Source of the DNA: Syntrophorhabdaceae bacterium
Lineage (GTDB): Bacteria > Desulfobacterota > Syntrophorhabdia > Syntrophorhabdales > Syntrophorhabdaceae
Direction: 5' to 3'
Assembly (NCBI GenBank): GCA_963665295.1
Contig: OY762209.1
Location: forward strand, 4,672,001-4,736,000
Length of the DNA stretch: 64,000 nucleotides
Part shown: piece after piece, positions 1-64,000 of the stretch
Layout of the letters: each line of letters starts with the position of its first letter
Position numbering within the stretch: the stretch's first letter is position 1
Notes under the pieces: generated by a model
Databases searched by the model: none
Told to the model about the DNA's origin: nothing
The model's input: only the letters and a program-made list of their open reading frames with translations
Made by a program: the position numbers and the translations under genes

Positions 1-1038
1 CACCACGAGGGCCACAGCAAGCATCATCTCAAATTGCACGTCATGAACCGAGGCCCGGATTGTGGTAGTGCGGTCTGTCAGCACCGACACTTCCACTCCT
101 GCAGGCAGGGCGCTTCTCAACATGGGAAGTACCTTTTTGACCCTGTCAACAACCTCGATTACATTCGCTCCCGGTTGACGCTGGATATTCACGATCACCG
201 CAGGAGATCCGTTCATCCAGGCAGCCTGTTTCACGTTTTCCGCATCGTCTATGGCATCCGCCACGTCCGACAGTCTCACCGGGGCGCCGTTGCGATAGGC
301 AACAATGAGGGACTGGTACTCTTTGCTCGTAAACAGCTGATCGTTGGCCCCCACGATATAGGAAAGACGAGGGCCGTCGAAACTCCCCTTCGCCTGATTC
401 ACGTTGGCCGCCGCAATGGCGGTCCTCAGATTTTCCAGGGTGAGGTTATATGCCGCCAGGGCCACGGGGTTGGCATGGATCCGCACCGCGGGCCTCTGCC
501 CCCCGCTGATGCTTACGAGCCCCACTCCGGGAAGCTGGGAAATCTTCTGGGTAAACCGCGTGTCCGCGAGGTCTTCCACCTGGGTGAGGGGAAGGGTCTT
601 GGATGTCAATCCCAGGGTGAGAACCGGGGCATCCGCCGGGTTTACCTTGCTGTACACGGGCGGAATGGGAAGATCCTTGGGAAGATATGTAAAAGAAGCG
701 TTGATGGCGGCCTGGACCTGCTGCTCCGCGACATCGAGACTCAGGTCCAGGGTGAACTGAAGGGTAATTATGGAGCTTCCATATGAACTTGTGGAAGTCA
801 TCTGGGTAAGACCCGGCATCTGGCCGAACTGCCTCTCCAGGGGGGCTGTCACGGATGAAGCCATTACCTCCGGGCCTCCGCCCGGATAGAACGTCCTTAC
901 CTGGATCGTCGGGTAGTCCACCTGTGGCAGGGCCGACACGGACAACTGTTTGTATGCCACGAGACCGGAGAGGAATATGGCGATCATGAGCAACGTGGTC
1001 GCCACCGGTCTGGTAATGAAAAGACGGGAGATATTCAT
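1..1038 (-). CDS. mdtB: RND multidrug efflux permease MdtB/MuxB family, 5' part (runs off the left edge)
   Basis: Not in the ORF track. Manual translation from ATG 1038 gives [47 protein letters not shown]...[12 protein letters not shown]...[11 protein letters not shown] overlaps the mdtA stop (TGATG). Confidence 0.9.
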
Positions 1039-2255
1039 CAGTGGCCCTTCTGAGGCGTCCCCTGGATACCTTGCCGCACTTCGACCCTGGCCCCCTCCCG
1101 GAGCCTGTCCGCGCCGTCCGTCACAACCAGTTCGCCCGGTGAGACCCCCGTCTTGATCGAGGCGCTGCCGCCTTGGATCTCACTCACCACGATGGGACGC
1201 ACGGTGGCTGTCTTGTCCTCCTTCACCACGTACGCGAAAGTACCCTGGGGACCGCGCTGTATGGCGGCGGAAGGTACGACAATGACGTCGCGCCTCACGT
1301 CAACGAGCAAACGGGCATTTACGAATTGATTCGGAAAGAGTTCATTCCCCTTATTAAGAAAGGTCGCCCTCAGCTTGACCGTCCCCGTGCCCGTGTCGAT
1401 CATGTTGTCGATCGTGGCAAGGACTCCCGTTGCGAGTTTTTCCTTCTGCTCCCGATCATAGGCCTCCACCTGCAGATGCGCACCTGTCTTGAACCTCTTG
1501 AATACGGGGGCGAGACTGTCTTCGGGGATCGGAAATATGACGGTAATGGGCTGGAGCTGGGTTATCACAAGGAGGCCGCTCGTATCAGCCACTCGGACCA
1601 TGTTGCCGGGGTCCACGAGGCGCAGCCCGACGCGCCCGGTAATGGGAGAGGTAATCCGGCAGTAGAACAACTGGAGCTTGGCGGTGTCGATCTGTGCCTG
1701 ATCGGCCCTGACAACGCCTTCATATTGTTTGACCACTGATTCCTGTGTGTCGAGTTGCTGTTTGGAGACGGAATCCTTCTTCCACAGGGTGCGGTAACGC
1801 TCGAGGTCAATCCTTGCATTAGCAAGAAAGGCCTGGTCACGGGCGAGCTGCCCCTCCGCCTGAGCCAACTGTACCTCGAAGGGTCTTGGGTCGATCAGGG
1901 CGAGAAGGTCCCCCTTGTTGACGCTCTGGCCTTCCTGATAGTATACGTTCATCAGTTGGCCGTCCACGCGGGTCTTGACGGTCACCGTATAAACCGGCGT
2001 AACCGTGCCGAGACCATTTACGTACACCCCGATATCCCCCTTCCTCGCTGCCGTCGCCGCGACAGGGGTGCTCCTGATCCGGCCCTTCTGCCCCTCGGCA
2101 GCGCGGGACTTTACCATTGCGGGCCTTATAAAAAAAATGTAGGCCCCTGCCGCCACAAGACAAAGGGCGAGCAGGATAAGCCACCATCGCATGAACCGCA
2201 TGGCGCGTCGAGGTTCCCCCGGCTCGTCTTTTTTCCCTGTCATTTCCGTCTCCAT
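1038..2255 (-). CDS. mdtA: RND efflux periplasmic adaptor MdtA/MuxA family
   Basis: N-terminal TM helix, [54 protein letters not shown]; upstream of mdtB. Confidence 0.9.
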
Positions 2256-2424
2256 TCTCTTAACGCCTCCATAATGTCGATGCCCATGGGCTTTATGCAG
2301 CGGTTCCTTTCCGTCTTTATTTCAACAATCCGAACCTTCTCAATTCCTTCATGCTTTTCTCCATATCTGCCGCTCCTTCCTGATGGCCCCCATTGTCAGC
2401 ATAAAGGGTAAATGTGGGAGGACG

Positions 2425-2452
2425 GTGAAGAGATTGTGAAGAATTGTGAAGA
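2425..2452 (-). promoter_or_regulatory. Three direct repeats (GTGAAGA on +) spaced 10-11 bp upstream of mdtA; possible OmpR-family binding site
   Basis: Copies at 2425, 2436 and 2446, one helical turn apart. Confidence 0.4.
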
Positions 2453-2557
2453 TAGATCGACCACCATGCTTTTATTCTCTTCGATACGTCCCACTCAGTC
2501 AAGAAAAACCTGCCACAGTGTTCGCGCCCAGCCATGGTCCGGCGGCGCCGGGCATGG

Positions 2558-3787
2558 TCATTCATAACGTAGCGCGTCTATGGGGCTCAGGAGCGACGCC
2601 TTGTAGGCCGGGTAGAAACCGAAAAAGATACCCACTATGCCTGAAAACACAAAGGCTCCCGTTCCCGCAGCCGCCGATACCACCGTGGGCCATCCCGCAG
2701 CCGCCGAAAGTACCTTGGAGCCCGATATACCCAGCGCAACGCCTATAATGCCGCCCATAAGGGAAAGGATAACGGCTTCCATAATGAACTGGAGCCTGAT
2801 ATCCCATGTCTTCGCCCCCACAGCCATCCTGATGCCTATCTCCCGGGTCCTCTCGGTGACGGAAACGAGCATTATGTTCATAATGCCTATCCCGCCCACA
2901 ATGAGGGAGACAGAGGCTATGGCCCCGAGGAGCAAGGTCATTACCCGCGCGGACTGCTGGGTCACCTCCATCATCTGAGTCAGATTTCTGATGGAAAAAT
3001 CCTCATCCTGCTTGAAGCTGATGTGATGCCTCTGGCGGAGCAGCGACCTCACCTGGTCCTCTGCGCTATTCAGTTCCTCAAGGCTTTTCGCCTTTACCAT
3101 GATGGTCCGCACCATGCCGGGAAAAGCCGTTCCGAAAAGTTTTTTCTGCGCCGTGGTGACGGGCACCATTATTGTGTCGTCCTGGTCCTGGCCTTGAGCG
3201 GATTGCCCTTTTGTCTCCAGGACCCCTATCACCCTGAAAGGTATCTTCTTTATCCTGATAACCTGTTCAAGGGGATCGATACCGCCGAACAGGCTATCCA
3301 CCACGGTCCGGCCCAGGAGGGCCACTTTTGTCGCGCTCCTCACATCCTCGTCGGTAAAGCCCCTTCCCTCGGCAAGGGGCCAGTCCCTCACCACCAGCAT
3401 GCCCGGTGATGTCCCGGAAACACCGGTTGACCAGTTCAGGTTGCCGTACACGATCTGGGCCGCGCCGTTAAGGACGGGCGCAACCTCTTCAACTGCGGGA
3501 CAATCCTTCAGGATAGCCTCGGCGTCGCCCATAGTGAGAGTCGGCTGGCTTCCCGAGCCCATCCTCACTCCTCCAGAGGTAGAGCTTCCGGGCATAACGA
3601 TCAGGAGGTTGGTCCCCATGCTCGATATCTGGCTCGCTATCTGCCTGCTCGCGCCCGTGCCTACCGCGAGCATGGCGATTACGGCCCCTACCCCGATGAT
3701 GATACCGAGCATGGTAAGGCCGGAGCGCATCTTGTTTACCCTGAGCGCCCTCAAAGCAATGCGCGCGGTCCATGGAACGTCAATCAC
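2558..3787 (-). CDS. MacB-like ABC transporter permease (FtsX domain)
   Basis: RSGLTMLGIIIGVGAVIAMLAVG, GGIGIMNIMLVSVTERTREIGIRMAVGA, PIDALRYE. Confidence 0.92.
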   Translation of the reverse strand: MIDVPWTARIALRALRVNKMRSGLTMLGIIIGVGAVIAMLAVGTGASRQIASQISSMGTNLLIVMPGSSTSGGVRMGSGSQPTLTMGDAEAILKDCPAVEEVAPVLNGAAQIVYGNLNWSTGVSGTSPGMLVVRDWPLAEGRGFTDEDVRSATKVALLGRTVVDSLFGGIDPLEQVIRIKKIPFRVIGVLETKGQSAQGQDQDDTIMVPVTTAQKKLFGTAFPGMVRTIMVKAKSLEELNSAEDQVRSLLRQRHHISFKQDEDFSIRNLTQMMEVTQQSARVMTLLLGAIASVSLIVGGIGIMNIMLVSVTERTREIGIRMAVGAKTWDIRLQFIMEAVILSLMGGIIGVALGISGSKVLSAAAGWPTVVSAAAGTGAFVFSGIVGIFFGFYPAYKASLLSPIDALRYE

Positions 3788-3802
3788 TATGGCCTTCCTC
3801 CG

Positions 3803-4507
3803 TCAACATGCGGATCCCGCCGCACCCACCGGTCCGTCCGCCGTCATACGGCCGTCCGTGAAGTGGATCGCCCTTCTGCTGTATGCCGCGATATCCGGTT
3901 CATGGGTCACGAGGATCACCGTGATATTCCCCTCTTCGTTCAATCTCCGAAAGAGTTCCATTATTTCTATGCTCGTCTTGCTGTCAAGGTTCCCTGTGGG
4001 TTCATCGGCAAGGATAATGGGCGCCTGATTCGCTATGGCCCTCGCTATGGCCACCCTCTGTTGCTGCCCTCCCGAAAGCTGATTGGGCGTGTGATGCTCC
4101 CGTCCCTCGAGGCCCACAATTCTCAGAGACTCGATTGCCTTCTCCCTCCTCTCTTTCGCAGCCACGGAACTGTAGAGCATGGGCAGTTCCACGTTTTCGA
4201 GGGCGGTGGTCCTGGGAAGAAGGTTGAAACCCTGAAATACGAAACCGATCTTCCGGTTCCTTATCTCCGCAAGCTCGTCCCTTTCGAGGCGCGCCACATC
4301 GACGCCTTCGAGGAGATAGTGGCCGGCGGTGGGCTTATCCAGACAGCCGAGGATATTCATGAGGGTCGACTTCCCTGAACCCGAGTGTCCCATGATGGCC
4401 ATCATTTCACCACGTTCCACGGTAAGCGAGACATCATCGAGGGCCCTGACTTCCACGTCGCCCACCTGATATATCTTGCTGATATTGCGGATATCGATCA
4501 GCGGCAT
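3803..4507 (-). CDS. ABC transporter ATP-binding protein (MacB/LolD-like)
   Basis: Walker A GHSGSGKS, signature LSGGQQQRV, Walker B ILADEPTGNLD. Confidence 0.95.
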   Translation of the reverse strand: MPLIDIRNISKIYQVGDVEVRALDDVSLTVERGEMMAIMGHSGSGKSTLMNILGCLDKPTAGHYLLEGVDVARLERDELAEIRNRKIGFVFQGFNLLPRTTALENVELPMLYSSVAAKERREKAIESLRIVGLEGREHHTPNQLSGGQQQRVAIARAIANQAPIILADEPTGNLDSKTSIEIMELFRRLNEEGNITVILVTHEPDIAAYSRRAIHFTDGRMTADGPVGAAGSAC

Positions 4508-5683
4508 CTATCTTCGGACCTTGGGCATCAGGGATGTGGAATTACCGTTCGGCCCTTTCGACAGAGATTCGGTAATGACCTCCTGTCCCTCCCTGAAGTC
4601 ACCCGACACAATCTCCGTAGAGGTCCCGTCGGTTATCCCGGTCTTTACTTCCATCCGTCTGGGTTTTCCCGCTTCAAGTACCCACACTGCCTGCCCCTTC
4701 TTCAAGGGCCGGGCCGTTGTTTTCGGCTCCTTTTCCTGCGGCCTGAACCTTAAGGCCCCGTTCGGGAGGCGAAGCACCCCGTCCTTTGTGGCCGTAATGA
4801 TGGAGACGTTGGCCGTCATTCCCGGTTTCAGTCTGAGGTCCTTGTTCCCCACATGTATGACCACGTCATAAGTGACCACGTTCTGCACTGTAATGGGAGA
4901 GATGCGGATCTGGGAGACCTTTCCCTTAAAGAGGATGTCCGGATAGGCGTCCACATTAAAGTCAACCTCCTGTCCCACCTGTACCTTGCCGATATCCGCC
5001 TCGTCCACGTTCGTGTCTATCTGCATCCTCGTCAAATCCTGGGCAATGTAAAAAAGGGTCGGTGTCTGAAAACTCGCGGCAACGGTCTGTCCCACATCCA
5101 CGTTCCTCGATACCACGATGCCGTCCACCGGCGAAAGTATTCGCGTGTACCTCAGGTTCGTTTCCGCGTAGTCAAGGGCGCCCTTCATCTGCGCCGCCTG
5201 GGCTTCGAGGGCCTTTACCTGGGCATCCGTCGAAAGCCAGGTTGCCTCCGCGGTATCGTAATCAGCCTGGGCGATCAGGTCTTTGGAGATAAGTTCTTTG
5301 TTCCGGTCGCGGGTCCTCTTCGCATTGAGAAGAGTGGCCTTGAGGCCCAGGACGGATGCCTGCGCCTGGGCGAGGTTGGCCCTGGCCTGGTCCACCTGCG
5401 CCTGGAATGTGGCAGGGTCTATCTGGGCAATGACCTGGCCTTTCTTCACCACCGAATTGTACGTGGCATAGATGTGTTTGATCGTCCCCGATACCTGGGT
5501 GCCCACATTCACCGTCACTACGGGGTTCACCGTGCCCGTGGCCGTCACGGTGGCACGTATTGCTCCCTTCGTGACCGGCGCGGTCTTAAACCGTATGACG
5601 CCTTTCTTCCCTGCGAAGGCATACCAGATACCCGCCCCCGCAACAATCAGGATACACAGAGCGGCAATAACCTTTTTCTTCAT
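4508..5683 (-). CDS. MacA-like efflux periplasmic adaptor
   Basis: N-terminal TM, ATGTVNPV..VGTQVSG, SPVDGIVVSRNVDVGQTVAASFQTPTLF, LKPGMTANV. Confidence 0.92.
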   Translation of the reverse strand: MKKKVIAALCILIVAGAGIWYAFAGKKGVIRFKTAPVTKGAIRATVTATGTVNPVVTVNVGTQVSGTIKHIYATYNSVVKKGQVIAQIDPATFQAQVDQARANLAQAQASVLGLKATLLNAKRTRDRNKELISKDLIAQADYDTAEATWLSTDAQVKALEAQAAQMKGALDYAETNLRYTRILSPVDGIVVSRNVDVGQTVAASFQTPTLFYIAQDLTRMQIDTNVDEADIGKVQVGQEVDFNVDAYPDILFKGKVSQIRISPITVQNVVTYDVVIHVGNKDLRLKPGMTANVSIITATKDGVLRLPNGALRFRPQEKEPKTTARPLKKGQAVWVLEAGKPRRMEVKTGITDGTSTEIVSGDFREGQEVITESLSKGPNGNSTSLMPKVRR

Positions 5684-7056
5684 CTCTCACCCATAGCCAT
5701 CTCGATGTTCGCCACGGCGATCTTATAATCGTAAAGGGCCTGGGTATAAGAAATCTCCGCCGTTGCAAGGGCCGCGACGGAATCCGCCACTTCTATGGGG
5801 CTTCCCACCCCGGCCTTATACCGCCCTGTTGCAAGCCCCAGGTTCTCTCTGCCCTGCCTTACGCCCACCTCGCCCGCCGCGATCCTCTCCCCTGCGTCGC
5901 GCAGATTGGAATAGGCCTGCTGGATCTGAAGAAGTATGTCCTGTTTGAGGGACAATTCGTTTGCGGACGCCACGTCCCTTGCGCTCACCGCTTCCTGGAC
6001 CTGGTACGTGGTGAGAAAACCCGAAAAAATGGGAAAACTCAAATTCGCCCCCAGGGACCAGCCATTGTCCAGGGGAAAGGCGGACCCCGTGAAATAGTAA
6101 CTCGCGCTCCCCGTCACTACGGGCCAATAACCCTTCTGGGAAAGATTGATCGATTCTCTGGCTGCTTCCCGCTTCTTGATCAGCGACTGAAGGTCGGGCC
6201 GCTGCATATAGGCCTTCTTCACCGCGTTATCCGGAGGCATGCGGTACTCTGCAAAAGAGAGCGAGTCCACAGGCACATAGTCGTCGGGCGCCGATGGCAT
6301 TCCCATGGCGTTGTTGAGGATTATCCTCGCGACTCGTATCTGGTTCTCGGCCTTGATGAGATTGACCCTCGCGTTGCTCAAGTCCACCTCGGCCTTTGTC
6401 ACCGCGAATTTCGGTTGCGTCCCCGCCTTGTAGAAACCCTGGGCCTGGCGAAGGTGATCCTGGAATTGGCGCACTGTTTCCTTGACCGCGTCCCGGTTCC
6501 TCTGGGCCTGCAGGAGGTTGAAATACCCCTGTTTCACGTTGAGGGCTATCTGATTCCGCACATTCTCGAGATCGGACCGGGTGGACTCCGTGGTAAGACT
6601 CTGGACCTTTACCTGACTCGATATCTTGCCGAAGTCATAAATCGTCTGGGTCACGCTCGCGCTGCTCGTGTACTGATCGAAGGGCCCGCCGCCTGTGGAG
6701 GAATAGGTCGTCCCGGAAGGAAGGCCCGCCGTGGAGGTTACCGACGTATTGCGGCTCGTTGCGGGCATTGACCTCATGTAGGTCTCCGTAAGACTGATCT
6801 GAGGGTAATAGTTCGCCCTGGCTTCACCGACCCTCGCTTCGTAAACCTTCACCGTGCTCATCCCCGCCTTGATGACAGGGTGGTTCTTCAAACCGATCTC
6901 GATTGCGTGGGACAGGGTCAATGCCTCGCCCGGTGCAATCGTATCCGCCCGGACAATTCCTGCCCTGCACGGGAAGAGACCGAGCACAAGAAAGAGGGCA
7001 AATGATAATCCCGCACCTGATTCCTTAAAAAAGATTCTAAATCTACGGAAGGACAC
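5680..7056 (-). CDS. TolC-family outer membrane efflux protein
   Basis: Signal-like N-terminus, two OEP repeats (ARANYYPQISL; GYWPVVTGSASY), RYKAGVGSPIEVAD; first gene of the efflux operon. Confidence 0.9.
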   Translation of the reverse strand: MSFRRFRIFFKESGAGLSFALFLVLGLFPCRAGIVRADTIAPGEALTLSHAIEIGLKNHPVIKAGMSTVKVYEARVGEARANYYPQISLTETYMRSMPATSRNTSVTSTAGLPSGTTYSSTGGGPFDQYTSSASVTQTIYDFGKISSQVKVQSLTTESTRSDLENVRNQIALNVKQGYFNLLQAQRNRDAVKETVRQFQDHLRQAQGFYKAGTQPKFAVTKAEVDLSNARVNLIKAENQIRVARIILNNAMGMPSAPDDYVPVDSLSFAEYRMPPDNAVKKAYMQRPDLQSLIKKREAARESINLSQKGYWPVVTGSASYYFTGSAFPLDNGWSLGANLSFPIFSGFLTTYQVQEAVSARDVASANELSLKQDILLQIQQAYSNLRDAGERIAAGEVGVRQGRENLGLATGRYKAGVGSPIEVADSVAALATAEISYTQALYDYKIAVANIEMAMGER

Positions 7057-7081
7057 GTCCCTGGCTTCTCCGATTATTGGT

Positions 7082-7139
7082 TGAACATCCGTTCATGTGA
7101 ACTAAGGTTCAGTATATAGCACCCGCCAATTAATGTCAA
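7082..7139 (-). promoter_or_regulatory. Sigma70 promoter of the tolC-macAB operon with two tandem TGAAC-N4-GTTCA operators
   Basis: Minus strand TTGACA (7134-7139), 17 nt, TATACT (7111-7116); palindromes at 7098-7111 and 7082-7095. Confidence 0.75.
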
Positions 7140-7173
7140 CGATGCCGACGGTTTGCGAGTTGCCGACGCCTTG

Positions 7174-7932
7174 TCAGCCTTCTCTGGAGAATTCGAGGGA
7201 CGGGATGTCGGTCTTGTCGAGAAGATACTCTTCCCGAATGCGCGTATGGCTCCTGAACAGGTTCTTCTTCACGTTCCGGTTGTGTTTCCTCATTTCTTCG
7301 ATAAGCCCTTTTACTACCTTTCTCTTGGACGTGTCGCTGTGGGGGCATTGGGAAGCGATGACGGGCAGCGCAAGTTTCTGGGCCAGGGTGCGGATCTCCT
7401 TTTCCTCCACATATGCGAGAGGCCGGATGATGGCGAGTTCACCGCCAAACATCTCCTGGTACGGTTGCATGGTGCCTATCTCCCCCTGAAAGATAAGGTT
7501 AAGCATCATGGTCTCCACAATATCGTCCATGTGGTGAGCGAAGGCTATTTTTGTTGCGCCTATGTCGCGGGCAAGGTTGAAAAGGGCTTTTCTTCTGTTC
7601 CAACTGCACCAGAAGCAACGGGGTGCATCTTCTCCCCCCTTCCAGTCCTCCGCAGGCTTCGTGATCACGTAGGGGACCGATTCCTTTTCAAAGTGCGCCA
7701 CCAGGGCCCCTGTATCCATCCATTTGAAACCCATGTCTACATGGCAGGCCACGATCTCGTGACGGACGGGCACGTATTTAACCCTTTCCTGCATAATCCT
7801 GAGAAGGGACAGACTGTCCTTGCCCCCGGAGACTGCCACGATGATCTTGTCTCCATCCTTGAGCATCTTATAGTCCCAGGCGGCTTTGCCTACCTTCTTT
7901 GTGATGAAATAGAGGGCCTTCGGTACGTTCAT
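7174..7932 (-). CDS. ttcA: tRNA 2-thiocytidine biosynthesis TtcA-family protein
   Basis: PP-loop SGGKDS, CFWC, AHHMDDIVET, IIRPL. Confidence 0.8.
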   Translation of the reverse strand: MNVPKALYFITKKVGKAAWDYKMLKDGDKIIVAVSGGKDSLSLLRIMQERVKYVPVRHEIVACHVDMGFKWMDTGALVAHFEKESVPYVITKPAEDWKGGEDAPRCFWCSWNRRKALFNLARDIGATKIAFAHHMDDIVETMMLNLIFQGEIGTMQPYQEMFGGELAIIRPLAYVEEKEIRTLAQKLALPVIASQCPHSDTSKRKVVKGLIEEMRKHNRNVKKNLFRSHTRIREEYLLDKTDIPSLEFSREG

Positions 7933-7936
7933 CCGG

Positions 7937-8479
7937 CTATATGATCGATTGGGCGAGCTTCCCGGCCCTTTCCATGTACTCCACGCCGACCACGCCCTTT
8001 TCCGTGCATCCCGGGGCTTCCACGCTTCCTACCCAGTCGAGTTTGAGGAGGTCGAAGGTCTTGCGGAACATGTCCAGCGCAGGCTCGCAGGTATCCATGG
8101 TCTTGTCGGCGAAGGTTATGAGGGTAATCGCTTTCTTTCCTTCAATCCTCGACTTGTACTCTTCGTCCATAAACGCCATAGACCTGTCCATGACAAGCTT
8201 CAGTTGACCCGACGGGCCGAACCAGTATATGGGGGTGGCATAGACGATAAGGTCCGATTCGAGAATGTATTTCCGTATATCCTTCATATCGTCGTTTATC
8301 CCGCACGCGCCGTCCTTCAGGCATGCGCAACAGCCCTGGCAGGGCCTGATGTTCATATCATTGAGGTAAAGCATTCTCACATTGCTTCCCCCGGCTTTCA
8401 ATGTGTCGGATATGGTCCGGGCGAGTTGGATGGTGTTACCTTCCTTTCTCGGGCTTCCAAAGAGAATAACCGTCTTCAA
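7937..8479 (-). CDS. Flavodoxin-family iron-sulfur flavoprotein (NADPH-dependent FMN reductase-like)
   Basis: GSPRKEGNT, CQGCCAC..DGAC, ATPIYW, LKLVMDR. Confidence 0.85.
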   Translation of the reverse strand: MKTVILFGSPRKEGNTIQLARTISDTLKAGGSNVRMLYLNDMNIRPCQGCCACLKDGACGINDDMKDIRKYILESDLIVYATPIYWFGPSGQLKLVMDRSMAFMDEEYKSRIEGKKAITLITFADKTMDTCEPALDMFRKTFDLLKLDWVGSVEAPGCTEKGVVGVEYMERAGKLAQSII

Positions 8480-8641
8480 GGCAAGTCCTCCTTTGCTATG
8501 GTTGGTACCTAATTATATGCGTATTAACGTTAAAGGGTCAAGGACAGCGTGAGAATGAATGGGCGCACCGAAACCGGATATCGCGAAAAGGGGGAAAACA
8601 ACAGGCGTCCTTACGGGCACGCCTCCGGGAAATCCTTTGCG

Positions 8642-8664
8642 CCGGGCGCCGTCACGGCGCCCGG
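8642..8664 (-). terminator. GC-rich hairpin downstream of metF
   Basis: CCGGGCGCCG-TCA-CGGCGCCCGG perfect 10-bp stem; no clear U tract. Confidence 0.4.
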
Positions 8665-8680
8665 AGAACCGTCAAAGTAT

Positions 8681-9610
8681 CTACTTAATCTCCGGCCTCG
8701 GATAGAGACCTGCTGCCTTCACTATTTCGGCCACCTTGTCTTCCCACTCTATGGCCATAATGTGGATACCCGCTACCCCTTTGATATTCCTCACCCTCTC
8801 GATTATTTCAAGGCATATCTTGATGCCTTCTTCCGCCACCTTCTCTTTCGGCACACTCTTGAGACGGTCGATGTGCTCTTCAGGGACGTCCATGCCCGGC
8901 ACGGAGGTCTTCATGTAGCGGGCCATGCCGATAGACTTGTAGGGGGTGATACCTGCAAGAATGTACATCTTCTCGTGGACTCCAAGGTTGCGGACCTCTT
9001 CCATCCACTTCTCGAATTTCTCCACGTTGAAGATACATTGGGTCTGAACGAACTGAGCCCCCGCAGCCGCCTTCTTTGCGAGCCTCATGGCCCTGATCTC
9101 GAAGGGGTCGGCAAAGGGGTTCTCCGCGCACCCTATGAATATATTGGGCCTTCCCGCCTTTATTTCTTCGCCGCTTATAAACTTGCCCTCGTCCCTCATC
9201 CGTTTGACCGTCTGAATGAGTTGGATGGAATCTATGTCAAAAACGTTCTTTGCGCCGGGATGGTCGCCGAAACTCTGGTGGTCGCCCGACAGGCAGAGGA
9301 GGTTATTGATGCCCCACGCCGCCGCGCCCAGAATATCGCTCTGCATGGCTATCCTGTTTCTGTCCCTGCATACCATCTGCATGATCGGGTCGAGGCCCAT
9401 CTGTTTGAGCACCAAAGACGCGGAGAAACTGCTCATCCTCACCACGCTCGTCTGGTTATCGGTCACATTGACGCAGTCCACATAACCTTCGAGAAACGCC
9501 CCTTTCTTCTTTACCACTTCAGTGTTCGCGCCCCGTGGAGGACCGCATTCGGACGTAACGGCAAAGGCCCCGCTTGTGAGAACTTTTTCCAGATTACTCC
9601 CTGTGCTCAT
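8681..9610 (-). CDS. metF: Methylenetetrahydrofolate reductase MetF (MetV-associated type)
   Basis: VTSECGPPRG, NVTDNQ, CRDRNRIAMQSD, LCLSGDH, GAQFVQTQ; start moved to ATG 9610 next to the metV stop. Confidence 0.9.
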   Translation of the reverse strand: MSTGSNLEKVLTSGAFAVTSECGPPRGANTEVVKKKGAFLEGYVDCVNVTDNQTSVVRMSSFSASLVLKQMGLDPIMQMVCRDRNRIAMQSDILGAAAWGINNLLCLSGDHQSFGDHPGAKNVFDIDSIQLIQTVKRMRDEGKFISGEEIKAGRPNIFIGCAENPFADPFEIRAMRLAKKAAAGAQFVQTQCIFNVEKFEKWMEEVRNLGVHEKMYILAGITPYKSIGMARYMKTSVPGMDVPEEHIDRLKSVPKEKVAEEGIKICLEIIERVRNIKGVAGIHIMAIEWEDKVAEIVKAAGLYPRPEIK

Positions 9611-10275
9611 ATCTTTAAATCCTCCCTGACCCGTTTTCTCGGCCCTCCGTCCCTGCTGGTGGACCAATCTTTCATAGGTTGGACCTCCAGGTACTTGTCA
9701 AGCATGTTCATTTCCTTAAATCTGTCCACGATAAGCTGCCAGGCGCAAGGTGTCTCTTTGTTTATCTCACACTTTCCACCCTGGGAGCCTCCGCACGGAC
9801 CGTTGAATATGCTCTTCGCGCAGCGTGTCACGGGGCATATGCCGAGCGTCCTGTCGAGGATGCAGTTTCCACACCCGAGGCAGCGCTCGGCCCACAGGCC
9901 ATGTTCTTCCGTAACCCCGTCGAAGGTTGTGTTCACCGCAGGCAACACTACTTTGTTCCTGTAATGCTCACCCACGAACTGGATGCCACACCCACATGCC
10001 ATGGATATGGCCACATCATAGTCGTTTATCATAGGTTTGAGGGTTTCCACGTACTCGGGATCGCAGTTCCTCTCCAGAACAAACTCCTTTATCTCTACCG
10101 GTGTTCCCTCCTTCTGCCTCGCAAGCCTGATCTCGGACGCAAGGACCGCGACCTCTTTTGCTCCGCCCACTGCGCAGACCGTGACGCACTCGTTGCAGCC
10201 GAGAAGGAGTATCTTTGAATAGGGCTTTAGCATTTCAAGGATCTCTTCGAAGGGTTTTCTATTTGCTACTATCAT
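9607..10275 (-). CDS. metV: MTHFR small Fe-S/Zn subunit MetV
   Basis: GCNECVTVCAVGG, ACGCG, ERCLGCGNC, CPVTRCAKSIFNGPCGG, CAW. Confidence 0.9.
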   Translation of the reverse strand: MIVANRKPFEEILEMLKPYSKILLLGCNECVTVCAVGGAKEVAVLASEIRLARQKEGTPVEIKEFVLERNCDPEYVETLKPMINDYDVAISMACGCGIQFVGEHYRNKVVLPAVNTTFDGVTEEHGLWAERCLGCGNCILDRTLGICPVTRCAKSIFNGPCGGSQGGKCEINKETPCAWQLIVDRFKEMNMLDKYLEVQPMKDWSTSRDGGPRKRVREDLKI

Positions 10276-10354
10276 TTTGACTCCTTTTCTTATCCGTAGC
10301 GCCTTTGCTCAAACGCAGCGGACATCAAATCTTATTCTCCCGGTTTCTGTCGCC

Positions 10355-10774
10355 TCACGCGCCCCGGCGCTTTGCGGGATTGGGGCCAAGGCCCCTGATC
10401 TTCTCCGTCATCTCCCGGGCTACTTCGGCAAACCGTTGCCCCTGAGCCGACGACAGGTTGTACATGGCAACCCGCTCCCCTCCGGTACCGCATTCGTCAA
10501 GGAGCTTCTTCACATAGTCCACGCGCTTGCGCGCCCTCAGGTTGCCCACGAGATAGTGGCAGTCCCCTTCAAGGCAACCCATAAGGTACACCCCGTCCGT
10601 TCCACTCTCAAAAGCCTTAAGTATGTGGATTATGTCCACCCTGCCCGTGCAAGGAACTTTCACGATCTTTACGTTCGTGGGATAAGTCAGCCTCATCGAA
10701 CCTGCCAGGTCCGCCGCGGTGTATCCTCAGAACTCACAGCAAAAGGCGATTATCTCCGGTTCAAACCTTTCCAC
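10355..10774 (-). CDS. mvhD: MvhD/FlpD [2Fe-2S] subunit, probable selenoprotein (TGA 10727-10729)
   Basis: GTG 10774 with RBS GAGG gives MERFEPEIIAFCCEF-U-GYTAADLAGSMRLTYP, in frame with the ORF-track fragment; also PCTGRVD and GCLEGDCHY. Confidence 0.88.
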
Positions 10775-10817
10775 TTTTCCACCTCTATGAAATGAGACGC
10801 TCTGCGGCGGATAACTT

Positions 10818-13800
10818 TCAATCTCCGCACAACGCCTGCTCTTTCTCAATAATCTGAATATCCCTGTAATGCATCAGGTCGATCGCCTTTGCAGGACACT
10901 CGGCCGCGCAGGAGCCACACCCCTTGCACTTGCTGATATCTATCTCCGCTTCGCCTTTTTCGTTGATGACCGGCACGGAATAGGGACAAACCCTCACACA
11001 GGTGAGACACGCGGCGCACAACTCGCCCTCCACGTGAGCCACTATGCCGCCCGCCGCCACCTGATCCTTCGAGAGTATGGTGATGGCCCTCGCCACCGCA
11101 CCCTCCGCCTGGGCGATGCTCTCCCTCAGGTTCTTCGGCGAATGGCAGAGACCGGAGAGAAACATGCCGTCGGATGCAAAATCGACGGGTCTCAGCTTCA
11201 TGTGGGCCTCGAGGAAAAAGCCTTCATTCGTTCTCGGCACCTTGAGAAGGGTGGCAAGCTCCTGATTATCTCTCGCCACAATGGCGCTGCTCAAGGCCAC
11301 GAGGTCCGTTTCAAAGGAGATTTCTTCCCCGACCGAAGGGTCGTAGCACTTAAGGGAAAGAACCCCATCTCTTGTTTCCATGACAGGGGGTGCTGCTTTA
11401 TCGAACCTGACGAACCTGACTCCGAGCTTTCTCGCCTTCAGATAATATTTTTCGAGGAAGCCGTAGGTCATCATGTCTCTGAAAAGGATCACCACATCTG
11501 TCCCGGGCGCTTTCTCCTTTACTGTGATGGCGTTCTTGACCGCGCTGGTGCAGCAGATGCGGCTGCAATACGGGCGCTCTTCATTCCGCGACCCCACACA
11601 CTGGATCATGGCGATCCTCTTGACCGCCGGCTGTTCTCCAAGGGCGATCTTCCTCTCAAGCTCCATCTGGGTCATGACGCGGTCATCCTCGCCATATCGG
11701 TAAATTCCGGAGGGTTTAAATTCCTCCCCTCCCGTGGCAAGAATGAGCACACCGTGGGTGATCTTCTTATATGCCTTCTCCGGCCCGGTTACGAGGCCGG
11801 TTTCGTAATTCCCCTTGAAGCCCGTGTGGTCCACTGCGTCCGCGTTCATCTCCACATGGATAAGGGGATGGCTCACTACCCGCTCCACCGTTTCCTTCAG
11901 AAAGCCCTGGACATCGAGTCCGTCTATAGTGGAGAAAAGACCCTTGAGGTTGCCCCCGAGGGCGTCCGACTTCTCAATAAGGAAAACTTCGAAATTCTGA
12001 TTGGCAAGGTTCAGGGCCGCGGTCATACCCGCAATGCCCCCGCCGAATACGAGGGCCCTTTTGTTCACGTCAAGCATTACTTCCTTGAGGGGCTTAATAT
12101 AATTGGCGTTCGTTACCGCCATCCTCACAAGGTCTTTCGCTTTTTCCGTTGCGCCCTGCTTATCCTTCATGTGGACCCAGGAGCATTGATCCCTGATATT
12201 GGCCATCTCGAAAAGGTACTTGTTGAGTCCCGCATCCCGTATGGTGGCCCTGAACAGGGGCTCGTGCGTCCTCGGCGAACAGGAGGCCACAACCACCCTG
12301 TTTATGCCGTATTCGTCGATCATCCTCTTCATCTTGGCCTGGGTATCCTGGGAACAGGTGAAGAGGTTCTCATCGGCAAGCACCACATTCGGCAGGGTTT
12401 TCGCGTATTCCTGTACCTCGGGGACGTTCACTACCCCGCCTATATTGATGCCGCAATTGCACACGAAGACGCCGATCCTCGGCTCCTCGTTTTCCACGTC
12501 TTTCTCTTCCGGCAGGACTTTGATCACAAGGTCCTTGCCCCTTACATCCGAGATAAAGGAAGCCGCCTCACACGCGGCGCCGCTCGCCTGGATCACCGTC
12601 TCAGGTATGTCTTTCGGGGACTCGCACGCGCCGCTCACATAGATGCCCGGCCTTGAAGTGACCACGGGATTTGTGAGGTCCGTCTTTATGAAACCGTATT
12701 CATTGAGGTCAAGACTCAGGGCGGAGGCGAGCTTCGAAAGGTGTTCCGCCGGCCTCATACCCACGGAAAGGACCACGAGGTCAAATCTCTCCGTCTTCAG
12801 GTCTCCCGCCTCATCGACGTAGACGATCTCCACATCCTTTGTCGCATAGTCTTCGAGTACACGGGACACGAGGGATTTCACATACCTCACTCCATGCTCG
12901 TTCCTTGCCCTTTCATAGTACTGGTCAAAGCCTTTTCCGAAAGCCCTCACGTCCATATAGAAAATGGTGGGCTTTATATCATTCTGGTGTTCCTTTGCGA
13001 TGACCGCCTCTTTCGTGGCGTACATGCAGCAGACGGAAGAACAGTATTCGTGTACCTTGTCCCTACTCCCCACGCACTGGATAAAGGCGATCTTCTCCGG
13101 TATCCTGCCGTCGGAGGGCCGCATTATCACACTCGCCGTGGGCCCCGTGGCAGAGAGGATCCTTTCGAACTCCACGCTCGTTACCACGTTCTGGTATATA
13201 CCGTAACCAAGTTCGGGCTTGCCGCGGGCGTCATAGGCGTCGAACCCGCTCGACACGATTACACTCCCCACTTCGATCGTCTCTTCAGTCGGTCCCTCAA
13301 AGTAGTTTATCGCTTCAGGTTTGCAGAACTCCTCACAAATCTTGCACCCGAGACATTTTCTGCAGTTGAGGCAGCGCTCTGCTTCCTCCCTCGCCTCCTG
13401 CTCCGACAAGGGTTGGTAGACTTCCCTGAATCCTGAACGCTCTTCCACGGGAATGGAGGGGATGGCAACCCTGGCCCGCTTCTCCACGAAGGGGGGGATG
13501 TCTTTCACAACTTCATCCTCTTTTGCCCGTCTTCCTTCCGTCAGGTCGCGCCCTTCAAGGAAACGGGCGATGGACTCCGCTGCTTCTTTTCCCTGGGCAA
13601 TGGCATCGATGGCCATTTTCGGACCCGTTACCACGTCGCCGCCCGCAAATACGCCTTTCACCGTGGTTTCAAGGCTTACAGGGTCGGCTTTAACCCTGCC
13701 GTCTCTCAGAATTTCGAGGCCGGGCATGTCTTTGAGGAATCCTGTATCCATTGCCTGTCCGATGGCGAGGATAACGGTGTCCGCATCATAGGTTATGGTG

Positions 13801-15218
13801 GTCTCATCGTCGAAGCGGGGACTGAATCTCCTGTTCTCGTCAAAAACTGCCGTACAGCGTCTGAACTCGATGCCCTTTACTGCCCCGTCTTTAACTTCGA
13901 TCCGTTTGGGTCCCCATGACGCGTGGACTTTCACGCCCTCTTCCACCGCCTGGTCCACTTCCCATTTGTGGGCAGGCATTTCATCCCACTTCTCGAGACA
14001 CGCCATGTGGACTTCTTTCGCACCCAGTCTGCGCGCCGTCAAGGCCACGTCTATGGCGACATTTCCTCCGCCTATGACAAACACGCGACCGCCCATGGGG
14101 AGGGGTTCGTTTTTTACCACGCCCCTCAGGAAGGCAAGCCCACCGATTACACCGGAGGCTTCTTCGTTGTCAATGCCCAGGCTTCTTCCGCCATGGGCGC
14201 CTGCGCCTATGAACAGGGCGTCGAAACCGTCATATATCTCTTTAATGGGGACGTCCTTGCCGATCCTCGTGTTATATCGCACCTCGATGCCCATTTTCTC
14301 CACGATGGAGACTTCCCTGGCAAGGTCCTCCTTCGGGAGCCTGTAAGCGGGAATGCCCACATAAAGCATACCGCCGAGCTTGTCATGAGCCTCGAAGATG
14401 GTGACCCCGTATCCCGCCTTGCGAAGTTCCAGGGCGCATTCCAGCCCCGCCGGCCCTCCGCCGATAACAGCCACTTTCTTTCCTTTTTCCGGACCCACCG
14501 CCGGTACCGGAATATCCCGCTTTCCCGCCTCGAAGTCTGCCACAAACCGTTTCAAGGCGCATATGGCCACGGGCTGGTCTACCTTTCTTCCCCTCAGGCA
14601 TTCTTCCTCGCAGGGATGGGCACATATGCGGCCGATAACGCCGGGGAAGGGAAGTCTTTCTCTTATAAGGTCGAGGGCTTCGAGGAATCTCCCTTCGGCG
14701 ATCAGACCCACGTAGTCTCTCGCGTTCAGATTGACGGGGCACCGGTTCACGCATGGCGCTATCTCCCTGTCAATCATGTAGGTGGAAGGTATGGCCTGGG
14801 GGAAACTGATGAAGGCCCCTGTGCGCCTTGACAGCCCTTCATTGTAGTCGTTGCTCACATCAAGGGGACATTGAGGGGCGCAAAGGGAGCACGAGGTGCA
14901 TTTTTCCGACATGACCCTTCTCGGCCTTCTCTTGAGAGTAACGTTGAAATTGCCCGGCTCGCCCTCGAGGGCCACGACTTCCGTGTTCATGAGAAGTTCT
15001 ATGTTCGGATTCCGGCCCACCTCTACCAACTTGGGAGCCATAATGCACATGGAGCAGTCATTGGTGGGAAAGGTCTTGTCGAGTTGAGACATCTTTCCGC
15101 CGATATTCGGCATCTCGTCGGCGAGATAGACTTTGAATCCCGCTTCCACGAGGTCGAGGGATGCTTCCATTCCCCCTATGCCGCCGCCGATAACAAGTAC
15201 CTTACCTACCTTTTCCAT
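10818..15218 (-). CDS. hdrA: Large HdrA-like flavoprotein with inserted GltD/NfnB-like NAD(P)H module (HdrL-type), 1466 aa
   Basis: [19 protein letters not shown]; insert APCVNRCP..GRICAHPCEEEC, GGGPAGL, GGGNVAIDVA; two CVGSR..YCS..CC motifs; C-terminal 2x[4Fe-4S]. Confidence 0.9.
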   Translation of the reverse strand: MEKVGKVLVIGGGIGGMEASLDLVEAGFKVYLADEMPNIGGKMSQLDKTFPTNDCSMCIMAPKLVEVGRNPNIELLMNTEVVALEGEPGNFNVTLKRRPRRVMSEKCTSCSLCAPQCPLDVSNDYNEGLSRRTGAFISFPQAIPSTYMIDREIAPCVNRCPVNLNARDYVGLIAEGRFLEALDLIRERLPFPGVIGRICAHPCEEECLRGRKVDQPVAICALKRFVADFEAGKRDIPVPAVGPEKGKKVAVIGGGPAGLECALELRKAGYGVTIFEAHDKLGGMLYVGIPAYRLPKEDLAREVSIVEKMGIEVRYNTRIGKDVPIKEIYDGFDALFIGAGAHGGRSLGIDNEEASGVIGGLAFLRGVVKNEPLPMGGRVFVIGGGNVAIDVALTARRLGAKEVHMACLEKWDEMPAHKWEVDQAVEEGVKVHASWGPKRIEVKDGAVKGIEFRRCTAVFDENRRFSPRFDDETTITYDADTVILAIGQAMDTGFLKDMPGLEILRDGRVKADPVSLETTVKGVFAGGDVVTGPKMAIDAIAQGKEAAESIARFLEGRDLTEGRRAKEDEVVKDIPPFVEKRARVAIPSIPVEERSGFREVYQPLSEQEAREEAERCLNCRKCLGCKICEEFCKPEAINYFEGPTEETIEVGSVIVSSGFDAYDARGKPELGYGIYQNVVTSVEFERILSATGPTASVIMRPSDGRIPEKIAFIQCVGSRDKVHEYCSSVCCMYATKEAVIAKEHQNDIKPTIFYMDVRAFGKGFDQYYERARNEHGVRYVKSLVSRVLEDYATKDVEIVYVDEAGDLKTERFDLVVLSVGMRPAEHLSKLASALSLDLNEYGFIKTDLTNPVVTSRPGIYVSGACESPKDIPETVIQASGAACEAASFISDVRGKDLVIKVLPEEKDVENEEPRIGVFVCNCGINIGGVVNVPEVQEYAKTLPNVVLADENLFTCSQDTQAKMKRMIDEYGINRVVVASCSPRTHEPLFRATIRDAGLNKYLFEMANIRDQCSWVHMKDKQGATEKAKDLVRMAVTNANYIKPLKEVMLDVNKRALVFGGGIAGMTAALNLANQNFEVFLIEKSDALGGNLKGLFSTIDGLDVQGFLKETVERVVSHPLIHVEMNADAVDHTGFKGNYETGLVTGPEKAYKKITHGVLILATGGEEFKPSGIYRYGEDDRVMTQMELERKIALGEQPAVKRIAMIQCVGSRNEERPYCSRICCTSAVKNAITVKEKAPGTDVVILFRDMMTYGFLEKYYLKARKLGVRFVRFDKAAPPVMETRDGVLSLKCYDPSVGEEISFETDLVALSSAIVARDNQELATLLKVPRTNEGFFLEAHMKLRPVDFASDGMFLSGLCHSPKNLRESIAQAEGAVARAITILSKDQVAAGGIVAHVEGELCAACLTCVRVCPYSVPVINEKGEAEIDISKCKGCGSCAAECPAKAIDLMHYRDIQIIEKEQALCGD

Positions 15219-15271
15219 TATCCCCTACCTGAAATCCGTGTCTCCCTGCGGGGGACCGGCTTTCCGATGTC

Positions 15272-15628
15272 TTACAATTTTTTCCTGAACAGCGCATCTC
15301 TTCCTTCATGGCTTGCTATTTCAACAAGGTTCCTCTTTATAAGCTCTTTGACATGGTTAAACACTATGTCCTCTCTAAGGCCCAACTTCCCGGACAGGCC
15401 CCCTATGGTGTCCTCTTTGTCCGCGAGCGCTTCCAGTATCCTCGCCTTATCGAGGGACATGGCAAGAAGGGGGTCGAATACGAGGGAAAACTGCCTGTCC
15501 GTGAACTTTTCTCCATACACGTTTCCCGCCTTCAGGGCATCCTTTCTGTCGAGGAGTCTTTTCAGCTTATCCGCCCCTTCCGGGTCATATTTCCTGATAA
15601 AGTCGAGTCTTCTTTCCGTATCTGTCAT
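15272..15628 (-). CDS. Hypothetical protein with winged-helix-like C-terminus resembling the BamF C-terminal extension
   Basis: ILEALADKEDTIGGLSGKLGLREDIVFNHVKELIKRNLV; lies between hdrB and hdrA. Confidence 0.7.
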   Translation of the reverse strand: MTDTERRLDFIRKYDPEGADKLKRLLDRKDALKAGNVYGEKFTDRQFSLVFDPLLAMSLDKARILEALADKEDTIGGLSGKLGLREDIVFNHVKELIKRNLVEIASHEGRDALFRKKL

Positions 15629-15735
15629 CCGATATATACCCAATCCGCCTGTTTATTGTCTTAAGCGGGCAACGTTTGTCCCGGGCCCGGCATTCTCGCG
15701 GCCCGTGCTCAGCGCCCCGTTATTCGCGCGATCCT

Positions 15736-16623
15736 TCACGCTGACTTCCGTACACCGCCTTCACTGACGATCTTCTTCACCTTTCCCGCAACGCCGTCGG
15801 CGGTTATGATGTGGGACCCGCTCCCGGAGAGTTTGCCGAAAAGGGCAAGCTCGAATATCTCGGAAAGAAAGAGAACCGGCAGGTTCCCCTCTCTTTTCCC
15901 GAGGTAGGGGAGAATATCGAGGTTAAGCTGGCATAACGGGCATGAGGTCACCACCGCATCGGCGCCCACGGTAACCGCCATTTCCATGATCTTGCCCGAC
16001 AGCCTGAGGGTTACTTCTTTATTGGTCACTGTTTTGCTCGCACCGCAGCACTCCATCTTGTAGGGCCAGCCCACCACCTCGGCCCCCGCGGCCCAGAGAA
16101 GCATGTCCATACTTTCCGGGTTCTCCTTGTCGTCGAAAGCGCCCATCTTCATGATGCGGGTCAGCACGCAGCCGTAGTAAGGGACCACCTTGAGACCCGA
16201 GAGGTCGTAGGCGACGCTCTTCGCAATGCGCTCCAATCCCACGTATTCGTGGAATACCTCAATAATGTTCTTTACTTCCGTGGTGCCGAGCACCTTCAGG
16301 GGATGTATGGCGCGATTGATCTCATCTCTCAAGGCCTTGTCGGTCCGTAGTTTCTCGTTCGCGACCTTCGACCTGTTGTAACACGCGGAACAGGGGGCGA
16401 AAAAGTGCAGGTCTTCCCGCTCCGCAAGGCTCAGATTTCTCGCCGCAAGGGCGTATGCGATCTTCTCATCGATGGTGGTCGCCGCCGAAGCGCCGCAGCA
16501 GGACCAGCCGTCAAGCTCCTTCAACCCCACCCCGTACACGGAAAAAACGTCCTTTATCGACTGTTCGTAGAACTTGCTCGATGTCTTCATGGAGCAACCG
16601 GGGTAATACGTTAGCGTCCTCAT
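15736..16623 (-). CDS. hdrB: Heterodisulfide reductase subunit B-like (CCG domains)
   Basis: YYPGC, WSCCG, PCSAC, YYGC, ECCG, SCPLCQ. Confidence 0.9.
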   Translation of the reverse strand: MRTLTYYPGCSMKTSSKFYEQSIKDVFSVYGVGLKELDGWSCCGASAATTIDEKIAYALAARNLSLAEREDLHFFAPCSACYNRSKVANEKLRTDKALRDEINRAIHPLKVLGTTEVKNIIEVFHEYVGLERIAKSVAYDLSGLKVVPYYGCVLTRIMKMGAFDDKENPESMDMLLWAAGAEVVGWPYKMECCGASKTVTNKEVTLRLSGKIMEMAVTVGADAVVTSCPLCQLNLDILPYLGKREGNLPVLFLSEIFELALFGKLSGSGSHIITADGVAGKVKKIVSEGGVRKSA

Positions 16624-16630
16624 ATCTGCC

Positions 16631-17170
16631 TCAACCCCTCGACTTCTCAGCTTCTATTTTTCTGAATATTTCCTTCAACTGCTTTCTTTCCTTTATGTTG
16701 TGGGGCAGAATACCCATCCTTCCTTTCATGAACATGCCCATACCCATCTTCGCGTCTTCCAGAAAGTTCTTCTTAACCATCTTATACTTCATAACCGCCT
16801 CTATCTCGTGAAGCCTGCCATGCTTCTCAACGCTGTCGAGAAAGGACCGGTCGAATCTCCATGTATCCTTCTCCGCCTCTTTATGTTCCCTTACGGCGAT
16901 CTTCCTCAGTGTGTCGAAAACATGGGCTATATCGATATCATTCGGACACCTCACGCTGCAGGTGAGGCACTGAAGGCAGGTCCATATGGTTTTCGACGCA
17001 AGTACCCGCTCTCTCTCGCCGAGAGTAATATAACGGATAACCCTGTGGGGGTAAATATCCATCTCCTTCGCCACGGGACAGCCGACAGTACACCTGTAAC
17101 ACTGGTAACAGCCGGATATCTTTTCTCCGGTGGCATTTTCCATCTCGTTCAGGAAAGAAAGGTCATTCAT
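16631..17170 (-). CDS. hdrC: Heterodisulfide reductase subunit C-like (2x[4Fe-4S])
   Basis: CYQCYRCTVGCP, IWTCLQCLTCSVRCP, GRLHE. Confidence 0.9.
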   Translation of the reverse strand: MNDLSFLNEMENATGEKISGCYQCYRCTVGCPVAKEMDIYPHRVIRYITLGERERVLASKTIWTCLQCLTCSVRCPNDIDIAHVFDTLRKIAVREHKEAEKDTWRFDRSFLDSVEKHGRLHEIEAVMKYKMVKKNFLEDAKMGMGMFMKGRMGILPHNIKERKQLKEIFRKIEAEKSRG

Positions 17171-17421
17171 GGTCCGTCCTCTTAAGTACTTACAAATACA
17201 AGTAAGAATTCTGCGTTTCCGGTAATACGGAGCAACACATTATACACTGATAGGGGGGTTTTATCAATATCCGTGGCGGGTTTGCCCTTATGGGGACCGC
17301 TGTCCGCGCCCGGCCGCACCACGTCGGTTTGCCATGAGGTGCCCCATCCCTCAGGGTCGGAAACTCTTCGTGAAGCAAAAAGGGGTTGTCTGAAACTGCC
17401 CGGTGAGTCGAAAGGTCTTGC

Positions 17422-18399
17422 TTAAGGGCGAACCAGCCGGTACACCGACGTGCCTTTATGTCTTTTTACCGACCCCTGCTCTTCGAGGATCTCCAGATGG
17501 CCGACGACCTCTGAAATACCCAGGAGCACGTGGAAATCAGGAAGATCGAAAAAAACTCTGCCCATTATCTCGTAGGGGGTCGAAGCGCCTTCCGCCAGGA
17601 CCGAAACTATCTGTCTCTGTCGGTCATAAACGGACCCGAGCACCTTGTCGATGCGGGTCCCGGCGTCTTCTATCCCTTCCCCGTGCCCGGGAAGGGCTCT
17701 TCGCAAACCCAGGGCCTTCACCTTCCGAAGGGATGAAACGTACATCTCCAGACTTCTATACCCCTCACGGACTGCCGTCGGCCTTCGGACCACCGCATTG
17801 GACGAGATATCGCGGATCAGGAAATCACCTGTAAAGGCTGAAGCCGTTTTCGCGTCATAGTAAAGCGTGCACCAGGGCGTGTGACCGGGAACGGGAATGA
17901 CGGTGAAACGTGACGAACCTATCCCGATTGTATCTCCTGCTTCAAGGCGTCTTGTCACCTCCACACCGGGACCAAGTTCCTTCAACACCTCGAAGAATCG
18001 GGCGAGATATTCTTTTCCCGCCTTCGGGGCCCCCGCCCACTCGACAAACCGGCAATAATAGCCGAAATCCTTCTCAAATTCCTCGCAGGCATCCTCGACT
18101 GCAACGGCGGCCCCTTTAAGAATCCACACCTCCGCCCCGCTCCTCGACCTTACCCACGCCGCCGACCCGAAATGATCTATGTGAGGGTGGGTCACGATTA
18201 TCCGTCGAATGTCCTCAACGGCATACCCGACCGCGGCAAGCGCTGTTTCCAGGTATTGTTGCGCCCCTTCATTGTGAGGGGGAACGTCTATGAGCGTGGG
18301 CACGGGCTCCGCGCAAAAATACGAGTTTACGCTTTCTATGCCGATTGACAAGGGCACGCAAAGGCGATGGATAAGGGGACCGTCAACCAAACCCGTCAC
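17422..18399 (-). CDS. MBL-fold metallo-hydrolase
   Basis: THPHIDHFG, PGHT, FTGD, LPGHG; start uncertain. Confidence 0.85.
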   Translation of the reverse strand: MTGLVDGPLIHRLCVPLSIGIESVNSYFCAEPVPTLIDVPPHNEGAQQYLETALAAVGYAVEDIRRIIVTHPHIDHFGSAAWVRSRSGAEVWILKGAAVAVEDACEEFEKDFGYYCRFVEWAGAPKAGKEYLARFFEVLKELGPGVEVTRRLEAGDTIGIGSSRFTVIPVPGHTPWCTLYYDAKTASAFTGDFLIRDISSNAVVRRPTAVREGYRSLEMYVSSLRKVKALGLRRALPGHGEGIEDAGTRIDKVLGSVYDRQRQIVSVLAEGASTPYEIMGRVFFDLPDFHVLLGISEVVGHLEILEEQGSVKRHKGTSVYRLVRP

Positions 18400-18925
18400 G
18401 TTTTCCCAGAAATTGGAGCACCCCTTCAAGGTTGTCGAACAGGGGATAACTCTCTCCTTCATTCCAGGGCATCTCAAGCCCGGCCCCTACGATACCCGCC
18501 TTTTCCGCCTTTTGCAGGGTAACCGGACTATCGTCCACGATGCCCCAGCAGCTATCGAAAAGCACCGTCTTGTCGTAGCTCAAGTGTATCTCGTCAAAGA
18601 CGAGGCAGTGGGCGTTGAGCCACCGGGCCGTTGCGTCCAGCGTTCCCTTTTCCCTGTGACTGGCTATGATGATGTGAAACCCGGCATCCTTCAGGGACGA
18701 TAGAAATTGCCCGGCTTCCCGGTAAGGGGCGAACATGCCCTGGTCCATGTGGATATCTCTTATGAGGCGGTAGAATATCTTCGGAGACACATACTTCTTC
18801 CAGAAATCGAACTGACGCCACTCGGAGGGTGGAGCCAGACGTCGGTTCACCTCGCGCATCCGCTCATAGAGTACGGAGGCGAGGTCCCAGAGCGTGTTGT
18901 CGATATCCACGATAATTCTTTGCAT
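18383..18925 (-). CDS. HAD-superfamily 5'(3')-nucleotidase-like protein
   Basis: IIVDIDNTL (DxD), K motif YDKT, IVDDSP, PWN. Confidence 0.75.
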   Translation of the reverse strand: MQRIIVDIDNTLWDLASVLYERMREVNRRLAPPSEWRQFDFWKKYVSPKIFYRLIRDIHMDQGMFAPYREAGQFLSSLKDAGFHIIIASHREKGTLDATARWLNAHCLVFDEIHLSYDKTVLFDSCWGIVDDSPVTLQKAEKAGIVGAGLEMPWNEGESYPLFDNLEGVLQFLGKRDGFG

Positions 18926-19121
18926 AGATTTCCTATTATACACCAAGACCCGCTCCAGGAAAACCTCTCTCACGGAAAAGGAGGGCCGTAGCGGGCGGCC
19001 GGGAGAGCCCCATCACCTTGATTCCTGTTGACAACCGCCGGATATGACGGCAAAATAGAAACCGGAAAGGAATTGTTTCCATATCCATATTCTTGACCTG
19101 TTCCTTCATTTTGGAGATGCA

Positions 19122-19442
19122 GTGGTAAAAGACGATCCCCGCCGCGTTCCCTCAACATATGTCTACATCGTGGAGTGTGCGGATAAGACCCTCTATACGG
19201 GCCGTACCAATAACATCGCAAAACGCGTCCGGGAGCACAACAGCAGCGGAACAGGGGCCAAGTACACCCGGTCCAGGCGGCCCGTGAAACTGGTCTTCGC
19301 CGAACGTTGCAGCAGCCTTTCCGACGCCCTGAAGCGGGAAGCGGAGATCAAGAAGTTATCACGGGTACAAAAACTTCTGCTTATAGAAGCCCGTCAAGAC
19401 TCTTACGAACCCCTGACCGAAGAGATTCGCGACAGGAATTGA
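19122..19442 (+). CDS. GIY-YIG nuclease family protein (YhbQ/UPF0213)
   Basis: YVYIVECADKTLYTGRT..RVREHN..GAKYTRSRRPVKLV..ALKREAEIK. Confidence 0.9.
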   Translation: MVKDDPRRVPSTYVYIVECADKTLYTGRTNNIAKRVREHNSSGTGAKYTRSRRPVKLVFAERCSSLSDALKREAEIKKLSRVQKLLLIEARQDSYEPLTEEIRDRN

Positions 19443-19604
19443 TAACAACCAGGCTCACATAGTCCAGGCCCCGCGAAATGGGGCGACGCAAAATTCCAGG
19501 TGAAACCGAAGCATACTCTCATGAAGATATGCGTGGAATAAACACATTCAGGGGGAGTGCGGGACGCCATAATGCGTGTGTTGCCCGAGGTGTCCCTCTC
19601 CGTC

Positions 19605-21044
19605 TCACGATTGAGGGACGGAAGCGAGCTTCTTTGCCATGTCTCCGAGCACTGCGATGGCCCTTTCGACTTCCTGAGACCACACTGCCGCGTTGAGCCG
19701 TATGTAATTGCGGTACTTATTCCTGGTTGAGAAAATGAGACCGGGAGCTATGGTAATGCCCTTTTTGACCGCCATTTCATAAAGCTCCAGGGCATCGATC
19801 CTTTCCGGCATCTCAACCCAGAGGAAAAACGCGCCCGTGGGCCGGGTGACCCGCGTCCCCAAAGGAAAGTGCCGACCAACGGCGCTTCTCATGGACTCCA
19901 CGTTGCGACTCAGGATTCTCCTGATCCTTCTCAGATGGTGGTCATATCCCCCATTCGAGAGAAATTCGGCGATGGCCATCTGAGGGGGCGTTGCGGAGGT
20001 AAAGCTGTTCACAAATTTCTGGTGTTCAATTCTTTCGCGGAAAGACCCTGAAGAGGCAACCCATCCGACCCTGTATCCCGGGGCCAGGGTCTTTGAAAAG
20101 GACGAACAGAGGACCACGAGACCTTTTTCGTCAAAGCTCTTCACGACACCCGGCCTTTCCGACGAGAAGGAAAGGTCGCCGTAGATGTCATCTTCGATGA
20201 GAGGCACGTCGTGTTCATAGAGAAGGTGCAGAAGGGCTTTCTTCTTCTCATCGGGCATAAGGCTTCCGTTGGGGTTACTGAAATTGGGAACGAGCAGGCA
20301 CGCCTTGACCGGCATCTCTTCAAGAACGTAGGCCACGGTCTCCAGGCTTATTCCGTCCGAAGGATTCGAAGGAATCTCGATAACTTTCAAGCCAAGAGTC
20401 TCGATGGCCTGCAAATGGTTAAAAAAAGCAGGCGATTCGATGATTACCGTATCGCCTGGCCGGCAAAGGGCCCTGAGAGAAAGCATGATCGCCTCCTGAC
20501 ATCCCGTGGTGACAAGGATGTCGTCGGGTGCGAGCCTGCATCCCGACAGAAGAGACCTTCTGGCAATCTGGACACGAAGCTTTTCGTAGCCTCTTACCAT
20601 ATAGGACAGGCTCTGATTCCCCCTTGTTCTTACGACCGAGGCAAGAATGCTGCTCAGCTTCTTGACAGGTAACAGTTCCGGGTTCGGAATCGTAGGTCCG
20701 AGCTGGAGCAGACCAGGGTCCACCATGCTTCTCAGGACCCGGCGAACAATATCATTGATGCTCACGTCCGTGGGTTTTGCGTCCGTTTTTGTTGCCGGAG
20801 CCTCTGTCACAGGCCCCGGGACCAGGGCGCGGACATAATAACCGGACTGGGGGCGAGCTTCCACTATCCCCCTGTCTTCGAGAAGCCGATAGGCCTCCAG
20901 GGCAGTGGCGACGCTCACCTTCATCTTCCTGCTGATAATCCTAATGGAAGGTATCCGATCTCCCGTCCGGAAGGTCCCCTTTGTCACGAGATGGGCAATA
21001 TTGTCTGCAATCTTTTCGTAGAGATTATATCTTTGTCCCCTCAT
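19605..21044 (-). CDS. MocR/GntR-family regulator with PLP aminotransferase domain
   Basis: wHTH GDRIPSIR..VSVATALEAYRLLE..RPQSGYYV; NFSNPNG, EDDIY, SSFSKTLAPGYRVGW. Confidence 0.92.
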   Translation of the reverse strand: MRGQRYNLYEKIADNIAHLVTKGTFRTGDRIPSIRIISRKMKVSVATALEAYRLLEDRGIVEARPQSGYYVRALVPGPVTEAPATKTDAKPTDVSINDIVRRVLRSMVDPGLLQLGPTIPNPELLPVKKLSSILASVVRTRGNQSLSYMVRGYEKLRVQIARRSLLSGCRLAPDDILVTTGCQEAIMLSLRALCRPGDTVIIESPAFFNHLQAIETLGLKVIEIPSNPSDGISLETVAYVLEEMPVKACLLVPNFSNPNGSLMPDEKKKALLHLLYEHDVPLIEDDIYGDLSFSSERPGVVKSFDEKGLVVLCSSFSKTLAPGYRVGWVASSGSFRERIEHQKFVNSFTSATPPQMAIAEFLSNGGYDHHLRRIRRILSRNVESMRSAVGRHFPLGTRVTRPTGAFFLWVEMPERIDALELYEMAVKKGITIAPGLIFSTRNKYRNYIRLNAAVWSQEVERAIAVLGDMAKKLASVPQS

Positions 21045-21206
21045 CTTCCACCTGCAACGTTATTATACTATGAAGATTAACGCCTTTATATGTACAATAC
21101 TCCATTTTCTCGACCAGCACAGTTCAAAAAAACATCAATTGTGTCGGTAACAATTTTGTAGCGCTGTATCTTACACTTTTACCCGAAGGCGTCCATACTA
21201 TCAAGT

Positions 21207-21503
21207 ATGGACAAGCTGACATTCCAGATCCTTTATGACCGGTCGTCATCAAGGGAGATTCGGCGGGCAGGAACGAGAGAAACTGATCTTCGCCTTCCCC
21301 GGAGGGCCCTTCTTTCACTGGAGGGGGATTCGCGCGGCGCCCTCGTAACCTGTCATTCAGGCTTCGTCTGGCTCACGCAGGAAGGCGACCGGCGCGACCA
21401 CATCCTGACGGCGGGAAAACAATTTTCCGTAAGCTGCAAGGGAATGGTCCTTATTCAATCCCTGCAGGACGCCTCTCTGAACATAGCCATTTCGGGGACC
21501 TGA
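21207..21503 (+). CDS. DUF2917-family small protein, divergent from the MocR regulator
   Basis: CHSGFVWLTQEGDRRDHILTAG pattern. Confidence 0.75.
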   Translation: MDKLTFQILYDRSSSREIRRAGTRETDLRLPRRALLSLEGDSRGALVTCHSGFVWLTQEGDRRDHILTAGKQFSVSCKGMVLIQSLQDASLNIAISGT

Positions 21504-21801
21504 AGCGAAAAGAGCATCTACGTCCGGATCCGCATGCGGAAGATGGGCATCGAGGCGGCCGGTTTACCATGATTGTATTGCCGGGCACTGCTCCAACCGG
21601 TCCTCCCGGCCGAAATCTTATCTCCATTAGCAGTTCACCGGGAACGCGCTCACAAGGCGCGGCCCGGAAACAACCTCGTGTCGTAATAGGGCATCTTCCC
21701 CACATCAGTCAAGGAACAGATGTATAAACTCATTGGGCGTGTCCCCGATGATGTATTAAACTCCATGGCAGGGAAGCATGCCCTTGAGTGGGACCGGGGT
21801 G

Positions 21802-22136
21802 TCAATCGGACTCTATTTCGAACCAGTGAAGTTGCCGGTCCCCATCGGCGGCAGGACTTCAAAACCATCCCTACCGGAAAAGCAAAGGGAATCCTTTGGC
21901 AATATCAACCTCACCATCGGCAGGTCCCACTTCACCGCCTTGTCTCGAGTGAGAATGGGCACCATCCGCTTCTTTATCGCGGCGAAGCATTTGTCATCGC
22001 CGGTGAGGCGAGCTTTGAGGAGGGTCAATTCCCCCGGATCAGCACTAATCATGTAGACCCATGGACGATCGCTCTCTCCACGGAGAAGCACGGAATTGCC
22101 CATTTGCTCCAAGGTGTGGATAGTATAATCCTCCAT
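21802..22136 (-). pseudogene. Possible internally deleted GNAT-like remnant
   Basis: 107-aa ORF (VLLRGESDRPWVY...) resembles, from memory only, a GNAT N-terminus; a short DRQLHWFEIESD* tail lies in another frame; no acetyl-CoA motif. Confidence 0.3.
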
Positions 22137-22166
22137 AAAATAGATCGCAATACCCTGAAATGTTAC

Positions 22167-23213
22167 ATGTATTACCCTCGCCTAATAAATGAAAAAGGCA
22201 AGAAGCAGCTTTACGGTCCCGGTCACACATCCAAGAAAATAGCCCAACAGTACGAACAAAAGTTGAAAAACGAGATAGCAGAACGAAAGATGTTTCCTGA
22301 GAGATTCCCCGACAAGAAGAAATTCGACGAGTTCGTGCCGGAGTACCTCAAAAAACATGCGACAAGTCTGAAATCGTATGATTTTTATGAAGTAATATGC
22401 ACGATACTAAAGCGGCATTTCGGAGACACCTATCTATATGAGATATCGAGATACCATGTCGAATCTTACCAGGCCGAAAGGTCGAAACAGGTGGGTGTGT
22501 GCATGGTGAACCGCGAGTTAACAATACTGAAGGGCATTTTTACGAAGGCCATTGACTGGGGGTTCCCTATGAAGAATCCCGTAAAAGGTGTCAAACTCGG
22601 CAAAGAGAAACCACGCGAAAGATTCCTGGCTCCCGAAGAGATAGGAAAGCTCATTGAAGCGTGCAGGAAGGAACGACAAGCCCCGTATCTAAATTCCGTC
22701 GTCATCATAGCCTTGTTTACAGGCATGAGAAAGAAAGAATTGTTAACGCTTAAACGCGAGCACATCTCTATGGATCGGGATATCATGAAGATCGTGGGCA
22801 GCAAGAGTGGGGACACGCGGTTCGCCCGTCTTTACCCCACGGCAAAAAGAGAGGTTGCAAAGCTGCTGATTAAGAGCAATAGTGAATACTTGATTCACGA
22901 CAAAGACGGAGAACCGTTTAAGGACATAAAGAAATCTTTTAACGCTGCCGTGAGAAGGGCCGAACTACAGGACGTACGTTTTCACGATCTTAGAAGAACA
23001 TTCGGAACGATCGGGGCTATCGATGCCGGTATTGACGAAAAAGCGATGCAGAACCTGTTGGGTCATGCCTCGATAGAGACCACTATGAAGCATTATGTGA
23101 TGTCCACGGAGGAAACACGAAAAAGAAGCAATCAAGAGGTTGGGTGGTTTACGGGACACCTATATGGACACTTCAAAAAAAGAGGCCGTCACGAAGACGG
23201 CCTAAGTATCTGA
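22167..23213 (+). mobile_element. Tyrosine recombinase/integrase next to the tRNA-Ala 3' end (element remnant)
   Basis: FTGMRKKEL, FHDLRRT, LLGH, TTMKHY catalytic residues; VNRELTILKGIF..NP core-binding region; visibly AT-richer than flanks. Confidence 0.85.
23174..23203 (-). terminator. Intrinsic terminator downstream of tRNA-Ala
   Basis: Minus strand AGGCCGTC-TTCGT-GACGGCCT followed by CTTTTTTT. Confidence 0.7.
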
Positions 23214-23219
23214 AAAAAA

Positions 23220-23295
23220 TGGTGGAGCTGAACAGGATCGAACTGTCGACCTCTTGACTGCCAGTCAAGCGCTCTCCCAGCTGAGCTACAGCCCC
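23220..23295 (-). tRNA. tRNA-Ala(GGC)
   Basis: GGGGCTGTAGCTCAGCTGGGAGAGCG-CTTGA-CTGGCAG-TCAAG...GTTCGATC...CTCCACCA; 76 nt with encoded CCA. Confidence 0.97.
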
Positions 23296-23304
23296 ACGGC
23301 CTAT

Positions 23305-23333
23305 TTTATAACAGTATAGCGGTTGATTGTCAA
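23305..23333 (-). promoter_or_regulatory. Sigma70 promoter of tRNA-Ala
   Basis: TTGACA, 17 nt, TATAAA just upstream of the tRNA. Confidence 0.75.
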
Positions 23334-23347
23334 CACAGAGTTTTGCG

Positions 23348-23911
23348 TCAGGGCTTCTTATGTCCTTCTCCCTGAAGGACTCCGCGTCGAAATATTTCAA
23401 GATTCTTCTCTCTTACCTTCACAGGGACTTTGTTTTTAATGGTCTCTTCAAGGTTCTCCAAGGTAAAAGGCTCTACCCCGAGGCTCGAAAAAAATCCGAG
23501 AACCGCCATGTTGGATGCCTGAACCATGCCACTTTCTTTCGCGAGTCTATCGCCATCAACAAGCAGAGAGGTGATATTTCTCTTATTCAGTAACTCTGTC
23601 ACCGGCTCGGCCAGCGACGTCTTCTCCGTATTTGCAATGGCAAGTCCGCCCACCTTAAGAAAAGGCAGGGTCCGGTAAAACTCACTCTCTTCGAAGGCAA
23701 GGAGGATATCGGCATTTTCACTGCCTACAAGAGGACTTTTGAAATCGCCTATCTTAAGCAGGGATACCACGGAGCCGCCCCTCTGACTCATCCCGTATTC
23801 GTCCGACGCCATGGCATGATAACCCGCCTTTATGGCGGTCTCCAGGATAATGGTGGAGGCGAGAAGCACACCCCTGCCCCCTATTCCCGCACACACGATT
23901 TCAAGCCTCAT
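23348..23911 (-). CDS. iorB: Indolepyruvate/2-oxoacid:ferredoxin oxidoreductase beta-type subunit
   Basis: AGIGGRGVL, EYGMSQRGGSVVS, ADILLAFEESE, SNMAVLG. Confidence 0.85.
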   Translation of the reverse strand: MRLEIVCAGIGGRGVLLASTIILETAIKAGYHAMASDEYGMSQRGGSVVSLLKIGDFKSPLVGSENADILLAFEESEFYRTLPFLKVGGLAIANTEKTSLAEPVTELLNKRNITSLLVDGDRLAKESGMVQASNMAVLGFFSSLGVEPFTLENLEETIKNKVPVKVREKNLEIFRRGVLQGEGHKKP

Positions 23912-25137
23912 ATTATTCCCCTGTAAAAAAGCACGGTGAACTCCAACGCATCCTGAAAACGCGCTATCTCCGATATGTCATCGATATGGAAGAAATTGTT
24001 ACACCCATATGCCCCGATAATCTTTTTCATTTCTTCTTCCCTGGTGCTCGCGAGGATCAGGAGCACGTAGGACGAGCCGTTATACATGGTATTGACCAAA
24101 GCGGGCATACCCGCCCGGAACAGGTAGTCTTCGAACGTAACGGCAAGGATCTTCCTCTCCGGTTCAAGTTTCTTCATCCCGTGGGCCATATTGATGGATG
24201 ACGCGGCGCCGAGCGTGTCGCGAACTACCGCAAAACCGCATATGGTCTCCTCCGGCTTCGTCTTTTTCCTTCCTGCAAAAGAGGGTCCGCGAAAGACCCT
24301 TGACCTGTCCCTCATCTGCATCTCGATCACCGGATACGGGCCTTCCGCCATGAAGACCTCGTCCATGTCCGTCACAAACGCTTCCACGAGCCTGAGGGGC
24401 AAAGGGAACACGGTGGAGAGGCAAAGCATGCTCGCATCTTCATCAAAGAACTCAGCCGACGAACGGGTGCAGGTGATGATGCCCGTAGAATCCTTTCGTA
24501 TCGTCACGTTGCCTTCATAGGTTTCGAACTCTTCGCGAATCTTTTCAATCTTTTCGTTCAACCGGCGGTGAAGCTCGTACCTGAATTTCGGCGTTGCCGC
24601 CCACCGGTCCGGGTTCTTTATAAAACGGGAGGGCGCAGCCGTACCGGTGTCCGCCACCGCTTCCATCCTGCCCGAAGAACCCCTTTGTTCCGGAAGGACA
24701 GGTGTTTGAATGACCACGGGTATCTCGTATTTCTCCGAGATGGTATAGCCGAATCCGATAGCCATAGAGAGGGCCTCGGTTCCTTCTGCCACAATGACAG
24801 GTAGTTTCGCAAAGAGACCCACAGGTGTGACTTCTTCCTCGATCTCCTTCAGGCAAAGGATCAGAAAACCCCCTGTCACCCCTGTATACGCGGAGCTCAT
24901 CACGGGGTCCAGTGCATCGTATAAATCCTCGGTAGGGAACATGCATGCCGTTCTTTTCGCCGCGTAGGCGCCCGTGAGAGCCAGCTCATAGGCGATTTTT
25001 GCGTCTAGGCATACTTCGGAACGGGTGAGCGGATACTCCCTCTCAAGCGCTTTCAGAATATCTCCGAGGGTCTTGCTGGTAGTATGGACAAAGCGCACCT
25101 GCCGGTCGAGGAGGAGCCTGCATATGTGCTCGTGCAT
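23908..25137 (-). CDS. Short, degenerate IorA-like protein
   Basis: DALDPVMSSAYTGVTGG, SEKYEIPV, VFPLP, INMAHG, LVNTMYNG resemble IorA; no GD TPP motif and no ferredoxin domain. Confidence 0.7.
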   Translation of the reverse strand: MHEHICRLLLDRQVRFVHTTSKTLGDILKALEREYPLTRSEVCLDAKIAYELALTGAYAAKRTACMFPTEDLYDALDPVMSSAYTGVTGGFLILCLKEIEEEVTPVGLFAKLPVIVAEGTEALSMAIGFGYTISEKYEIPVVIQTPVLPEQRGSSGRMEAVADTGTAAPSRFIKNPDRWAATPKFRYELHRRLNEKIEKIREEFETYEGNVTIRKDSTGIITCTRSSAEFFDEDASMLCLSTVFPLPLRLVEAFVTDMDEVFMAEGPYPVIEMQMRDRSRVFRGPSFAGRKKTKPEETICGFAVVRDTLGAASSINMAHGMKKLEPERKILAVTFEDYLFRAGMPALVNTMYNGSSYVLLILASTREEEMKKIIGAYGCNNFFHIDDISEIARFQDALEFTVLFYRGII

Positions 25138-25140
25138 GCG

Positions 25141-26238
25141 CTACACCATACCTCTCAATATCTCGATGCCTTTCTCAAGGTTCTCGTCGCTCGCCGCGAA
25201 AGAGATGCGGACATGGGACTTCCTCCCGGAAAATACGCTTCCCGGTATGATAAAGAGCTTATTTTCCAGAGCCCTTTCCACAAAGGCATCGCCGTCGCCG
25301 TCCGGCACCTCGGGGAAGATGAAGAATGCACCCTTCGGTTTCACCACGCGGAATTTATCCTTCAGGCCCTCGTAGATAAGGTCCCGTTTCCGTTTGTACC
25401 CCTCTATCAGGGGGTCCGTATCATAATCGAGGGCAAGGAGCGCCGCCTTTTGCGCAAAAGAGTTGATGCTGCTGAATACATATTGCTGCATGGTCACCAT
25501 GCACTGAATAATCTCCTTGGGACCCGCGGCATAGGCTACTCTCCAGCCCGTCATTGCCCACGTTTTGGAGAAACCGCCGAAAGTGATGGTATTCTCATAG
25601 ATCTGCCCAAGGTAATCCTTACGGAATCCGTTGTCATACACAAATCTGTCGTAAATGTCGTCCGAGAAGACGAGAAGGTTGTTCTCCCTCGCAACGCGGG
25701 CCACCATTTCCAGTTCCTCCCTGGAATTGACCATGCCCGTGGGGTTATTGGGACTATTCACGAGAATTACCTTTGTCTTCTTGGTGATAGCCTTGCGCAA
25801 CGCCTCTTCGTTCAGCGAAAAATCGGGATAAGTATCCACAAACACCGGCTTGCCGCCAAGGAGAGACACCTGGTATTCATAGAGCACGAAATAGGGGTCA
25901 GGGATGATCACCTCGTCGCCGGGGTTCATGGTTACCATGAGGGCAAGAAGGAGCCCCCCTGTCACTCCTGCGGTGATAATCGCATCGTCGCAACAGATAT
26001 CCTTACCTTTAAGGTAGTGGAGTATCTTTTCCCTGAGCTCCGGGATGCCGCCTGAAGGCGTATACTTATTGAAACCGGCCCTTATCCATTTAATCCCCTC
26101 TTCCTTGATTTCTTCGGGGATATCAAAATGGGGTTCCCCGATGCTCAGGTTGATGGGGTCCTTCACTCTGTTCGCAAGGTCAAATATCTTCCTTACCCCA
26201 GACGGCCTTACATTGTTTACCCTGTCTGAGAGAAACAC
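25141..26238 (-). CDS. PLP-dependent aminotransferase class I/II
   Basis: LSIGEPHF, NSPNNPTG, SDDIY, GFSKTWAMTGWRVAY. Confidence 0.92.
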   Translation of the reverse strand: MFLSDRVNNVRPSGVRKIFDLANRVKDPINLSIGEPHFDIPEEIKEEGIKWIRAGFNKYTPSGGIPELREKILHYLKGKDICCDDAIITAGVTGGLLLALMVTMNPGDEVIIPDPYFVLYEYQVSLLGGKPVFVDTYPDFSLNEEALRKAITKKTKVILVNSPNNPTGMVNSREELEMVARVARENNLLVFSDDIYDRFVYDNGFRKDYLGQIYENTITFGGFSKTWAMTGWRVAYAAGPKEIIQCMVTMQQYVFSSINSFAQKAALLALDYDTDPLIEGYKRKRDLIYEGLKDKFRVVKPKGAFFIFPEVPDGDGDAFVERALENKLFIIPGSVFSGRKSHVRISFAASDENLEKGIEILRGMV

Positions 26239-26300
26239 TCAATCCTCCTAGCCCGACCCACTCTCGCCCGTATGACTCCGGGGGCGCCGGAATCTCTCCC

Positions 26301-26564
26301 TTATCGCCCCGTTCTGTCGTCAGCATTCGAGCCCACGCTATTTGCGCTCTCAAGTGAATCGATAATACGTTCCATACGTGTTTTGGGCGGTCCTCCGAAA
26401 CATTTCTTCAGGTCTTCCTCCGTGAAGGCTGCCTTAAGGAATTTCATGATATCCGTCCTCTCCCTCCAGCAGCCTACGGTATTTCTGCACGGCATCCCAT
26501 CGTTCACTGAAAGGCAATAGGAGAACTCGGCGACCATACCCAACTGAGTACAATATATATCCAT
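26301..26564 (-). CDS. Small Cys-containing hypothetical protein
   Basis: YCTQLG..FSYC..PCRNTVGCW; RBS GAGG; same strand as the trpB2 operon. Confidence 0.7.
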   Translation of the reverse strand: MDIYCTQLGMVAEFSYCLSVNDGMPCRNTVGCWRERTDIMKFLKAAFTEEDLKKCFGGPPKTRMERIIDSLESANSVGSNADDRTGR

Positions 26565-26575
26565 AAAATACCTCT

Positions 26576-27943
26576 TTATGCAACCTTCGGCTTGGGAAAT
26601 TTCTCCAGGTCTTTTATAAGCTTCTGGATCTCGTCATCAGGAAGGACATAGTCCACCAGTTTCCCGCTCATGAAGGCGTCGTAAGAAGGAAGGTCGATAA
26701 TACCGTGTCCGCTCCAGCTTATAAGTATGACTTTCTCCTTGCCTTCCTCCTTTGCCCGCTTCGCCTCATCGATAGCGCACGCTATGGCATGGTTGGTCTC
26801 CGGGGCAGGCAGAAACCCTTCGGTCCTCGCAAAGGTAAGGCCCGCGCCGAAAGTCTCGAGCTGGTTGTATGCTTTGGCCTCGATAAGTCCGTCCGCAAAG
26901 AGCCTGCTCACGAGAGGCGCCATGCCGTGGTACCGCAGTCCGCCCGCGTGAATGGGAGCAGGAACGTACGCGCTGCCGATTGAATACATGGGAAGGAGGG
27001 GTGTGGTCCCTGCCGTGTCGCCGAAATCATAGGTATAAGGACCTTTGGTCAACGTGGGACATGAGGTCGGCTCGGAAGCGACGATCCTCACTTCCTTTCC
27101 GTGAATCTTGTCTCTTATGAAAGGAAATGAAATACCCGCGAAATTGCTTCCTCCGCCCGCGCAGCCGATTACGACGTCCGGATACTCACCTACCATGGCG
27201 AATTGTTTTTCTGCTTCGAGGCCGATGATCGTCTGGTGCATGAGCACGTGGTTCAACACGCTTCCCAGGGAGTATTTCGTGTCCTTCGAGGTGACCGCGT
27301 CTTCTATGGCCTCGCTGATGGCAATGCCGAGACTGCCGGAGTGTTCCGGATTTTCTGCCAGGAATTTTCTTCCTGCATTAGTATCGGGGCTCGGACTCGG
27401 AACGCACTTCCCTCCCCACGTCTCCATCATGATCCTTCTGTAGGGCTTCTGATTGTAACTCACCCTTACCATATATACCTTAAGCTCCAGCCCGAACTGG
27501 TTGCACGCGAAGGACAGGGCGCTGCCCCACTGGCCCGCGCCGGTCTCGGTGGTAAGTCTCTTGATGCCCTCTATCTTGTTGTAGTATGCCTGGGCAATGG
27601 CGGTATTGGGTTTGTGGCTTCCCGCAGGGCTCACCCCTTCGTTCTTGAAATAGATATGGGCGGGGGTGTCGAGGAACTTTTCCAGGGAGTAGGCCCTGCA
27701 AAGGGGTGAGGGCCTGTACATCACGAGCCTTGACAGGACTTCCTCCGGAATATCAATCCATCTCTCCGTGCTCACTTCCTGTTCGATCAGGTTCATGGGT
27801 AAAATCGGCGAAAGCATGTCCGGAGTGATAGGCTCGCCTGTCGCGGGGTTGAGGGGCGGCGGAAGAGGATTCGGCAAATCCGCCTGTATATTGTACCATG
27901 CCCTCGGCATATCCTTTTCGCTCAAAAAAATCTTTCTTTCCAT
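26576..27943 (-). CDS. trpB2: TrpB2-type (stand-alone) tryptophan synthase beta
   Basis: [53 protein letters not shown]; start ATG 27943 with RBS AGGAGG. Confidence 0.92.
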
Positions 27944-27965
27944 CTCATTTCCTCCTTTTAGAGTA

Positions 27966-28060
27966 ATAAAAAAGGCCATGAGCTTTAACCCATGGCCTTT
28001 AAACAAAATCGGCCATGGACGGCGTGAAACCGTCCATGGCCGTTAATTACGGTTTCACAC
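27966..28060 (-). promoter_or_regulatory. Trp attenuator: antiterminator segment plus two terminator-like hairpins
   Basis: 12-bp stem 28011-28041 and stem 27971-28000 followed by U tract; segment 28049-28060 can pair with 28022-28033. Confidence 0.8.
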
Positions 28061-28117
28061 CTATAATAACCGCCACCACCACCAATTTGTCTTTAAACTG
28101 ATCGCTTCGTTCCTCAT
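28061..28117 (-). CDS. trpL: Trp attenuator leader peptide MRNEAISLKTNWWWWRLL
   Basis: ATG 28117, four consecutive TGG codons, TAG 28061; directly upstream of trpB2. Confidence 0.88.
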   Translation of the reverse strand: MRNEAISLKTNWWWWRLL

Positions 28118-28125
28118 TATGTCGT

Positions 28126-28155
28126 TTTATATCACGACCTCCCCCGCATTGTCAA
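28126..28155 (-). promoter_or_regulatory. Sigma70 promoter of trpL-trpB2
   Basis: TTGACA, 18 nt, TATAAA with extended -10 TG; 8 nt before the leader ATG. Confidence 0.65.
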
Positions 28156-28297
28156 GAATTATAGCGCGGAAGAAAGCGGTAGCCCTGTAGAGTCTAATGA
28201 CCAACACCGCCCTTACTCAACCACACGCCACGAGTCCCGACTATTGTCGAATTGCCTGTTGACAACAGCCCGTCTTTCCTATTATAACAACGGTGAC

Positions 28298-28382
28298 GCC
28301 TGGGTGGCGGAACAGGTAGACGCAAGGGACTTAAAATCCCTCGGTCCTCGCGGCTGTACGGGTTCGATTCCCGTCCCAGGCA
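28298..28382 (+). tRNA. tRNA-Leu(TAA)
   Basis: GCCTGGGTGGCGGAACAGGTAGACGCA-AGGGA-CTTAAAA-TCCCT, long variable arm, GGTTCGATTCC, CCCAGGCA; CCA not encoded; TTGACA..TATAAC upstream. Confidence 0.96.
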
Positions 28383-28796
28383 TTTATCATATCGGCGATT
28401 TACGCCTCGGCCGCTTTCACATGCTTCGCCTTCGCACCATCGGCCTCAAACAAAAAAAGCATGTACATTTTCGTGCACACAGCGAAAATCCTCCCGGAAG
28501 CAGGTTGCCTCGAAAAGGCAATGATGTCGGATTGTTTAAACACCCCCTTCCCGCCTCTCCCTTCTTCGCCATATTCCTTTACCCTCCTCCCTCGCAAAAC
28601 ACACTTCCTCCAATGAATACCGTACTGAAGATACAACTTGACAAGGCAAGTCGGATTGGTTATACCCTCAGAAGGCCTGAAAGGCGGAAGGTGTTGCCGA
28701 ATCTTTGTGTACCATAGTTTTCACCCGACCTCGACTCACGCATCACGGTAGTCATTGCACGGAAGTGCAAAATCAAATTAAGGGGAGGGTTATTAA

Positions 28797-29072
28797 GTGA
28801 AGAAATCAGTGTCGGTTGTCTTTTTGGTTCTTTTTGCCCTGTTCATTGCCGGTGTAAACTTTGCGGACGCAGGGCCCACAAACGTGTCAGGTCAGAATCT
28901 TGCCAATGCAACAAACAGTCTTACGGGCAAAGGCCCGATTATGGTTGCCCAGGAAAAACCTAGATTATCACCAGGGACTTCCTGCCAGGAAAAGTGCAGG
29001 GACAGCAGCAATTCGACGGATAGCCTCCGGAACTGCCTGAAAGGCTGTGGAGCCCCCACGCCTGCTAAATAG
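28797..29072 (+). CDS. Small secreted protein with CxxxC...CxxxC
   Basis: RBS GGGGAGGG, signal peptide MKKSVSVVFLVLFALFIAGVNFADA, SCQEKC..NCLKGC. Confidence 0.65.
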   Translation: MKKSVSVVFLVLFALFIAGVNFADAGPTNVSGQNLANATNSLTGKGPIMVAQEKPRLSPGTSCQEKCRDSSNSTDSLRNCLKGCGAPTPAK

Positions 29073-29413
29073 AGCAATCTGCATCTACCTTTCATGCCTT
29101 TAAGCATTGCAGTGGTATCATGAGCGCCGGGCGATAGCGAGAACGCAACACCGAAGAATCACGAGAGGCAGGGACCTCGGGCGGCCCCTGCCTCTCTTTA
29201 AGAGCGGCGTCTATGACCGCAGACCCGTATAAACCTTCTTCCTCCCCCAATCTTTCGATACACCGGAACTCCGGAGCTTCCCTTTTACCGGCAGCTATCT
29301 GAACGCGGGGTATACTTTCCCGCCCCCCCAGACACAACAAAGGGTCAAATCTCCATCCCATGAACGGAGACCTGACCCTGATCTGTTCTTCGACTGAGGG
29401 CTTTCGCCCTTTC

Positions 29414-30004
29414 CTACTCCTTCACTTCCGGGAAGGCGAGGGCCCTGGTGAGCACGTAGGCCGCCTGGAGCGCTTCCGTGGGACACAGAGGGAAGCATTC
29501 CTTGCAGTTCCAGCACTCCTTTGCCGCGATCTCCGGAATAAAGCTTATCTCCTTCCGTATACCCCTGTCCACGAAGCCGATGGCGTTCTTCTTCTTCACC
29601 TCGGCACAGTACCGTACGCAGAGGCCGCAGTGGATGCAGAAGGAAGGTTCCTTCTCAAAGCAGTTCCTGTCCGCCCCGTACTCTTCCGCAAGGTCCTTAA
29701 GGTCAAAGGCATCGGGCGCATGGGCAAGGAGGAGCTGGAGGATCATCTTGCGTATCCTGTCCACCTTCTCCGAGCGGGTACGGACTATGAGGTTCTTCTC
29801 CACCGGATAGACACAGGAGACGACCAGCCGGGAGGAGCCCCGGCTTTCCACCTCCACCGTGCAGAGCCGGCATCCCCCGAAGGGTTCCAATTCCTTATGG
29901 TAACAAAGGGTCGGGATCTTGATCCCTTCTTTCTCCGCTGCCTCGAGGAGGGTCATCCCCTCCGGGGCAGATATTTCTTTCCCGTCGATCTGTAAGTTTA
30001 TCAT
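29414..30004 (-). CDS. bamI: Class II benzoyl-CoA reductase subunit BamI (NuoG N-terminus-like Fe-S)
   Basis: IPTLC..GGCRLCTVEV..SC, CIHCGLCVRYC, CWNCKECFPLCP; last gene of the bam operon. Confidence 0.85.
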   Translation of the reverse strand: MINLQIDGKEISAPEGMTLLEAAEKEGIKIPTLCYHKELEPFGGCRLCTVEVESRGSSRLVVSCVYPVEKNLIVRTRSEKVDRIRKMILQLLLAHAPDAFDLKDLAEEYGADRNCFEKEPSFCIHCGLCVRYCAEVKKKNAIGFVDRGIRKEISFIPEIAAKECWNCKECFPLCPTEALQAAYVLTRALAFPEVKE

Positions 30005-31929
30005 TTTTCTTTGCCCTTTCTGATTATCGTTCTTTCTTCCATAGGGAGAGGAGGCGGAACAGGCTCGCCGGAGATCTTCGTCACCGAACGGAAGCGCGGG
30101 GGGCAGACCTCAAAGCAGGTTCCACACTTCGTGCATTTCTCCTGGTCAACCACATGGATCTGGTTTTTGCCGCCCACAATCGCATTGGCAGGGCATTTCT
30201 TAAGGCACGTCATACAGGCCTGGCACTTGGCCGGGTCGATGTAGTACGCGATCAGCTCTTTACAGGAGAGGGCGGGGCACCTCTTCTCTTTCACATGCGC
30301 CTCGTACTCGTCCCTGAAGTACTTCAAGGTGCTTAAGAAGGGGTTGGGCGAGCTTTTGCCCAGGGCGCAGAGCGCCGCTTCTATGGCGGTTTCGGATAAC
30401 TGTTCGAGAAGCTCGATGTCTCCCTCTTTTCCCTTGCCCTCGGTAATGTCGGTCAAGAGCTTCAGCATCTGTCTCATGCCTTCACGGCAGGGGACGCACT
30501 TGCCGCAGGACTCGTCGGTGAGGAAGTCGAGGAAGTACCTCGCCACATCGACCATGCATGTATCTTCGTCCATGACGATCATACCGCCCGAGCCCATCAT
30601 GGAGCCCGCCTTCGTGAGTTCGTCAAAACCCACGGGCAGATCGAGCATCTCCTCGGGGATACACCCTCCGGAAGGCCCGCCGGTCTGGACCGCCTTGAAC
30701 TTCTTGCCTCCGGGGATGCCGCCGCCTATCTTGAAGATGATGTCGCGTAGCGGCGTTCCCATGGGCACTTCCACGAGGCCCGTGTTGGTGATCTTGCCCA
30801 CGAGGGAGAAGATCTTCGTGCCCTTGCTGCTCTCGGTGCCGATCTTGGTGAACCAGTCGGCGCCTTTATTGATGATAAGGGGCACATTGGCCCAGGTTTC
30901 CACATTGTTGAGCACGCTCGGCCTGCCCCAGAGACCTACCACGTTGGAGCGGATGTACTTGGGCCTCGGCTCGCCGGCCCGGCCTTCGAGGGCGGTCATG
31001 AGGGCGGTCGATTCACCGCAGACAAAAGCGCCTGCTCCCTGGTGGACCTTGACCACGAAGTCAAAGCCGGAGCCAAGGATGTTCTTCCCGAGGAGGCCCA
31101 GGTCCTCCGCCTGTTTAATGGCGGTAAAGACGTTCTCCACGGCAAGGGGGTATTCCTGACGGACATAGATGTAGCCTTCATGGGCGCCTACTGCGTAGGC
31201 CCCTATGGTGAGTCCTTCGAGGACCGCATGGGGGTTCCCTTCGAGCAAGCTCCTGTCCATATAGGCGCCGGGGTCGCCTTCATCGGCATTGACGATGACG
31301 TACTTGATATCCCCCGGGGCATTGCGGGACCCTTCCCACTTGACGCCTGCGGGGAAGCCGCCGCCTCCACGTCCGCGGAGGTTCGCCTTTTTGACTTCAC
31401 TTAAGACCTCGTCGGAGCTCATCCCTGTCAGGGACTTGGCGAGGGCTGCATACCCGCCGATGGCGAGGTAGTCCTCGATGCTCTTGGGGTCGATGCTGCT
31501 GTTGGAGCCGAAGACGATCCTCTCCTGGTACTTGTAGAAGGGGATATCCGACTCGTGGATGATCTTCTCGTTGGTGACGGGATCGATATAGAGCAGCCTC
31601 TCCACCACCTTCTTCTCTTTTATGGTCTCGGAGATGATCTCGGGGATGTCCTTGGCTTCTATGTTGAAGTAACATATCTCCTCGGGGTGGATGACCACGA
31701 TGGGACCCCTCTCGCAGAAGCCGTGGCAACCGGTCCTTCTAATGTCCACCTGACCGGCGAGGCCCTGTTTTTCGATCTCCTCTTCAATAGCAACGGCAAC
31801 CTCTCCGCTTCCGGAGGCGTTACACGCGGACCCCGAACAGAGGGTGATGCAGGGTTTGTTCGGGTCTCTCTTCGACAGAATGTCTTTTCTGAATTCTTCC
31901 AATTCAGCGGGTGTATTTATACGCGGCAT
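30001..31929 (-). CDS. bamH: BamH (NuoF/HydB-like NADH/FMN subunit)
   Basis: LRGRGGGGFPAG, NADEGDPGAYMDR, GAGAFVCGE, ESCGKCVPCREG, C-terminal ferredoxin domain. Confidence 0.88.
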   Translation of the reverse strand: MPRINTPAELEEFRKDILSKRDPNKPCITLCSGSACNASGSGEVAVAIEEEIEKQGLAGQVDIRRTGCHGFCERGPIVVIHPEEICYFNIEAKDIPEIISETIKEKKVVERLLYIDPVTNEKIIHESDIPFYKYQERIVFGSNSSIDPKSIEDYLAIGGYAALAKSLTGMSSDEVLSEVKKANLRGRGGGGFPAGVKWEGSRNAPGDIKYVIVNADEGDPGAYMDRSLLEGNPHAVLEGLTIGAYAVGAHEGYIYVRQEYPLAVENVFTAIKQAEDLGLLGKNILGSGFDFVVKVHQGAGAFVCGESTALMTALEGRAGEPRPKYIRSNVVGLWGRPSVLNNVETWANVPLIINKGADWFTKIGTESSKGTKIFSLVGKITNTGLVEVPMGTPLRDIIFKIGGGIPGGKKFKAVQTGGPSGGCIPEEMLDLPVGFDELTKAGSMMGSGGMIVMDEDTCMVDVARYFLDFLTDESCGKCVPCREGMRQMLKLLTDITEGKGKEGDIELLEQLSETAIEAALCALGKSSPNPFLSTLKYFRDEYEAHVKEKRCPALSCKELIAYYIDPAKCQACMTCLKKCPANAIVGGKNQIHVVDQEKCTKCGTCFEVCPPRFRSVTKISGEPVPPPLPMEERTIIRKGKEK

Positions 31930-31938
31930 AGTTTTATC

Positions 31939-32391
31939 CTACTCGTAGTTTTTTAGTATCTCTGCTGTCTTGGATGGCGCCATCTTACCGTGAGTCTTTC
32001 CATCCACTTCCATCACGGGTCCCAGAGCACAACAACCGAGGCAGTTCACGGTCTGGAGGCTGAACTTCAGATCCAGGTCCGTCTCTCCCGGCTTGATCCC
32101 CGTCAGGTCCTGAAGCGCGTCGAGGACGCGGGTCGCTCCGCGGACGTGGCAGGCGGTGCCCACACACACGTGGATCTCGTGGCGTCCCTTGGGAACCAGG
32201 CTGAAGGCTTTGTAAAAGGTGGCGATGTGCTGAACCCGGGTCAGGGGGACCTCAAGCTTTTGGGCTACCCTCTCCAGGGCCTCTTTGGGGAGCCAGTGGT
32301 TCTCGCTTTGGATCTCAAGGAGTACCTGAATGAGGGAGCTCGCCTCTCCGTGATGCTTTTCAATGATCTGATCGATTCTCTCGTTATCCAT
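31939..32391 (-). CDS. bamG: BamG (NuoE-like [2Fe-2S])
   Basis: CVGTACHVRG, VNCLGCCALGP. Confidence 0.88.
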   Translation of the reverse strand: MDNERIDQIIEKHHGEASSLIQVLLEIQSENHWLPKEALERVAQKLEVPLTRVQHIATFYKAFSLVPKGRHEIHVCVGTACHVRGATRVLDALQDLTGIKPGETDLDLKFSLQTVNCLGCCALGPVMEVDGKTHGKMAPSKTAEILKNYE

Positions 32392-32401
32392 ATAATCTTC
32401 C

Positions 32402-33169
32402 TTATGCAAGGGTATAGCACTTCTCGTTTACATCATACCTGACCAGTCCGTGTCGTGAAGAGGTGTTCATGTGCCGTGATACCTCGGAGGGGGTCAGGCC
32501 CAGCTTTTCTGCCATCATGCCTGTGGAGAGGGGTTTCTCCTTGAGGAGCAGGAGAATCTCGCTCATGGCAAGCTTATCGAGGACCAGGGTATTGAAGAGC
32601 TTGCCGAACTCGTCGCTCGAAAAGAACTGCTGGTATGCTTCTTTCGATTTGACGGGCAGCCTCAGCCTCTCCCTTTCCACCAGCCTGAGATACGGCACCA
32701 GGCTCGATACTGCGTCGAGTTTGGCCTTGAGGGCCGCCTTGTCCAATCCCTCGCTTTTGCCGAGGGGTCCTAAGTCTTTTATCTGCTTGCCGAACTCGTT
32801 CATGGTCTCGGCAAAAAGGATGCCTTCGCCGCCCGACATGAACTCGATCTTCAGCCTGTCGGGATTGAGGCCTATGTGTTTCATGAGCCTCTTGCCCAGG
32901 TAGGCCATGCTCAGTGCATGGAAATTCCCGTGGGTGATGTAGTTGCACTCGTTAAGATGGCACCCGACGATGAATACCCCGTCCGCCCCTTTCGAGAAGG
33001 CCCGTACTACGTAGGACAGATCGAGTCTGCCCGTGCACATGACGCGGATAAGTCGTATATCAGTGTTATATTGTAGTCTGGAAACTCCAGCCAGGTCAGC
33101 CGCCCCGTAGCCTCACCAGTGACAGACAAAGCCTATTATTTTCGGTTTGAATTTCAGCGCTGCACTCAT
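32402..33169 (-). CDS. bamF: BamF (MvhD-like with C-terminal extension), probable selenoprotein (TGA 33113-33115)
   Basis: ATG 33169 gives [48 protein letters not shown], in frame with the ORF-track fragment. Confidence 0.88.
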
Positions 33170-33199
33170 TAGTTCCCACCTCCCTTGATAAAATTCCTG

Positions 33200-36100
33200 C
33201 TACGCATCTCCCACCGCCTCGTCCTCCGGGAGGGCCGCATCGATCTGGCTTATGATCTCCTCGTCGGTAAAGTGTTTCAGTGAAATGGCCTCTGTTCCGC
33301 ACACGGTGTTGCAGAGACCGTCTCCCTTGCAGAGCACGGGGTTGACCCTCGCCTTTCTGCCGTCCGGTGTGTCATAGAAATCTATGGCGCCGTACTCGCA
33401 CACGGTGATGCATGCGCCGCACGAGATGCACTTGTTCTCATCCACCTCACATATGGAGCCCGAGGCGGTGACGATGTCGCGGGAGAGGAGCGTTAAGGCC
33501 CGGCCCGCGGCGCCGTAGGACTGGTTGATCGTCTCCTGGATGAACTTCGGGTAGTGGGCGATGCCGCAGAGGTAGACACCGTCCGTGCCGAATTCGACGG
33601 GCCGCAATTTTACGTGGGCTTCCTTGAACCAGTCGTCGGGTCCCAAAGAGACCTTGAACTGGAGGGAGATGTCCTTGTTCCCCGCGGAGGGGACGATGGC
33701 CGCGGCGAGGGCGAGCACATCGGCGTCGAGTTCGAGTTCCTTGCCCAGGATATAATCGACGGCAGTGACTTTGAGCACGGGACGTCCGTCCTCGGCCTCA
33801 CCGGGCTCCACCCGGGGCGGGGCTTCCGGCTCGTAGCGGATGAACCTCACGTCCTTGTTTGCCGCTTCCCGGTAATAGTCTTCCCTGAACCCGTAGGTCC
33901 TCATATCCCTGAAGAGGACGTAAATGTCCATGGCGGGATTGAGCGCCTTCAGGCTGAGGGCGTTCTTCACGGACTGGCTGCAGCAGATCCTCGCGCAGTA
34001 GTTCCTGTCCTCGTTCCTGCAGCCCACGCACTGGATCATGACCAGGCTCTGGGCCTTGGTTACCTTCTCATCGGCGGCGGTGATCTTCTCTTCCAGCTCG
34101 AGGCCGGTCATTACCCGCTCGTCTTCACCGTAGAGGTACTCGGTGGGCTTGTATTCATCGGCGCCTGTCGCGATGACCGCGGCGCCGTGCTTTATCTCGG
34201 TTATTCCCCTGTCGGACTTTATCTTCGTCACGAAGTTACCCACGTAACCCGTGCCTTCCAGGATCACGGCGTTCGTATATACGTGGATCAGGGGGTTCTT
34301 GAATACCTTGTCCATGGTCTCGCGGAGGAAGGCCTGGACATCGAGTCCTTCCAGGGTGGTGCTGATCCTTCTCGCGATACCGCCTAATTCCTTTTCTCTC
34401 TCCAGGAGGTAGACCTCGTGGCCCTGGTCCGCGATGGAGAGGGAACATGTCATGCCCGCGATGCCTCCGCCTACTACCAGGGCGGTCTTGTTGACGGGCA
34501 GGTCGATCTCTTGTAAGGGCGCCAGATGGCGGGCCCGCGCCACGGACATGCGGATAATGTCCTTGGCCTTTTCCGTGGCTTCTTCCTTTTCACGGGCGTG
34601 CACCCAGGAGCAGTGCTCCCTGATGTTTGCCATGTCGTAGTAGTACTGGTTGATCCCCGCCTCGCGGAGGGTGTCCCTGAACAGGGGTTCGAGGGTCCTG
34701 GGCGAGCAGGCGGCAACGATCACGCGGTTGAGTCCCTTCTCTTTGGTCACGTCCGTGATCTCTCGCGCGGAGTTGGTGGCGCAGGAGAATATCTGCTGCT
34801 GGGCGTGGACCACGTTGGGGAGGCTCAAGGCGTATTCCACCGCCGAGGGAACGCTTACGATCCTGCTGATGTTGGCGCCGCAGTGACATACGAAGACGCC
34901 GATCCTCGGCTCTTCCTGGGAGACGTCTCTCTCGGGAGGATAGATCCTCTCTTTGGCGAGGTCGCCTCTGCGGTAGTCAAGGAGCGCGCCTACCTGGGAA
35001 CCGGCGCCGCTTGCGGAGAATACCGACTCGGGTATATCCACGGGACCCTGGAAACCGCCGCTTACAAAGATGCCGGGCCTGCTCGTCTCCATGGGGTTCA
35101 CGGGATTGATCTTGCAGAATTCATGGTCGTTGAGCTCGATGCCGAACTTCTCCGCCAGGCCCTTCACATCCTTGGGAGGATTGAGGCCCACGGAGAGGAC
35201 GACCATCTCGAACTCTTCTTCCTTTACCCCGTCATCGGGGGTGGAGTACCGTATGCTTACGTTCTTCGTGACAGGGTCTTCCTTCCCTATGGACACGTAG
35301 CTTCTGAAGAAGCGCACGCCGGGAAGTTTGTCCGTTCTCTCGAAGAAGCGCTCGAAGTCCTTGCCGTAGGAACGGACGTCATTATGGAAAATGGTGCACT
35401 CCGCACCTGCGTCATGCTCCTTGGTGAGGATCACCTGTTTCTGCGTGTAGGTACAGCAGACAGCCGAACAATAGCTGTTGCCGCCCTCGATTACCTGACG
35501 GGAACCGACGCACTGAATCCAGGCAATCTTGTGGGGGTGCTTCTTGTCGGAAGCACGGAGTATCTCGCCCTGGTAGGGGCCCGTGGCGGACAGAAGACGC
35601 TCGAAGTCCATGCTCGTGACCACGTTCTCGAACTTCCCGTATCCGTAGTCTTCACGGAGCTTGGGATCGAAGGGCTCAAGACCGGAGGAGAGAATGATGG
35701 CGCCTACGTTGATGTCCACCTTCTCCGCCGTCTGGTTGAAATCTATGGCGTCGTTCTTACATACCGCCTCGCAGATGCGGCACTTTTTCTCCTTGAGGTA
35801 AAGACAGCTCTCATCTATATACGTGATAAGGGGAATCGCCTGGGCGAAATAAACGTGAACCGCCTTGTTCTTGGATATATCCTGGTTGAACTGATCAGGG
35901 TATTTGACGGGGCAGTACTCCACACAGACCGTACAACCCGTGCACTTGTCCTCCCGGATGTACCGGGGCTTCCTGTTCAGTGTTACGTTAAAGTTACCTT
36001 CCTCGCCAATGACGTTCTCTACATCAGTGTACGTCAGTACTTCTATATTCGGATGCCGGCCGACCTCGACCAGTTTAGGTGCGAGTATTCACATCGAGCA

Positions 36101-36319
36101 GTCGTTGGTCGGAAAGGTCTTGTCAAGCTGAGCCATGTGGCCGCCGATGGACGGCGACTTCTCAACAAGGTAGACCTTGAAACCCGCAGTGCCGAGATCG
36201 AGGGCGGCCTGAATACCGCTGATCCCGCCACCGACTACCAGGACATCTCCGAAATTACTCTCCTCGAAGCTCTTGCACAGAATATCGACTTGTTCTTTTT
36301 CAGAAAATTGTTTTTCCAC
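33200..36319 (-). CDS. bamE: BamE (HdrA-like), probable selenoprotein (TGA 36089-36091)
   Basis: ORFs 36089-36319 and 33200-35923 join in frame: [31 protein letters not shown]...[12 protein letters not shown]. Confidence 0.9.
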
Positions 36320-36354
36320 TTTCTACCACCTCATCAGGTTTTATATACCCGTAC

Positions 36355-36384
36355 TACCATGGAGCGCTTTCACGCTCCATGGTA
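36355..36384. repeat. Perfect 12-bp inverted repeat between bamD and bamE
   Basis: TACCATGGAGCG-CTTTCA-CGCTCCATGGTA. Confidence 0.75.
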
Positions 36385-36400
36385 TCCTCTGAATAACTCT

Positions 36401-37552
36401 TTAAATGACTTCCGCGAGAATCTCCGTAATATCCTTGACCTCTATGGCCTCACCGTAACCCATGACCAGTCTGCTGTCTTCAAGGGCGGTGATGCAATAG
36501 GGACACGCGGTGGCCAGTACGTCGGCCTTGAGCCCCACGGCCTGATCGAGCCTCAGGTTCGAGAACCGGTCGTCCTTCAGTGTTTCCATCCAGACCCTGC
36601 CTCCACCCATACCGCAGCAGAGACTCTCTTCCCGTATCTCGGGCAACTCGACAAACTCCAGTCCGGGTATCTTCTTAAGGACGTCCCGGGGCTCATCATA
36701 TATACCATTGTGGCGGCCCAGGTAGCAAGGATCATGGTAGGTTATCCTCTTCGCATATTCCTTGTCGATCTCGAGCCTTCCCTCGTTAATGAGCTCAAAG
36801 AGAAACTGGGAGATGTGGACCACCTCGAAGTTGACCTTGAACTGGGCATACTCGTTTTTGAATGTATGATAACAATGGGGGGAGGACACAAGGATCTTCT
36901 TCACCCCGTTATCGATGAAAGTCTTGATGTTTTCCTTGGCAAGGCGTTTGAAGAGATCCTCGTTGCCGGTCTTCCGGATGCTCTCTCCGCAGCAGCTTTC
37001 CTTCTCGCCGAGTATCCCGAAATCCACCCCTGCCTTGTTGAGGATACGGACCGTGGCCTGAGCCACCTTCTTCAACCTCGGGTCATAACTGCAGTAGCAG
37101 TCCGGGAAATAGAGAATCTCCATGCCTTCTTTAAAGGCCTTTACATTGAGGCCCTCTGCCCACTCCGCCCTTTTTGACCGGTCTTCGCCGAAGGGGTTGC
37201 CCTGGGCGGCAAGGCCGGACGCTACGGCGCGCACGGGTTTTACATGGGCGGGGAACACGCCGTATCCCGTGGCCATTCTCCTCAACGCTACCATGTTGTC
37301 TATCTGCTTCACGTCCCTCGGGCACCGCTGGGGGCACTTTCCGCAGGTCGTGCAGCGCCAGATCTCCTCGCGCTCTATCTCACTCAACCCGAATGTAGCC
37401 TCTCGGATCAGCTTGCGCATGCTAAAGGTTCTTACCCTGTTCCAGGGACAGACGGTGTCGCACTTTCCGCATTGGTAGCAGAATTTTACGGCCTCTCCAC
37501 CCTTTTCCTTTACCTCATCTATTACCTCTTTGAAGGGGGCTACAGTTTCCAC
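36401..37552 (-). CDS. bamD: BamD (HdrD-like: 2x[4Fe-4S] plus CCG domains)
   Basis: CYQCGKCDTVCP, CTTCGKCPQRCP, ESCCG, YHDPCYLGR, CCGMGGG, ACPYC. Confidence 0.88.
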   Translation of the reverse strand: METVAPFKEVIDEVKEKGGEAVKFCYQCGKCDTVCPWNRVRTFSMRKLIREATFGLSEIEREEIWRCTTCGKCPQRCPRDVKQIDNMVALRRMATGYGVFPAHVKPVRAVASGLAAQGNPFGEDRSKRAEWAEGLNVKAFKEGMEILYFPDCYCSYDPRLKKVAQATVRILNKAGVDFGILGEKESCCGESIRKTGNEDLFKRLAKENIKTFIDNGVKKILVSSPHCYHTFKNEYAQFKVNFEVVHISQFLFELINEGRLEIDKEYAKRITYHDPCYLGRHNGIYDEPRDVLKKIPGLEFVELPEIREESLCCGMGGGRVWMETLKDDRFSNLRLDQAVGLKADVLATACPYCITALEDSRLVMGYGEAIEVKDITEILAEVI

Positions 37553-37575
37553 GTTATTTATCCTCTTCTTTTGCC

Positions 37576-38121
37576 TTAGTTGGTTTCTTTCTGTGACATG
37601 CGGGCAATGGCATCGATCACTTTTTCTCTGCCAAACTTGTCAATCATTGACTCAAGCCCCAGCACCACGTCCTCTACCTTCTCGTCTTCCTCTACCTCTT
37701 CTTCCCGTTCCTCGTACTTCAGGACATCATTCATGCACACCTGAACACAAAGGGGCAACTCGCCTTCCGCCTCGTCTTCACACATATCACACTTGAGAGG
37801 CAGGCCTGAATCAGGCTCTTTGAAGAAGTCTCTGGACGGACACGCGGCTCTACAGAAGGTACATTCCTCGTATTCCTTGCCGTCGATGATATACTGATCT
37901 CTGCCCATACACTCCGCCGGCGTATACTCGCCTGCAAACACCGGAAGCCATATGTCCTTTGTCCGGTGAGTGACCACCTGGATACGAGACCTTGCCGGAT
38001 TAACACTGCTGTATTTCGGCGTTGCGTGAGCCGTCGAGCAAACTATCTCGCATCCCCGGCAACCATTGCACTTATCCGCATCAATCTTGATTGTCTTGAC
38101 TTTCTTCTTAATCTTGGCCAT
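37576..38121 (-). CDS. bamC: BamC (Fe-S electron-transfer subunit)
   Basis: CNGCRGCEIVC, ECTFCRAACP, LKCDMC..LCVQVC; directly after bamB. Confidence 0.88.
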   Translation of the reverse strand: MAKIKKKVKTIKIDADKCNGCRGCEIVCSTAHATPKYSSVNPARSRIQVVTHRTKDIWLPVFAGEYTPAECMGRDQYIIDGKEYEECTFCRAACPSRDFFKEPDSGLPLKCDMCEDEAEGELPLCVQVCMNDVLKYEEREEEVEEDEKVEDVVLGLESMIDKFGREKVIDAIARMSQKETN

Positions 38122-40078
38122 TTTTCAATATACCTCTCTGTTCTAAGTCGTCTGCGACGTATCCTAAATCCAACTCCTCCAACCTTTCTCGTGTGGGGAT
38201 ACCGTCGTCATTCCAGCCTTTATATTTGTAGTACGTACTCAAGAGTTGCTGCTCGAGCTCGGGGAATCTCTTCTTCCAGTGGTCTTCCGGTGGCTTCTCA
38301 TCGGCTCTCCTCAGACCCAATCTCACGTTATACGCCCTGTGCAGATTCCGGCTCCTGTTGACTATCTTCTTCAGCCCGGCTTCGTCTATGTCCATGCCCG
38401 TGGCCGCGGAAATCAAAAGCGGGAAATTATGTATATGATATGGAGGTTTCAGACAGAACGACGACATACCTGCGCACATTCCGACTGCGTCATCGATGTT
38501 GTGGAGCATTTCCATCCAATCTACAATCTCCGAACACATGTCAGGAGTCGGGAAATAGGGGATGGCCTTTTCTCCACGAGGCTCCCAATCCAGCAAGTAT
38601 TGCTTCATATGTTCACTCGGAAGCTGAGGCCAATCCTTAACGAAACCTTCTCTCTGCTCCATTGTGGGGAAAGCTGCCTGAGGCCAGTTACCTTCGATCT
38701 GGGTGATACTTATCTTTTCGTTGGTAGCATACATGAGGAAATAGAGAGGATCCAGGACGCCCAGCTTCAAAGGAAGCTGCTCGTGTTTCTTGATGGTATT
38801 ATGATCAAACGCCTCTGCGCCGTTCCCGATCTTTCGGGCCGCGGCATAGACGCCGTCCGCAAGAATATCTCCAATTCCCTCGCGGCGGACGACCCTGTCA
38901 AGAAGCCAGAAGAATCTCCCTTCCTTATCCTGCGGGCACCCTTCGAAGTCCTTGTCGGTCAGAATTCCGGCTTCATAGAGCTCAACGGCGAAGGCCAGAA
39001 TCTGTGGGGTCGAAAATGAATCCACTCCATACTCCGTGGCACGCTGAAGGATTCTGAAGTTAAAACCCAAGTCGTCTACATAGGATGCCATACAATAGGT
39101 GAGCTTGCCGAAGCACTTTGCCATGTACCGCGGGGTATCCTGGTAGGAGATCAATGCGCCGCAATGCTGGGGACAGTTGAAGCAGCTTATCAACCGCTTT
39201 ATGGCGCTTAATTGGGTCGACGGCCATTGCACGTTGATATTCTCGTCCCAGAATCCCCTTCTACGGGTACGGGCATTTCCCCACATGAAGTTCTCTGTGT
39301 GCCACTTCTCATCAGTGTGCACCATCTCCTGGGGCGACCCGATTCCGGACAGAATGGTCATTACGTCAGGAATGGGGTTTGTGTTCCGATACTTTATGTA
39401 GTCCGTCACGCCTTTCATGTGCTCCATGAACTCGGCGCCGCGGGCAAGGTTCAGGTCCTTCGTTCCGCGTACGGCTATGGCCTTTATCTTCTTGTCTCCC
39501 ATGACCGCGCCGCCGCCGAGCCTGCTGGCGCTTGACCTCGACTGCTCGATGGAAGCCGTGAAGCACCTGTTTTCACCGGCCAAACCGATGGCGGCCACCT
39601 GGGCATTGGGCTCGTTCAGTTCCTTCCGGATCAGGTCCTGCGTTTCCACAGCCCCTCTACCTTTCAGATGGGAAGCATCACGGAGTTCTACCTTGTCGTT
39701 GTGTATCCATAAGTAAACCCACTTAGGCGACTTGTTGCGAAAAACCACCTTATCGTACCCGGCGTACTTCAGTTCCGCCGACCAGAACCCTCCCATCATG
39801 GGATACGCCAGATACCCCGACTCAGGAGAAATAAAGGTGACAACAGTCCGGTTGGCGCTGAAAGCGGGGGTGCCGTTGAATAAACCGGTGCTGAATATCA
39901 AAAGATTCTCAGGATCAAATGGTTTAGTCTCAGGCGGAACCCTATCCCAGTGCATCTTGACGCTGGTTCCCAGCCCCCCGAGATGAAGTTCGGTTAGTTT
40001 CGGGTCGGTTTCTACCCTCTCGATGTTCCCTGTGGCTAGATCAATTTCTAAGTTATACCCAGTTTCTGCGTATCTCAT
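38108..40078 (-). CDS. bamB: BamB, tungstopterin AOR-family catalytic subunit of class II benzoyl-CoA reductase
   Basis: MRYAETGYNLEIDL, ELKYAGYD, GSPQEM..DEKWHTENF, SCFNCPQHC, AKCFGK; BCDEFGHI gene order. Confidence 0.88.
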   Translation of the reverse strand: MRYAETGYNLEIDLATGNIERVETDPKLTELHLGGLGTSVKMHWDRVPPETKPFDPENLLIFSTGLFNGTPAFSANRTVVTFISPESGYLAYPMMGGFWSAELKYAGYDKVVFRNKSPKWVYLWIHNDKVELRDASHLKGRGAVETQDLIRKELNEPNAQVAAIGLAGENRCFTASIEQSRSSASRLGGGAVMGDKKIKAIAVRGTKDLNLARGAEFMEHMKGVTDYIKYRNTNPIPDVMTILSGIGSPQEMVHTDEKWHTENFMWGNARTRRRGFWDENINVQWPSTQLSAIKRLISCFNCPQHCGALISYQDTPRYMAKCFGKLTYCMASYVDDLGFNFRILQRATEYGVDSFSTPQILAFAVELYEAGILTDKDFEGCPQDKEGRFFWLLDRVVRREGIGDILADGVYAAARKIGNGAEAFDHNTIKKHEQLPLKLGVLDPLYFLMYATNEKISITQIEGNWPQAAFPTMEQREGFVKDWPQLPSEHMKQYLLDWEPRGEKAIPYFPTPDMCSEIVDWMEMLHNIDDAVGMCAGMSSFCLKPPYHIHNFPLLISAATGMDIDEAGLKKIVNRSRNLHRAYNVRLGLRRADEKPPEDHWKKRFPELEQQLLSTYYKYKGWNDDGIPTRERLEELDLGYVADDLEQRGILKNGQD

Positions 40079-40118
40079 TTTTGGCTCCTATAATACCTGT
40101 GGTTGATCATTCTCTACT

Positions 40119-40180
40119 ATTGTGAATAAAATATCAAAACGAAACTTTCCTGTCAAGACAAATAGGAAAAAATTCACAAT
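40119..40180 (-). promoter_or_regulatory. bamB sigma70 promoter flanked by TTGTGAA/TTCACAA operator-like sites
   Basis: Minus strand TTGACA (40151-40156), 17 nt, TATTTT; ATTGTGAAT 40119-40127 and ATTCACAAT 40172-40180. Confidence 0.55.
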
Positions 40181-40553
40181 GAAAAACTACGATCAGGTAT
40201 AATACAACTCAAATGTCTTATAACAACTTCCACTACGACTTATGATACCCTTTTGATCCATATCCGCGGCGGGCATGACGGTTCGGACAGCCTGTATCTG
40301 CCGCCCTATTCCGGCCATCGCCCCTTCAGTCGAATGCGTCCCTTGCACAGCGCCGGCAAGCAATGATCGGGTGATCCGGGCGCATCGAGGGAGAGGGAAC
40401 GTGCAACCGACCCGGGTCGAAGAACGATGACCATAAGGAATTTATGTTCCCATTTCGATCGCGGTAGCGTTGACAATGTCGTGCATTTCATCTATCATTA
40501 ATTGACTTATCAGGAGTTAGCCTGTTGTCAATCAACATTTCAGGAGACCAGCA

Positions 40554-40739
40554 ATGAGCGAAAATGAAAAACTCGTACTAGACACAGCCCGGTTACGCGA
40601 AGACAACAAGAAGATACTTGCCTGTGCGCAGGCAGTGAAGTTATCAAAGGAACACGACATCTCTTTGAAGGAGATCGGCGAGATATGTAACCGCCTCGGA
40701 GTCAAGGTGATTGAATGTCAACTCGGCTGCTTCAAATAG
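40554..40739 (+). CDS. 61-aa Cys-motif protein (CAQA...CQLGCF)
   Basis: RBS AGGAG; C-terminal CQLGCF motif typical of a small-protein family of anaerobes. Confidence 0.75.
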   Translation: MSENEKLVLDTARLREDNKKILACAQAVKLSKEHDISLKEIGEICNRLGVKVIECQLGCFK

Positions 40740-40740
40740 C

Positions 40741-41166
40741 ATGAAGATCATTGTCGTTTCGGGCGCTCGTTCAAATGTCGGGAAGACACATCTTTCGCGT
40801 GCGCTGTGCGACATGCTCCCTGGAGCCGTGCGGGTAAAAATAGGCCATCATGCGCGTAAACCGGGCGGCGACAGCAATCTGTACCCCATGGGAACCGGCC
40901 TTTCGACCATAGCCGCCCAGCACGGCGATGCAGATTTTCTCATTATCGAGAGCAACCGCATACTTGAGGAGATAAGCCCCGAGTGTGCGATTTACCTCGA
41001 GGCGGACAATGCGAAGCCGTCCGCCGAAATTGCGAGAAAGAAGGCCGATATCGTCCGGGGCGAACCCGTTCCTGCATCAAAAATATCCCTCCTTGCCAAA
41101 CGGACAGGGTGTGATGAATCAGTCATCCGGAAGATCGTGAAGCTATCGGGGGCGCGGGAAGAATAA
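40741..41166 (+). CDS. Small P-loop protein, MobB-like N-terminus
   Basis: ATG 40741: MKIIVVSGARSNVGKT; FLIIESNRI. Confidence 0.65.
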   Translation: MKIIVVSGARSNVGKTHLSRALCDMLPGAVRVKIGHHARKPGGDSNLYPMGTGLSTIAAQHGDADFLIIESNRILEEISPECAIYLEADNAKPSAEIARKKADIVRGEPVPASKISLLAKRTGCDESVIRKIVKLSGAREE

Positions 41167-41225
41167 CGCGGGACTTAGTTTGCGCAACTTATAACAAGGG
41201 GTATAAAGCTCAATCGACGTTCCTG

Positions 41226-42659
41226 TCAGCTGGAACAATTCATGGGTGATTTCGTGAGTATCCTGTTCAAAGGCCGCGTGACAAAATACTCAAGAAGGTA
41301 TTTGTTCAATCCCTTTTCGGGATTCGCGCCTATGCATTCTCCCCTTATAAAAGGAAGAAAAGGACAGCTCCAGCCGGAAAGATCCGCTTCTTCCCCCTTT
41401 GCCCTCTCCATCACGCTATCATAGAGATCGGCGGTCCAATTGTTGTAACTTCCGCATTGGCCGTCCATCAATCTCTCCCAAAAACCTTCATCGAATGTCC
41501 CGAAATGCATCTTTGTTCCTGCAAACCGCTGGCAGGGATAGATGACGCCGTCCGCGGAAAAAACCAATTGTTTTATCCCGGCGGGACATGAAAAATGGGC
41601 GCCTGTGATCATCTGAACAACGGCAAATTTCCACTCGCCATCAAACTCAATGCCGTACTTTTCCGTTGCCAGGTCCATCCTTTTTATGGCTTCGAACTTT
41701 TCCGATTCAGTCAGCTCCATTCGCAACTCGTCCTCGGAATGGCCACAGAAGATGTTCGCGGTAATGCTCTTAACTCCGATGGCGTTCATCTCATCCACAA
41801 ACTTCTCAATGTTCGTAAAATTCAGCTTGCTCAAGACCGTCAAAACACCGCAACCGACACCGGTGGCAATTATCCTCTTCAGGTTTTCGACGACCCTGTC
41901 ATATGTGCCTTTGCCGCAGGGATCTACTCTTCTTTTGTCGTTGTCTTCCCTGATGCCGTCAAGGCTGACCATAATCCCGAGTCTCAACCTGTTCTCTTCC
42001 ATCCACCTGTATATTTCCTCATTCAGGCTAAAAGCATTTGTGTGTATTCTAAATGAAGTCCTTATACCATACTCGTCGCCCATGCGGCACGCCTGGTCGT
42101 AAATCTTCCTCAACGTTTCAAAATTCAATAAAGGTTCGTAGCCAAGAAAGGATATGAGCAACCCGGGAATCCCCCTCTTCTTCAGGTAAGGGAACAATCC
42201 CTCCAGGATCCGGCCCGCAAAGTCGGCGGTCATATTGGCGCTCTTAAAATCGAAGAAGTTGTGGTAGCACCCCTTGCACGCCAGATTGCATTTGGCGGAA
42301 GTAAGAAAGGTAACCTTGGAGACTCTTGGAATCCTATTGTTGCTTCTCACTGTCTCAACATATTCCGAAAATATGTCTTTCCCTGCCTTATCTTCCTCTA
42401 TGAGAAACCGTTTTTCATACAGTTCCTGAATCAAGGCCGAAGGCTCACACCCGCACACCTCCGACACCTTGTCCATCGCATCTTCGGGGTTAACCCAGGA
42501 GTCAAACAGGTTCAGGACTTCGCTGATATCAAAATCGAAAGACGTGAGATTGCCATGCAGTTTACTATAGACCCTTACTTCTCTATCGTTTAGTCGGTTC
42601 ACGACCAAAAAAGGTGATTTCTTTAGTGAAACGCCTGGTTGCAGACCTTTTGGACGCAT
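41226..42659 (-). CDS. Radical SAM protein with N-terminal extension and SPASM/Twitch-like region
   Basis: CNLACKGC, GYEPLLN, VSLDG, CPAG..VFSADGVIYPCQRF. Confidence 0.85.
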   Translation of the reverse strand: MRPKGLQPGVSLKKSPFLVVNRLNDREVRVYSKLHGNLTSFDFDISEVLNLFDSWVNPEDAMDKVSEVCGCEPSALIQELYEKRFLIEEDKAGKDIFSEYVETVRSNNRIPRVSKVTFLTSAKCNLACKGCYHNFFDFKSANMTADFAGRILEGLFPYLKKRGIPGLLISFLGYEPLLNFETLRKIYDQACRMGDEYGIRTSFRIHTNAFSLNEEIYRWMEENRLRLGIMVSLDGIREDNDKRRVDPCGKGTYDRVVENLKRIIATGVGCGVLTVLSKLNFTNIEKFVDEMNAIGVKSITANIFCGHSEDELRMELTESEKFEAIKRMDLATEKYGIEFDGEWKFAVVQMITGAHFSCPAGIKQLVFSADGVIYPCQRFAGTKMHFGTFDEGFWERLMDGQCGSYNNWTADLYDSVMERAKGEEADLSGWSCPFLPFIRGECIGANPEKGLNKYLLEYFVTRPLNRILTKSPMNCSS

Positions 42660-42925
42660 TTGCAGTCTCCCGTAGCTTTAATGGTTTACTGACTGTCCGC
42701 CTGACAAAGGGACTTTTTCAACCTGTTTGTTCGTTTGGCGACCCTTTCGGATCATCGGTTCCACCACAAAAAAGTATGCTCCGCCGATGTTACCAGGCAT
42801 GATGCGAGGCGTAAGGCCGTACTGAAGTGATGCGTTCATCTCTTGCCGGCAAACCAACGAGGGCATTGACACTGCCGCCCGATCCAACGTCCGAGGATCG
42901 TTCCGCTACCTCCAAAAAATATCTG

Positions 42926-44173
42926 CTATATCTCGTCATGATGAATCAACTGAATTGCTACTTTTTCACCCGCCTTTATCCTCGTGGTCTCTTCCGGAAT
43001 GATAATCAGGCAGTTCGCATCGCTCATCGAACGAAGCACGCATGAGTTTTGATTACCCGTGGTCGAAACATAAAAATCATTATCCCTGATCGCAAAATAG
43101 CCCCTCATAAAATGGACCTTACCTGCAGGCTTCTTGATATCCTCTTCAAGGAATGCGTTCACAACCGGCTTCCTAAGCCTTCTTGCGCCCATCAGTCCGA
43201 GCAAGGCCGGTCTGACAAATTGAATAAACGACGTAAGGGTGGAAACGGGATTTCCCGGCAGACCGAAAATCAGTTTGTTGCCCTTCTTCCCGAATGTGCA
43301 CGGCCTCCCCGGTTTCACTTTGATCCATTCGAACTGTATCTCGATATCAAGATCACCGTAACTTTCTTTAACGAAGTCGTACTTCCCCATGGATACACCC
43401 CCCGTGGATATGACCACGTCGGATTTCAGGGCCCTTAGAAATATCTCCTTCGTATCCTCCAGGGTATCTTTGGCAATCCCCAGATAATCAGGGGTGATGC
43501 CATATTTTCCTATTTCGGAATACAACGTATAGGCATTGACGTTTCTGATCTGACCGTTTTGGATTTCTTCGCCCATATCAGCCAGCTCATCACCAGTGGA
43601 GATAATTGAAACGGTCGGCCGTTTATACACCTTTACGGGATTGTGATTCAGGGATGCAAGAATACCCACGTCGGCGGATCTCAGGCGATCCCCCTTCAGC
43701 AGCACCCTGTCACCTTTCTTTATGTTCTCTCCTGCTGACCTGCAATTCTTGTATTTGGCCATTTCGGCAAATATCTTTGCATAACCGGCTTCTTCTTCAG
43801 TGTCTTCAAAGGGGATTACCGAATCAGCGCCCTCCGGTAAGGGAGCACCGGTCATTATTCTTATTGCCGTTCCTTTTGAGACCTGTTTGCCGGCACTGGA
43901 ACCGCCTGCCTGCACTTCTCCCACAATTCGAAGTCTTACGGGTTCTTCTCTTGACGCCCCCCGCGTGTCATTTGCGATTACCGCATAACCGTCCATGGCG
44001 GAATCATCCACGGGAGGTATCATCGTGTCCGATACGATATCCTCGTATAAGACACGATTGAATGCTTCCATAATAGAAACATCTTCAAATCCAAGAGGGC
44101 TGACGGCATTCAGGATGATCTCTTGAGCTTCCTCGACGGACACCGTTAGATTTCTATTTCTCATCATAAACAA
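42926..44173 (-). CDS. moeA: Molybdopterin/tungstopterin metal insertase MoeA
   Basis: SAMDGYAV, RIMTGAPLPEGADSV, STGDEL, TGGVSMGKYDFV, KPGRP, GLPGNPVS; start uncertain by a few codons. Confidence 0.93.
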   Translation of the reverse strand: MFMMRNRNLTVSVEEAQEIILNAVSPLGFEDVSIMEAFNRVLYEDIVSDTMIPPVDDSAMDGYAVIANDTRGASREEPVRLRIVGEVQAGGSSAGKQVSKGTAIRIMTGAPLPEGADSVIPFEDTEEEAGYAKIFAEMAKYKNCRSAGENIKKGDRVLLKGDRLRSADVGILASLNHNPVKVYKRPTVSIISTGDELADMGEEIQNGQIRNVNAYTLYSEIGKYGITPDYLGIAKDTLEDTKEIFLRALKSDVVISTGGVSMGKYDFVKESYGDLDIEIQFEWIKVKPGRPCTFGKKGNKLIFGLPGNPVSTLTSFIQFVRPALLGLMGARRLRKPVVNAFLEEDIKKPAGKVHFMRGYFAIRDNDFYVSTTGNQNSCVLRSMSDANCLIIIPEETTRIKAGEKVAIQLIHHDEI

Positions 44174-44577
44174 TATGTATGGGACTCAATTTGGTCCTTT
44201 ATTGTATCATAAGACGGTTTAAAAAGAAATATTTTCTTCGTTTTGGTCGCTTATTAGTTCTATTTGTCACAAACATAGGTCATAATACCCTTTTTTTGCC
44301 TCATGGTCATCGGGTTCAATCTTTGATATGTGAAAATATGCACAGCCTGTTTTGGCAAAAGTCACATAATAACCGATTCACGATTGAACGAACCATTATG
44401 GCCGATGCAATGGGTAAAAAAACCGTTAAAAGAGAATGGCAGGTCTAGGCCGCGCACAGGGCCTTGTGCCCGACTTTTTTGTCGCACCTCCCTTCCCGGA
44501 ACGACAAAAATGTGGGCGCCTCAAGGCGGCCACTTTTGTTTACCGCATTATTTCAATGTCTTACATGGCAGATCGAG

Positions 44578-44593
44578 AGGCACGGATATTGCT
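44578..44593 (+). promoter_or_regulatory. Sigma54 promoter (-24/-12)
   Basis: AGGCACGGATATTGCT, GG-N10-GC, upstream of the small lipoprotein gene. Confidence 0.65.
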
Positions 44594-44657
44594 TTTATAA
44601 TCCATGAGGCCTGAAGGCAACAGGAACATGGGCCACAACATTGGAATGGAGGGATTT

Positions 44658-44792
44658 ATGAAGAGACTTATCCTGGCACTTATTGCGCTCACCCTGTTCA
44701 CGGGATGCGCGGTTGTTCCCCTCGGCCATTATAGAGGACACGGGCCATCATACCATCATTACAACTCGCACGGCTACCACCGTGGCTACTGA
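44658..44792 (+). CDS. 44-aa His/Tyr/Gly-rich lipoprotein
   Basis: RBS GGAGG; MKRLILALIALTLFTGC lipobox; mature CAVVPLGHYRGHGPSYHHYNSHGYHRGY. Confidence 0.7.
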   Translation: MKRLILALIALTLFTGCAVVPLGHYRGHGPSYHHYNSHGYHRGY

Positions 44793-45054
44793 TGTGGGGG
44801 ATCGACCGGCATAGCGCCTGCAAACGCCTGCCGGTCCCATGTCTCCTTATTCCTTTTTCCCGTACATCGACAATTGACGATCACCGGGGATTGTTCAAAA
44901 TGCCAGGATAACTAAAATGTGAGGAAAGGGCCCGGGATTGGGCCTGTTACGCCCTACCTGCTATCCAAGAAGGCGGGTAGCTTCTGCGGGGCCACAAACA
45001 ACCTCGTAATGGATGGATGCGAAGGTCAGGACCCGGATCGATCTGCCCCATATA

Positions 45055-46668
45055 TTACAGGCTTGCATAGATCTTCAACTGCTGCCGCGGATAAATCTGT
45101 GCCTTTTCAATGTTGTTCCACCTCATCACGTCCTTCGGGTATACATTGAACTTGTCCGATATCCCCGCCAGACTGTCACCTTTCTTTACCATGTATATAA
45201 GGGGCTTCTTCGCCTGAGTCCGGTAGACCGTGAGCGTCCGGCCTTCTCTTATGTCCAGTCCGTTCTTCAACCCGTTTCCTGCAATCACGTCCTTGGGCCT
45301 AACCCTGAAGCTCTGGCATATCTCCGTTATCGTATCCCCTTTCTTCACCTTGTAGACTACCGTATCCATAGCAACGGGCGGATATACCTTCAGTTTCTGC
45401 CCCAACACGACCCTCTGGTCCTTCATTTTGTTCCACTTCCTGATATCGTCCTTATCCACCTGGAACATGTCCGCCACCGTGGAAAGGCTATTGTTCTTCT
45501 TAACAACATAGATGAGGGGTTTTACCTCGGGCGTCTTTGTTCTTGCCGACGCCGCCACGCCTTTTCCTTTACTCACACCCTTGTGGACCGCTTCCGGAGA
45601 CCGGCGAGGCTCCCCCGCCCCCATGTCAGGCTCCGGCGACCTGTAACCGGCGAAAGCGGCGCTGATCTCAAGGATTTCATTTTGGTTTTCAAACCTTCGG
45701 AACCCGAACACCTCGGGATTGCTCCCAATCACTGCGGCAGCGATGACCTTGGGAGGATATTCCCTCGTTTCCTTTGCAAGACAGGTGCGAATGTGCCAGA
45801 AAGTTCTTTCTTCCATGGGATTGTCTATCCGTTTGAGGCACGATATGATCCTCCCTTCGCCGCAGTTATAGGCGGCGAGAGCAAGAAGAAAAGACCTCGG
45901 ACCGAAGATGGCGATCAGGTCGTGAAAGTATTCGACAGCGGCAAAGGTTGATTTTACCGGGTCCAGCCTGTCGTCAACACGGTCGGACACGCGAAGCGAA
46001 TACCTTTTGGCCGTACCCGACATGAACTGCCACATACCTACGGCCCCTGCATGGCTGCGGGCATTGGGGTTGAAACCCGATTCAAGGAACGCGATAAATG
46101 CCATGTCTTCCGGTATGTTCCTCTTTTTGAAGACCTCCTTCACGGCAGGCATATATCCTGCCGACCTTCTAAGGGAACTGTTCATGAACCGCCTGTACTG
46201 GTCGTTCGTCTGAAAGGCCTTCACGTAGAGCTTCACCTCGTTGAGAAAAACCGTTTCCACTTTATCGTCCTTTTCTCCGAACTCGCCGAGAAGCCGCTTA
46301 AGTTCCCGCTCAATCAGAGCGTCATGGCCCACCGTGGTGGCCCTGCCCAGGGAGCGTTCGTCAATCTGAATGCGGGGAAGGTCCCGGAAAGGGATATTGT
46401 CTTCCCTGCCGGCGAGGCCCGTCTGACTGCTCTTCCCATTGGCCACAGTCCTTTCCCCGGCAGGGCGGGCCATATCTTCCACACTGATCCTGTTCTCGCC
46501 CTGGCCGGAAGATACGGGACCCTTCAGTGCGTCTTCATGGGCCGACGCGACGGGCGCCTCACGCCTCCCCTGAACGCCGCTTACATAGGACATGGAGGTG
46601 CATGAGGCGCAGAGAACCACGAGTACTGCCGCGAAAGACAGCGTAATCACCTGTTTTGTTTTTTTCAT
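45055..46668 (-). CDS. MltD-like lytic transglycosylase lipoprotein with three LysM domains
   Basis: Lipobox-like CASC, LESGFNPNARSHAGAVGMWQFM, LAAYNCGEG, KETREYPPK, three LysM repeats. Confidence 0.9.
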   Translation of the reverse strand: MKKTKQVITLSFAAVLVVLCASCTSMSYVSGVQGRREAPVASAHEDALKGPVSSGQGENRISVEDMARPAGERTVANGKSSQTGLAGREDNIPFRDLPRIQIDERSLGRATTVGHDALIERELKRLLGEFGEKDDKVETVFLNEVKLYVKAFQTNDQYRRFMNSSLRRSAGYMPAVKEVFKKRNIPEDMAFIAFLESGFNPNARSHAGAVGMWQFMSGTAKRYSLRVSDRVDDRLDPVKSTFAAVEYFHDLIAIFGPRSFLLALAAYNCGEGRIISCLKRIDNPMEERTFWHIRTCLAKETREYPPKVIAAAVIGSNPEVFGFRRFENQNEILEISAAFAGYRSPEPDMGAGEPRRSPEAVHKGVSKGKGVAASARTKTPEVKPLIYVVKKNNSLSTVADMFQVDKDDIRKWNKMKDQRVVLGQKLKVYPPVAMDTVVYKVKKGDTITEICQSFRVRPKDVIAGNGLKNGLDIREGRTLTVYRTQAKKPLIYMVKKGDSLAGISDKFNVYPKDVMRWNNIEKAQIYPRQQLKIYASL

Positions 46669-46736
46669 CCGGACCTCCCGCCCGGTCGTTTTCTCCCGCG
46701 AGGGGGTGCAATTCGGCATATCGGGCTATATAATAA

Positions 46737-46761
46737 AGACGGATGTGGACACCGTTTTTCT
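46737..46761 (-). promoter_or_regulatory. Putative ECF promoter AGAA-N15-CCGTCT upstream of the mltD-like gene
   Basis: GAGAA AAACGGTGTCCACAT CCGTCT. Confidence 0.65.
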
Positions 46762-46781
46762 CACTCCCTTCCCCGGCTGGC

Positions 46782-48551
46782 CTACGGTGGGCCGCCGGTC
46801 CTGCCGTCAAGACCCGTGAGCGCCCTCGCGAGCACGTCTACAGCCATGGGGGCCGCCACTTCGCCCCCCTTGCCCTTGTTCTCTGCAATGACCGCAATGG
46901 CAAGGCGAGGATTACCGGCCGGGGCAAATCCGATGAACCACGAATGTGCCTTTTCGTCTCTTCCTGTCTCCGCCGTCCCGGTCTTTCCTGCCACGTGGAC
47001 TGCAACGGCACGGGGACCCGTTGGTTCCGTGGTATACCTTCCATTTTCGAAGTAGAGCTTCTTCACGTGTTTTCCCGTGCCTTCGAGCATAACCCTTTCC
47101 ATGAGGTTTCTCGCGGTTTTTGCGGTCGCCTCGCCTAGCGCCCTGTCCTTCATCACCACTGGACCGCCGGAGACCATCATTCTTTCCCCCCTTGCCGTCC
47201 TTATCTGACGCACCACATAGGGGTTCAGGACCCTGCCCCCGTTTGCCACGGTGGCCGCTACCATGGCCATCTGGAGCGGGGTCGCGGCTACAAGGTTCTG
47301 TCCTATGGAGCACTGGGCCACTATTCCCTTGTTCCTCGTAAAATCACGTTTCGTAAACGTGCGGAGCGTCTTCGTCCCCTCCTTGTTTTCATAGTAAGAG
47401 AAGGCAAGGCTCCTGGTGGCCTCGTATTTGTGTCCCTCTATCTGAGGGACCAGGTTCACGGGGTTGTTAAACCCCAACTTCACCGCATAGTCATACAACG
47501 CAGGCCCCATGGAAACCCCGATTTCACTGAAGAACGGATTGCATGACTGAATAAAGCCCTTTTCCAGGGTTACCGTGCCATGGCCGTGTTCTTTGTACTC
47601 GTCGGCAATATTATACTGATTCCTCCTTCCGTTGCAGAGGATGGAGAAATCCCGGCGCCCTTCATTTCCGTGGCCTGTATCGAGCCACGTAAGCATAACC
47701 ACGGTCTTGAAGGTGGACCCCAGGGGATAAAGCACGGAGAATGCCCTGTTTTCATAGAGCTTATCCTCCGTGTCCCTGACCACCCTGTCCCACATATGCC
47801 TGTCTCGGGTGTTGGGGTCATAGGAAGGGGCGCTCACCGCGGCGATCACCTCTCCTGTTTTTACGTCCATCACCACAATGGCGCCCTTCATTTTACCCAT
47901 GAGTTCGTAACCGTATCTCTGGAGTCCGCTGTCTATGGTGAGAAACACGTCGTCCCCGAGGACTATTCGCTTAAAAGGATTGCTCATGTCATGATATATG
48001 GGGTTATGTGCCCGTCCGGCCAGATAGGGATCCAACTCCTTCTCGAGGTTACGCACGCCGTAAACGGCATTAAAATGGCCTATGAGGGGAGAAAATTCCG
48101 GGCCGTAGGCATATTCCCTCTTCGTGGGAAAAAACTTGTCGTTAATCACCGTTTTGGTGAGAGGCACACCGCTGCGGTCAAAAAACGAGCCCCGCCATAC
48201 GATCTCCTCCTTCTTGGGGTTCGCCTTCGCGCAGAATTGAGTGTTGAACACCACCTTCCCGTCGGCCCCGAATAGTGCCCCCGAATTGATTGCCTGCCTG
48301 ACCTTTTCCGCCGTATCCCTGCTCAGCTTTCTCCGGCCCATGGCATCCTCGTCTATCCCTACCAGGCGACCGTTTACCACAAATACTCCATCACTCTCAA
48401 GGCCGGCCACGACCTCAACGAACCTCTTGTCTACGTACCGCGATGTAGCGTATTTCTTATTGTTGACGACCATACGGTCGAAAAGGAGGTATGCGACGAA
48501 AAGACCGCTGACGACCAATACGAGGGCAACGATCTTCATTCTGCCGTTCAT
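46782..48551 (-). CDS. Class B penicillin-binding transpeptidase, PbpA-like
   Basis: N-terminal TM; SxxK (GSTFK), SCN, KTGT motifs; IGQ..ATPLQMA. Confidence 0.9.
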   Translation of the reverse strand: MNGRMKIVALVLVVSGLFVAYLLFDRMVVNNKKYATSRYVDKRFVEVVAGLESDGVFVVNGRLVGIDEDAMGRRKLSRDTAEKVRQAINSGALFGADGKVVFNTQFCAKANPKKEEIVWRGSFFDRSGVPLTKTVINDKFFPTKREYAYGPEFSPLIGHFNAVYGVRNLEKELDPYLAGRAHNPIYHDMSNPFKRIVLGDDVFLTIDSGLQRYGYELMGKMKGAIVVMDVKTGEVIAAVSAPSYDPNTRDRHMWDRVVRDTEDKLYENRAFSVLYPLGSTFKTVVMLTWLDTGHGNEGRRDFSILCNGRRNQYNIADEYKEHGHGTVTLEKGFIQSCNPFFSEIGVSMGPALYDYAVKLGFNNPVNLVPQIEGHKYEATRSLAFSYYENKEGTKTLRTFTKRDFTRNKGIVAQCSIGQNLVAATPLQMAMVAATVANGGRVLNPYVVRQIRTARGERMMVSGGPVVMKDRALGEATAKTARNLMERVMLEGTGKHVKKLYFENGRYTTEPTGPRAVAVHVAGKTGTAETGRDEKAHSWFIGFAPAGNPRLAIAVIAENKGKGGEVAAPMAVDVLARALTGLDGRTGGPP

Positions 48552-49927
48552 CGTTCCTCCCCCGAAACCCGTATCGCTATTCCGGCCATTATGAAGCTTA
48601 TGACAATGGAACTGCCTCCGTAACTGCAGAAGGGCAGGGTAATTCCCGTGAGAGGGATTCCGTTCAGGTTTCCCGCGAGGATAATGAAGGACTGCACTGC
48701 GATCATGAGTGCGACGCCGACAGCGAGCATCCTCTTGTAGACATTGTTGTTCCTGAAGGCCCCGAGGATAATCCTGTGGAGTAGGACGGCGTATGCAAAG
48801 AGGAGGGAAAGACCCCCCATAAGACCCATTTCTTCACAGATAGCGGCAAAATTGAAATCGGACTGCACCTCAGGTATCCTGTGGGCAAGTCCGAAGCCGA
48901 TCCCATTCCCGAATATACCCCCTGTCGAGATGGACCACAAAACCGTTGTTATAGCCTCCCCTCTGCCGAAGGGATCGAGGAACATGTCTACCCTTTGCCT
49001 CAGGACGTGGGGAAAGTTCATCGTGTAACACGCCCAGCCCACGAAGGCAATGGCGGAAGCGACAAGGAGGGTAATATAGATCTTGTTACCTGCAAGGTGA
49101 AGCATTATAAAACAGACGACAAAGAGGAGGATGGTCGCCCCATAGTCGCCCTGGAGCACGGTCGGGCCTATTGCGAAGACGCATGCGAAGGCATAGGGAA
49201 TAGTATACCTGCACCACGTGAGGAACCTGCCCCTTCCATGAAAGGTAATCCCCTTCCCCTCGTTATAGAGGTACCCCGCAATAAAGAAGAGGACAAAAAG
49301 CTTTATGGGCTCTATCACCTGAAACCCGAAGAGCCAGAGTTTTCTTCCGTTTATGGTGGTGCCGAAAAACCATGTGACCGCAAAGAGCACCAATGAACAG
49401 ACTATCCACAGGTACCGTCTGCCGGACATCCAGGCGAAGAAAGATTTGCTGAAGACCTTTGTGGTAACTACGAGGGCGAGGACCCCCGCGGCGATATTCA
49501 CGAAGTGACTCGTTCCAAGTTGGGCGAGAGTTCGCACGTTGTCGGTCACCTTTGCCGAAGGGTTCGCGCCGACAATACCCTGCAAGGCATCGCTTCTCAT
49601 GATGGCAAGGTCGGGCGCCAGGCGGAGGATCATAATGAACCCTATGCCCGATATGAATGCCACGGTCGGCAGGACATAGGGGTCCGCCCCGGGGATGGCG
49701 ACCCTCAGATGAAAATGAGCCAACATGAATACGCTCACGAAAAGGGCAAAATAAAGGGCGTTCGGAATTGGGCTCAAGATGAGGGAGACAAGGTCCATGT
49801 CGCCGGATAGGGTTTTGACGGAAAAGGGCAAACCTCTCGTCACAAGGTGGTGGTGAAGGAGAAAGAACCCTAGCCCGAGGGACGTAAAGACCAGAAGAAG
49901 GTATTTCAGCTCAAGTGTGCGCCTCAT
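48548..49927 (-). CDS. SEDS peptidoglycan polymerase (RodA/FtsW family)
   Basis: Multi-TM; ADPYVLP, INGRKLW, QGDYG, SDFNFAAICEEMG, IPLTGITLPFCSYGGSS. Confidence 0.9.
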   Translation of the reverse strand: MRRTLELKYLLLVFTSLGLGFFLLHHHLVTRGLPFSVKTLSGDMDLVSLILSPIPNALYFALFVSVFMLAHFHLRVAIPGADPYVLPTVAFISGIGFIMILRLAPDLAIMRSDALQGIVGANPSAKVTDNVRTLAQLGTSHFVNIAAGVLALVVTTKVFSKSFFAWMSGRRYLWIVCSLVLFAVTWFFGTTINGRKLWLFGFQVIEPIKLFVLFFIAGYLYNEGKGITFHGRGRFLTWCRYTIPYAFACVFAIGPTVLQGDYGATILLFVVCFIMLHLAGNKIYITLLVASAIAFVGWACYTMNFPHVLRQRVDMFLDPFGRGEAITTVLWSISTGGIFGNGIGFGLAHRIPEVQSDFNFAAICEEMGLMGGLSLLFAYAVLLHRIILGAFRNNNVYKRMLAVGVALMIAVQSFIILAGNLNGIPLTGITLPFCSYGGSSIVISFIMAGIAIRVSGEER

Positions 49928-49953
49928 TGCTCTCCTTATTGTTTTATATAGGT

Positions 49954-49978
49954 AGACGGATAAACCCCGAAAACTTCT
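49954..49978 (-). promoter_or_regulatory. Putative ECF promoter upstream of rodA-pbpA
   Basis: AAGAA GTTTTCGGGGTTTAT CCGTCT. Confidence 0.65.
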
Positions 49979-50057
49979 TGGTCCCGTGTCTCTTTTTCAG
50001 CCGGATTCAAAGGAAATGTGAAGGAATTGCGTGTTACGTCCCGGGTGGGATTTCTCT

Positions 50058-52010
50058 TTAGCGCTCCTGACCGGTCATGGTTCCGCCGTAGTCATGTCCC
50101 AGTCTCGCCGCTATGCCGAAATCGGAGTCAGCCTCCATATGCCTGCCGAGCTTGTGATAGCAAGCACCCCGCCACCGGTAATCGACGTTGTTGGGCCGGA
50201 GCCTGATGGCATTGGTGAAATCATCGGCGGCCATGTAATAGTTGTTCAGCCGGAAATAGGTCACTCCCCGCCAGTGAAAATAGATATCCGCCGGTCTCAG
50301 CCTGATGGCATTGGTGAAATCCTTGAGGGCCCCCGGATAGCTGCCGACCCTGTAATACGCCACGCCCCGCCAGTAATAGCTCAACTCGTGGGAGGGGTTC
50401 AACTCAAGGGCACGGGAAAACTCGGCCACCGCTTGGAGAAACTGTTTATGTTTCAGGGATCGAAGGCCCTTCTGGTAATAATAGTCGGCCGAGGACCGCG
50501 GAGAGACCGGTGGCCTCCCTTCGTTCAGGGCCTGCGGTGCGGGCGCCGGTGCGACGGCGGTCTCCTGTTTCGTTTGTGTCTCTCGCGGCCCGGGCTCCGG
50601 TTCTTTCGGCTGCCACGGGACAGGCGCGGGCATCTCCGCTTTGCTTTCCTTTTCCGCGAAGCTGGTTGGGGGTGCGGGAGTAATCCTCACCGGGGTTTCG
50701 AGTTTCTTTATATTCATTGACCGGTGCGGAGCCGCGGCAGCCTTGGGCGGCGTCGCCGGTTTCGCTTTAGCGGAAGGTACTGGCGGAAGAGTCGGCTTTG
50801 CCTGTTCGACTGCCCGTTTTTCCTTTTCGGCAGCATCCCTCGCTTTCCCGGCTTCCTCCTCCTTCCTCGCGTCGGCATCCCTTTGCGCCTCTTTGCGCTT
50901 CTGTTCCAGATCCTGCCTTTCTTTCGCTTCCTTCTCCCGCTGCGTCACCATTGCCGTATGATATCGGCCAGTGTCGGGCTGCCAGTTCCGGTATACCACG
51001 TAACCGGCGGCCGCACCTGCGAGGACAAGGAAGACTATCACCGCACAGGTGACCACCTTGAATCCTTTCCTTCCTTCCGGCTCCCCCGCCTTCTCCCGAG
51101 CGGGTCCCGCCCCCCGGGTGGTCCCGCCATGGCTCGGTTCATTTTCCACTTCTCTCCTGAGATCGTCGGAAAGGGCCTTGATACTCTGATAACGCTGCTC
51201 GACCCTCGGAGCCACCGCCTTCTTGTAGATGCTGTCCATACCCTTTGGAGCGGACCGGTTAAGCTCGCTCGGGCAAAACGGTCCTATGGTGCTGTCCAGC
51301 GTAAAAAGTTCATAGAGGACCACGCCTGTTGAGTATATATCCGTCCGATGGTCCACCTCGGGACTGCCGGACTTCAGTTCGGGAGACATGTAGGGGGATA
51401 CGCCGAAAGGGGTACTCACGGCAGTAAGGTCCCGGAGGTTGAGTATCTTCGCAATCCCGAAATCGGCCAGCTTAACCGAAAGGGTCGCCTCGTCGGTAAC
51501 AAGGATATTTTCCGGTTTTATATCCCGATGTATCACCTTCTCCTTGTGGTCATGGGCGTAGGTGAGGGCAGCGGCGATCTGGGAAATAACCCTCAGGGCC
51601 TCTTCGGCGCTAAAGGGATTGTTGATCTTTCTCCTGTCGTTTATGAGGTCCCTGAGATTTCTCCCTTCGACCCATTCCATAAGAAGGTAGTGCCATACAA
51701 CCCCGTTCTCGTCTTCCCACTGGTCGTCATGATAGATCCTGACGATGTTCGGGTGGTGCAACACATCACGGGAAATGGACGCTTCGTGCTGGAATCGCTC
51801 TATCGCGTCCTTCGAGTCCAGGAGCCGTGGCTGCATAAGCTTGAGGGCGACGTCCCTCAACCTCGAATGCCTCGTATCCCTGCATTTGTAGACCATCCCC
51901 ATACCGCCCATCTTGCCTTCCGACAAAATCTCGTAACGGTTGTGTATCAGGGTGCCTACAGGGAATAAGCCCTTAAAACCCTGGTCTTCTTTTATCGCAG
52001 TGGGCGCCAT
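50058..52010 (-). CDS. Membrane Hanks-type Ser/Thr kinase with coiled-coil/Pro-rich linker and C-terminal TPRs
   Basis: GGMGMVY, VALK, HRDIKPEN, DFG, YMSPE, DIYSTG; TM helix; TPRs (FTNAIRLRP repeats). Confidence 0.92.
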   Translation of the reverse strand: MAPTAIKEDQGFKGLFPVGTLIHNRYEILSEGKMGGMGMVYKCRDTRHSRLRDVALKLMQPRLLDSKDAIERFQHEASISRDVLHHPNIVRIYHDDQWEDENGVVWHYLLMEWVEGRNLRDLINDRRKINNPFSAEEALRVISQIAAALTYAHDHKEKVIHRDIKPENILVTDEATLSVKLADFGIAKILNLRDLTAVSTPFGVSPYMSPELKSGSPEVDHRTDIYSTGVVLYELFTLDSTIGPFCPSELNRSAPKGMDSIYKKAVAPRVEQRYQSIKALSDDLRREVENEPSHGGTTRGAGPAREKAGEPEGRKGFKVVTCAVIVFLVLAGAAAGYVVYRNWQPDTGRYHTAMVTQREKEAKERQDLEQKRKEAQRDADARKEEEAGKARDAAEKEKRAVEQAKPTLPPVPSAKAKPATPPKAAAAPHRSMNIKKLETPVRITPAPPTSFAEKESKAEMPAPVPWQPKEPEPGPRETQTKQETAVAPAPAPQALNEGRPPVSPRSSADYYYQKGLRSLKHKQFLQAVAEFSRALELNPSHELSYYWRGVAYYRVGSYPGALKDFTNAIRLRPADIYFHWRGVTYFRLNNYYMAADDFTNAIRLRPNNVDYRWRGACYHKLGRHMEADSDFGIAARLGHDYGGTMTGQER

Positions 52011-52028
52011 ATGGTCTCTTTGATGATA

Positions 52029-52823
52029 TCACAAACTCAACCCCTTGTGGAGCATAAACCTTCGTTTCATGCCGGAGAAGAGCCGGGAAAAGGGTCCGGG
52101 CGCCTCCACCACGATGACGGAAACATTGTCGGGCGCGCCCCTCAGAAGTGCCATATTGACGAGGACCTTGCACTTCTCTTCCGGGCCGATCTCTTTCACA
52201 AGCACCTCCCTCGCCTCGTCCGGGCTCACCACACGGAAAAGGCCGTCGGAGGAAAGGAGGTAGATATCCCCGTCCTTCACCAAATGGGCGCTCAAATCGG
52301 GTGTCGTGTTTTCAGACGATCCAAGGGCCCTTGTGAGAACGTGGCTCAGGCTATGGTTTTCCTCCTTTTCGGGGTCAAGGACGCCCGCCTTCACGAGGTC
52401 CCGCGCTTCGGTATGATCTTCGGTGAGTTTCTCCATGCATTTTCTTCTCAGGCGGTATATGCGGCTATCTCCTATGTGGGCGATATAGAGCTTGCCGTTG
52501 GTAAAATGGGCGGAGGAAAAGGTCGTACCCATGACCTCGCCCCTGGCATACTCGTATATCTCCCGGTTGGCAGTAGATACGGCCTCCCTGATGATGCTCA
52601 GCACGGGCTCATCCTGCTTGAGCGACTCGTTGTCATAGGAGGTGATATTCTGATGGATCACCGCGGTGACGGTGGTCACTGCCTTTCTGCTCGCCACTTC
52701 TCCCTTTGCATGTCCGCCCATGCCGTCGGCCACGACATAAAGCATGATCCCATGGTCCAGGACAATGGCGTCCTGGTTCATCTCCCTCTCGACGCCCCTG
52801 TCCGTTATGCCGAAAGCGTCCAT
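52029..52823 (-). CDS. PP2C-family Ser/Thr phosphatase (PstP/Stp1-like)
   Basis: REMNQD, VADGMGGH, MGTT, HIGDSRIY, SSDGL, DNVSV. Confidence 0.93.
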   Translation of the reverse strand: MDAFGITDRGVEREMNQDAIVLDHGIMLYVVADGMGGHAKGEVASRKAVTTVTAVIHQNITSYDNESLKQDEPVLSIIREAVSTANREIYEYARGEVMGTTFSSAHFTNGKLYIAHIGDSRIYRLRRKCMEKLTEDHTEARDLVKAGVLDPEKEENHSLSHVLTRALGSSENTTPDLSAHLVKDGDIYLLSSDGLFRVVSPDEAREVLVKEIGPEEKCKVLVNMALLRGAPDNVSVIVVEAPGPFSRLFSGMKRRFMLHKGLSL

Positions 52824-52826
52824 GGC

Positions 52827-53228
52827 CTAGTTGCTCTCCACTTTCATGGAATAGTCGCAAAACCCTATTTCGTCCCCCGGCATGAGTTCAAATTCCGGGG
52901 AGGTCATCCTCCGGTTCTTCGTCACCGGTTGCCCTGAAAGACTCCTGAAGAAGAGTGTGTTCGTTGCGAGGAGTTCGCCCGCCACTACAGGTATTCCCGC
53001 GCCTTCGAGAAGGATGTCACACTCGTTGCCCCTGCCGATGCGGTACCGGCCCTTCCCTACAGGTATTCTCCGGAACAATACCCCGCCTTTCCGGACGCTC
53101 AGGAAAAGTTCTGCCCTTTTTAACGGCGAAGGCCTTCGCACCGAACCGGCGAAGAGCAGGAGGGCAACAAAACCCAGGGACGATGAAAACACCAGGTTGA
53201 GAAGCATTATCTCCTTCGGGGAAAACAT
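52827..53228 (-). CDS. Membrane-anchored FHA protein (FhaB-like), degenerate
   Basis: N-terminal TM then IGRGNECDILL...LMPGDEIGF; SxxH absent. Confidence 0.7.
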   Translation of the reverse strand: MFSPKEIMLLNLVFSSSLGFVALLLFAGSVRRPSPLKRAELFLSVRKGGVLFRRIPVGKGRYRIGRGNECDILLEGAGIPVVAGELLATNTLFFRSLSGQPVTKNRRMTSPEFELMPGDEIGFCDYSMKVESN

Positions 53229-53229
53229 G

Positions 53230-54075
53230 TTACGCCACCCTGAGAAGCGTCTTTCCGGCTCTTATGGTATCCCCCTTGGTCAAAGATGCCTCGGCTATTT
53301 CTATATCATTGAGAAAGGTCTTGTTCTTCCCGCCAAGGTCGCGGATCTTCGCGAGGTCCTTGGCTACCACAACCTTGAAGTGTTTCCGCGAGATAAACTC
53401 CTCCGGGTCATTGAGGAGGACATCCGCGTCTCTGGCCCTTCCAAATACATATTCCCCTTCTTTCAGTGCCAGTTTTATCCCTTTATCCTGACCTTCTATC
53501 ACCTCGAGGTTGACGACTGGAATTTCAAGGCATTTCGTGACCCGCTCCTCCCTGGCGACAGTCTCTCTTTCCTCGATCACCTTGGTCCCCTTACCCGCAA
53601 ACATGCCGGGGATAGGCTCCTTGTCTTTCGGTTCCGTGACCTTGTGAGGTGTGGAAAAAATACCCATGGGGGCCCCCGGTTCGGGGAGCTTGAACAGGTC
53701 GGCCGGGCTCTCTTTCACTTCGAGAAAGGAGGATTTGATGACGAGCTGGTTCCTGAGAAGGCTTTCGTCCTTCCGTATATCGATATAGAGAGACGGGGAG
53801 AGGATGGTGTACTTCTTCTTTTTGATCCTGTCCAGCACCTTGTGTTTCAGCTGTTCCCCCGCGTGGGCAAGAAAGGGTGATATGTCTTCGTAATCAAAAG
53901 GGTTGAGGTAGAGCGTATACCGGTTGGGCACCAGAAACTTGCGGTCAAATCCGCCCATCTTTCTGTCTTCCATGCTCCTAAGGAGCCTGTCCAGTATGTC
54001 TCTTGGTTGAAGGTCTTTCTGCTTTGCGCCGAAGAGGCGGGCAAGCGCTTTCTTGATGCTCCTCATTAAACTCAT
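53230..54075 (-). CDS. FhaA-like protein (DUF3662-like N-terminus plus FHA)
   Basis: LQPRDILDRLLRSMED..LVPNRYTLYLNPFDY; FHA motifs FGRARDAD..ISRKH..KNKTFLN. Confidence 0.85.
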   Translation of the reverse strand: MSLMRSIKKALARLFGAKQKDLQPRDILDRLLRSMEDRKMGGFDRKFLVPNRYTLYLNPFDYEDISPFLAHAGEQLKHKVLDRIKKKKYTILSPSLYIDIRKDESLLRNQLVIKSSFLEVKESPADLFKLPEPGAPMGIFSTPHKVTEPKDKEPIPGMFAGKGTKVIEERETVAREERVTKCLEIPVVNLEVIEGQDKGIKLALKEGEYVFGRARDADVLLNDPEEFISRKHFKVVVAKDLAKIRDLGGKNKTFLNDIEIAEASLTKGDTIRAGKTLLRVA

Positions 54076-54115
54076 GGTCTCCTCCTCCTGTCTCGAATAT
54101 TGACTCTGTTATATA

Positions 54116-54140
54116 AGACGGAAGGAGGACCGGCTTTTCT
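54116..54140 (-). promoter_or_regulatory. Putative ECF promoter upstream of fhaA
   Basis: AAGAA AAGCCGGTCCTCCTT CCGTCT. Confidence 0.65.
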
Positions 54141-54202
54141 TACGCGATCTCTCGTAAATTCAGGGCGGTCGGGAATCCCGCTGCACACCTTGTCCGGACC
54201 TT

Positions 54203-54631
54203 CTACTTCTCCGGGTCGTCGGCCCCCTCTTTCTTGCTTTTGCCTTTCTTCGGTCTCGTAATGTCTCTCGGGACGGCCGCGTATGCCATGGGGGTGGGGG
54301 TGGATTCGCCGGAGGCGCTCCCCGTCTTCCTTGCGGGCCGCTCCAGGGGTCTTATCTTTCTGTCTCCGGCCCCTTCGCCTCCGGCTTCCCTGAGCATTTC
54401 CTCGATGCCCGGAGGCAGGTGGCGAACCTTCTTTTCGTCGAAAGATTTCATGTGCTCGTCAAGGCTTTCGAGGAGCCTCTTTCCTTCCCTGTAGCCGGGG
54501 AGCACTTTTCGATACACCGCCAGTTCGCGAATCGCCTCGCTGCATTCCCTGCAGGCGCCTATATGCATCTTTGCTTCCTCGCCGGCATTTCCTTCGAGGA
54601 ATCTCAAGAGGTCTTCATCATTACATTTCAT
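54203..54631 (-). CDS. Soluble zinc-binding anti-sigma factor (ZAS-like)
   Basis: KCNDEDLLRFLEG..HIGACREC (HxxxCxxC); follows the sigma gene; no TM. Confidence 0.75.
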   Translation of the reverse strand: MKCNDEDLLRFLEGNAGEEAKMHIGACRECSEAIRELAVYRKVLPGYREGKRLLESLDEHMKSFDEKKVRHLPPGIEEMLREAGGEGAGDRKIRPLERPARKTGSASGESTPTPMAYAAVPRDITRPKKGKSKKEGADDPEK

Positions 54632-54642
54632 CTCTTTCTCCT

Positions 54643-55224
54643 TTAAATGGACTCGCTCAAGCTTTTCAGTTCGCCCATAGTGGCAAGCTTCTTCAGGCAG
54701 TTCACGATGTTCCCGTATATGGTCTTCGAGTTTTTCTTAAGCACGTTGGCCAGTTCCTCGTAAGTTCCGTATACACCCTCAAGGTATTGCAGATAACCGT
54801 TGATAAGCTCCTTGCATTTTTCGGGGAGCTTGTTGACTGCGTCTCTTACCCGGGAGGCGACATCGATCATATAGAGGACATCGATGAGGTTCCTGTCGTC
54901 CGCGATGGCCGCCTGGTCGTCGATGGAGACGACAATCGTCTGGGGATGATTTCTCCGGTAATGATTGGTTATCTCATTTCTCAAGACCCATTGGGCATAA
55001 CCCCTTATTTCCCTTATTTCCTCGATGTCCCGCCGGTGGACCCTCTTGATCAGGGCGGCGATCGCCTCGGCCGATATATCCTCCACTTCTTCATCCGAGA
55101 GACGCCATTCCTTCCACCTGCATGCCTTAAGGAATTTGTTGTACATATAGGTCCACGCGCCCCGGTCGTTCCTCTTCAGTTCTTCGTACAGCTTTTCGCT
55201 TTCCATGGACTCATATTCTTTCAT
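54643..55224 (-). CDS. ECF-type RNA polymerase sigma factor
   Basis: Region 2 DRGAW..EEVEDISAEAI..YAQWVLRNEITNHYRR; region 4 AVNKLPEKCKELI..YEELANVL; start ATG 55224. Confidence 0.85.
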   Translation of the reverse strand: MKEYESMESEKLYEELKRNDRGAWTYMYNKFLKACRWKEWRLSDEEVEDISAEAIAALIKRVHRRDIEEIREIRGYAQWVLRNEITNHYRRNHPQTIVVSIDDQAAIADDRNLIDVLYMIDVASRVRDAVNKLPEKCKELINGYLQYLEGVYGTYEELANVLKKNSKTIYGNIVNCLKKLATMGELKSLSESI

Positions 55225-55268
55225 ACCCGGTCCCCCCGGTTGGGCTTGTCGGCCATTTATCCCCCTCT

Positions 55269-56087
55269 CTAAAATATTCTGTCTCCCTGCCGGGAGTTCT
55301 CCATAATCTTCTTCCTCGCCCATTTCTCCATGTCGCCCTGAATGAGGTCGTAGTCCAGGCAAAGTTCGAAAAGGGCGTCCCTCATCTCCCGTTTGCCCGC
55401 TTCCCTCAGGAGGGCATTTACTTTCTCCCACCCGTAGAGGGGACTATTTACCATGCATTCCACTACGCATGCCGCCTCGGCATAGGCGAGCCTTCTCCCC
55501 GCTTCCGTCTCCATGACCAGATTCCCCGGCCTTTCAAGCTCTTCGAGGAGAAGAACCGGCCCCCTCTCCCCCATCGCCTCCCGAAGGGCATCGAGATAGG
55601 AGTCGGGAAGCTCCTGGGAAAGATAGACGCTTAAACCTTCGTCCAGCCAGAACGGGCAGCGGCCCCGTCCTATTTCGTGGACCGCGAGGTGTATGATTTC
55701 GTGGGTGAGGTAGATGTAAAACGACTGTGTTTCTTCCTCGTCGTCCTCCTCCGATACGATAGTTATCTCCCCGTCAAAGAAACCCGCCGCCCACGAACCG
55801 CAGGCGTTCTTGCGATCGCCTTCACGGAGCGCCTCTTCGCCGGACCGGTAGACGTTTACCCTGATATCGGTAAGTTCGTGTCCGAGTTTGTCGCGTACTA
55901 TCTTCTGCGTCCTCTTTATCGTCCGGAACAGGTTGATAATATCGAGTTTCTCGTGCTTCAAATGAAAATTGACCCTTATTCCGTGCTGGGTCAACCGCAC
56001 AAGGTCGTCTTCTCCGATATAGGTAGACCTGTTTTCCTGACGGACGATCGATTTGACTTTTCTGAAGATTCTTTCCTCTTCGTCCAT
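55269..56087 (-). CDS. Cytoplasmic zinc metallopeptidase (MA clan, gluzincin-like)
   Basis: THEIIH (HExxH) followed by PFWLDEGLSVY; no signal peptide. Confidence 0.8.
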   Translation of the reverse strand: MDEEERIFRKVKSIVRQENRSTYIGEDDLVRLTQHGIRVNFHLKHEKLDIINLFRTIKRTQKIVRDKLGHELTDIRVNVYRSGEEALREGDRKNACGSWAAGFFDGEITIVSEEDDEEETQSFYIYLTHEIIHLAVHEIGRGRCPFWLDEGLSVYLSQELPDSYLDALREAMGERGPVLLLEELERPGNLVMETEAGRRLAYAEAACVVECMVNSPLYGWEKVNALLREAGKREMRDALFELCLDYDLIQGDMEKWARKKIMENSRQGDRIF

Positions 56088-56161
56088 TACATATCTCCGT
56101 GTTTCACCTGCAAGACCCTGTCATCCGGCACCTCACGCCGGACTTACCCCACGTCCCACGG

Positions 56162-57373
56162 TCAGCCGAATAATCCCCGCTTAACCTCACTTATGTCTTT
56201 GAAGCGCTTTTCTCTTTCCTTTTCGATGCACCTGCCTATCACCCGACTCATGGTCTCCGGAAAAGGGGCGACCATTTCGCGCGTTATCCCGTCGCCTTCT
56301 ACCCTGCCCCCCAGCATTTCGTAGAATACGACACCCAGAGAGTAAATATCGTCCCTCTCGTCCACATCATTGAAGTCCTCCCGCTGCTGTGGCGACGTAT
56401 AGGGTACATTATAGCCCCGGAAGCCGGGGGGCGGCATAAAACCGCCGGTCTTGTCCAGTGCCAGCCCGAAGTCTATGATTTTCAGGCCTACGGGCGAAGA
56501 TGAATGGTCGACCATGATATTCCTCGGGTTGATGTCCCTGTGTATCACGCGCTCCTTGTGGATGTATTCGAGGGCGCTCAATATAAGACGGGCCGTTTCC
56601 CTGAACCGGCCAATGCCGTAAGGCGTTTTCCGGATCACATCATAGAGGGACCCGCCCTCGATATACTCGAGCACGATGTAATAGTCGCCATCTGCGACGC
56701 CGTAATCGAACCCCTTTACCACGTTCGGGTGGTCGAACCTTTCCGTGAGGAGCTTTCCCTCGTTCCGGAAGAGGGCGGTCAACGTCTTCGCTGTCGCATA
56801 CCGCTCGAGCTTTTCGAGCATGAGGTACTTGAAGGCCACCGGCCTGCTGTCCGAGCGCCTCATCCCCTTCAGTATCCGCGCCATCCCGCCCTTGCCTATC
56901 TCCATATCAAAGACCACATATTTCTCGTCGAAGGCACCGGGTTTCTCTTTGGACTTATCGTAGACGGTCCTTAACCGCCCGATCGCTTCATAAAGCTTCA
57001 CCTCTTCCCCGGGGGTCAGCTTCGGGTCGTAATACGCGGTAGGATCATGGTCAAGAAGCTTTCTGAACCCGAGCTTATTCGTAACCCGCCGGAGCTTGTT
57101 GCGGACCGACTGATCCTTTTCGCCGCGCCAGAGGTCCTTTACTAAAATCTCATCCACTTCTTTCCCATCATCGATGAGTTTAAGGAGGTGGACTGCCGCG
57201 TCCTCGCGCAGTTCGGGGTCGGCATTGGTCCTTATGATCTCGTAGCAGGCCTCGGGTAACGCGGCCACGGGGACGACCGACGCCGATGCAACTACCCGCT
57301 CAGCCGGGTCAAGGAGTTTCGTTTCGTTCTCCCCCGCAACCCTGTCCTTTTCCCTGAAAGATCCTTCTGTCAC
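56162..57373 (-). CDS. Soluble Ser/Thr kinase with helical (HEAT-like) N-terminus
   Basis: GKGGMARI, VAFK, HRDINPRN, DFG, DIYSLG; no TM. Confidence 0.88.
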   Translation of the reverse strand: MTEGSFREKDRVAGENETKLLDPAERVVASASVVPVAALPEACYEIIRTNADPELREDAAVHLLKLIDDGKEVDEILVKDLWRGEKDQSVRNKLRRVTNKLGFRKLLDHDPTAYYDPKLTPGEEVKLYEAIGRLRTVYDKSKEKPGAFDEKYVVFDMEIGKGGMARILKGMRRSDSRPVAFKYLMLEKLERYATAKTLTALFRNEGKLLTERFDHPNVVKGFDYGVADGDYYIVLEYIEGGSLYDVIRKTPYGIGRFRETARLILSALEYIHKERVIHRDINPRNIMVDHSSSPVGLKIIDFGLALDKTGGFMPPPGFRGYNVPYTSPQQREDFNDVDERDDIYSLGVVFYEMLGGRVEGDGITREMVAPFPETMSRVIGRCIEKEREKRFKDISEVKRGLFG

Positions 57374-57389
57374 GCCCGTCTCTCCACGC

Positions 57390-58733
57390 TCAATTCTGCT
57401 CCATTACCCTGCCCGAGCATTTCGGGCACCTGTACATGGCTGCCCGGTCCCCGGCTTTTACGCTGAAGGCGGTATTGCAGCCTGGATTCACGCACCTGAG
57501 TGTCACGAAATCATCGTCCCGGCTTTCCTCCGCCGCGTCCCTTTTTCCGGGCGACGAAGGCTCCCCGTAGATGGTCCCCGCTTCCGGCGCGGCCTGCCCC
57601 GTCGGGACTCCTGTAGCCCTCGGGAGGCCGGCTTCAATCTCCTTTTCTCTGAGTCTCATTTCGAGTTGTTCTTTTTCCCTGAAGAGCTCGTTCTCAATGG
57701 CGTCCCGGTCCTTTTTCTTCTTGAGCTCGATTAAAGCCCCCATGGCCTTCAGGTTGCTTTCCTCTTTGAGACCGGTCATTTCTATCTCCGCAAGGTTTTT
57801 CACCTTTTGATCGGCTATTTCGTTTTCGAGACGCAACCTCTCTATCCCCGCCTCCACCTCGATCACCGCGTACCTCGCTTCCGCGACCTCACGGTCAATC
57901 CCCGCCTTTCCCAGGAGCTTCCTCCGTTCGTAGTCAAGTTCCTGGTCAAGCTCCAGTTTGCGGATTATCCAATCCCTTTTCGTCTTGCGGTCCATGTCCC
58001 GCTCTTCGAGGGCCGCTTTCAGGTCTTCAAGTTCCCGGCTTCTGAGGAGCTTCGCCTTTTCCTCTTCGAGGAGGTACTCCTCGATCTTATCGTCGGACAG
58101 AGACAGGTCTCCGAGGAGAGAAAGGGTCTTACGTCTCATGAGAATCCTTTTCTCAAGCTCCTTCGCTTCCACCTCGTCCATCTCGTTGCGGATGAACCCC
58201 TTTTCCTCCGCATCGATCACACCGGAATAATTCCTGAAGTCGTACTCCACCGACTTCAACTCGTTAAGGTAAAGCCCCGCTGCGTCGAGGGTATTCTTCA
58301 GGTAATGTTCCACCCGCACCTCGAATTCCTTCCTCAGCCCGGAGCCGGCGCCATCACTCTCAAGCTCTTTTATGGATCTCTTGCCCAGCATGTCGCGAAA
58401 TGCATTGTACACCCCTTCCCGGAGGAAATCATGCAACTCATTCGTCCCCGGGGCGTCCTCCCCGTGTGCGACATGCTCGAGGAACCGGTCCCGTTTCACG
58501 ACAAGAACCACAATGCGGACGGTTACATCTATCTTTACCGGGTCCACGGTGCGCACATCTTCGAGGTGAAACGTAAGGGGTATGAGTTCTCCCGCGTATT
58601 CCTCCCCGGCGACAAAGTCCTCCCTCACCAGTCCTACATCGACACGGAGTACGGACCGGCAGTTGCTGCAATACCGCGCTTCCCGGTCTACCTTCACCCC
58701 GCACCGGGGGCAACGTTCCGCCTCTTCTCTCAT
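57390..58733 (-). CDS. Zinc-ribbon/SPFH(band 7)-like/coiled-coil protein
   Basis: CPRC..YCSNC, SPFH-like core (LKNTLDAAGLYLNEL), long coiled coil, C-terminal CVNPGC..CPKC. Confidence 0.65.
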   Translation of the reverse strand: MREEAERCPRCGVKVDREARYCSNCRSVLRVDVGLVREDFVAGEEYAGELIPLTFHLEDVRTVDPVKIDVTVRIVVLVVKRDRFLEHVAHGEDAPGTNELHDFLREGVYNAFRDMLGKRSIKELESDGAGSGLRKEFEVRVEHYLKNTLDAAGLYLNELKSVEYDFRNYSGVIDAEEKGFIRNEMDEVEAKELEKRILMRRKTLSLLGDLSLSDDKIEEYLLEEEKAKLLRSRELEDLKAALEERDMDRKTKRDWIIRKLELDQELDYERRKLLGKAGIDREVAEARYAVIEVEAGIERLRLENEIADQKVKNLAEIEMTGLKEESNLKAMGALIELKKKKDRDAIENELFREKEQLEMRLREKEIEAGLPRATGVPTGQAAPEAGTIYGEPSSPGKRDAAEESRDDDFVTLRCVNPGCNTAFSVKAGDRAAMYRCPKCSGRVMEQN

Positions 58734-58810
58734 GTTCTCACGTTCCGTGCAAAACGGGGCATTTCCCTCTGTCCACGACACCTCTCCAGCCCATGGCATT
58801 TCATCTACTC

Positions 58811-59809
58811 CTAATATTGTACTCTTCTCAGCTTCAAGTCGCCATCCACTTTTAGTACTCCTGCCCTTAAAGCGCCTATTTCCGGGCCCACATCGTCCGG
58901 ACAGGGCGATGATGCCATGCGGCAAATCCTTTCGGACAAACGCTCCAGGTCTTCCAGCTTCCAGAATATTTCCATGTCAAAACACACGGCGCCGGAAGAC
59001 CCGCGCCGACTGTCCAAACCCGCGCCGCCGGGGGGAGCCTTCGCCACGGAACGCTTCATTTCCATGAGGTTTCTCTCTATGTCCTTAAGCTCCACCGCGA
59101 CCCTGGTCTGTCCCGTTTCCACGAGCCTCGATTTCGCCTCCGACACGTGAACAATGATCTTGTCGATCTCTCCTGTCACACCTTTCCTGTTACCCCCGAC
59201 TCCTTCGAAAATCCTCGCCCCTCCGCTTCGTCTTCCACGCTTCAAATTAAGGAAAAGGAGGAGACAGAGGACAAGGAGAAGCGCCGCGGCCGGTATGCCC
59301 CAGATCACATACTTTCTCAAGGGCGATACAGCAGAGACCTCGAAATCCCGGGACAGGACTATTTCACCTTTTTCCACGTCCACAAGCTTTACATGAGCCT
59401 TTACATGGTATGACATAAACCCCGCCCGGGAGCGGTATACGTCACCCGTGAGAAATCCCTGGACCCCTTTCAGCCTTCCGTGCCGGACCCTCGTATTTCC
59501 GTCCATAATGTCCTTGAGCTGAAGACCCTGCTCCGCGAGGACCCTGTCAAAGTCCGCCCGCTCCATGACCTTGCAGGATGTCCTTTCTTTAATGGCGGAT
59601 ACTATCCCGTTCTTCACCATATTGTTGTCGCCCTTGAAATCGAGTACTGCCATGCGGCTCATCTTCCTGTCAACAGGCAATGCCTTCACCACTGCTTCCT
59701 GAAGGCTGTTCATGGCCTGTGACTGGAGGGTCTCCGCAAGACAGGAGGAATACCAGATAAAGGCCATAACCGCGCCCGCGAGAATGCCTATAACCGCGTG
59801 TCTTCTCAT
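58811..59809 (-). CDS. CsgG/HfaB-like exported domain, TM helix and cytoplasmic helical domain
   Basis: Signal peptide, MAVLDFKG, VMERADFDRVLAEQGL, GRLKGVQGFLTG, VKLVDVEKGEIV; TM WGIPAAALLLVLCLLLF. Confidence 0.7.
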   Translation of the reverse strand: MRRHAVIGILAGAVMAFIWYSSCLAETLQSQAMNSLQEAVVKALPVDRKMSRMAVLDFKGDNNMVKNGIVSAIKERTSCKVMERADFDRVLAEQGLQLKDIMDGNTRVRHGRLKGVQGFLTGDVYRSRAGFMSYHVKAHVKLVDVEKGEIVLSRDFEVSAVSPLRKYVIWGIPAAALLLVLCLLLFLNLKRGRRSGGARIFEGVGGNRKGVTGEIDKIIVHVSEAKSRLVETGQTRVAVELKDIERNLMEMKRSVAKAPPGGAGLDSRRGSSGAVCFDMEIFWKLEDLERLSERICRMASSPCPDDVGPEIGALRAGVLKVDGDLKLRRVQY

Positions 59810-59941
59810 GTCAACACCCTCCCGGACCATATGACGGGTCTTCGCCGCAAATCCGCCATAGAATTAGATGATAAGTAAAACGGAATACAAAAACAATCAA
59901 ATACGAAAAACCGTTGCTCTGCCCCGCACAAAGGTATGTAT

Positions 59942-60874
59942 TCATTTTTTCTTCTGCCCTCCCGAAAGGGATTTCATCGTTTTCGACGCGAGGATTGCCG
60001 ACGCCTTTCCTATGGCGTCCGTTCCTGATTTCTTCTCGTTGCTCCCGAAACCCAGCACATCCCTTACCGCGAACGATCCCGCCCCTCCACGAGCTTTATA
60101 CACGCGGATTGTCCCTTCGGCCCGCGAGGAATATATCTGTCTCGTCTCCTCGCTGAACACGGCTCCTACCCTTCCTTCAACTACGGCGCTTACGAGAAAA
60201 TAGACGAGAAACCGGTCCACAGCCTCGGCATCGCCGGAATGGAGAGCAGGCAGAACACCTCCCGAATGGCCGTCGGTCAACGCTCCCGGATCCACCCTCC
60301 CGTATCCCTTCTTGATTGCCAGGGATGCAAGGTGACGGTCCAGGGTTCGGCTGTCGGATGGTTTCCCGTCCCACCTGTCCGACGTAATTATGATCACCCG
60401 TTTTGCGAGAGGAAGTCCCCTGATAAGAATGTCCTCCGCACGGTCCCTTGCGAGCTTTGTCTTCATAAAGACCGTATACAGGTCCGGTTCGGGCTGCTGT
60501 TCGCCCGTTATCTCTGTTTCCGTGAGAATAGAACCCTTTTTCGGTATGAGGATCCTGAGAACCGTTTCCTTTTCCCGGGAGAGCACCACCGGATGAATCA
60601 ACGGTCGTACCGCTTCGATAAGGGCATTCCGTTGTGCATCTTCCACGGCTCTCACCCGCGCATGGGGTCCGTTTTCCCCCTGCCTCACCCGCGCTTTCCC
60701 TTCGACGGTGACCGTTTCAGGAACCAGATGGGAACCTCCGGGACTCTGAACAAAAACCTCTTGCCCGACGTTCGCCCGGCACAGGGCAAAATAACCGGTA
60801 CACAGGAATAAGGCCACCGTCAGAATAACCCGGAACCTCAATCCCTTACTTCTTGATTTCTCGTCCATGCTCAC
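59942..60874 (-). CDS. Exported protein with FlgT-N/LPP20-like domain
   Basis: Signal/TM, VTVEGKA..ARVRAVEDAQRNALIEAV. Confidence 0.6.
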   Translation of the reverse strand: MSMDEKSRSKGLRFRVILTVALFLCTGYFALCRANVGQEVFVQSPGGSHLVPETVTVEGKARVRQGENGPHARVRAVEDAQRNALIEAVRPLIHPVVLSREKETVLRILIPKKGSILTETEITGEQQPEPDLYTVFMKTKLARDRAEDILIRGLPLAKRVIIITSDRWDGKPSDSRTLDRHLASLAIKKGYGRVDPGALTDGHSGGVLPALHSGDAEAVDRFLVYFLVSAVVEGRVGAVFSEETRQIYSSRAEGTIRVYKARGGAGSFAVRDVLGFGSNEKKSGTDAIGKASAILASKTMKSLSGGQKKK

Positions 60875-60966
60875 GCCCTTTGAAGTCTTTATGGATATCC
60901 GCGGAGGCGCCTGAGGGTCGGCAACCCCATCGCCCCTTTCCTCCGGAACTTCCGCTCTTAATGAGA

Positions 60967-60991
60967 AGACGGTTTAGTCCCCTGTTTTTCT
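60967..60991 (-). promoter_or_regulatory. Putative ECF promoter at the head of the operon that contains the sigma gene
   Basis: GAGAA AAACAGGGGACTAAA CCGTCT. Confidence 0.65.
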
Positions 60992-61098
60992 CGAATTATT
61001 CTTTGATTGGTGGTTACAGCTTTGAACAGAAGAAAAGGTGTGGAAAATTCCCCAATGATGCTTATAGTCTTTATAAAACCACGAAGGAGGCGTTCAAA

Positions 61099-61284
61099 AT
61101 GAGAGTGAAGATATTTACCGGCAACGGCATCGTGCGCGATTTGGAGAATGAAATCAACCAGTGGTTATCCACGAACCCGGTCAAGGTGGTCGACATAAAG
61201 CAAAGCTACACCTGCGACAGCAAGTCCTGTTACGCCATGATGTCGGTCTGGTTTGAGAGCACCGAGAATATCAACGAGATATAG
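61099..61284 (+). CDS. 61-aa protein, Cse60-like
   Basis: RBS AAGGAGG; MRVKIF..LENEINQWL..VVDIKQS. Confidence 0.7.
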   Translation: MRVKIFTGNGIVRDLENEINQWLSTNPVKVVDIKQSYTCDSKSCYAMMSVWFESTENINEI

Positions 61285-61343
61285 AGAACGGACATGTACA
61301 AGCTGCCCGGGACGGTTCCCCGTCTCCGGGCGGCTTGTACCGG

Positions 61344-61718
61344 CTATCCCCCGGAAAGCATCGTGAAACGCGGAGCCTCCAGCATCTCAATCTCTTCCAT
61401 GCCTTTCTCCTGTTTCTGGCGGAGAAGAGAAACCAGCATACCGTAGCTCGTAATCTGCCAACCGTTGATCACCCTCCACACTTCGGGGTTATTCCAATCC
61501 CACGATTTTGTGTCCCCGATCTCCACAACCCTGGTTTGTTTTGTCTCGCCATCGAGCACCCTTAACCTGATGCTGAGGTCCGCAATCCCCGAGATCCCAC
61601 TCTCCGCGCCTTTACCGTCCACCACCGTGGACACCATCCTGAGGTCGTCGCCCTCATCCGCGCCTTTCACACCGAAGAAACTGTCTTTTGTCTCCGCCAC
61701 GTAGATCCTCCGTTTCAT
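61344..61718 (-). CDS. Hypothetical protein
   Basis: Open frame downstream of moeB; no recognised motif. Confidence 0.45.
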   Translation of the reverse strand: MKRRIYVAETKDSFFGVKGADEGDDLRMVSTVVDGKGAESGISGIADLSIRLRVLDGETKQTRVVEIGDTKSWDWNNPEVWRVINGWQITSYGMLVSLLRQKQEKGMEEIEMLEAPRFTMLSGG

Positions 61719-61803
61719 TAATGGGGCCTGCGACAACCCGTGCCGTCGGCAAGACCGGCAAACCCTTTTTCTTTTCCACCGGCTTGCGCCGTTTTCTTCC
61801 TGG

Positions 61804-62955
61804 TCAGCCCTTTTGACATTCACCGCCGCCCGCGTCCGCGAGTCCGGTTATCTCGGGTTTTGTCCCGCAGAGGGGACAGGCCGGGTTCTTCCCGGTTTCT
61901 ATAATCCTCACCGTGAGGTTAAGGGCGTTATATACGTAGAACTTTCCTATCATCAACGTTCCCGTTTCAAGGATTATCTTTATTACCTCCGTGGCCTGAA
62001 CCAGGCCGATCTGTCCGGGGACAACCCCAAGGACCCCTGCCTCGCTTCAGGTAGGCGCGAGGTGACGGGGAGGAGGCTTGGGGAACAGGCACCTCAGGCA
62101 CGGCCCTTCCTTTTGCGGCCAGAATACGCCTGCCTGCCCGTCAAACCCTACAGCCCCACCGAAAACGAAGGGCTTGCCCGCAAAGTAACACGCGTCATTG
62201 AGGAGGAACTTCGTGTCCAGACTGTCCGTCGCGTCCATGACAACATCGAATTTATTCATGATTTCGAGGGCGTTCTCCCGAGTAAGACGTTCCCTGAAGG
62301 GGATGACTTTTACGTCGGGATTAATCCGCTCCATTGCATCCTTCGCGGAGTCCACTTTGAGCCTGCCCACATCGCCTGATCCGTGGATTACCTGCCTGTT
62401 GAGGTTCGAGAGGTCCACCCTGTCGAAATCGACTATGCCTATAGTCCCCACGCCGCACGCGGCAAGATAGAGCAGGGCCGAGGACGCAAGGCCACCCGCG
62501 CCCACTACAAGGACTTTGGCATTCCAGAGTTTCAACTGGCCTTCTTCACCGACCTCCTTAAGGAGCATGTTCCTGCTGTAGCGGTTGAGTTGGTGGACAT
62601 TGAATCGGCTGTCCGATACAATCTCACCGCCGCCGCCCAGCCACGCATCATAGCCTCCGGCGAGGGAGCGGGCGTTGCCGAAGCCCATCTTTCTCAGTTT
62701 CTCCGCGGCAAGAATCGAACGGTCGCCTACAGCGCAATACACCACGATGGGTACGCTCCTGTCGCCCGACAGCTTGTTCGACTCTCCTTCGATGAGGCCG
62801 GGGGCCACAAAACGGGCGCCTTTGATATAGCCCAGGTAAATCTCCCTGCTTCCTCTGATGTCTATGGGTATCACCCGTTCATCCGAATTAAAAAGGTCCA
62901 TCGCCTCTTCAACGGAAATCTCAAGATCGGGTATGGTGGTTTCGGACTTATCCAT
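61804..62955 (-). CDS. moeB: Rhodanese-MoeB/ThiF fusion, probable selenoprotein (TGA 62047-62049), 383 aa
   Basis: Rhodanese YCAVGDRS; RYSR, GAGGL, SNLNRQ, CLRC; read-through gives LAPT-U-SEAGVLGVVPGQIGLVQATEVIK...NPACPLCG and restores the second CxxC. Confidence 0.88.
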
Positions 62956-63225
62956 AGTTCACACCTCGTCCAAGGCAGCACCCCGACCCGGCTGCCTTCA
63001 TAGTTCCGGCTCCGCGGGCTCCCCTCGGGAATGTATATTTTTATCCTCTTGGTGCGGGCAGAGAGGCGAAGCGGTCGGCAGTTGCCTCAATGTGATGTTC
63101 TCCGATCCGCTGAATTGCGAGGATACTGTCAGGACCTCCTGAAGAATGATATGGCCCCAAGGCCGTAATCTTTATACCAGTTTCACGGGTCACTGTCAAC
63201 TAATACTATGGCGCCACTATACTAT

Positions 63226-63603
63226 TCAAATGGACGGCACGAGCCATTCTCTGGCCCTCCGGGTATTATCAAAAGCCTTTACCTGGAAGCCTCTGTTTAT
63301 GCATACCGTTTCGTAGAATTGAAAATCGCCGTAATCTTCCTTCAGACCCGACGCAACCACTGCGATCATCATGGTTGCGGGAATGCCCAGGGATTCATAA
63401 AGCTTTGGCAGACCATATATATCCACCAGATTGACCGCGGGCTCCAGTTGACCGATCTCGACAAGGGCCTTGCAGGATTCATGACTCTTGATTAAGCGAC
63501 TTCCTTCGATGGTGGCAGTCTCCACATCGTCAATAGTTATCTTTCCGTGGCACTTCAGGAGTATCATCTTCTCCTCACGGGAATAGTCAACTTCAATAGG
63601 CAT
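63226..63603 (-). CDS. STAS/SpoIIAA-like small protein
   Basis: GKITIDD..IAVV..FYETVCINRG..KAFDNTRRAREWL; RBS GAGGGG. Confidence 0.65.
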   Translation of the reverse strand: MPIEVDYSREEKMILLKCHGKITIDDVETATIEGSRLIKSHESCKALVEIGQLEPAVNLVDIYGLPKLYESLGIPATMMIAVVASGLKEDYGDFQFYETVCINRGFQVKAFDNTRRAREWLVPSI

Positions 63604-63697
63604 TACCGTCCCCCTCAGGTTTCAAACGTTTCGGCTTGAGACAATTTTTGTGTGCGAAGAATGAATGATAACAGGTAAAAACGGGTTATGTCAATTG

Positions 63698-64000
63698 TCA
63701 GGCGGAGGGGTGTTTGACCTCAAAGTGAATTGCCGTGTCTCCCACGGTAATTACGGCGGCCTCCGAAAGGGGGTATTCGACCCCGGGGTCCAACCTGTAT
63801 TCGTTCACAAAGGTGCCGTGGAGCGAGTTAAGGTCTTCAACAGCGTATAAACCGTCGCGGAAGGATATTTTCATGTGTATGTCTGAAATGTTCTCCCCCT
63901 TGAGGATGACGGCGTTCGTGCTTCTTGTGCCGGCGGTAATCTCTCTCATGAGAATAATGTATTCGTCCCTCACCACGGGGTTTCCGGACTTCACGGTCAT
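63698..64000 (-). CDS. FHA-domain protein, C-terminal part (may extend beyond the window)
   Basis: ISDIH, VEDLNSLHGTFVN. Confidence 0.75.
   Translation of the reverse strand: MTVKSGNPVVRDEYIILMREITAGTRSTNAVILKGENISDIHMKISFRDGLYAVEDLNSLHGTFVNEYRLDPGVEYPLSEAAVITVGDTAIHFEVKHPSA

Follow-up and report, generated by a model that had tools for sequence, protein, structure and literature searches.

A rare, mobile gene cassette with an FHA-linked RodA/PbpA pair and a predicted ECF-type promoter: a candidate wall-repair regulon of diderm bacteria

The window analyzed here, a stretch of 64,000 nucleotides from a Syntrophorhabdaceae bacterium, carries a cassette of wall-synthesis, signaling and envelope genes that we regard, on balance, as probably a horizontally spread and inducible wall-repair regulon. 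The catalytic motifs of its enzymes are intact, its genes are co-inherited, and its sub-operons share a promoter motif. Repair of the wall is the most likely role judging from the sequence. The gene content is listed below, with coordinates in window positions, or in the numbering of the host contig (C1) for genes beyond the window.

C1:4738501-4739310, beyond the window: secreted repeat gene, promoter site at C1:4739479
C1:4737446-4738396, beyond the window: second fhaA, promoter site at C1:4738290
63698..64000, minus: 3' end of a double-FHA gene (579 aa; whole gene C1:4735698-4737437)
60967..60992, minus: predicted ECF-type promoter P1, RAGAAAA-N14-CGTCT, upstream of the flgT-like gene
59942..60868, minus: exported FlgT-like protein, 308 aa, FlgT_N-like plus alpha/beta domain (ESM Atlas 0.91-0.96)
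58811..59809, minus: inner-membrane LpoB/CsgG-fold protein, 332 aa, with signal peptide, periplasmic LpoB-like domain, TM helix and cytoplasmic four-helix bundle
57390..58733, minus: soluble Zn-ribbon/SPFH/coiled-coil/Zn-ribbon scaffold, 447 aa, shorter than most homologues
56162..57373, minus: soluble Hanks-type Ser/Thr kinase with a conserved ~150-aa N-terminal domain, no TM (VAFK, HRDINP, DFG)
55269..56087, minus: soluble HExxH metallopeptidase of the MA clan, adjoining the ECF gene in 5 genomes
54643..55224, minus: ECF sigma factor, 193 aa, the genome's sole member of its family
54203..54631, minus: soluble zinc-binding HxxxCxxC anti-sigma candidate with a conserved C-terminal A-x-P-x-D-x-T motif
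54116..54141, minus: predicted ECF-type promoter P2, upstream of fhaA
53230..54075, minus: FhaA (FhaA_N/DUF3662 plus FHA), GR, SxxH and N motifs intact
52827..53228, minus: TM plus degenerate FHA (FhaB/FipA-like), GR kept, SxxH missing in 9/9 aligned
52029..52823, minus: soluble PP2C phosphatase, 264 aa, no TM segment
50058..52010, minus: receptor Ser/Thr kinase with kinase domain, TM, coiled/Pro-rich stalk and periplasmic TPR, no PASTA
48548..49927, minus: SEDS peptidoglycan polymerase, FHA-linked RodA family, with intact PEVQSDFNF (catalytic Asp) and SYGGS motifs
46782..48551, minus: PbpA-type class B PBP, PBP_dimer_2 plus transpeptidase, SxxK, SxN and KTG intact
46737..46762, minus: predicted ECF-type promoter P3, upstream of the lytic transglycosylase gene, outside the set used to spot the motif
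45055..46668, minus: MltD-like lytic transglycosylase (SLT plus 3 LysM), probable lipoprotein, catalytic Glu motif intact
44212..44238, minus: sixth promoter-like site, spacer 15, upstream of moeA, membership uncertain

From the flgT-like to the lytic transglycosylase gene, the 14 minus-strand ORFs at 45055-60868 are separated by gaps of -4 to 132 nt; all are real, and they stand in the order given by the first-pass annotation. Pfam and NCBIfam profile matches comprise SLT with three LysM, Transpeptidase with PBP_dimer_2, FTSW_RODA_SPOVE, Pkinase with TPR, PP2C, FhaA_N (53.6 bits, cut-off 25) with FHA (44.6 bits), ECF TIGR02937 (59.3 bits, cut-off 42.9), a second kinase and CsgG (27.9 bits, cut-off 20.8), and the Peptidase_MA_2 match of the HExxH gene falls below its cut-off. 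Three labels have weaker evidence: TM-FHA (a weak Yop-YscD match, E 0.0013), SPFH (homologues pass the Pfam Band_7 cut-off with E 1e-7 and 3e-9; the window protein aligns with them and has no Band_7 match of its own) and FlgT-like (some ESM Atlas clusters labelled FlgT_N/FlgT_M/CsgG, and a weak FlgT_N match in one distant homologue, the G353 counterpart). The window FlgT-like protein is without the C-terminal ~70 aa found in 5/7 aligned sequences. The unit is larger than first described, extending past the window end through the double-FHA gene, the second fhaA and the secreted repeat gene; the two FHA genes are also neighbours of the G056 locus.

By sequence comparison, the SEDS/PBP pair belongs with the family of FHA-linked RodA/PbpA pairs known from Actinobacteria and Chloroflexota and not with housekeeping RodA or FtsW. 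In a quick tree (midpoint root, no bootstrap), the cassette SEDS clusters among FHA-linked SEDS from Actinobacteria, Rubrobacter and Chloroflexota and is separate from mre RodA and dcw FtsW; the branch that unites it with the actinobacterial and Chloroflexota SEDS has an SH-aLRT of 97-98. The PBP gene has a PBP_dimer_2 match of 31.1 bits (cut-off 27) and no PBP_dimer match, and comparison of its profile to solved structures places PbpA among the best (E 3e-50), with MrdA at 5e-45 and chains named FtsI at 8e-21. SEDS branch and PBP profile comparison agree on the kinship to the actinobacterial fhaA-pstP-rodA-pbpA-pkn locus proposed in the first-pass annotation. That annotation would have given up its reading had the pair been the genome's only housekeeping RodA-PBP2 or FtsW-FtsI; its SEDS is found on a separate branch and both genes lie outside mre and dcw, and no gene of either cluster adjoins the pair. 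Mycobacteria can grow without RodA, yet RodA guards them against wall damage, according to the accessible part of 10.1101/2021.10.26.465981, and Table S10 of PMC12516126, so far as accessible, contains four Thermodesulfobacteriota PBPA_dimer enzymes. The synthase pair and FhaA are the most constant genes across loci. A lytic transglycosylase or amidase recurs across related loci; the lytic transglycosylase itself is present in 3/15 loci of one comparison, mostly short contigs, and its G054 orthologue lies on a separate contig with the promoter still kept.

The host is diderm, as first supposed, judging from its one Omp85/BamA gene. Separate mre and dcw clusters had been expected; both exist, mre at C1:3.325-3.331 Mb and dcw at C1:0.200-0.217 Mb, but the FtsW and FtsI slots of the latter hold non-catalytic remnants. 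The identity of the ftsW-slot protein was settled by fold search alone, comparison with the FtsW profile giving a probability of 5%. The FtsW remnant occurs in 94/96 class genomes. In the host class the only FtsW/FtsI kept are catalytically inactive, and we found no description of them in the literature searched (most subscription papers lie outside it). The genome has two SEDS and two class B PBP genes, namely the mre pair and the cassette pair, and this count, together with the dead dcw slots, would fit a cassette pair that acts as the septal synthase in place of FtsW-FtsI; for Deinococcales, the accessible part of PMC12516126 proposes that PBPA_dimer enzymes may take the place of FtsI. We consider such a replacement very improbable. 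The cassette is not found in 92/96 class genomes and so is not a general replacement, its SEDS being present in only 4/96 against 94/96 for the FtsW remnant; this distribution excludes a class-wide solution. Moreover, G482, G301 and G353 have the cassette in addition to an intact dcw FtsW, and four class A PBPs are available in the host genome.

The two halves of the cassette, the FHA/kinase/RodA-PbpA module and the ECF and envelope genes, were to be abandoned as one system if they never occurred together in other genomes. They do occur together: the SEDS, LpoB/CsgG-like and ECF genes mark the same 4/96 host-class genomes, and the halves make up one unit. The co-occurrence table leaves out six metagenome loci, L027-L032, of which L027, L029 and L032 are housekeeping dcw loci; the FHA-SEDS-PBP locus of G059, of a different, long-branch type, was also left out. 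The cassette SEDS is found in 4/401 of the phylum sample and 1/301 in the phylum of G482, and reshuffled copies occur in one Nitrospira MAG and in metagenomes. The contig scan, with a single protein as query, yielded only 2 loci (one was an mre locus with no relation to the cassette), and the cassette's range across GTDB is therefore under-sampled. Since the GC content of the locus (0.549) equals that of the genome (0.547), there is no compositional sign of recent transfer. Taken together, the cassette is, by its distribution, a rare, mobile accessory unit and not a lineage trait. This bears on the possibility of a developmental switch, in which the wall is remodelled for a dormant or shape-changed state, as with SpoVD/SpoVE in spore formers. 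Switches of this kind are built from just such parts, a dedicated sigma factor, kinases and a spare SEDS-bPBP pair, and the accessible part of PMC12516126 draws a SpoVD/SpoVE-type parallel for Streptomyces. However, G055 is without the locus while close relatives of the same genus have it; a mobile accessory trait fits better, and we find a developmental role improbable.

Control by the ECF sigma factor, proposed earlier, gained support from a predicted ECF-type promoter, newly found here, that is shared by several sub-operons. It suggests that one stress sigma factor may switch the whole set on. The P1-type site also precedes the flgT-like orthologue of G056, and TGCATAAA-type sites precede other orthologues. 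Both motifs were spotted in, and then counted over, the same upstream regions; read in this way, 5 of the 12 genome-wide sites of the window-type motif lie on one strand within 22.6 kb (0.014 expected), and related loci spanning 167 kb hold 18 sites of the TGCATAAA-type motif, compared to 0.26 in shuffled sequence and a single site over 375 kb of dcw loci. In G045, about half of the motif matches lie away from related genes and seem fortuitous; viral contigs gave at least 119 matches, probably chance hits too. The motif lies directly upstream of the ECF gene in G054, G045 and G301 and at the head of the ECF operon in the window, so placed that the putative promoter would be autoregulatory, common to the ECF gene and regulon genes. 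Across loci, the -35 box co-varies with the sigma-4 recognition helix. Neither promoter pattern was found in the distant G353 locus.

The anti-sigma candidate has the ZAS motif HxxxCxxC, with the histidine and both cysteines invariant in 4/4 aligned homologues, and the G353 counterpart of the metallopeptidase is fused to FHA-TPR. To our knowledge, phospho-activated ECF sigma factors are without the acidic region-2.2 motif; the cassette sigma keeps it as EVED/DPED. FHA, PP2C or CsgG gene context appears for none of the ECF groups listed in the accessible part of the PMC7826278 supplement.

PASTA domains are present in 0/13 receptor-type kinases scanned, and the NF033483 match covers the kinase domain only, below cut-off. 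The fhaA, TM-FHA and PP2C genes were not found on the G054 contig. The outer domains of the 13 kinases vary, with FGE-sulfatase in 6 and TPR, DctP or a PQQ propeller in others, and two receptor kinases per locus are frequent. Caspase-domain genes lie beside the G045, G482, L025 and G353 loci. Such variable receptors, the caspase-domain genes and the patchy, mobile distribution could indicate a cell-contact or attack response, in which receptor kinases recognize competitors, predators or parasites, the kinases, caspase-domain proteases, SPFH protein and four-helix bundle run a defence, and wall synthesis is one output. We rate this as rather unlikely, considering that the window and G056 loci have no caspase gene, that PADLOC gives only generic kinase and PP2C domain matches plus one weak capP match in an L026 neighbour gene, and that the most constant genes are the synthase pair and FhaA. 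The helix bundle of the LpoB-like protein matches NLR CC and MLKL domains structurally with Z 8-12, values common for any helical bundle, and this likeness was set aside as generic. Observations that count against repair include the caspase-domain genes, which repair does not explain, the variable gene content among loci, and the G353 locus with no promoter of either pattern.

The first-pass annotation had labelled the protein CsgG-like. Modelling indicates an inner-membrane LpoB-fold protein and not a pore: a C-terminal TM helix, a cytoplasmic bundle, short strands and a compact LpoB-fold domain. The structure model, built from 6 sequences (pLDDT 72), has LpoB as its best match (Z 10.2, rmsd 3.7, 123 aligned), followed by GNA1162 (Z 7.4) and PelC (Z 7.3), and a second comparison yields an rmsd of 5.4 Å to LpoB and 10-13 Å to CsgG. 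CsgG, which may nonetheless be kin, is absent from the best 50 structural matches listed. The family is discrete (75 clusters, 12 with Pfam LpoB); the fold is also common to GNA1162, PelC, CsgG, TolB-N and FlgT, and alone does not specify function. The TM anchor, short strands and poor CsgG fit set the protein apart from the CsgG curli channel, an outer-membrane lipoprotein with pore-forming beta-hairpins. FlgT, CsgG, PelC and SPFH folds form rings in other systems. Their presence here, with the recurrent lytic transglycosylase or amidase, would be expected if the module cut and rebuilt the wall locally to install its own envelope-spanning structure of CsgG-like, FlgT-like and SPFH rings, as first envisaged. 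The TM anchor and LpoB fold speak against this reading, and the core loci have no recognizable gene for an outer-membrane channel, a secretion ATPase or a filament; we see little chance that it is correct.

For the wall-repair regulon, the following mechanism can be proposed. The soluble zinc anti-sigma would keep the ECF sigma inactive, and the neighbouring metallopeptidase, FHA-fused in one relative, may free it in a phosphorylation-dependent manner, upon which the sigma would transcribe every sub-operon, its own included, from the shared promoter. An envelope insult would be sensed by receptor kinases with interchangeable periplasmic domains, with PP2C reversing the signal. FhaA-type readers and the SPFH scaffold could then assemble the parts at a membrane patch, where the lytic transglycosylase would trim damaged glycan and the SEDS-PbpA pair would, without MreB or FtsZ, polymerize and cross-link new wall. 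The LpoB-fold and FlgT-like proteins may be periplasmic partners, possibly activators, of the synthase. A further-reaching idea, which we offer tentatively, is a complete, portable third peptidoglycan-building machine for diderms, MreB/FtsZ-independent, in which swappable receptor kinases and a peptidase-released ECF sigma turn on a SEDS-PbpA synthase; a new LpoB-fold regulator would activate this synthase through the inner membrane, and the SPFH scaffold would position it. Where FtsW-FtsI is dead, the machine could double as an emergency synthase for the septum.

Some anaerobic Gram-negative bacteria would, on the repair reading, gain a spare wall-building pair together with dedicated kinases, a wall-cutting enzyme and envelope proteins. 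In Actinobacteria the FHA-linked RodA/PbpA pair is bound up with polar growth, and its own role is difficult to single out. In the cassette the pair travels self-contained with its own sigma, predicted promoter and candidate regulators, and therefore its inducer, partners and activation are directly testable. An LpoB-fold protein that activates a SEDS-bPBP pair, if that is its role, would represent a novel type of wall-synthase regulator, and the matched change of -35 box and sigma-4 helix offers a natural test case of ECF promoter recognition.

No description of the full cassette architecture was found in the literature searched, which left most subscription papers outside. The actinobacterial fhaA-fhaB-pstP-rodA-pbpA-pknA-pknB locus has the same families in nearly the same order (Actinomyces and Tsukamurella reference loci), including FhaA_N plus FHA, a PBP_dimer_2-type PBP and a SEDS of the same branch. 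The cassette differs in its diderm hosts, in being rare and mobile rather than a conserved core locus (4/96 class genomes), in having no PASTA kinase (0/13) and a degenerate FhaB-like FHA, and in its soluble PP2C of 264 aa, whereas actinobacterial PstP is membrane-anchored (~470 codons in Actinomyces). Its extras are the ECF/anti-sigma pair with the predicted promoter, the MA peptidase, the SPFH, LpoB-like and FlgT-like proteins, the lytic transglycosylase and additional FHA genes. LpoB is an outer-membrane lipoprotein that activates a class A PBP; the cassette protein, in contrast, is predicted to cross the inner membrane once and to carry a helix bundle in the cytoplasm, and its gene is linked to a SEDS-bPBP pair. 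Similar to the cassette, the clostridial 'FtsW-PbpB(P1)' of PMC8136486, in its accessible part, and the Monoglobus locus place an FHA gene right before a non-housekeeping SEDS-bPBP pair; the clostridial SEDS falls in the same broad branch, on a long branch of unsure placement. The one clostridial locus seen has no annotated kinase, phosphatase, sigma or envelope genes, all of which the cassette has. The divisome of Clostridioides difficile, in the accessible part of PMC10693644, is likewise without a catalytic FtsW-FtsI and has class A PBPs available; unlike it, the present host is diderm and keeps conserved non-catalytic FtsW/FtsI in the dcw cluster. ECF43, 59-62, 217, 267 and 283, as far as the accessible part of PMC7826278 covers them, have an ECF sigma among Ser/Thr kinases, as in the cassette; these kinase-associated groups are typically without an anti-sigma, whereas the cassette has a soluble zinc anti-sigma candidate.

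The minus strand carries fourteen co-oriented genes at 45055-60868, ordered as read in the first-pass annotation, within a genome that is one contig and 98% complete; a BamA-type gene in this genome agrees with the outer-membrane host proposed there. Family scans identified SLT with LysM, a transpeptidase with a PbpA-type dimerisation domain, a SEDS protein, two Hanks kinases, PP2C, FhaA_N with FHA, an ECF sigma factor and a CsgG-like domain. The SEDS protein, the PBP, the lytic transglycosylase, both kinases, the PP2C and the peptidase all retain intact catalytic motifs. The small TM-FHA protein lacks SxxH in 9/9 aligned sequences, which argues that it probably does not bind phosphothreonine. 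An insertion at 61047-63603 splits the unit and contains small ORFs without known identity, a SpoIIAA-like gene and a rhodanese-ThiF (MoeB-like) gene, whose ORF ends at 62047 with coding-like sequence going on in another frame. At the same place G056, a cassette-bearing genome of the class, has an unrelated gene.

This genome has SEDS and class B PBP genes in two copies each, one pair being that of mre and the other that of the window, which is accessory. In a quick, midpoint-rooted tree of 68 rows, the window SEDS forms its own clade (SH-aLRT 100), separate from mre RodA and dcw FtsW, and this clade nests with SEDS of actinobacteria, Rubrobacter and Chloroflexota (SH-aLRT 97). The best solved relatives of the PBP profile include PbpA, ranking above MrdA and FtsI. 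The SEDS clade comprises ~41 protein clusters at 43-94% identity, and one homologue at 70% identity is labelled Syntrophorhabdaceae by its source. Window-type SEDS occur in 4/96 class genomes, in 4/401 phylum genomes (two distant forms among these) and in 1/301 genomes of the phylum of a Nitrospira MAG. The copy in G054, of the same genus, falls outside the window copy's group in the tree, which suggests that the two were acquired separately.

A different locus with an FhaA fragment, SEDS and PBP, on a long branch (L013/L014/L038, G059:C118), has HerA/FtsK-like ATPase, vWA, trypsin, zinc-ribbon and amidase_3 genes downstream, and ECF, GHMP kinase, radical SAM and ATP-grasp genes upstream. A conserved ~102-aa hydrophobic gene with its own ECF-type promoter lies directly 5' of SEDS in three related loci and was not seen in the window:
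L009:9477-9785, ~102-aa hydrophobic gene
L011:12035-12343, ~102-aa hydrophobic gene
L023:949-1281, ~102-aa hydrophobic gene

The envelope/ECF genes (flgT-like to anti-sigma) and the fhaA-to-transglycosylase genes form one unit. Their expected co-occurrence was recovered on one contig, in varying order, in the Nitrospira MAG, the genomes G054 and G056 and three metagenome loci (L021, L022, L026); in G045, also of the class, the halves are on separate contigs. The LpoB/CsgG-like and ECF genes are present in the same 4/96 genomes as SEDS, by profiles built with three of these four, G045 not being used. A distant locus, G353, has the same families at 34% identity: FlgT_N, CsgG with DUF4384, ECF, FHA-fused peptidase, FhaA, SEDS, PBP and two kinases. 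Source contigs equal in size to that of an LpoB-like row carry 7/41 SEDS rows, a hint of further co-occurrence.

BLAST counts in 15 related loci, picked for their SEDS, many of them short
PBP: 13/15
FhaA: 11/15
PP2C: 10/15
Receptor kinase: 10/15
FlgT-like: 7/15
LpoB-like: 6/15
SPFH: 6/15
ECF: 5/15
Lytic transglycosylase: 3/15

Beyond these counts, the ECF, anti-sigma, peptidase and transglycosylase genes were found on the Nitrospira contig.

Upstream regions of related genes share the motif TGCATAAA-N14/15-CGTC, whose layout is that of an ECF promoter. It has 18 sites in 167 kb (15 related locus sequences), all on the sense strand (18/18), compared to 0.26 in shuffles (n=100) and 1 in 375 kb of dcw loci. 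With one further site on another G054 contig counted in, 15/19 are followed by a ribosome site and start codon. Sites lie 5' of fhaA, flgT-like, LpoB-like, transglycosylase and second fhaA genes and of the ECF gene itself, and the G054 transglycosylase, on another contig, retains its site. The window and G056 have RAGAAAA-N14/15-CGTCT instead. Five of 12 genome-wide sites of this type fall within one 22.6-kb strand (0.014 expected); with the two discovery sites removed, P is ~5e-7 for an interval drawn afterwards. The sigma-4 helix covaries with the box, being TIYGNI in both RAGAAAA genomes and TISS or TISA in four genomes of the other type, these being two related groups and not independent cases. 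Across the insertion at ~61.0-63.6 kb, promoter sites carry the unit on past the window, where it takes in a double-FHA gene, another fhaA and a gene for a secreted repeat protein. Neither pattern was found in G353; a sequence close to the window type but with a 13-nt spacer, 5' of fhaA (L034:17500-17760), was not counted. The secreted repeat protein, encoded at L004:4502-5311 (C1:4738501-4739310) behind the regulon promoter, is rich in Trp and Tyr, bears a PQGQHMQ repeat at its C terminus and has no Pfam match. A sixth promoter-like site, at 44212-44238, lies 5' of moeA and of a same-strand radical SAM gene downstream of moeA (span 41226-44173); it was not seen in related loci.

The dcw cluster (G000:C1:200602-216579) is complete with its order kept. 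Its ftsW slot holds a 261-aa membrane protein with a SEDS fold (Z 20.1 to FtsW, 255 aligned), but 21/21 sequences lack both SYGGS and the loop with the catalytic Asp. The 347-aa protein in the ftsI slot (TM, remnant and PASTA) has PASTA as its only match, one that matches the PASTA of FtsI; PGSxxK and KTG are absent in 19/19. The ftsW-slot protein is conserved in 94/96 class genomes, both remnants are present in 20/20 dcw clusters fetched (L042-L061), and 83/96 class genomes have a single SEDS match. FtsW and FtsI are conserved in non-catalytic form across the class, and septum formation in these diderms must proceed by another route. The cassette was considered as a general replacement and rejected, because it was not found in 92/96 genomes and FtsW is intact in three carriers. 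Four class A PBPs are encoded in the genome, which parallels the precedent of C. difficile, where class A PBPs are available to a divisome without FtsW-FtsI (PMC10693644). Between rsmH and the mur/ftsW genes, three metagenome dcw clusters (L027, L029, L032) showed no ORF of ftsI size.

Behind its signal peptide, the 'CsgG' protein has an alpha/beta domain of ~130 residues, then a transmembrane helix and, on the cytoplasmic side, a four-helix bundle. The domain best matches LpoB (Z 10.2) and fits CsgG poorly, so the protein is no curli-type pore. The protein belongs to a discrete family of 75 clusters, with Pfam LpoB in 12. The FlgT-like label is based on Atlas neighbours. The soluble SPFH protein is similar to Band-7/zinc-ribbon proteins that PMC11237479 ties to envelope stress.

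Given the observed gene content, motifs, co-inheritance and promoter motif, an inducible wall-repair module is the best-supported reading of the cassette. The kinases would sense, the sigma factor would be released, the SPFH protein may act as a scaffold and the LpoB-fold protein could activate the synthase. A repair role is favored because mycobacterial RodA, while dispensable for growth, guards against wall damage (10.1101/2021.10.26.465981). The main rival, a contact- or attack-response system, draws on the variable receptor domains and on caspase genes at related loci. Receptor-kinase outer domains differ between loci, with FGE-sulfatase in 6/13 scanned and also TPR, DctP and PQQ propeller; none of the 13 has PASTA. 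Exported caspase-domain (Peptidase_C14) genes, at most three per locus, adjoin four related cassettes (L011, L016, L025, L035); none flanks the window locus.

The claimed kinship with the actinobacterial fhaA-fhaB-pstP-rodA-pbpA-pknA-pknB locus stands: the core works alike and shares its ancestry with that locus. In contrast to it, the cassette has no PASTA kinase, no membrane-anchored PstP and no core status in its hosts. PMC12516126 describes PBPA_dimer enzymes as mainly from actinobacteria and Bacillota, with four Thermodesulfobacteriota rows in a table. Kinase-linked ECF groups are typically without an anti-sigma, according to PMC7826278, and PMC8136486 mentions an unstudied clostridial SEDS-PBP pair; the passages of PMC12419801 yielded nothing pertinent. 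Our literature search found no description of the cassette's architecture. The new parts are the ECF regulon with its promoter, and the module of LpoB-like, FlgT-like and SPFH proteins.

Follow-up and report, generated by a model that had tools for sequence, protein, structure and literature searches.

The question raised by this locus is what recognises the short bipartite motif AGAA-N15-CCGTCT that recurs in a single gene cluster, and whether its recognition makes the cluster one regulon. In the window, the whole 64-kb stretch of Syntrophorhabdaceae DNA that was analysed, there are four exact matches, all on the minus strand, all intergenic and none elsewhere, at 60967..60991, 54116..54140, 49954..49978 and 46737..46761. 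This is the set of four equally spaced 25-mers that an initial annotation of the sequence had picked out, and the A/T-rich DNA that it described after each motif was likewise found at all four sites. In 100 shuffles of the window the pattern occurred 0.13 times on average and never more than twice, so that none of the 100 reached four. The motif ends 92 nt before the start codon of a flgT-like gene, 40 nt before that of fhaA, 26 nt before that of a SEDS gene and 68 nt before the likely start (46668) of an mltD-like gene. An N16 variant upstream of moeA (44212..44237, minus strand) had been overlooked; it is a doubtful member and has no counterpart upstream of the moeA orthologue in G001, a genome of the same genus.

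TATA-like stretches 3' of each CCGTCT would suit housekeeping sigma-70 promoters that are A/T-rich and have a flank in common, and the sites might otherwise be bound by a regulator that is not a sigma factor. However, none of the 17 sigma-70-like matches in 43000-62000 overlaps the four sites, which are non-palindromic and each directed towards its gene, and domain searches of the window cluster recognised no DNA-binding protein besides the sigma factor. Furthermore, the AGAA-n16-CGT geometry is that of the mapped DdvS promoters, given as GTAA-n16-CGT in the available passages of PMC6061681. Both versions of this explanation are highly unlikely.

The genes behind the four predicted promoters all lie on the minus strand. 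Promoter 1 (60967..60991) precedes a unit that begins with an exported protein whose likeness to FlgT_N comes solely from a look-alike search (59942..60874; no Pfam match, Atlas neighbours at 0.91-0.93 carrying FlgT_N), and continues with a CsgG-like exported domain protein with a second membrane segment (58811..59830), a zinc-ribbon and coiled-coil protein (57390..58925) whose same-position counterpart in G003 matches Band_7/SPFH, and a soluble Ser/Thr kinase-like protein with the atypical catalytic loop HRDINPRN (56162..57373). It also includes a peptidase MA-like protein (55269..56087; E 3e-6, below the cut-off) that carries the motifs HEIIH and WLDEG, lacks a membrane segment and is fused to FHA in relatives, and ends with the sigma factor and a candidate anti-sigma factor. 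Promoter 2 (54116..54140) lies upstream of fhaA (53230..54075; FhaA_N and FHA domains by Pfam), a small membrane-anchored FHA-like protein in the FhaB position (52827..53228; a membrane segment and a weak Yop-YscD_cpl match, E 0.0013), a PP2C-type Ser/Thr phosphatase (52029..52823) and a membrane Ser/Thr kinase with a C-terminal TPR domain (50058..52010). Promoter 3 (49954..49978) precedes an accessory SEDS glycosyltransferase (48548..49927) and an accessory class B PBP (46782..48551) with Transpeptidase and PbpA-type dimer domains and the STFK, SCN and KTG motifs; the class to which the window belongs seems to be without canonical FtsW and FtsI. Promoter 4 (46737..46761) stands before an MltD-like lytic transglycosylase with three LysM domains (45055..46719).

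The sigma factor (54643..55224; 193 aa, recognition helix KTIYGNIVN) belongs to a divergent clade. It scores 60.5 bits with TIGR02937 (cut-off 42.9), and across regions 2 and 4 the profile of its family aligns with structures of SigW and of the RpoE type; Pfam on the single protein gave region 2 only. Short, with regions 2 and 4 and similar to ECF profiles, it is an ECF (group IV) sigma factor. Within its acidic motif E48 is nearly invariant and D49 invariant among 34 sequences. A tree of 13 sigmas gave strong support to three of ten inner branches and did not place that of G301. No description of the clade was found in the literature, a result that does not establish absence from print as subscription papers fell mostly outside the coverage, and Syntrophorhabd- was not mentioned among the literature matches listed. 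In the available parts of the ECF classification supplement (PMC7826278) the terms 'FHA' and 'transpeptidase' have 0 occurrences, and of the 27 'protein kinase' passages the 25 examined include none that fits.

The neighbouring 142-aa protein (54203..54631) is soluble, with an HxxxCxxC helical N-terminus and a disordered tail carrying a conserved A-x-x-x-D-x-T (T125). It has no Pfam or NCBIfam match itself; its homologues match zf-HC2, and HxxxCxxC is present in 23 of 28 of them. A profile search of structures returned 3HUG chain B (RslA; E 6e-5), ChrR (0.018) and RsiW (0.035), and the structure model is helical with a pLDDT of 79-88 over residues 1-40. With HxxxCxxC in a helical N-terminus the protein is a predicted ZAS (zinc-binding) anti-sigma factor.

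A caveat that must be applied to the motif is that the pattern was chosen after the sites had been seen and is not enriched across the genome: there are 23 exact matches at N15 compared with 13, 26, 14, 19 and 10 at N13, 14, 16, 17 and 18. Both points would suit chance matches, or remnants of duplicated intergenic DNA without present function. Yet four of the 23 fall within 14.3 kb on one strand, which was reached in 16 of 200,000 random placements, and the spacers are unlike one another across the four sites. Conservation also contradicts such a reading. In G001, where the cluster sigma is 74% identical, AGAA-N15-YCGTCT was found upstream of the flgT-like gene, SEDS and two fhaA genes, and also, on a different contig, of mltD. 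The conservation in orthologues proposed as a check thus holds for all four units, including one on a separate contig, and the SEDS site is kept although its flanking DNA can no longer be aligned. Equivalent sites also precede orthologues on separate contigs, and an origin in chance or duplication is very remote. A position matrix built from the five G001 sites alone and scored on both strands of the 5.5-Mb window genome placed the window sites at ranks 1, 2, 10 and 14 among all positions, promoter 1 being the first. Compared with background, what is non-random is the local clustering and the conservation in relatives, not the genome-wide frequency. A large global regulon is unsupported by the exact-pattern counts. 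Two distant intergenic matches have A/T-rich tails, one at C1:5150832 (matrix rank 17) ahead of a subtilase gene and the other at C1:1634358 (outside the matrix top 25) ahead of a BON-domain gene.

Relatives whose sigma is ~30% identical have a different upstream half in front of the same genes. GCATAAA characterises G003, G022 and G301, and GWAAGAA four genomes of another family (f17). A pattern, GCATAAA-N13/14-YYGTCY, was fixed from three sites and then searched genome-wide as a prospective test. It gave five matches in G003, two of them new and located on other contigs upstream of the orthologues of fhaA and mltD; at the second G003 fhaA there is a match only if one mismatch is allowed. G022 has six sites of this class, upstream of the sigma, fhaA, the second fhaA, the SEDS unit, the mltD unit and a further, unread unit at the end of a contig. 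GWAAGAA stands directly upstream of the sigma in all four of these f17 genomes and of fhaA in three of them, and its three matches in the 5.0 Mb of G353 precede the sigma, fhaA and a gene for a glycine-zipper lipoprotein; G108, of the same genus and with no sigma match, has none. The nine genomes compared amount to no more than roughly three or four independent lineages. Of their 31 upstream regions, 28 bear the class of their own sigma, with one cross-match, although the three patterns were largely written after the sites had been seen and start positions were picked by hand; among 4,655 crude ORF starts the background of the three was 18, 0 and 6. The fhaA of G503 has no matching site upstream, and no site of class A, B or C was found upstream of the G392 sigma or in the 75 nt upstream of the G134 sigma. 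The same was true of intergenic DNA at a Nitrospinota locus, though class C was predicted from its helix, NTVSVQIKR. With one Nitrospinota protein as the query, a genome-wide search for loci gave a single locus without a class site upstream, and a metagenome scan gave just two matches, both weak and short (24% and 33% identity).

These classes bear on whether another sigma of the genome, ECF-like or SigH-like, reads the sites. ECF promoters commonly have a -10 element of the CGTC type, DdvS has CGT, the window genome encodes further ECF-like sigmas, and no site lies directly in front of the window sigma. However, the upstream half differs between the window genome and G003, two members of one genus, and tracks the cluster sigma, while G301, which belongs to f17, has GCATAAA upstream of its sigma, so that promoter class is not simply tied to host family. 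Of the other ECF genes, that at C1:4899487 is intact and has its own, different upstream candidate (TGTAAC-N16-CGACT), and that at C1:1004062 carries an internal stop. Reading by another sigma is therefore improbable, if less so than the alternatives above. The bipartite elements appear to track recognition residues of the sigma. Where the sigma has Arg at the position of RpoE 176, an upstream G is conserved; the window type has Asn there and no conserved G. RpoE R176 is described in the available text of PMC1540707 as reading the -35G. Other positions gave no simple residue-to-base code, the bases that go with Ser171 differing between classes B and C.

The sigma and the cluster PBP occur in the same four of 96 genomes, FhaA_N in those four plus one. 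This co-occurrence, the co-variation of the upstream half with the sigma over three classes and the matrix ranks make the cluster sigma the best candidate, and support the proposal that it transcribes the units. The motif is very likely its -35/-10 promoter, with the four window units and at least one fhaA-like unit beyond as one local regulon, a reading to which a probability of roughly 0.9 is attached. Comparison among genomes strongly supports the view that a small ECF clade, accompanied by a soluble candidate anti-sigma of the zinc type, has a local regulon.

As for extent, the regulon had been put at four units; their sites are conserved, but two more were found just past the window end, and the predicted regulon is larger. 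It had also been held that the sigma's own operon is included. A site does precede the first gene of the apparent operon, but none stands directly before the sigma in the window genome or G001, as it does in seven of the nine genomes. Autoregulation in the window genome would therefore be indirect and depends on a presumed 6.7-kb operon; a point against it is the A/T-rich gap of 111 nt between the flgT-like and csgG-like genes, which read-through would have to cross.

The system may be compared with several known ones. In actinobacteria the order fhaA-fhaB-pstP-rodA-pbpA-pknA-pknB is found, and the window has FhaA, FhaB-like, PP2C, SEDS, PbpA-type PBP and Ser/Thr kinase genes in a near-identical order. 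Unlike the actinobacterial locus, the module is patchy and accessory, in diderm anaerobes (4/96 genomes of the class), has a TPR rather than a PASTA sensor, and includes a lytic transglycosylase as well as a sigma and promoters of its own. The closest regulatory likeness is to DdvS/DdvA of Myxococcus xanthus, described in the accessible parts of PMC6061681 as an ECF sigma driving four promoters within one locus; a (predicted) local regulon of this kind, the 4-mer-n16-CGT geometry and a zinc-type anti-sigma domain are shared, the window anti-sigma profile matching the DdvA domain weakly (E 0.054). As far as that account goes, the window differs in its -35 (AGAA, not GTAA), in a soluble anti-sigma candidate without a CHAT domain, and in cell-wall and phosphorylation targets rather than CRISPR-Cas or CBASS. 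Among 20 structure matches of the sigma profile none is named DdvS. Domain searches of the window cluster found no CHAT or caspase-like protease, and assignment to DdvS/DdvA or another CHAT-linked sigma system was rejected. CHAT or C14 proteins are present in loci of relatives.

In mycobacterial SigH/RshA and SigE/RseA, according to extracts of PMC4601284 and PMC7826278, PknB phosphorylates a single Thr of the zinc-type anti-sigma, leading to its release or degradation. This offers a precedent for the proposed release step, but the window kinase, FHA proteins and peptidase adjoin the sigma and are predicted targets. Extracts of the latter source also describe groups ECF43, 59, 61, 62, 217, 267 and 283, with Ser/Thr kinases beside the sigma, mostly without an anti-sigma, and with Ser/Thr replacing the acidic DAED motif in ECF43. 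The window clade, by contrast, retains E48-D49 and carries at +1 a soluble partner of the zinc type, which led to rejection of an ECF43-type phosphorylation-activated sigma; the promoter motifs and hosts described there for these groups also differ.

On the favoured reading, the soluble zinc-type protein would hold the sigma inactive. Once freed, it would direct transcription of two kinases, PP2C and FHA proteins, which form a Ser/Thr phosphorylation module, together with an additional peptidoglycan synthase (SEDS-PBP), a lytic transglycosylase and a number of exported proteins, an inducible programme of envelope remodelling, and might amplify itself through the 60967-60991 promoter if that unit is one transcript. 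Release is the weakest step. The preferred guess, that a cluster kinase phosphorylates the tail of the anti-sigma and the neighbouring peptidase, guided by FHA, then cleaves it, is doubtful, and Ala in place of the tail Thr in the Nitrospinota homologue counts against it. Slightly less probable again is a self-contained phospho-proteolytic switch of an undescribed ECF clade that frees the sigma and activates a complete second peptidoglycan kit. A cluster kinase would act on the conserved tail Thr, the FHA-guided peptidase, or a CHAT protease in G022, would destroy the anti-sigma, the host class would have degenerate proteins in the FtsW and FtsI slots, and in the window lineage the recognition helix would have changed and every regulon promoter been rewritten from GCATAAA to AGAA.

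Natural sequence swaps thus allow a promoter and a regulon to be assigned, as a prediction, to an ECF clade for which no description was found. The three natural variants of the sigma-promoter pair, with roughly 20-37% identity from class to class, would give a handle on the -35 recognition code and on the rewiring of a whole regulon within one genus. The assignment would also tie an actinobacterial-looking kinase-FHA-SEDS-PBP module of anaerobic diderms to an inducible switch, and because the class may divide without canonical FtsW-FtsI, any extra SEDS-PBP pair there becomes more interesting.

The cluster is made up of four minus-strand units. The first encodes FlgT-like and CsgG-like exported proteins, a zinc-ribbon coiled-coil protein, a soluble kinase, a peptidase MA-like protein, an ECF-type sigma factor (193 aa, 54643..55224) and a soluble 142-aa protein (54203..54631), the second FhaA, a membrane FHA-like protein, a PP2C and a TPR-bearing membrane kinase, the third a SEDS protein and a class B PBP, and the fourth an MltD-like transglycosylase with three LysM domains. 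The initial annotation described the motif AGAA-N15-CCGTCT before the flgT-like (60967-60991), fhaA (54116-54140), SEDS (49954-49978) and mltD-like (46737-46761) genes. All four sites were confirmed as minus-strand and intergenic, each with an A/T-rich tail, and the window held no other exact match. Their spacers are unrelated to one another, none of 17 sigma-70-like matches in the region overlapped them, and shuffled versions of the window gave a mean of 0.13 exact matches and never four. Such local clustering was reached in 16 of 200,000 random placements, for a pattern chosen after the fact. A genome-wide excess of the exact pattern was not borne out, N15 giving 23 matches against 10-26 at neighbouring spacers. 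An N16 site also precedes moeA, and is not conserved in the same-genus relative G001.

Conservation of the motif in orthologues was found in G001, whose sigma is 74% identical to that of the window. Here AGAA-N15-YCGTCT precedes the flgT-like, fhaA and SEDS genes and also a second fhaA, and the mltD orthologue (66%), on a separate contig, likewise has a site; before SEDS the flanking DNA can no longer be aligned with the window and the motif is kept. A matrix trained on five G001 sites only and then scanned over the whole window genome ranked the window sites 1, 2, 10 and 14, with most of the remaining top 25 inside genes by crude ORF calls. Rank 6 was a site 3.4 kb past the window end, at C1:4739442, belonging to a predicted fifth regulon unit (L136, C1:4735698-4739483; its end is window 63698-64000). 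The first gene of this unit encodes an exported Trp-rich protein of 269 aa, which ends in a Gln/His repeat tail and lacks a Pfam match; after it come the second fhaA, itself preceded by an N16 site, and a gene for a zinc-ribbon double-FHA protein, the end of which reaches into the window. Elsewhere in this genome are an ECF gene broken by one TAG (C1:1004062-1004526) and a SigH-like sigma gene (C1:3151871-3152353) whose long leader may be a regulatory RNA.

The sigmas of G003, of the same genus, and of G022 are only ~30% identical to the window sigma, their SEDS, PBP and mltD products are 43-50% identical to the window counterparts, and their sites carry GCATAAA (class B) where the window has AGAA. 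With this pattern fixed from three sites and then searched in whole genomes, G003 gave five matches. Two were sites known beforehand; of the three new ones, the fhaA and mltD orthologues, which lie on separate contigs, each have one, and the last stands ahead of a gene for a small exported protein. A looser -10 added a G003 site immediately before its own sigma, and six G022 sites before the sigma, both fhaA genes, the SEDS and mltD units and a unit truncated where its contig ends. In G022 (C55, L070:8480-8716) a divergent pair of predicted class B promoters lies back to back, with TTTATTGCATAAA common to both strands. In G003 (C51, L007:238-4473) a second, conventional ECF with a zf-HC2 anti-sigma and a VIT-vWA gene adjoins the cluster, the latter preceded by a canonical GGAACTT...GTCTAA site.

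Profile searches placed 14 representatives in the sigma clade at E<=1e-30. Over the phylum, 15 of 401 genomes matched at E<=1e-20, six (E<=1e-37) being taken as members and nine weaker ones set aside; two further families gave 5/35 and 2/52 genomes. Family f17 has the same module of FHA-peptidase, sigma, partner, kinases, fhaA, SEDS and PBP, with a third pattern, GWAAGAA (class C), before the sigma in 4/4 genomes, just ahead of its start (G353, G493, G492, G503), and before fhaA in 3/4. The 5.0 Mb of G353 held three matches, before the sigma, fhaA and a glycine-zipper lipoprotein gene, and its congener G108, which lacks the sigma, held none genome-wide. In G492, G493 and G503 several genome-wide matches were intragenic, and control counts in G493 were similar. 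Another f17 genome, G301, has GCATAAA before its sigma. The f17 FHA-peptidase gene upstream of the sigma (L074, L096, L097, L098) has TGnTATAA ahead of it, resembling an extended housekeeping -10. In one Nitrospinota genome (L153:7295-13136) FHA-peptidase, sigma, partner and kinase follow directly on a gene for a probable integrase, and no site of any promoter class was found upstream.

Across nine genomes an own-class site was present in 28 of 31 upstream regions, one of which also matches another class; it was absent before the sigma genes of the window genome and G001 and before fhaA of G503. The 31 regions do not include G392 or G134, the Nitrospinota locus, the second sigma copy of G493 or the second fhaA of G003; an exact class match was seen in none of these. 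The agreement is a strong pattern, short of a formal statistic because the patterns were partly fitted to the same regions and the genomes are kin. Among 96 genomes of the class, many of them incomplete drafts, sigma and cluster PBP occur in the same four, and FhaA_N in these and G085; the relatives are Syntrophorhabdaceae by source label. Conservation in G001, promoter class changing with sigma class and this shared occurrence support a local regulon, and the initial interpretation, that the cluster's own ECF sigma reads the motif, is very probably correct (about 0.88). We infer autoregulation in the window genome. The kind of system is already known, since DdvS of Myxococcus has four mapped promoters in one locus (GTAA-n16-CGT; PMC6061681) with the same geometry as AGAA-n16-CGT here, and earlier work has established both local action of ECF regulons and promoter specificity guided by residues of the sigma (bioRxiv 10.1101/2020.06.23.168245; PMC10028731). 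No description of this sigma clade, its promoters or module was found in the literature searched.

In profile comparison the last helix of the sigma family aligns gap-free to the RpoE-type sequence GTVRSRIFR; the -35G is read by R176 in the E. coli protein RpoE (PMC1540707). At that position 34 family members have Arg (27), Lys (3) or, in four window-type sequences, Asn or Thr. A conserved G opens the upstream half in classes B and C, and there is none in the window class. Window-type sigmas group with those of G003 and G022 with good support and form a long branch there, which suggests that AGAA is derived; the positions of the root and of G301 are uncertain. Other residue positions gave no simple residue-to-base code. 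The soluble kinase (56162-57373) has the catalytic loop HRDINPRN, and HRDINPKN in G001, the G003 orthologue keeping the usual HRDIKPGN; the catalytic-loop Lys is lost in the lineage with the diverged sigma.

The 142-aa protein, the anti-sigma candidate, has no family match itself. HxxxCxxC occurs in 23/28 homologues, some of which match zf-HC2, and the family profile matches known anti-sigma structures. The predicted structure has a helical N-terminus and disordered tail. It has no membrane segment, and so could not sense outside signals alone. The tail D-x-T is found in 27/28 sequences, the remaining row looking frameshifted, and one Nitrospinota homologue has Ala for the Thr. In most loci the gene immediately preceding the sigma encodes a protease. 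This is a peptidase MA, with a fused FHA domain in f17, G392 and Nitrospinota, or, in G022, a TPR-CHAT protein; no such gene was seen in G301, and the G134 contig begins too near the sigma to judge. The conserved acidic region-2 motif speaks against a sigma that is itself activated by phosphorylation, the mechanism described for ECF43 (PMC7826278). This motif, the upstream proteases and the precedent of mycobacterial zinc anti-sigmas under kinase control (PMC4601284; PMC7826278) prompt a speculative release model, in which a cluster kinase would mark the anti-sigma candidate, FHA would recruit the peptidase to it, and the freed sigma would switch on wall-building and exported genes. The loci of relatives (L009:4573-8088, L070:2503-3957, L091:7658-9184, L105:4256-6322, L092:7467-9323, L102:11349-15314) repeatedly contain CHAT or caspase-like (C14) proteins, as well as FGE-sulfatase, OmpA-TPR, DUF4384 and PQQ-propeller domains; the window cluster has none of these.

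The division cluster of the window genome (L152:2921-17579; C1:201921-216579) contains ftsL, mur genes, ftsQ, ftsA and ftsZ, named from order and sequence, with ftsZ by separate search. In the ftsI slot lies a Pro-rich, membrane-anchored PASTA protein of 347 aa that has no transpeptidase match, and in the ftsW slot a membrane protein of 261 aa without a Pfam match at E<=1. Apart from rodA and the gene of the kinase and cell-wall cluster this genome has no SEDS gene, and apart from MrdA and that cluster's enzyme it seems to have no class B PBP. Exactly one SEDS match was found in 53/58 class genomes at least 95% complete, and ftsZ in 40/41. Judged from gene content, cell division in the class may proceed without a canonical FtsW-FtsI pair.
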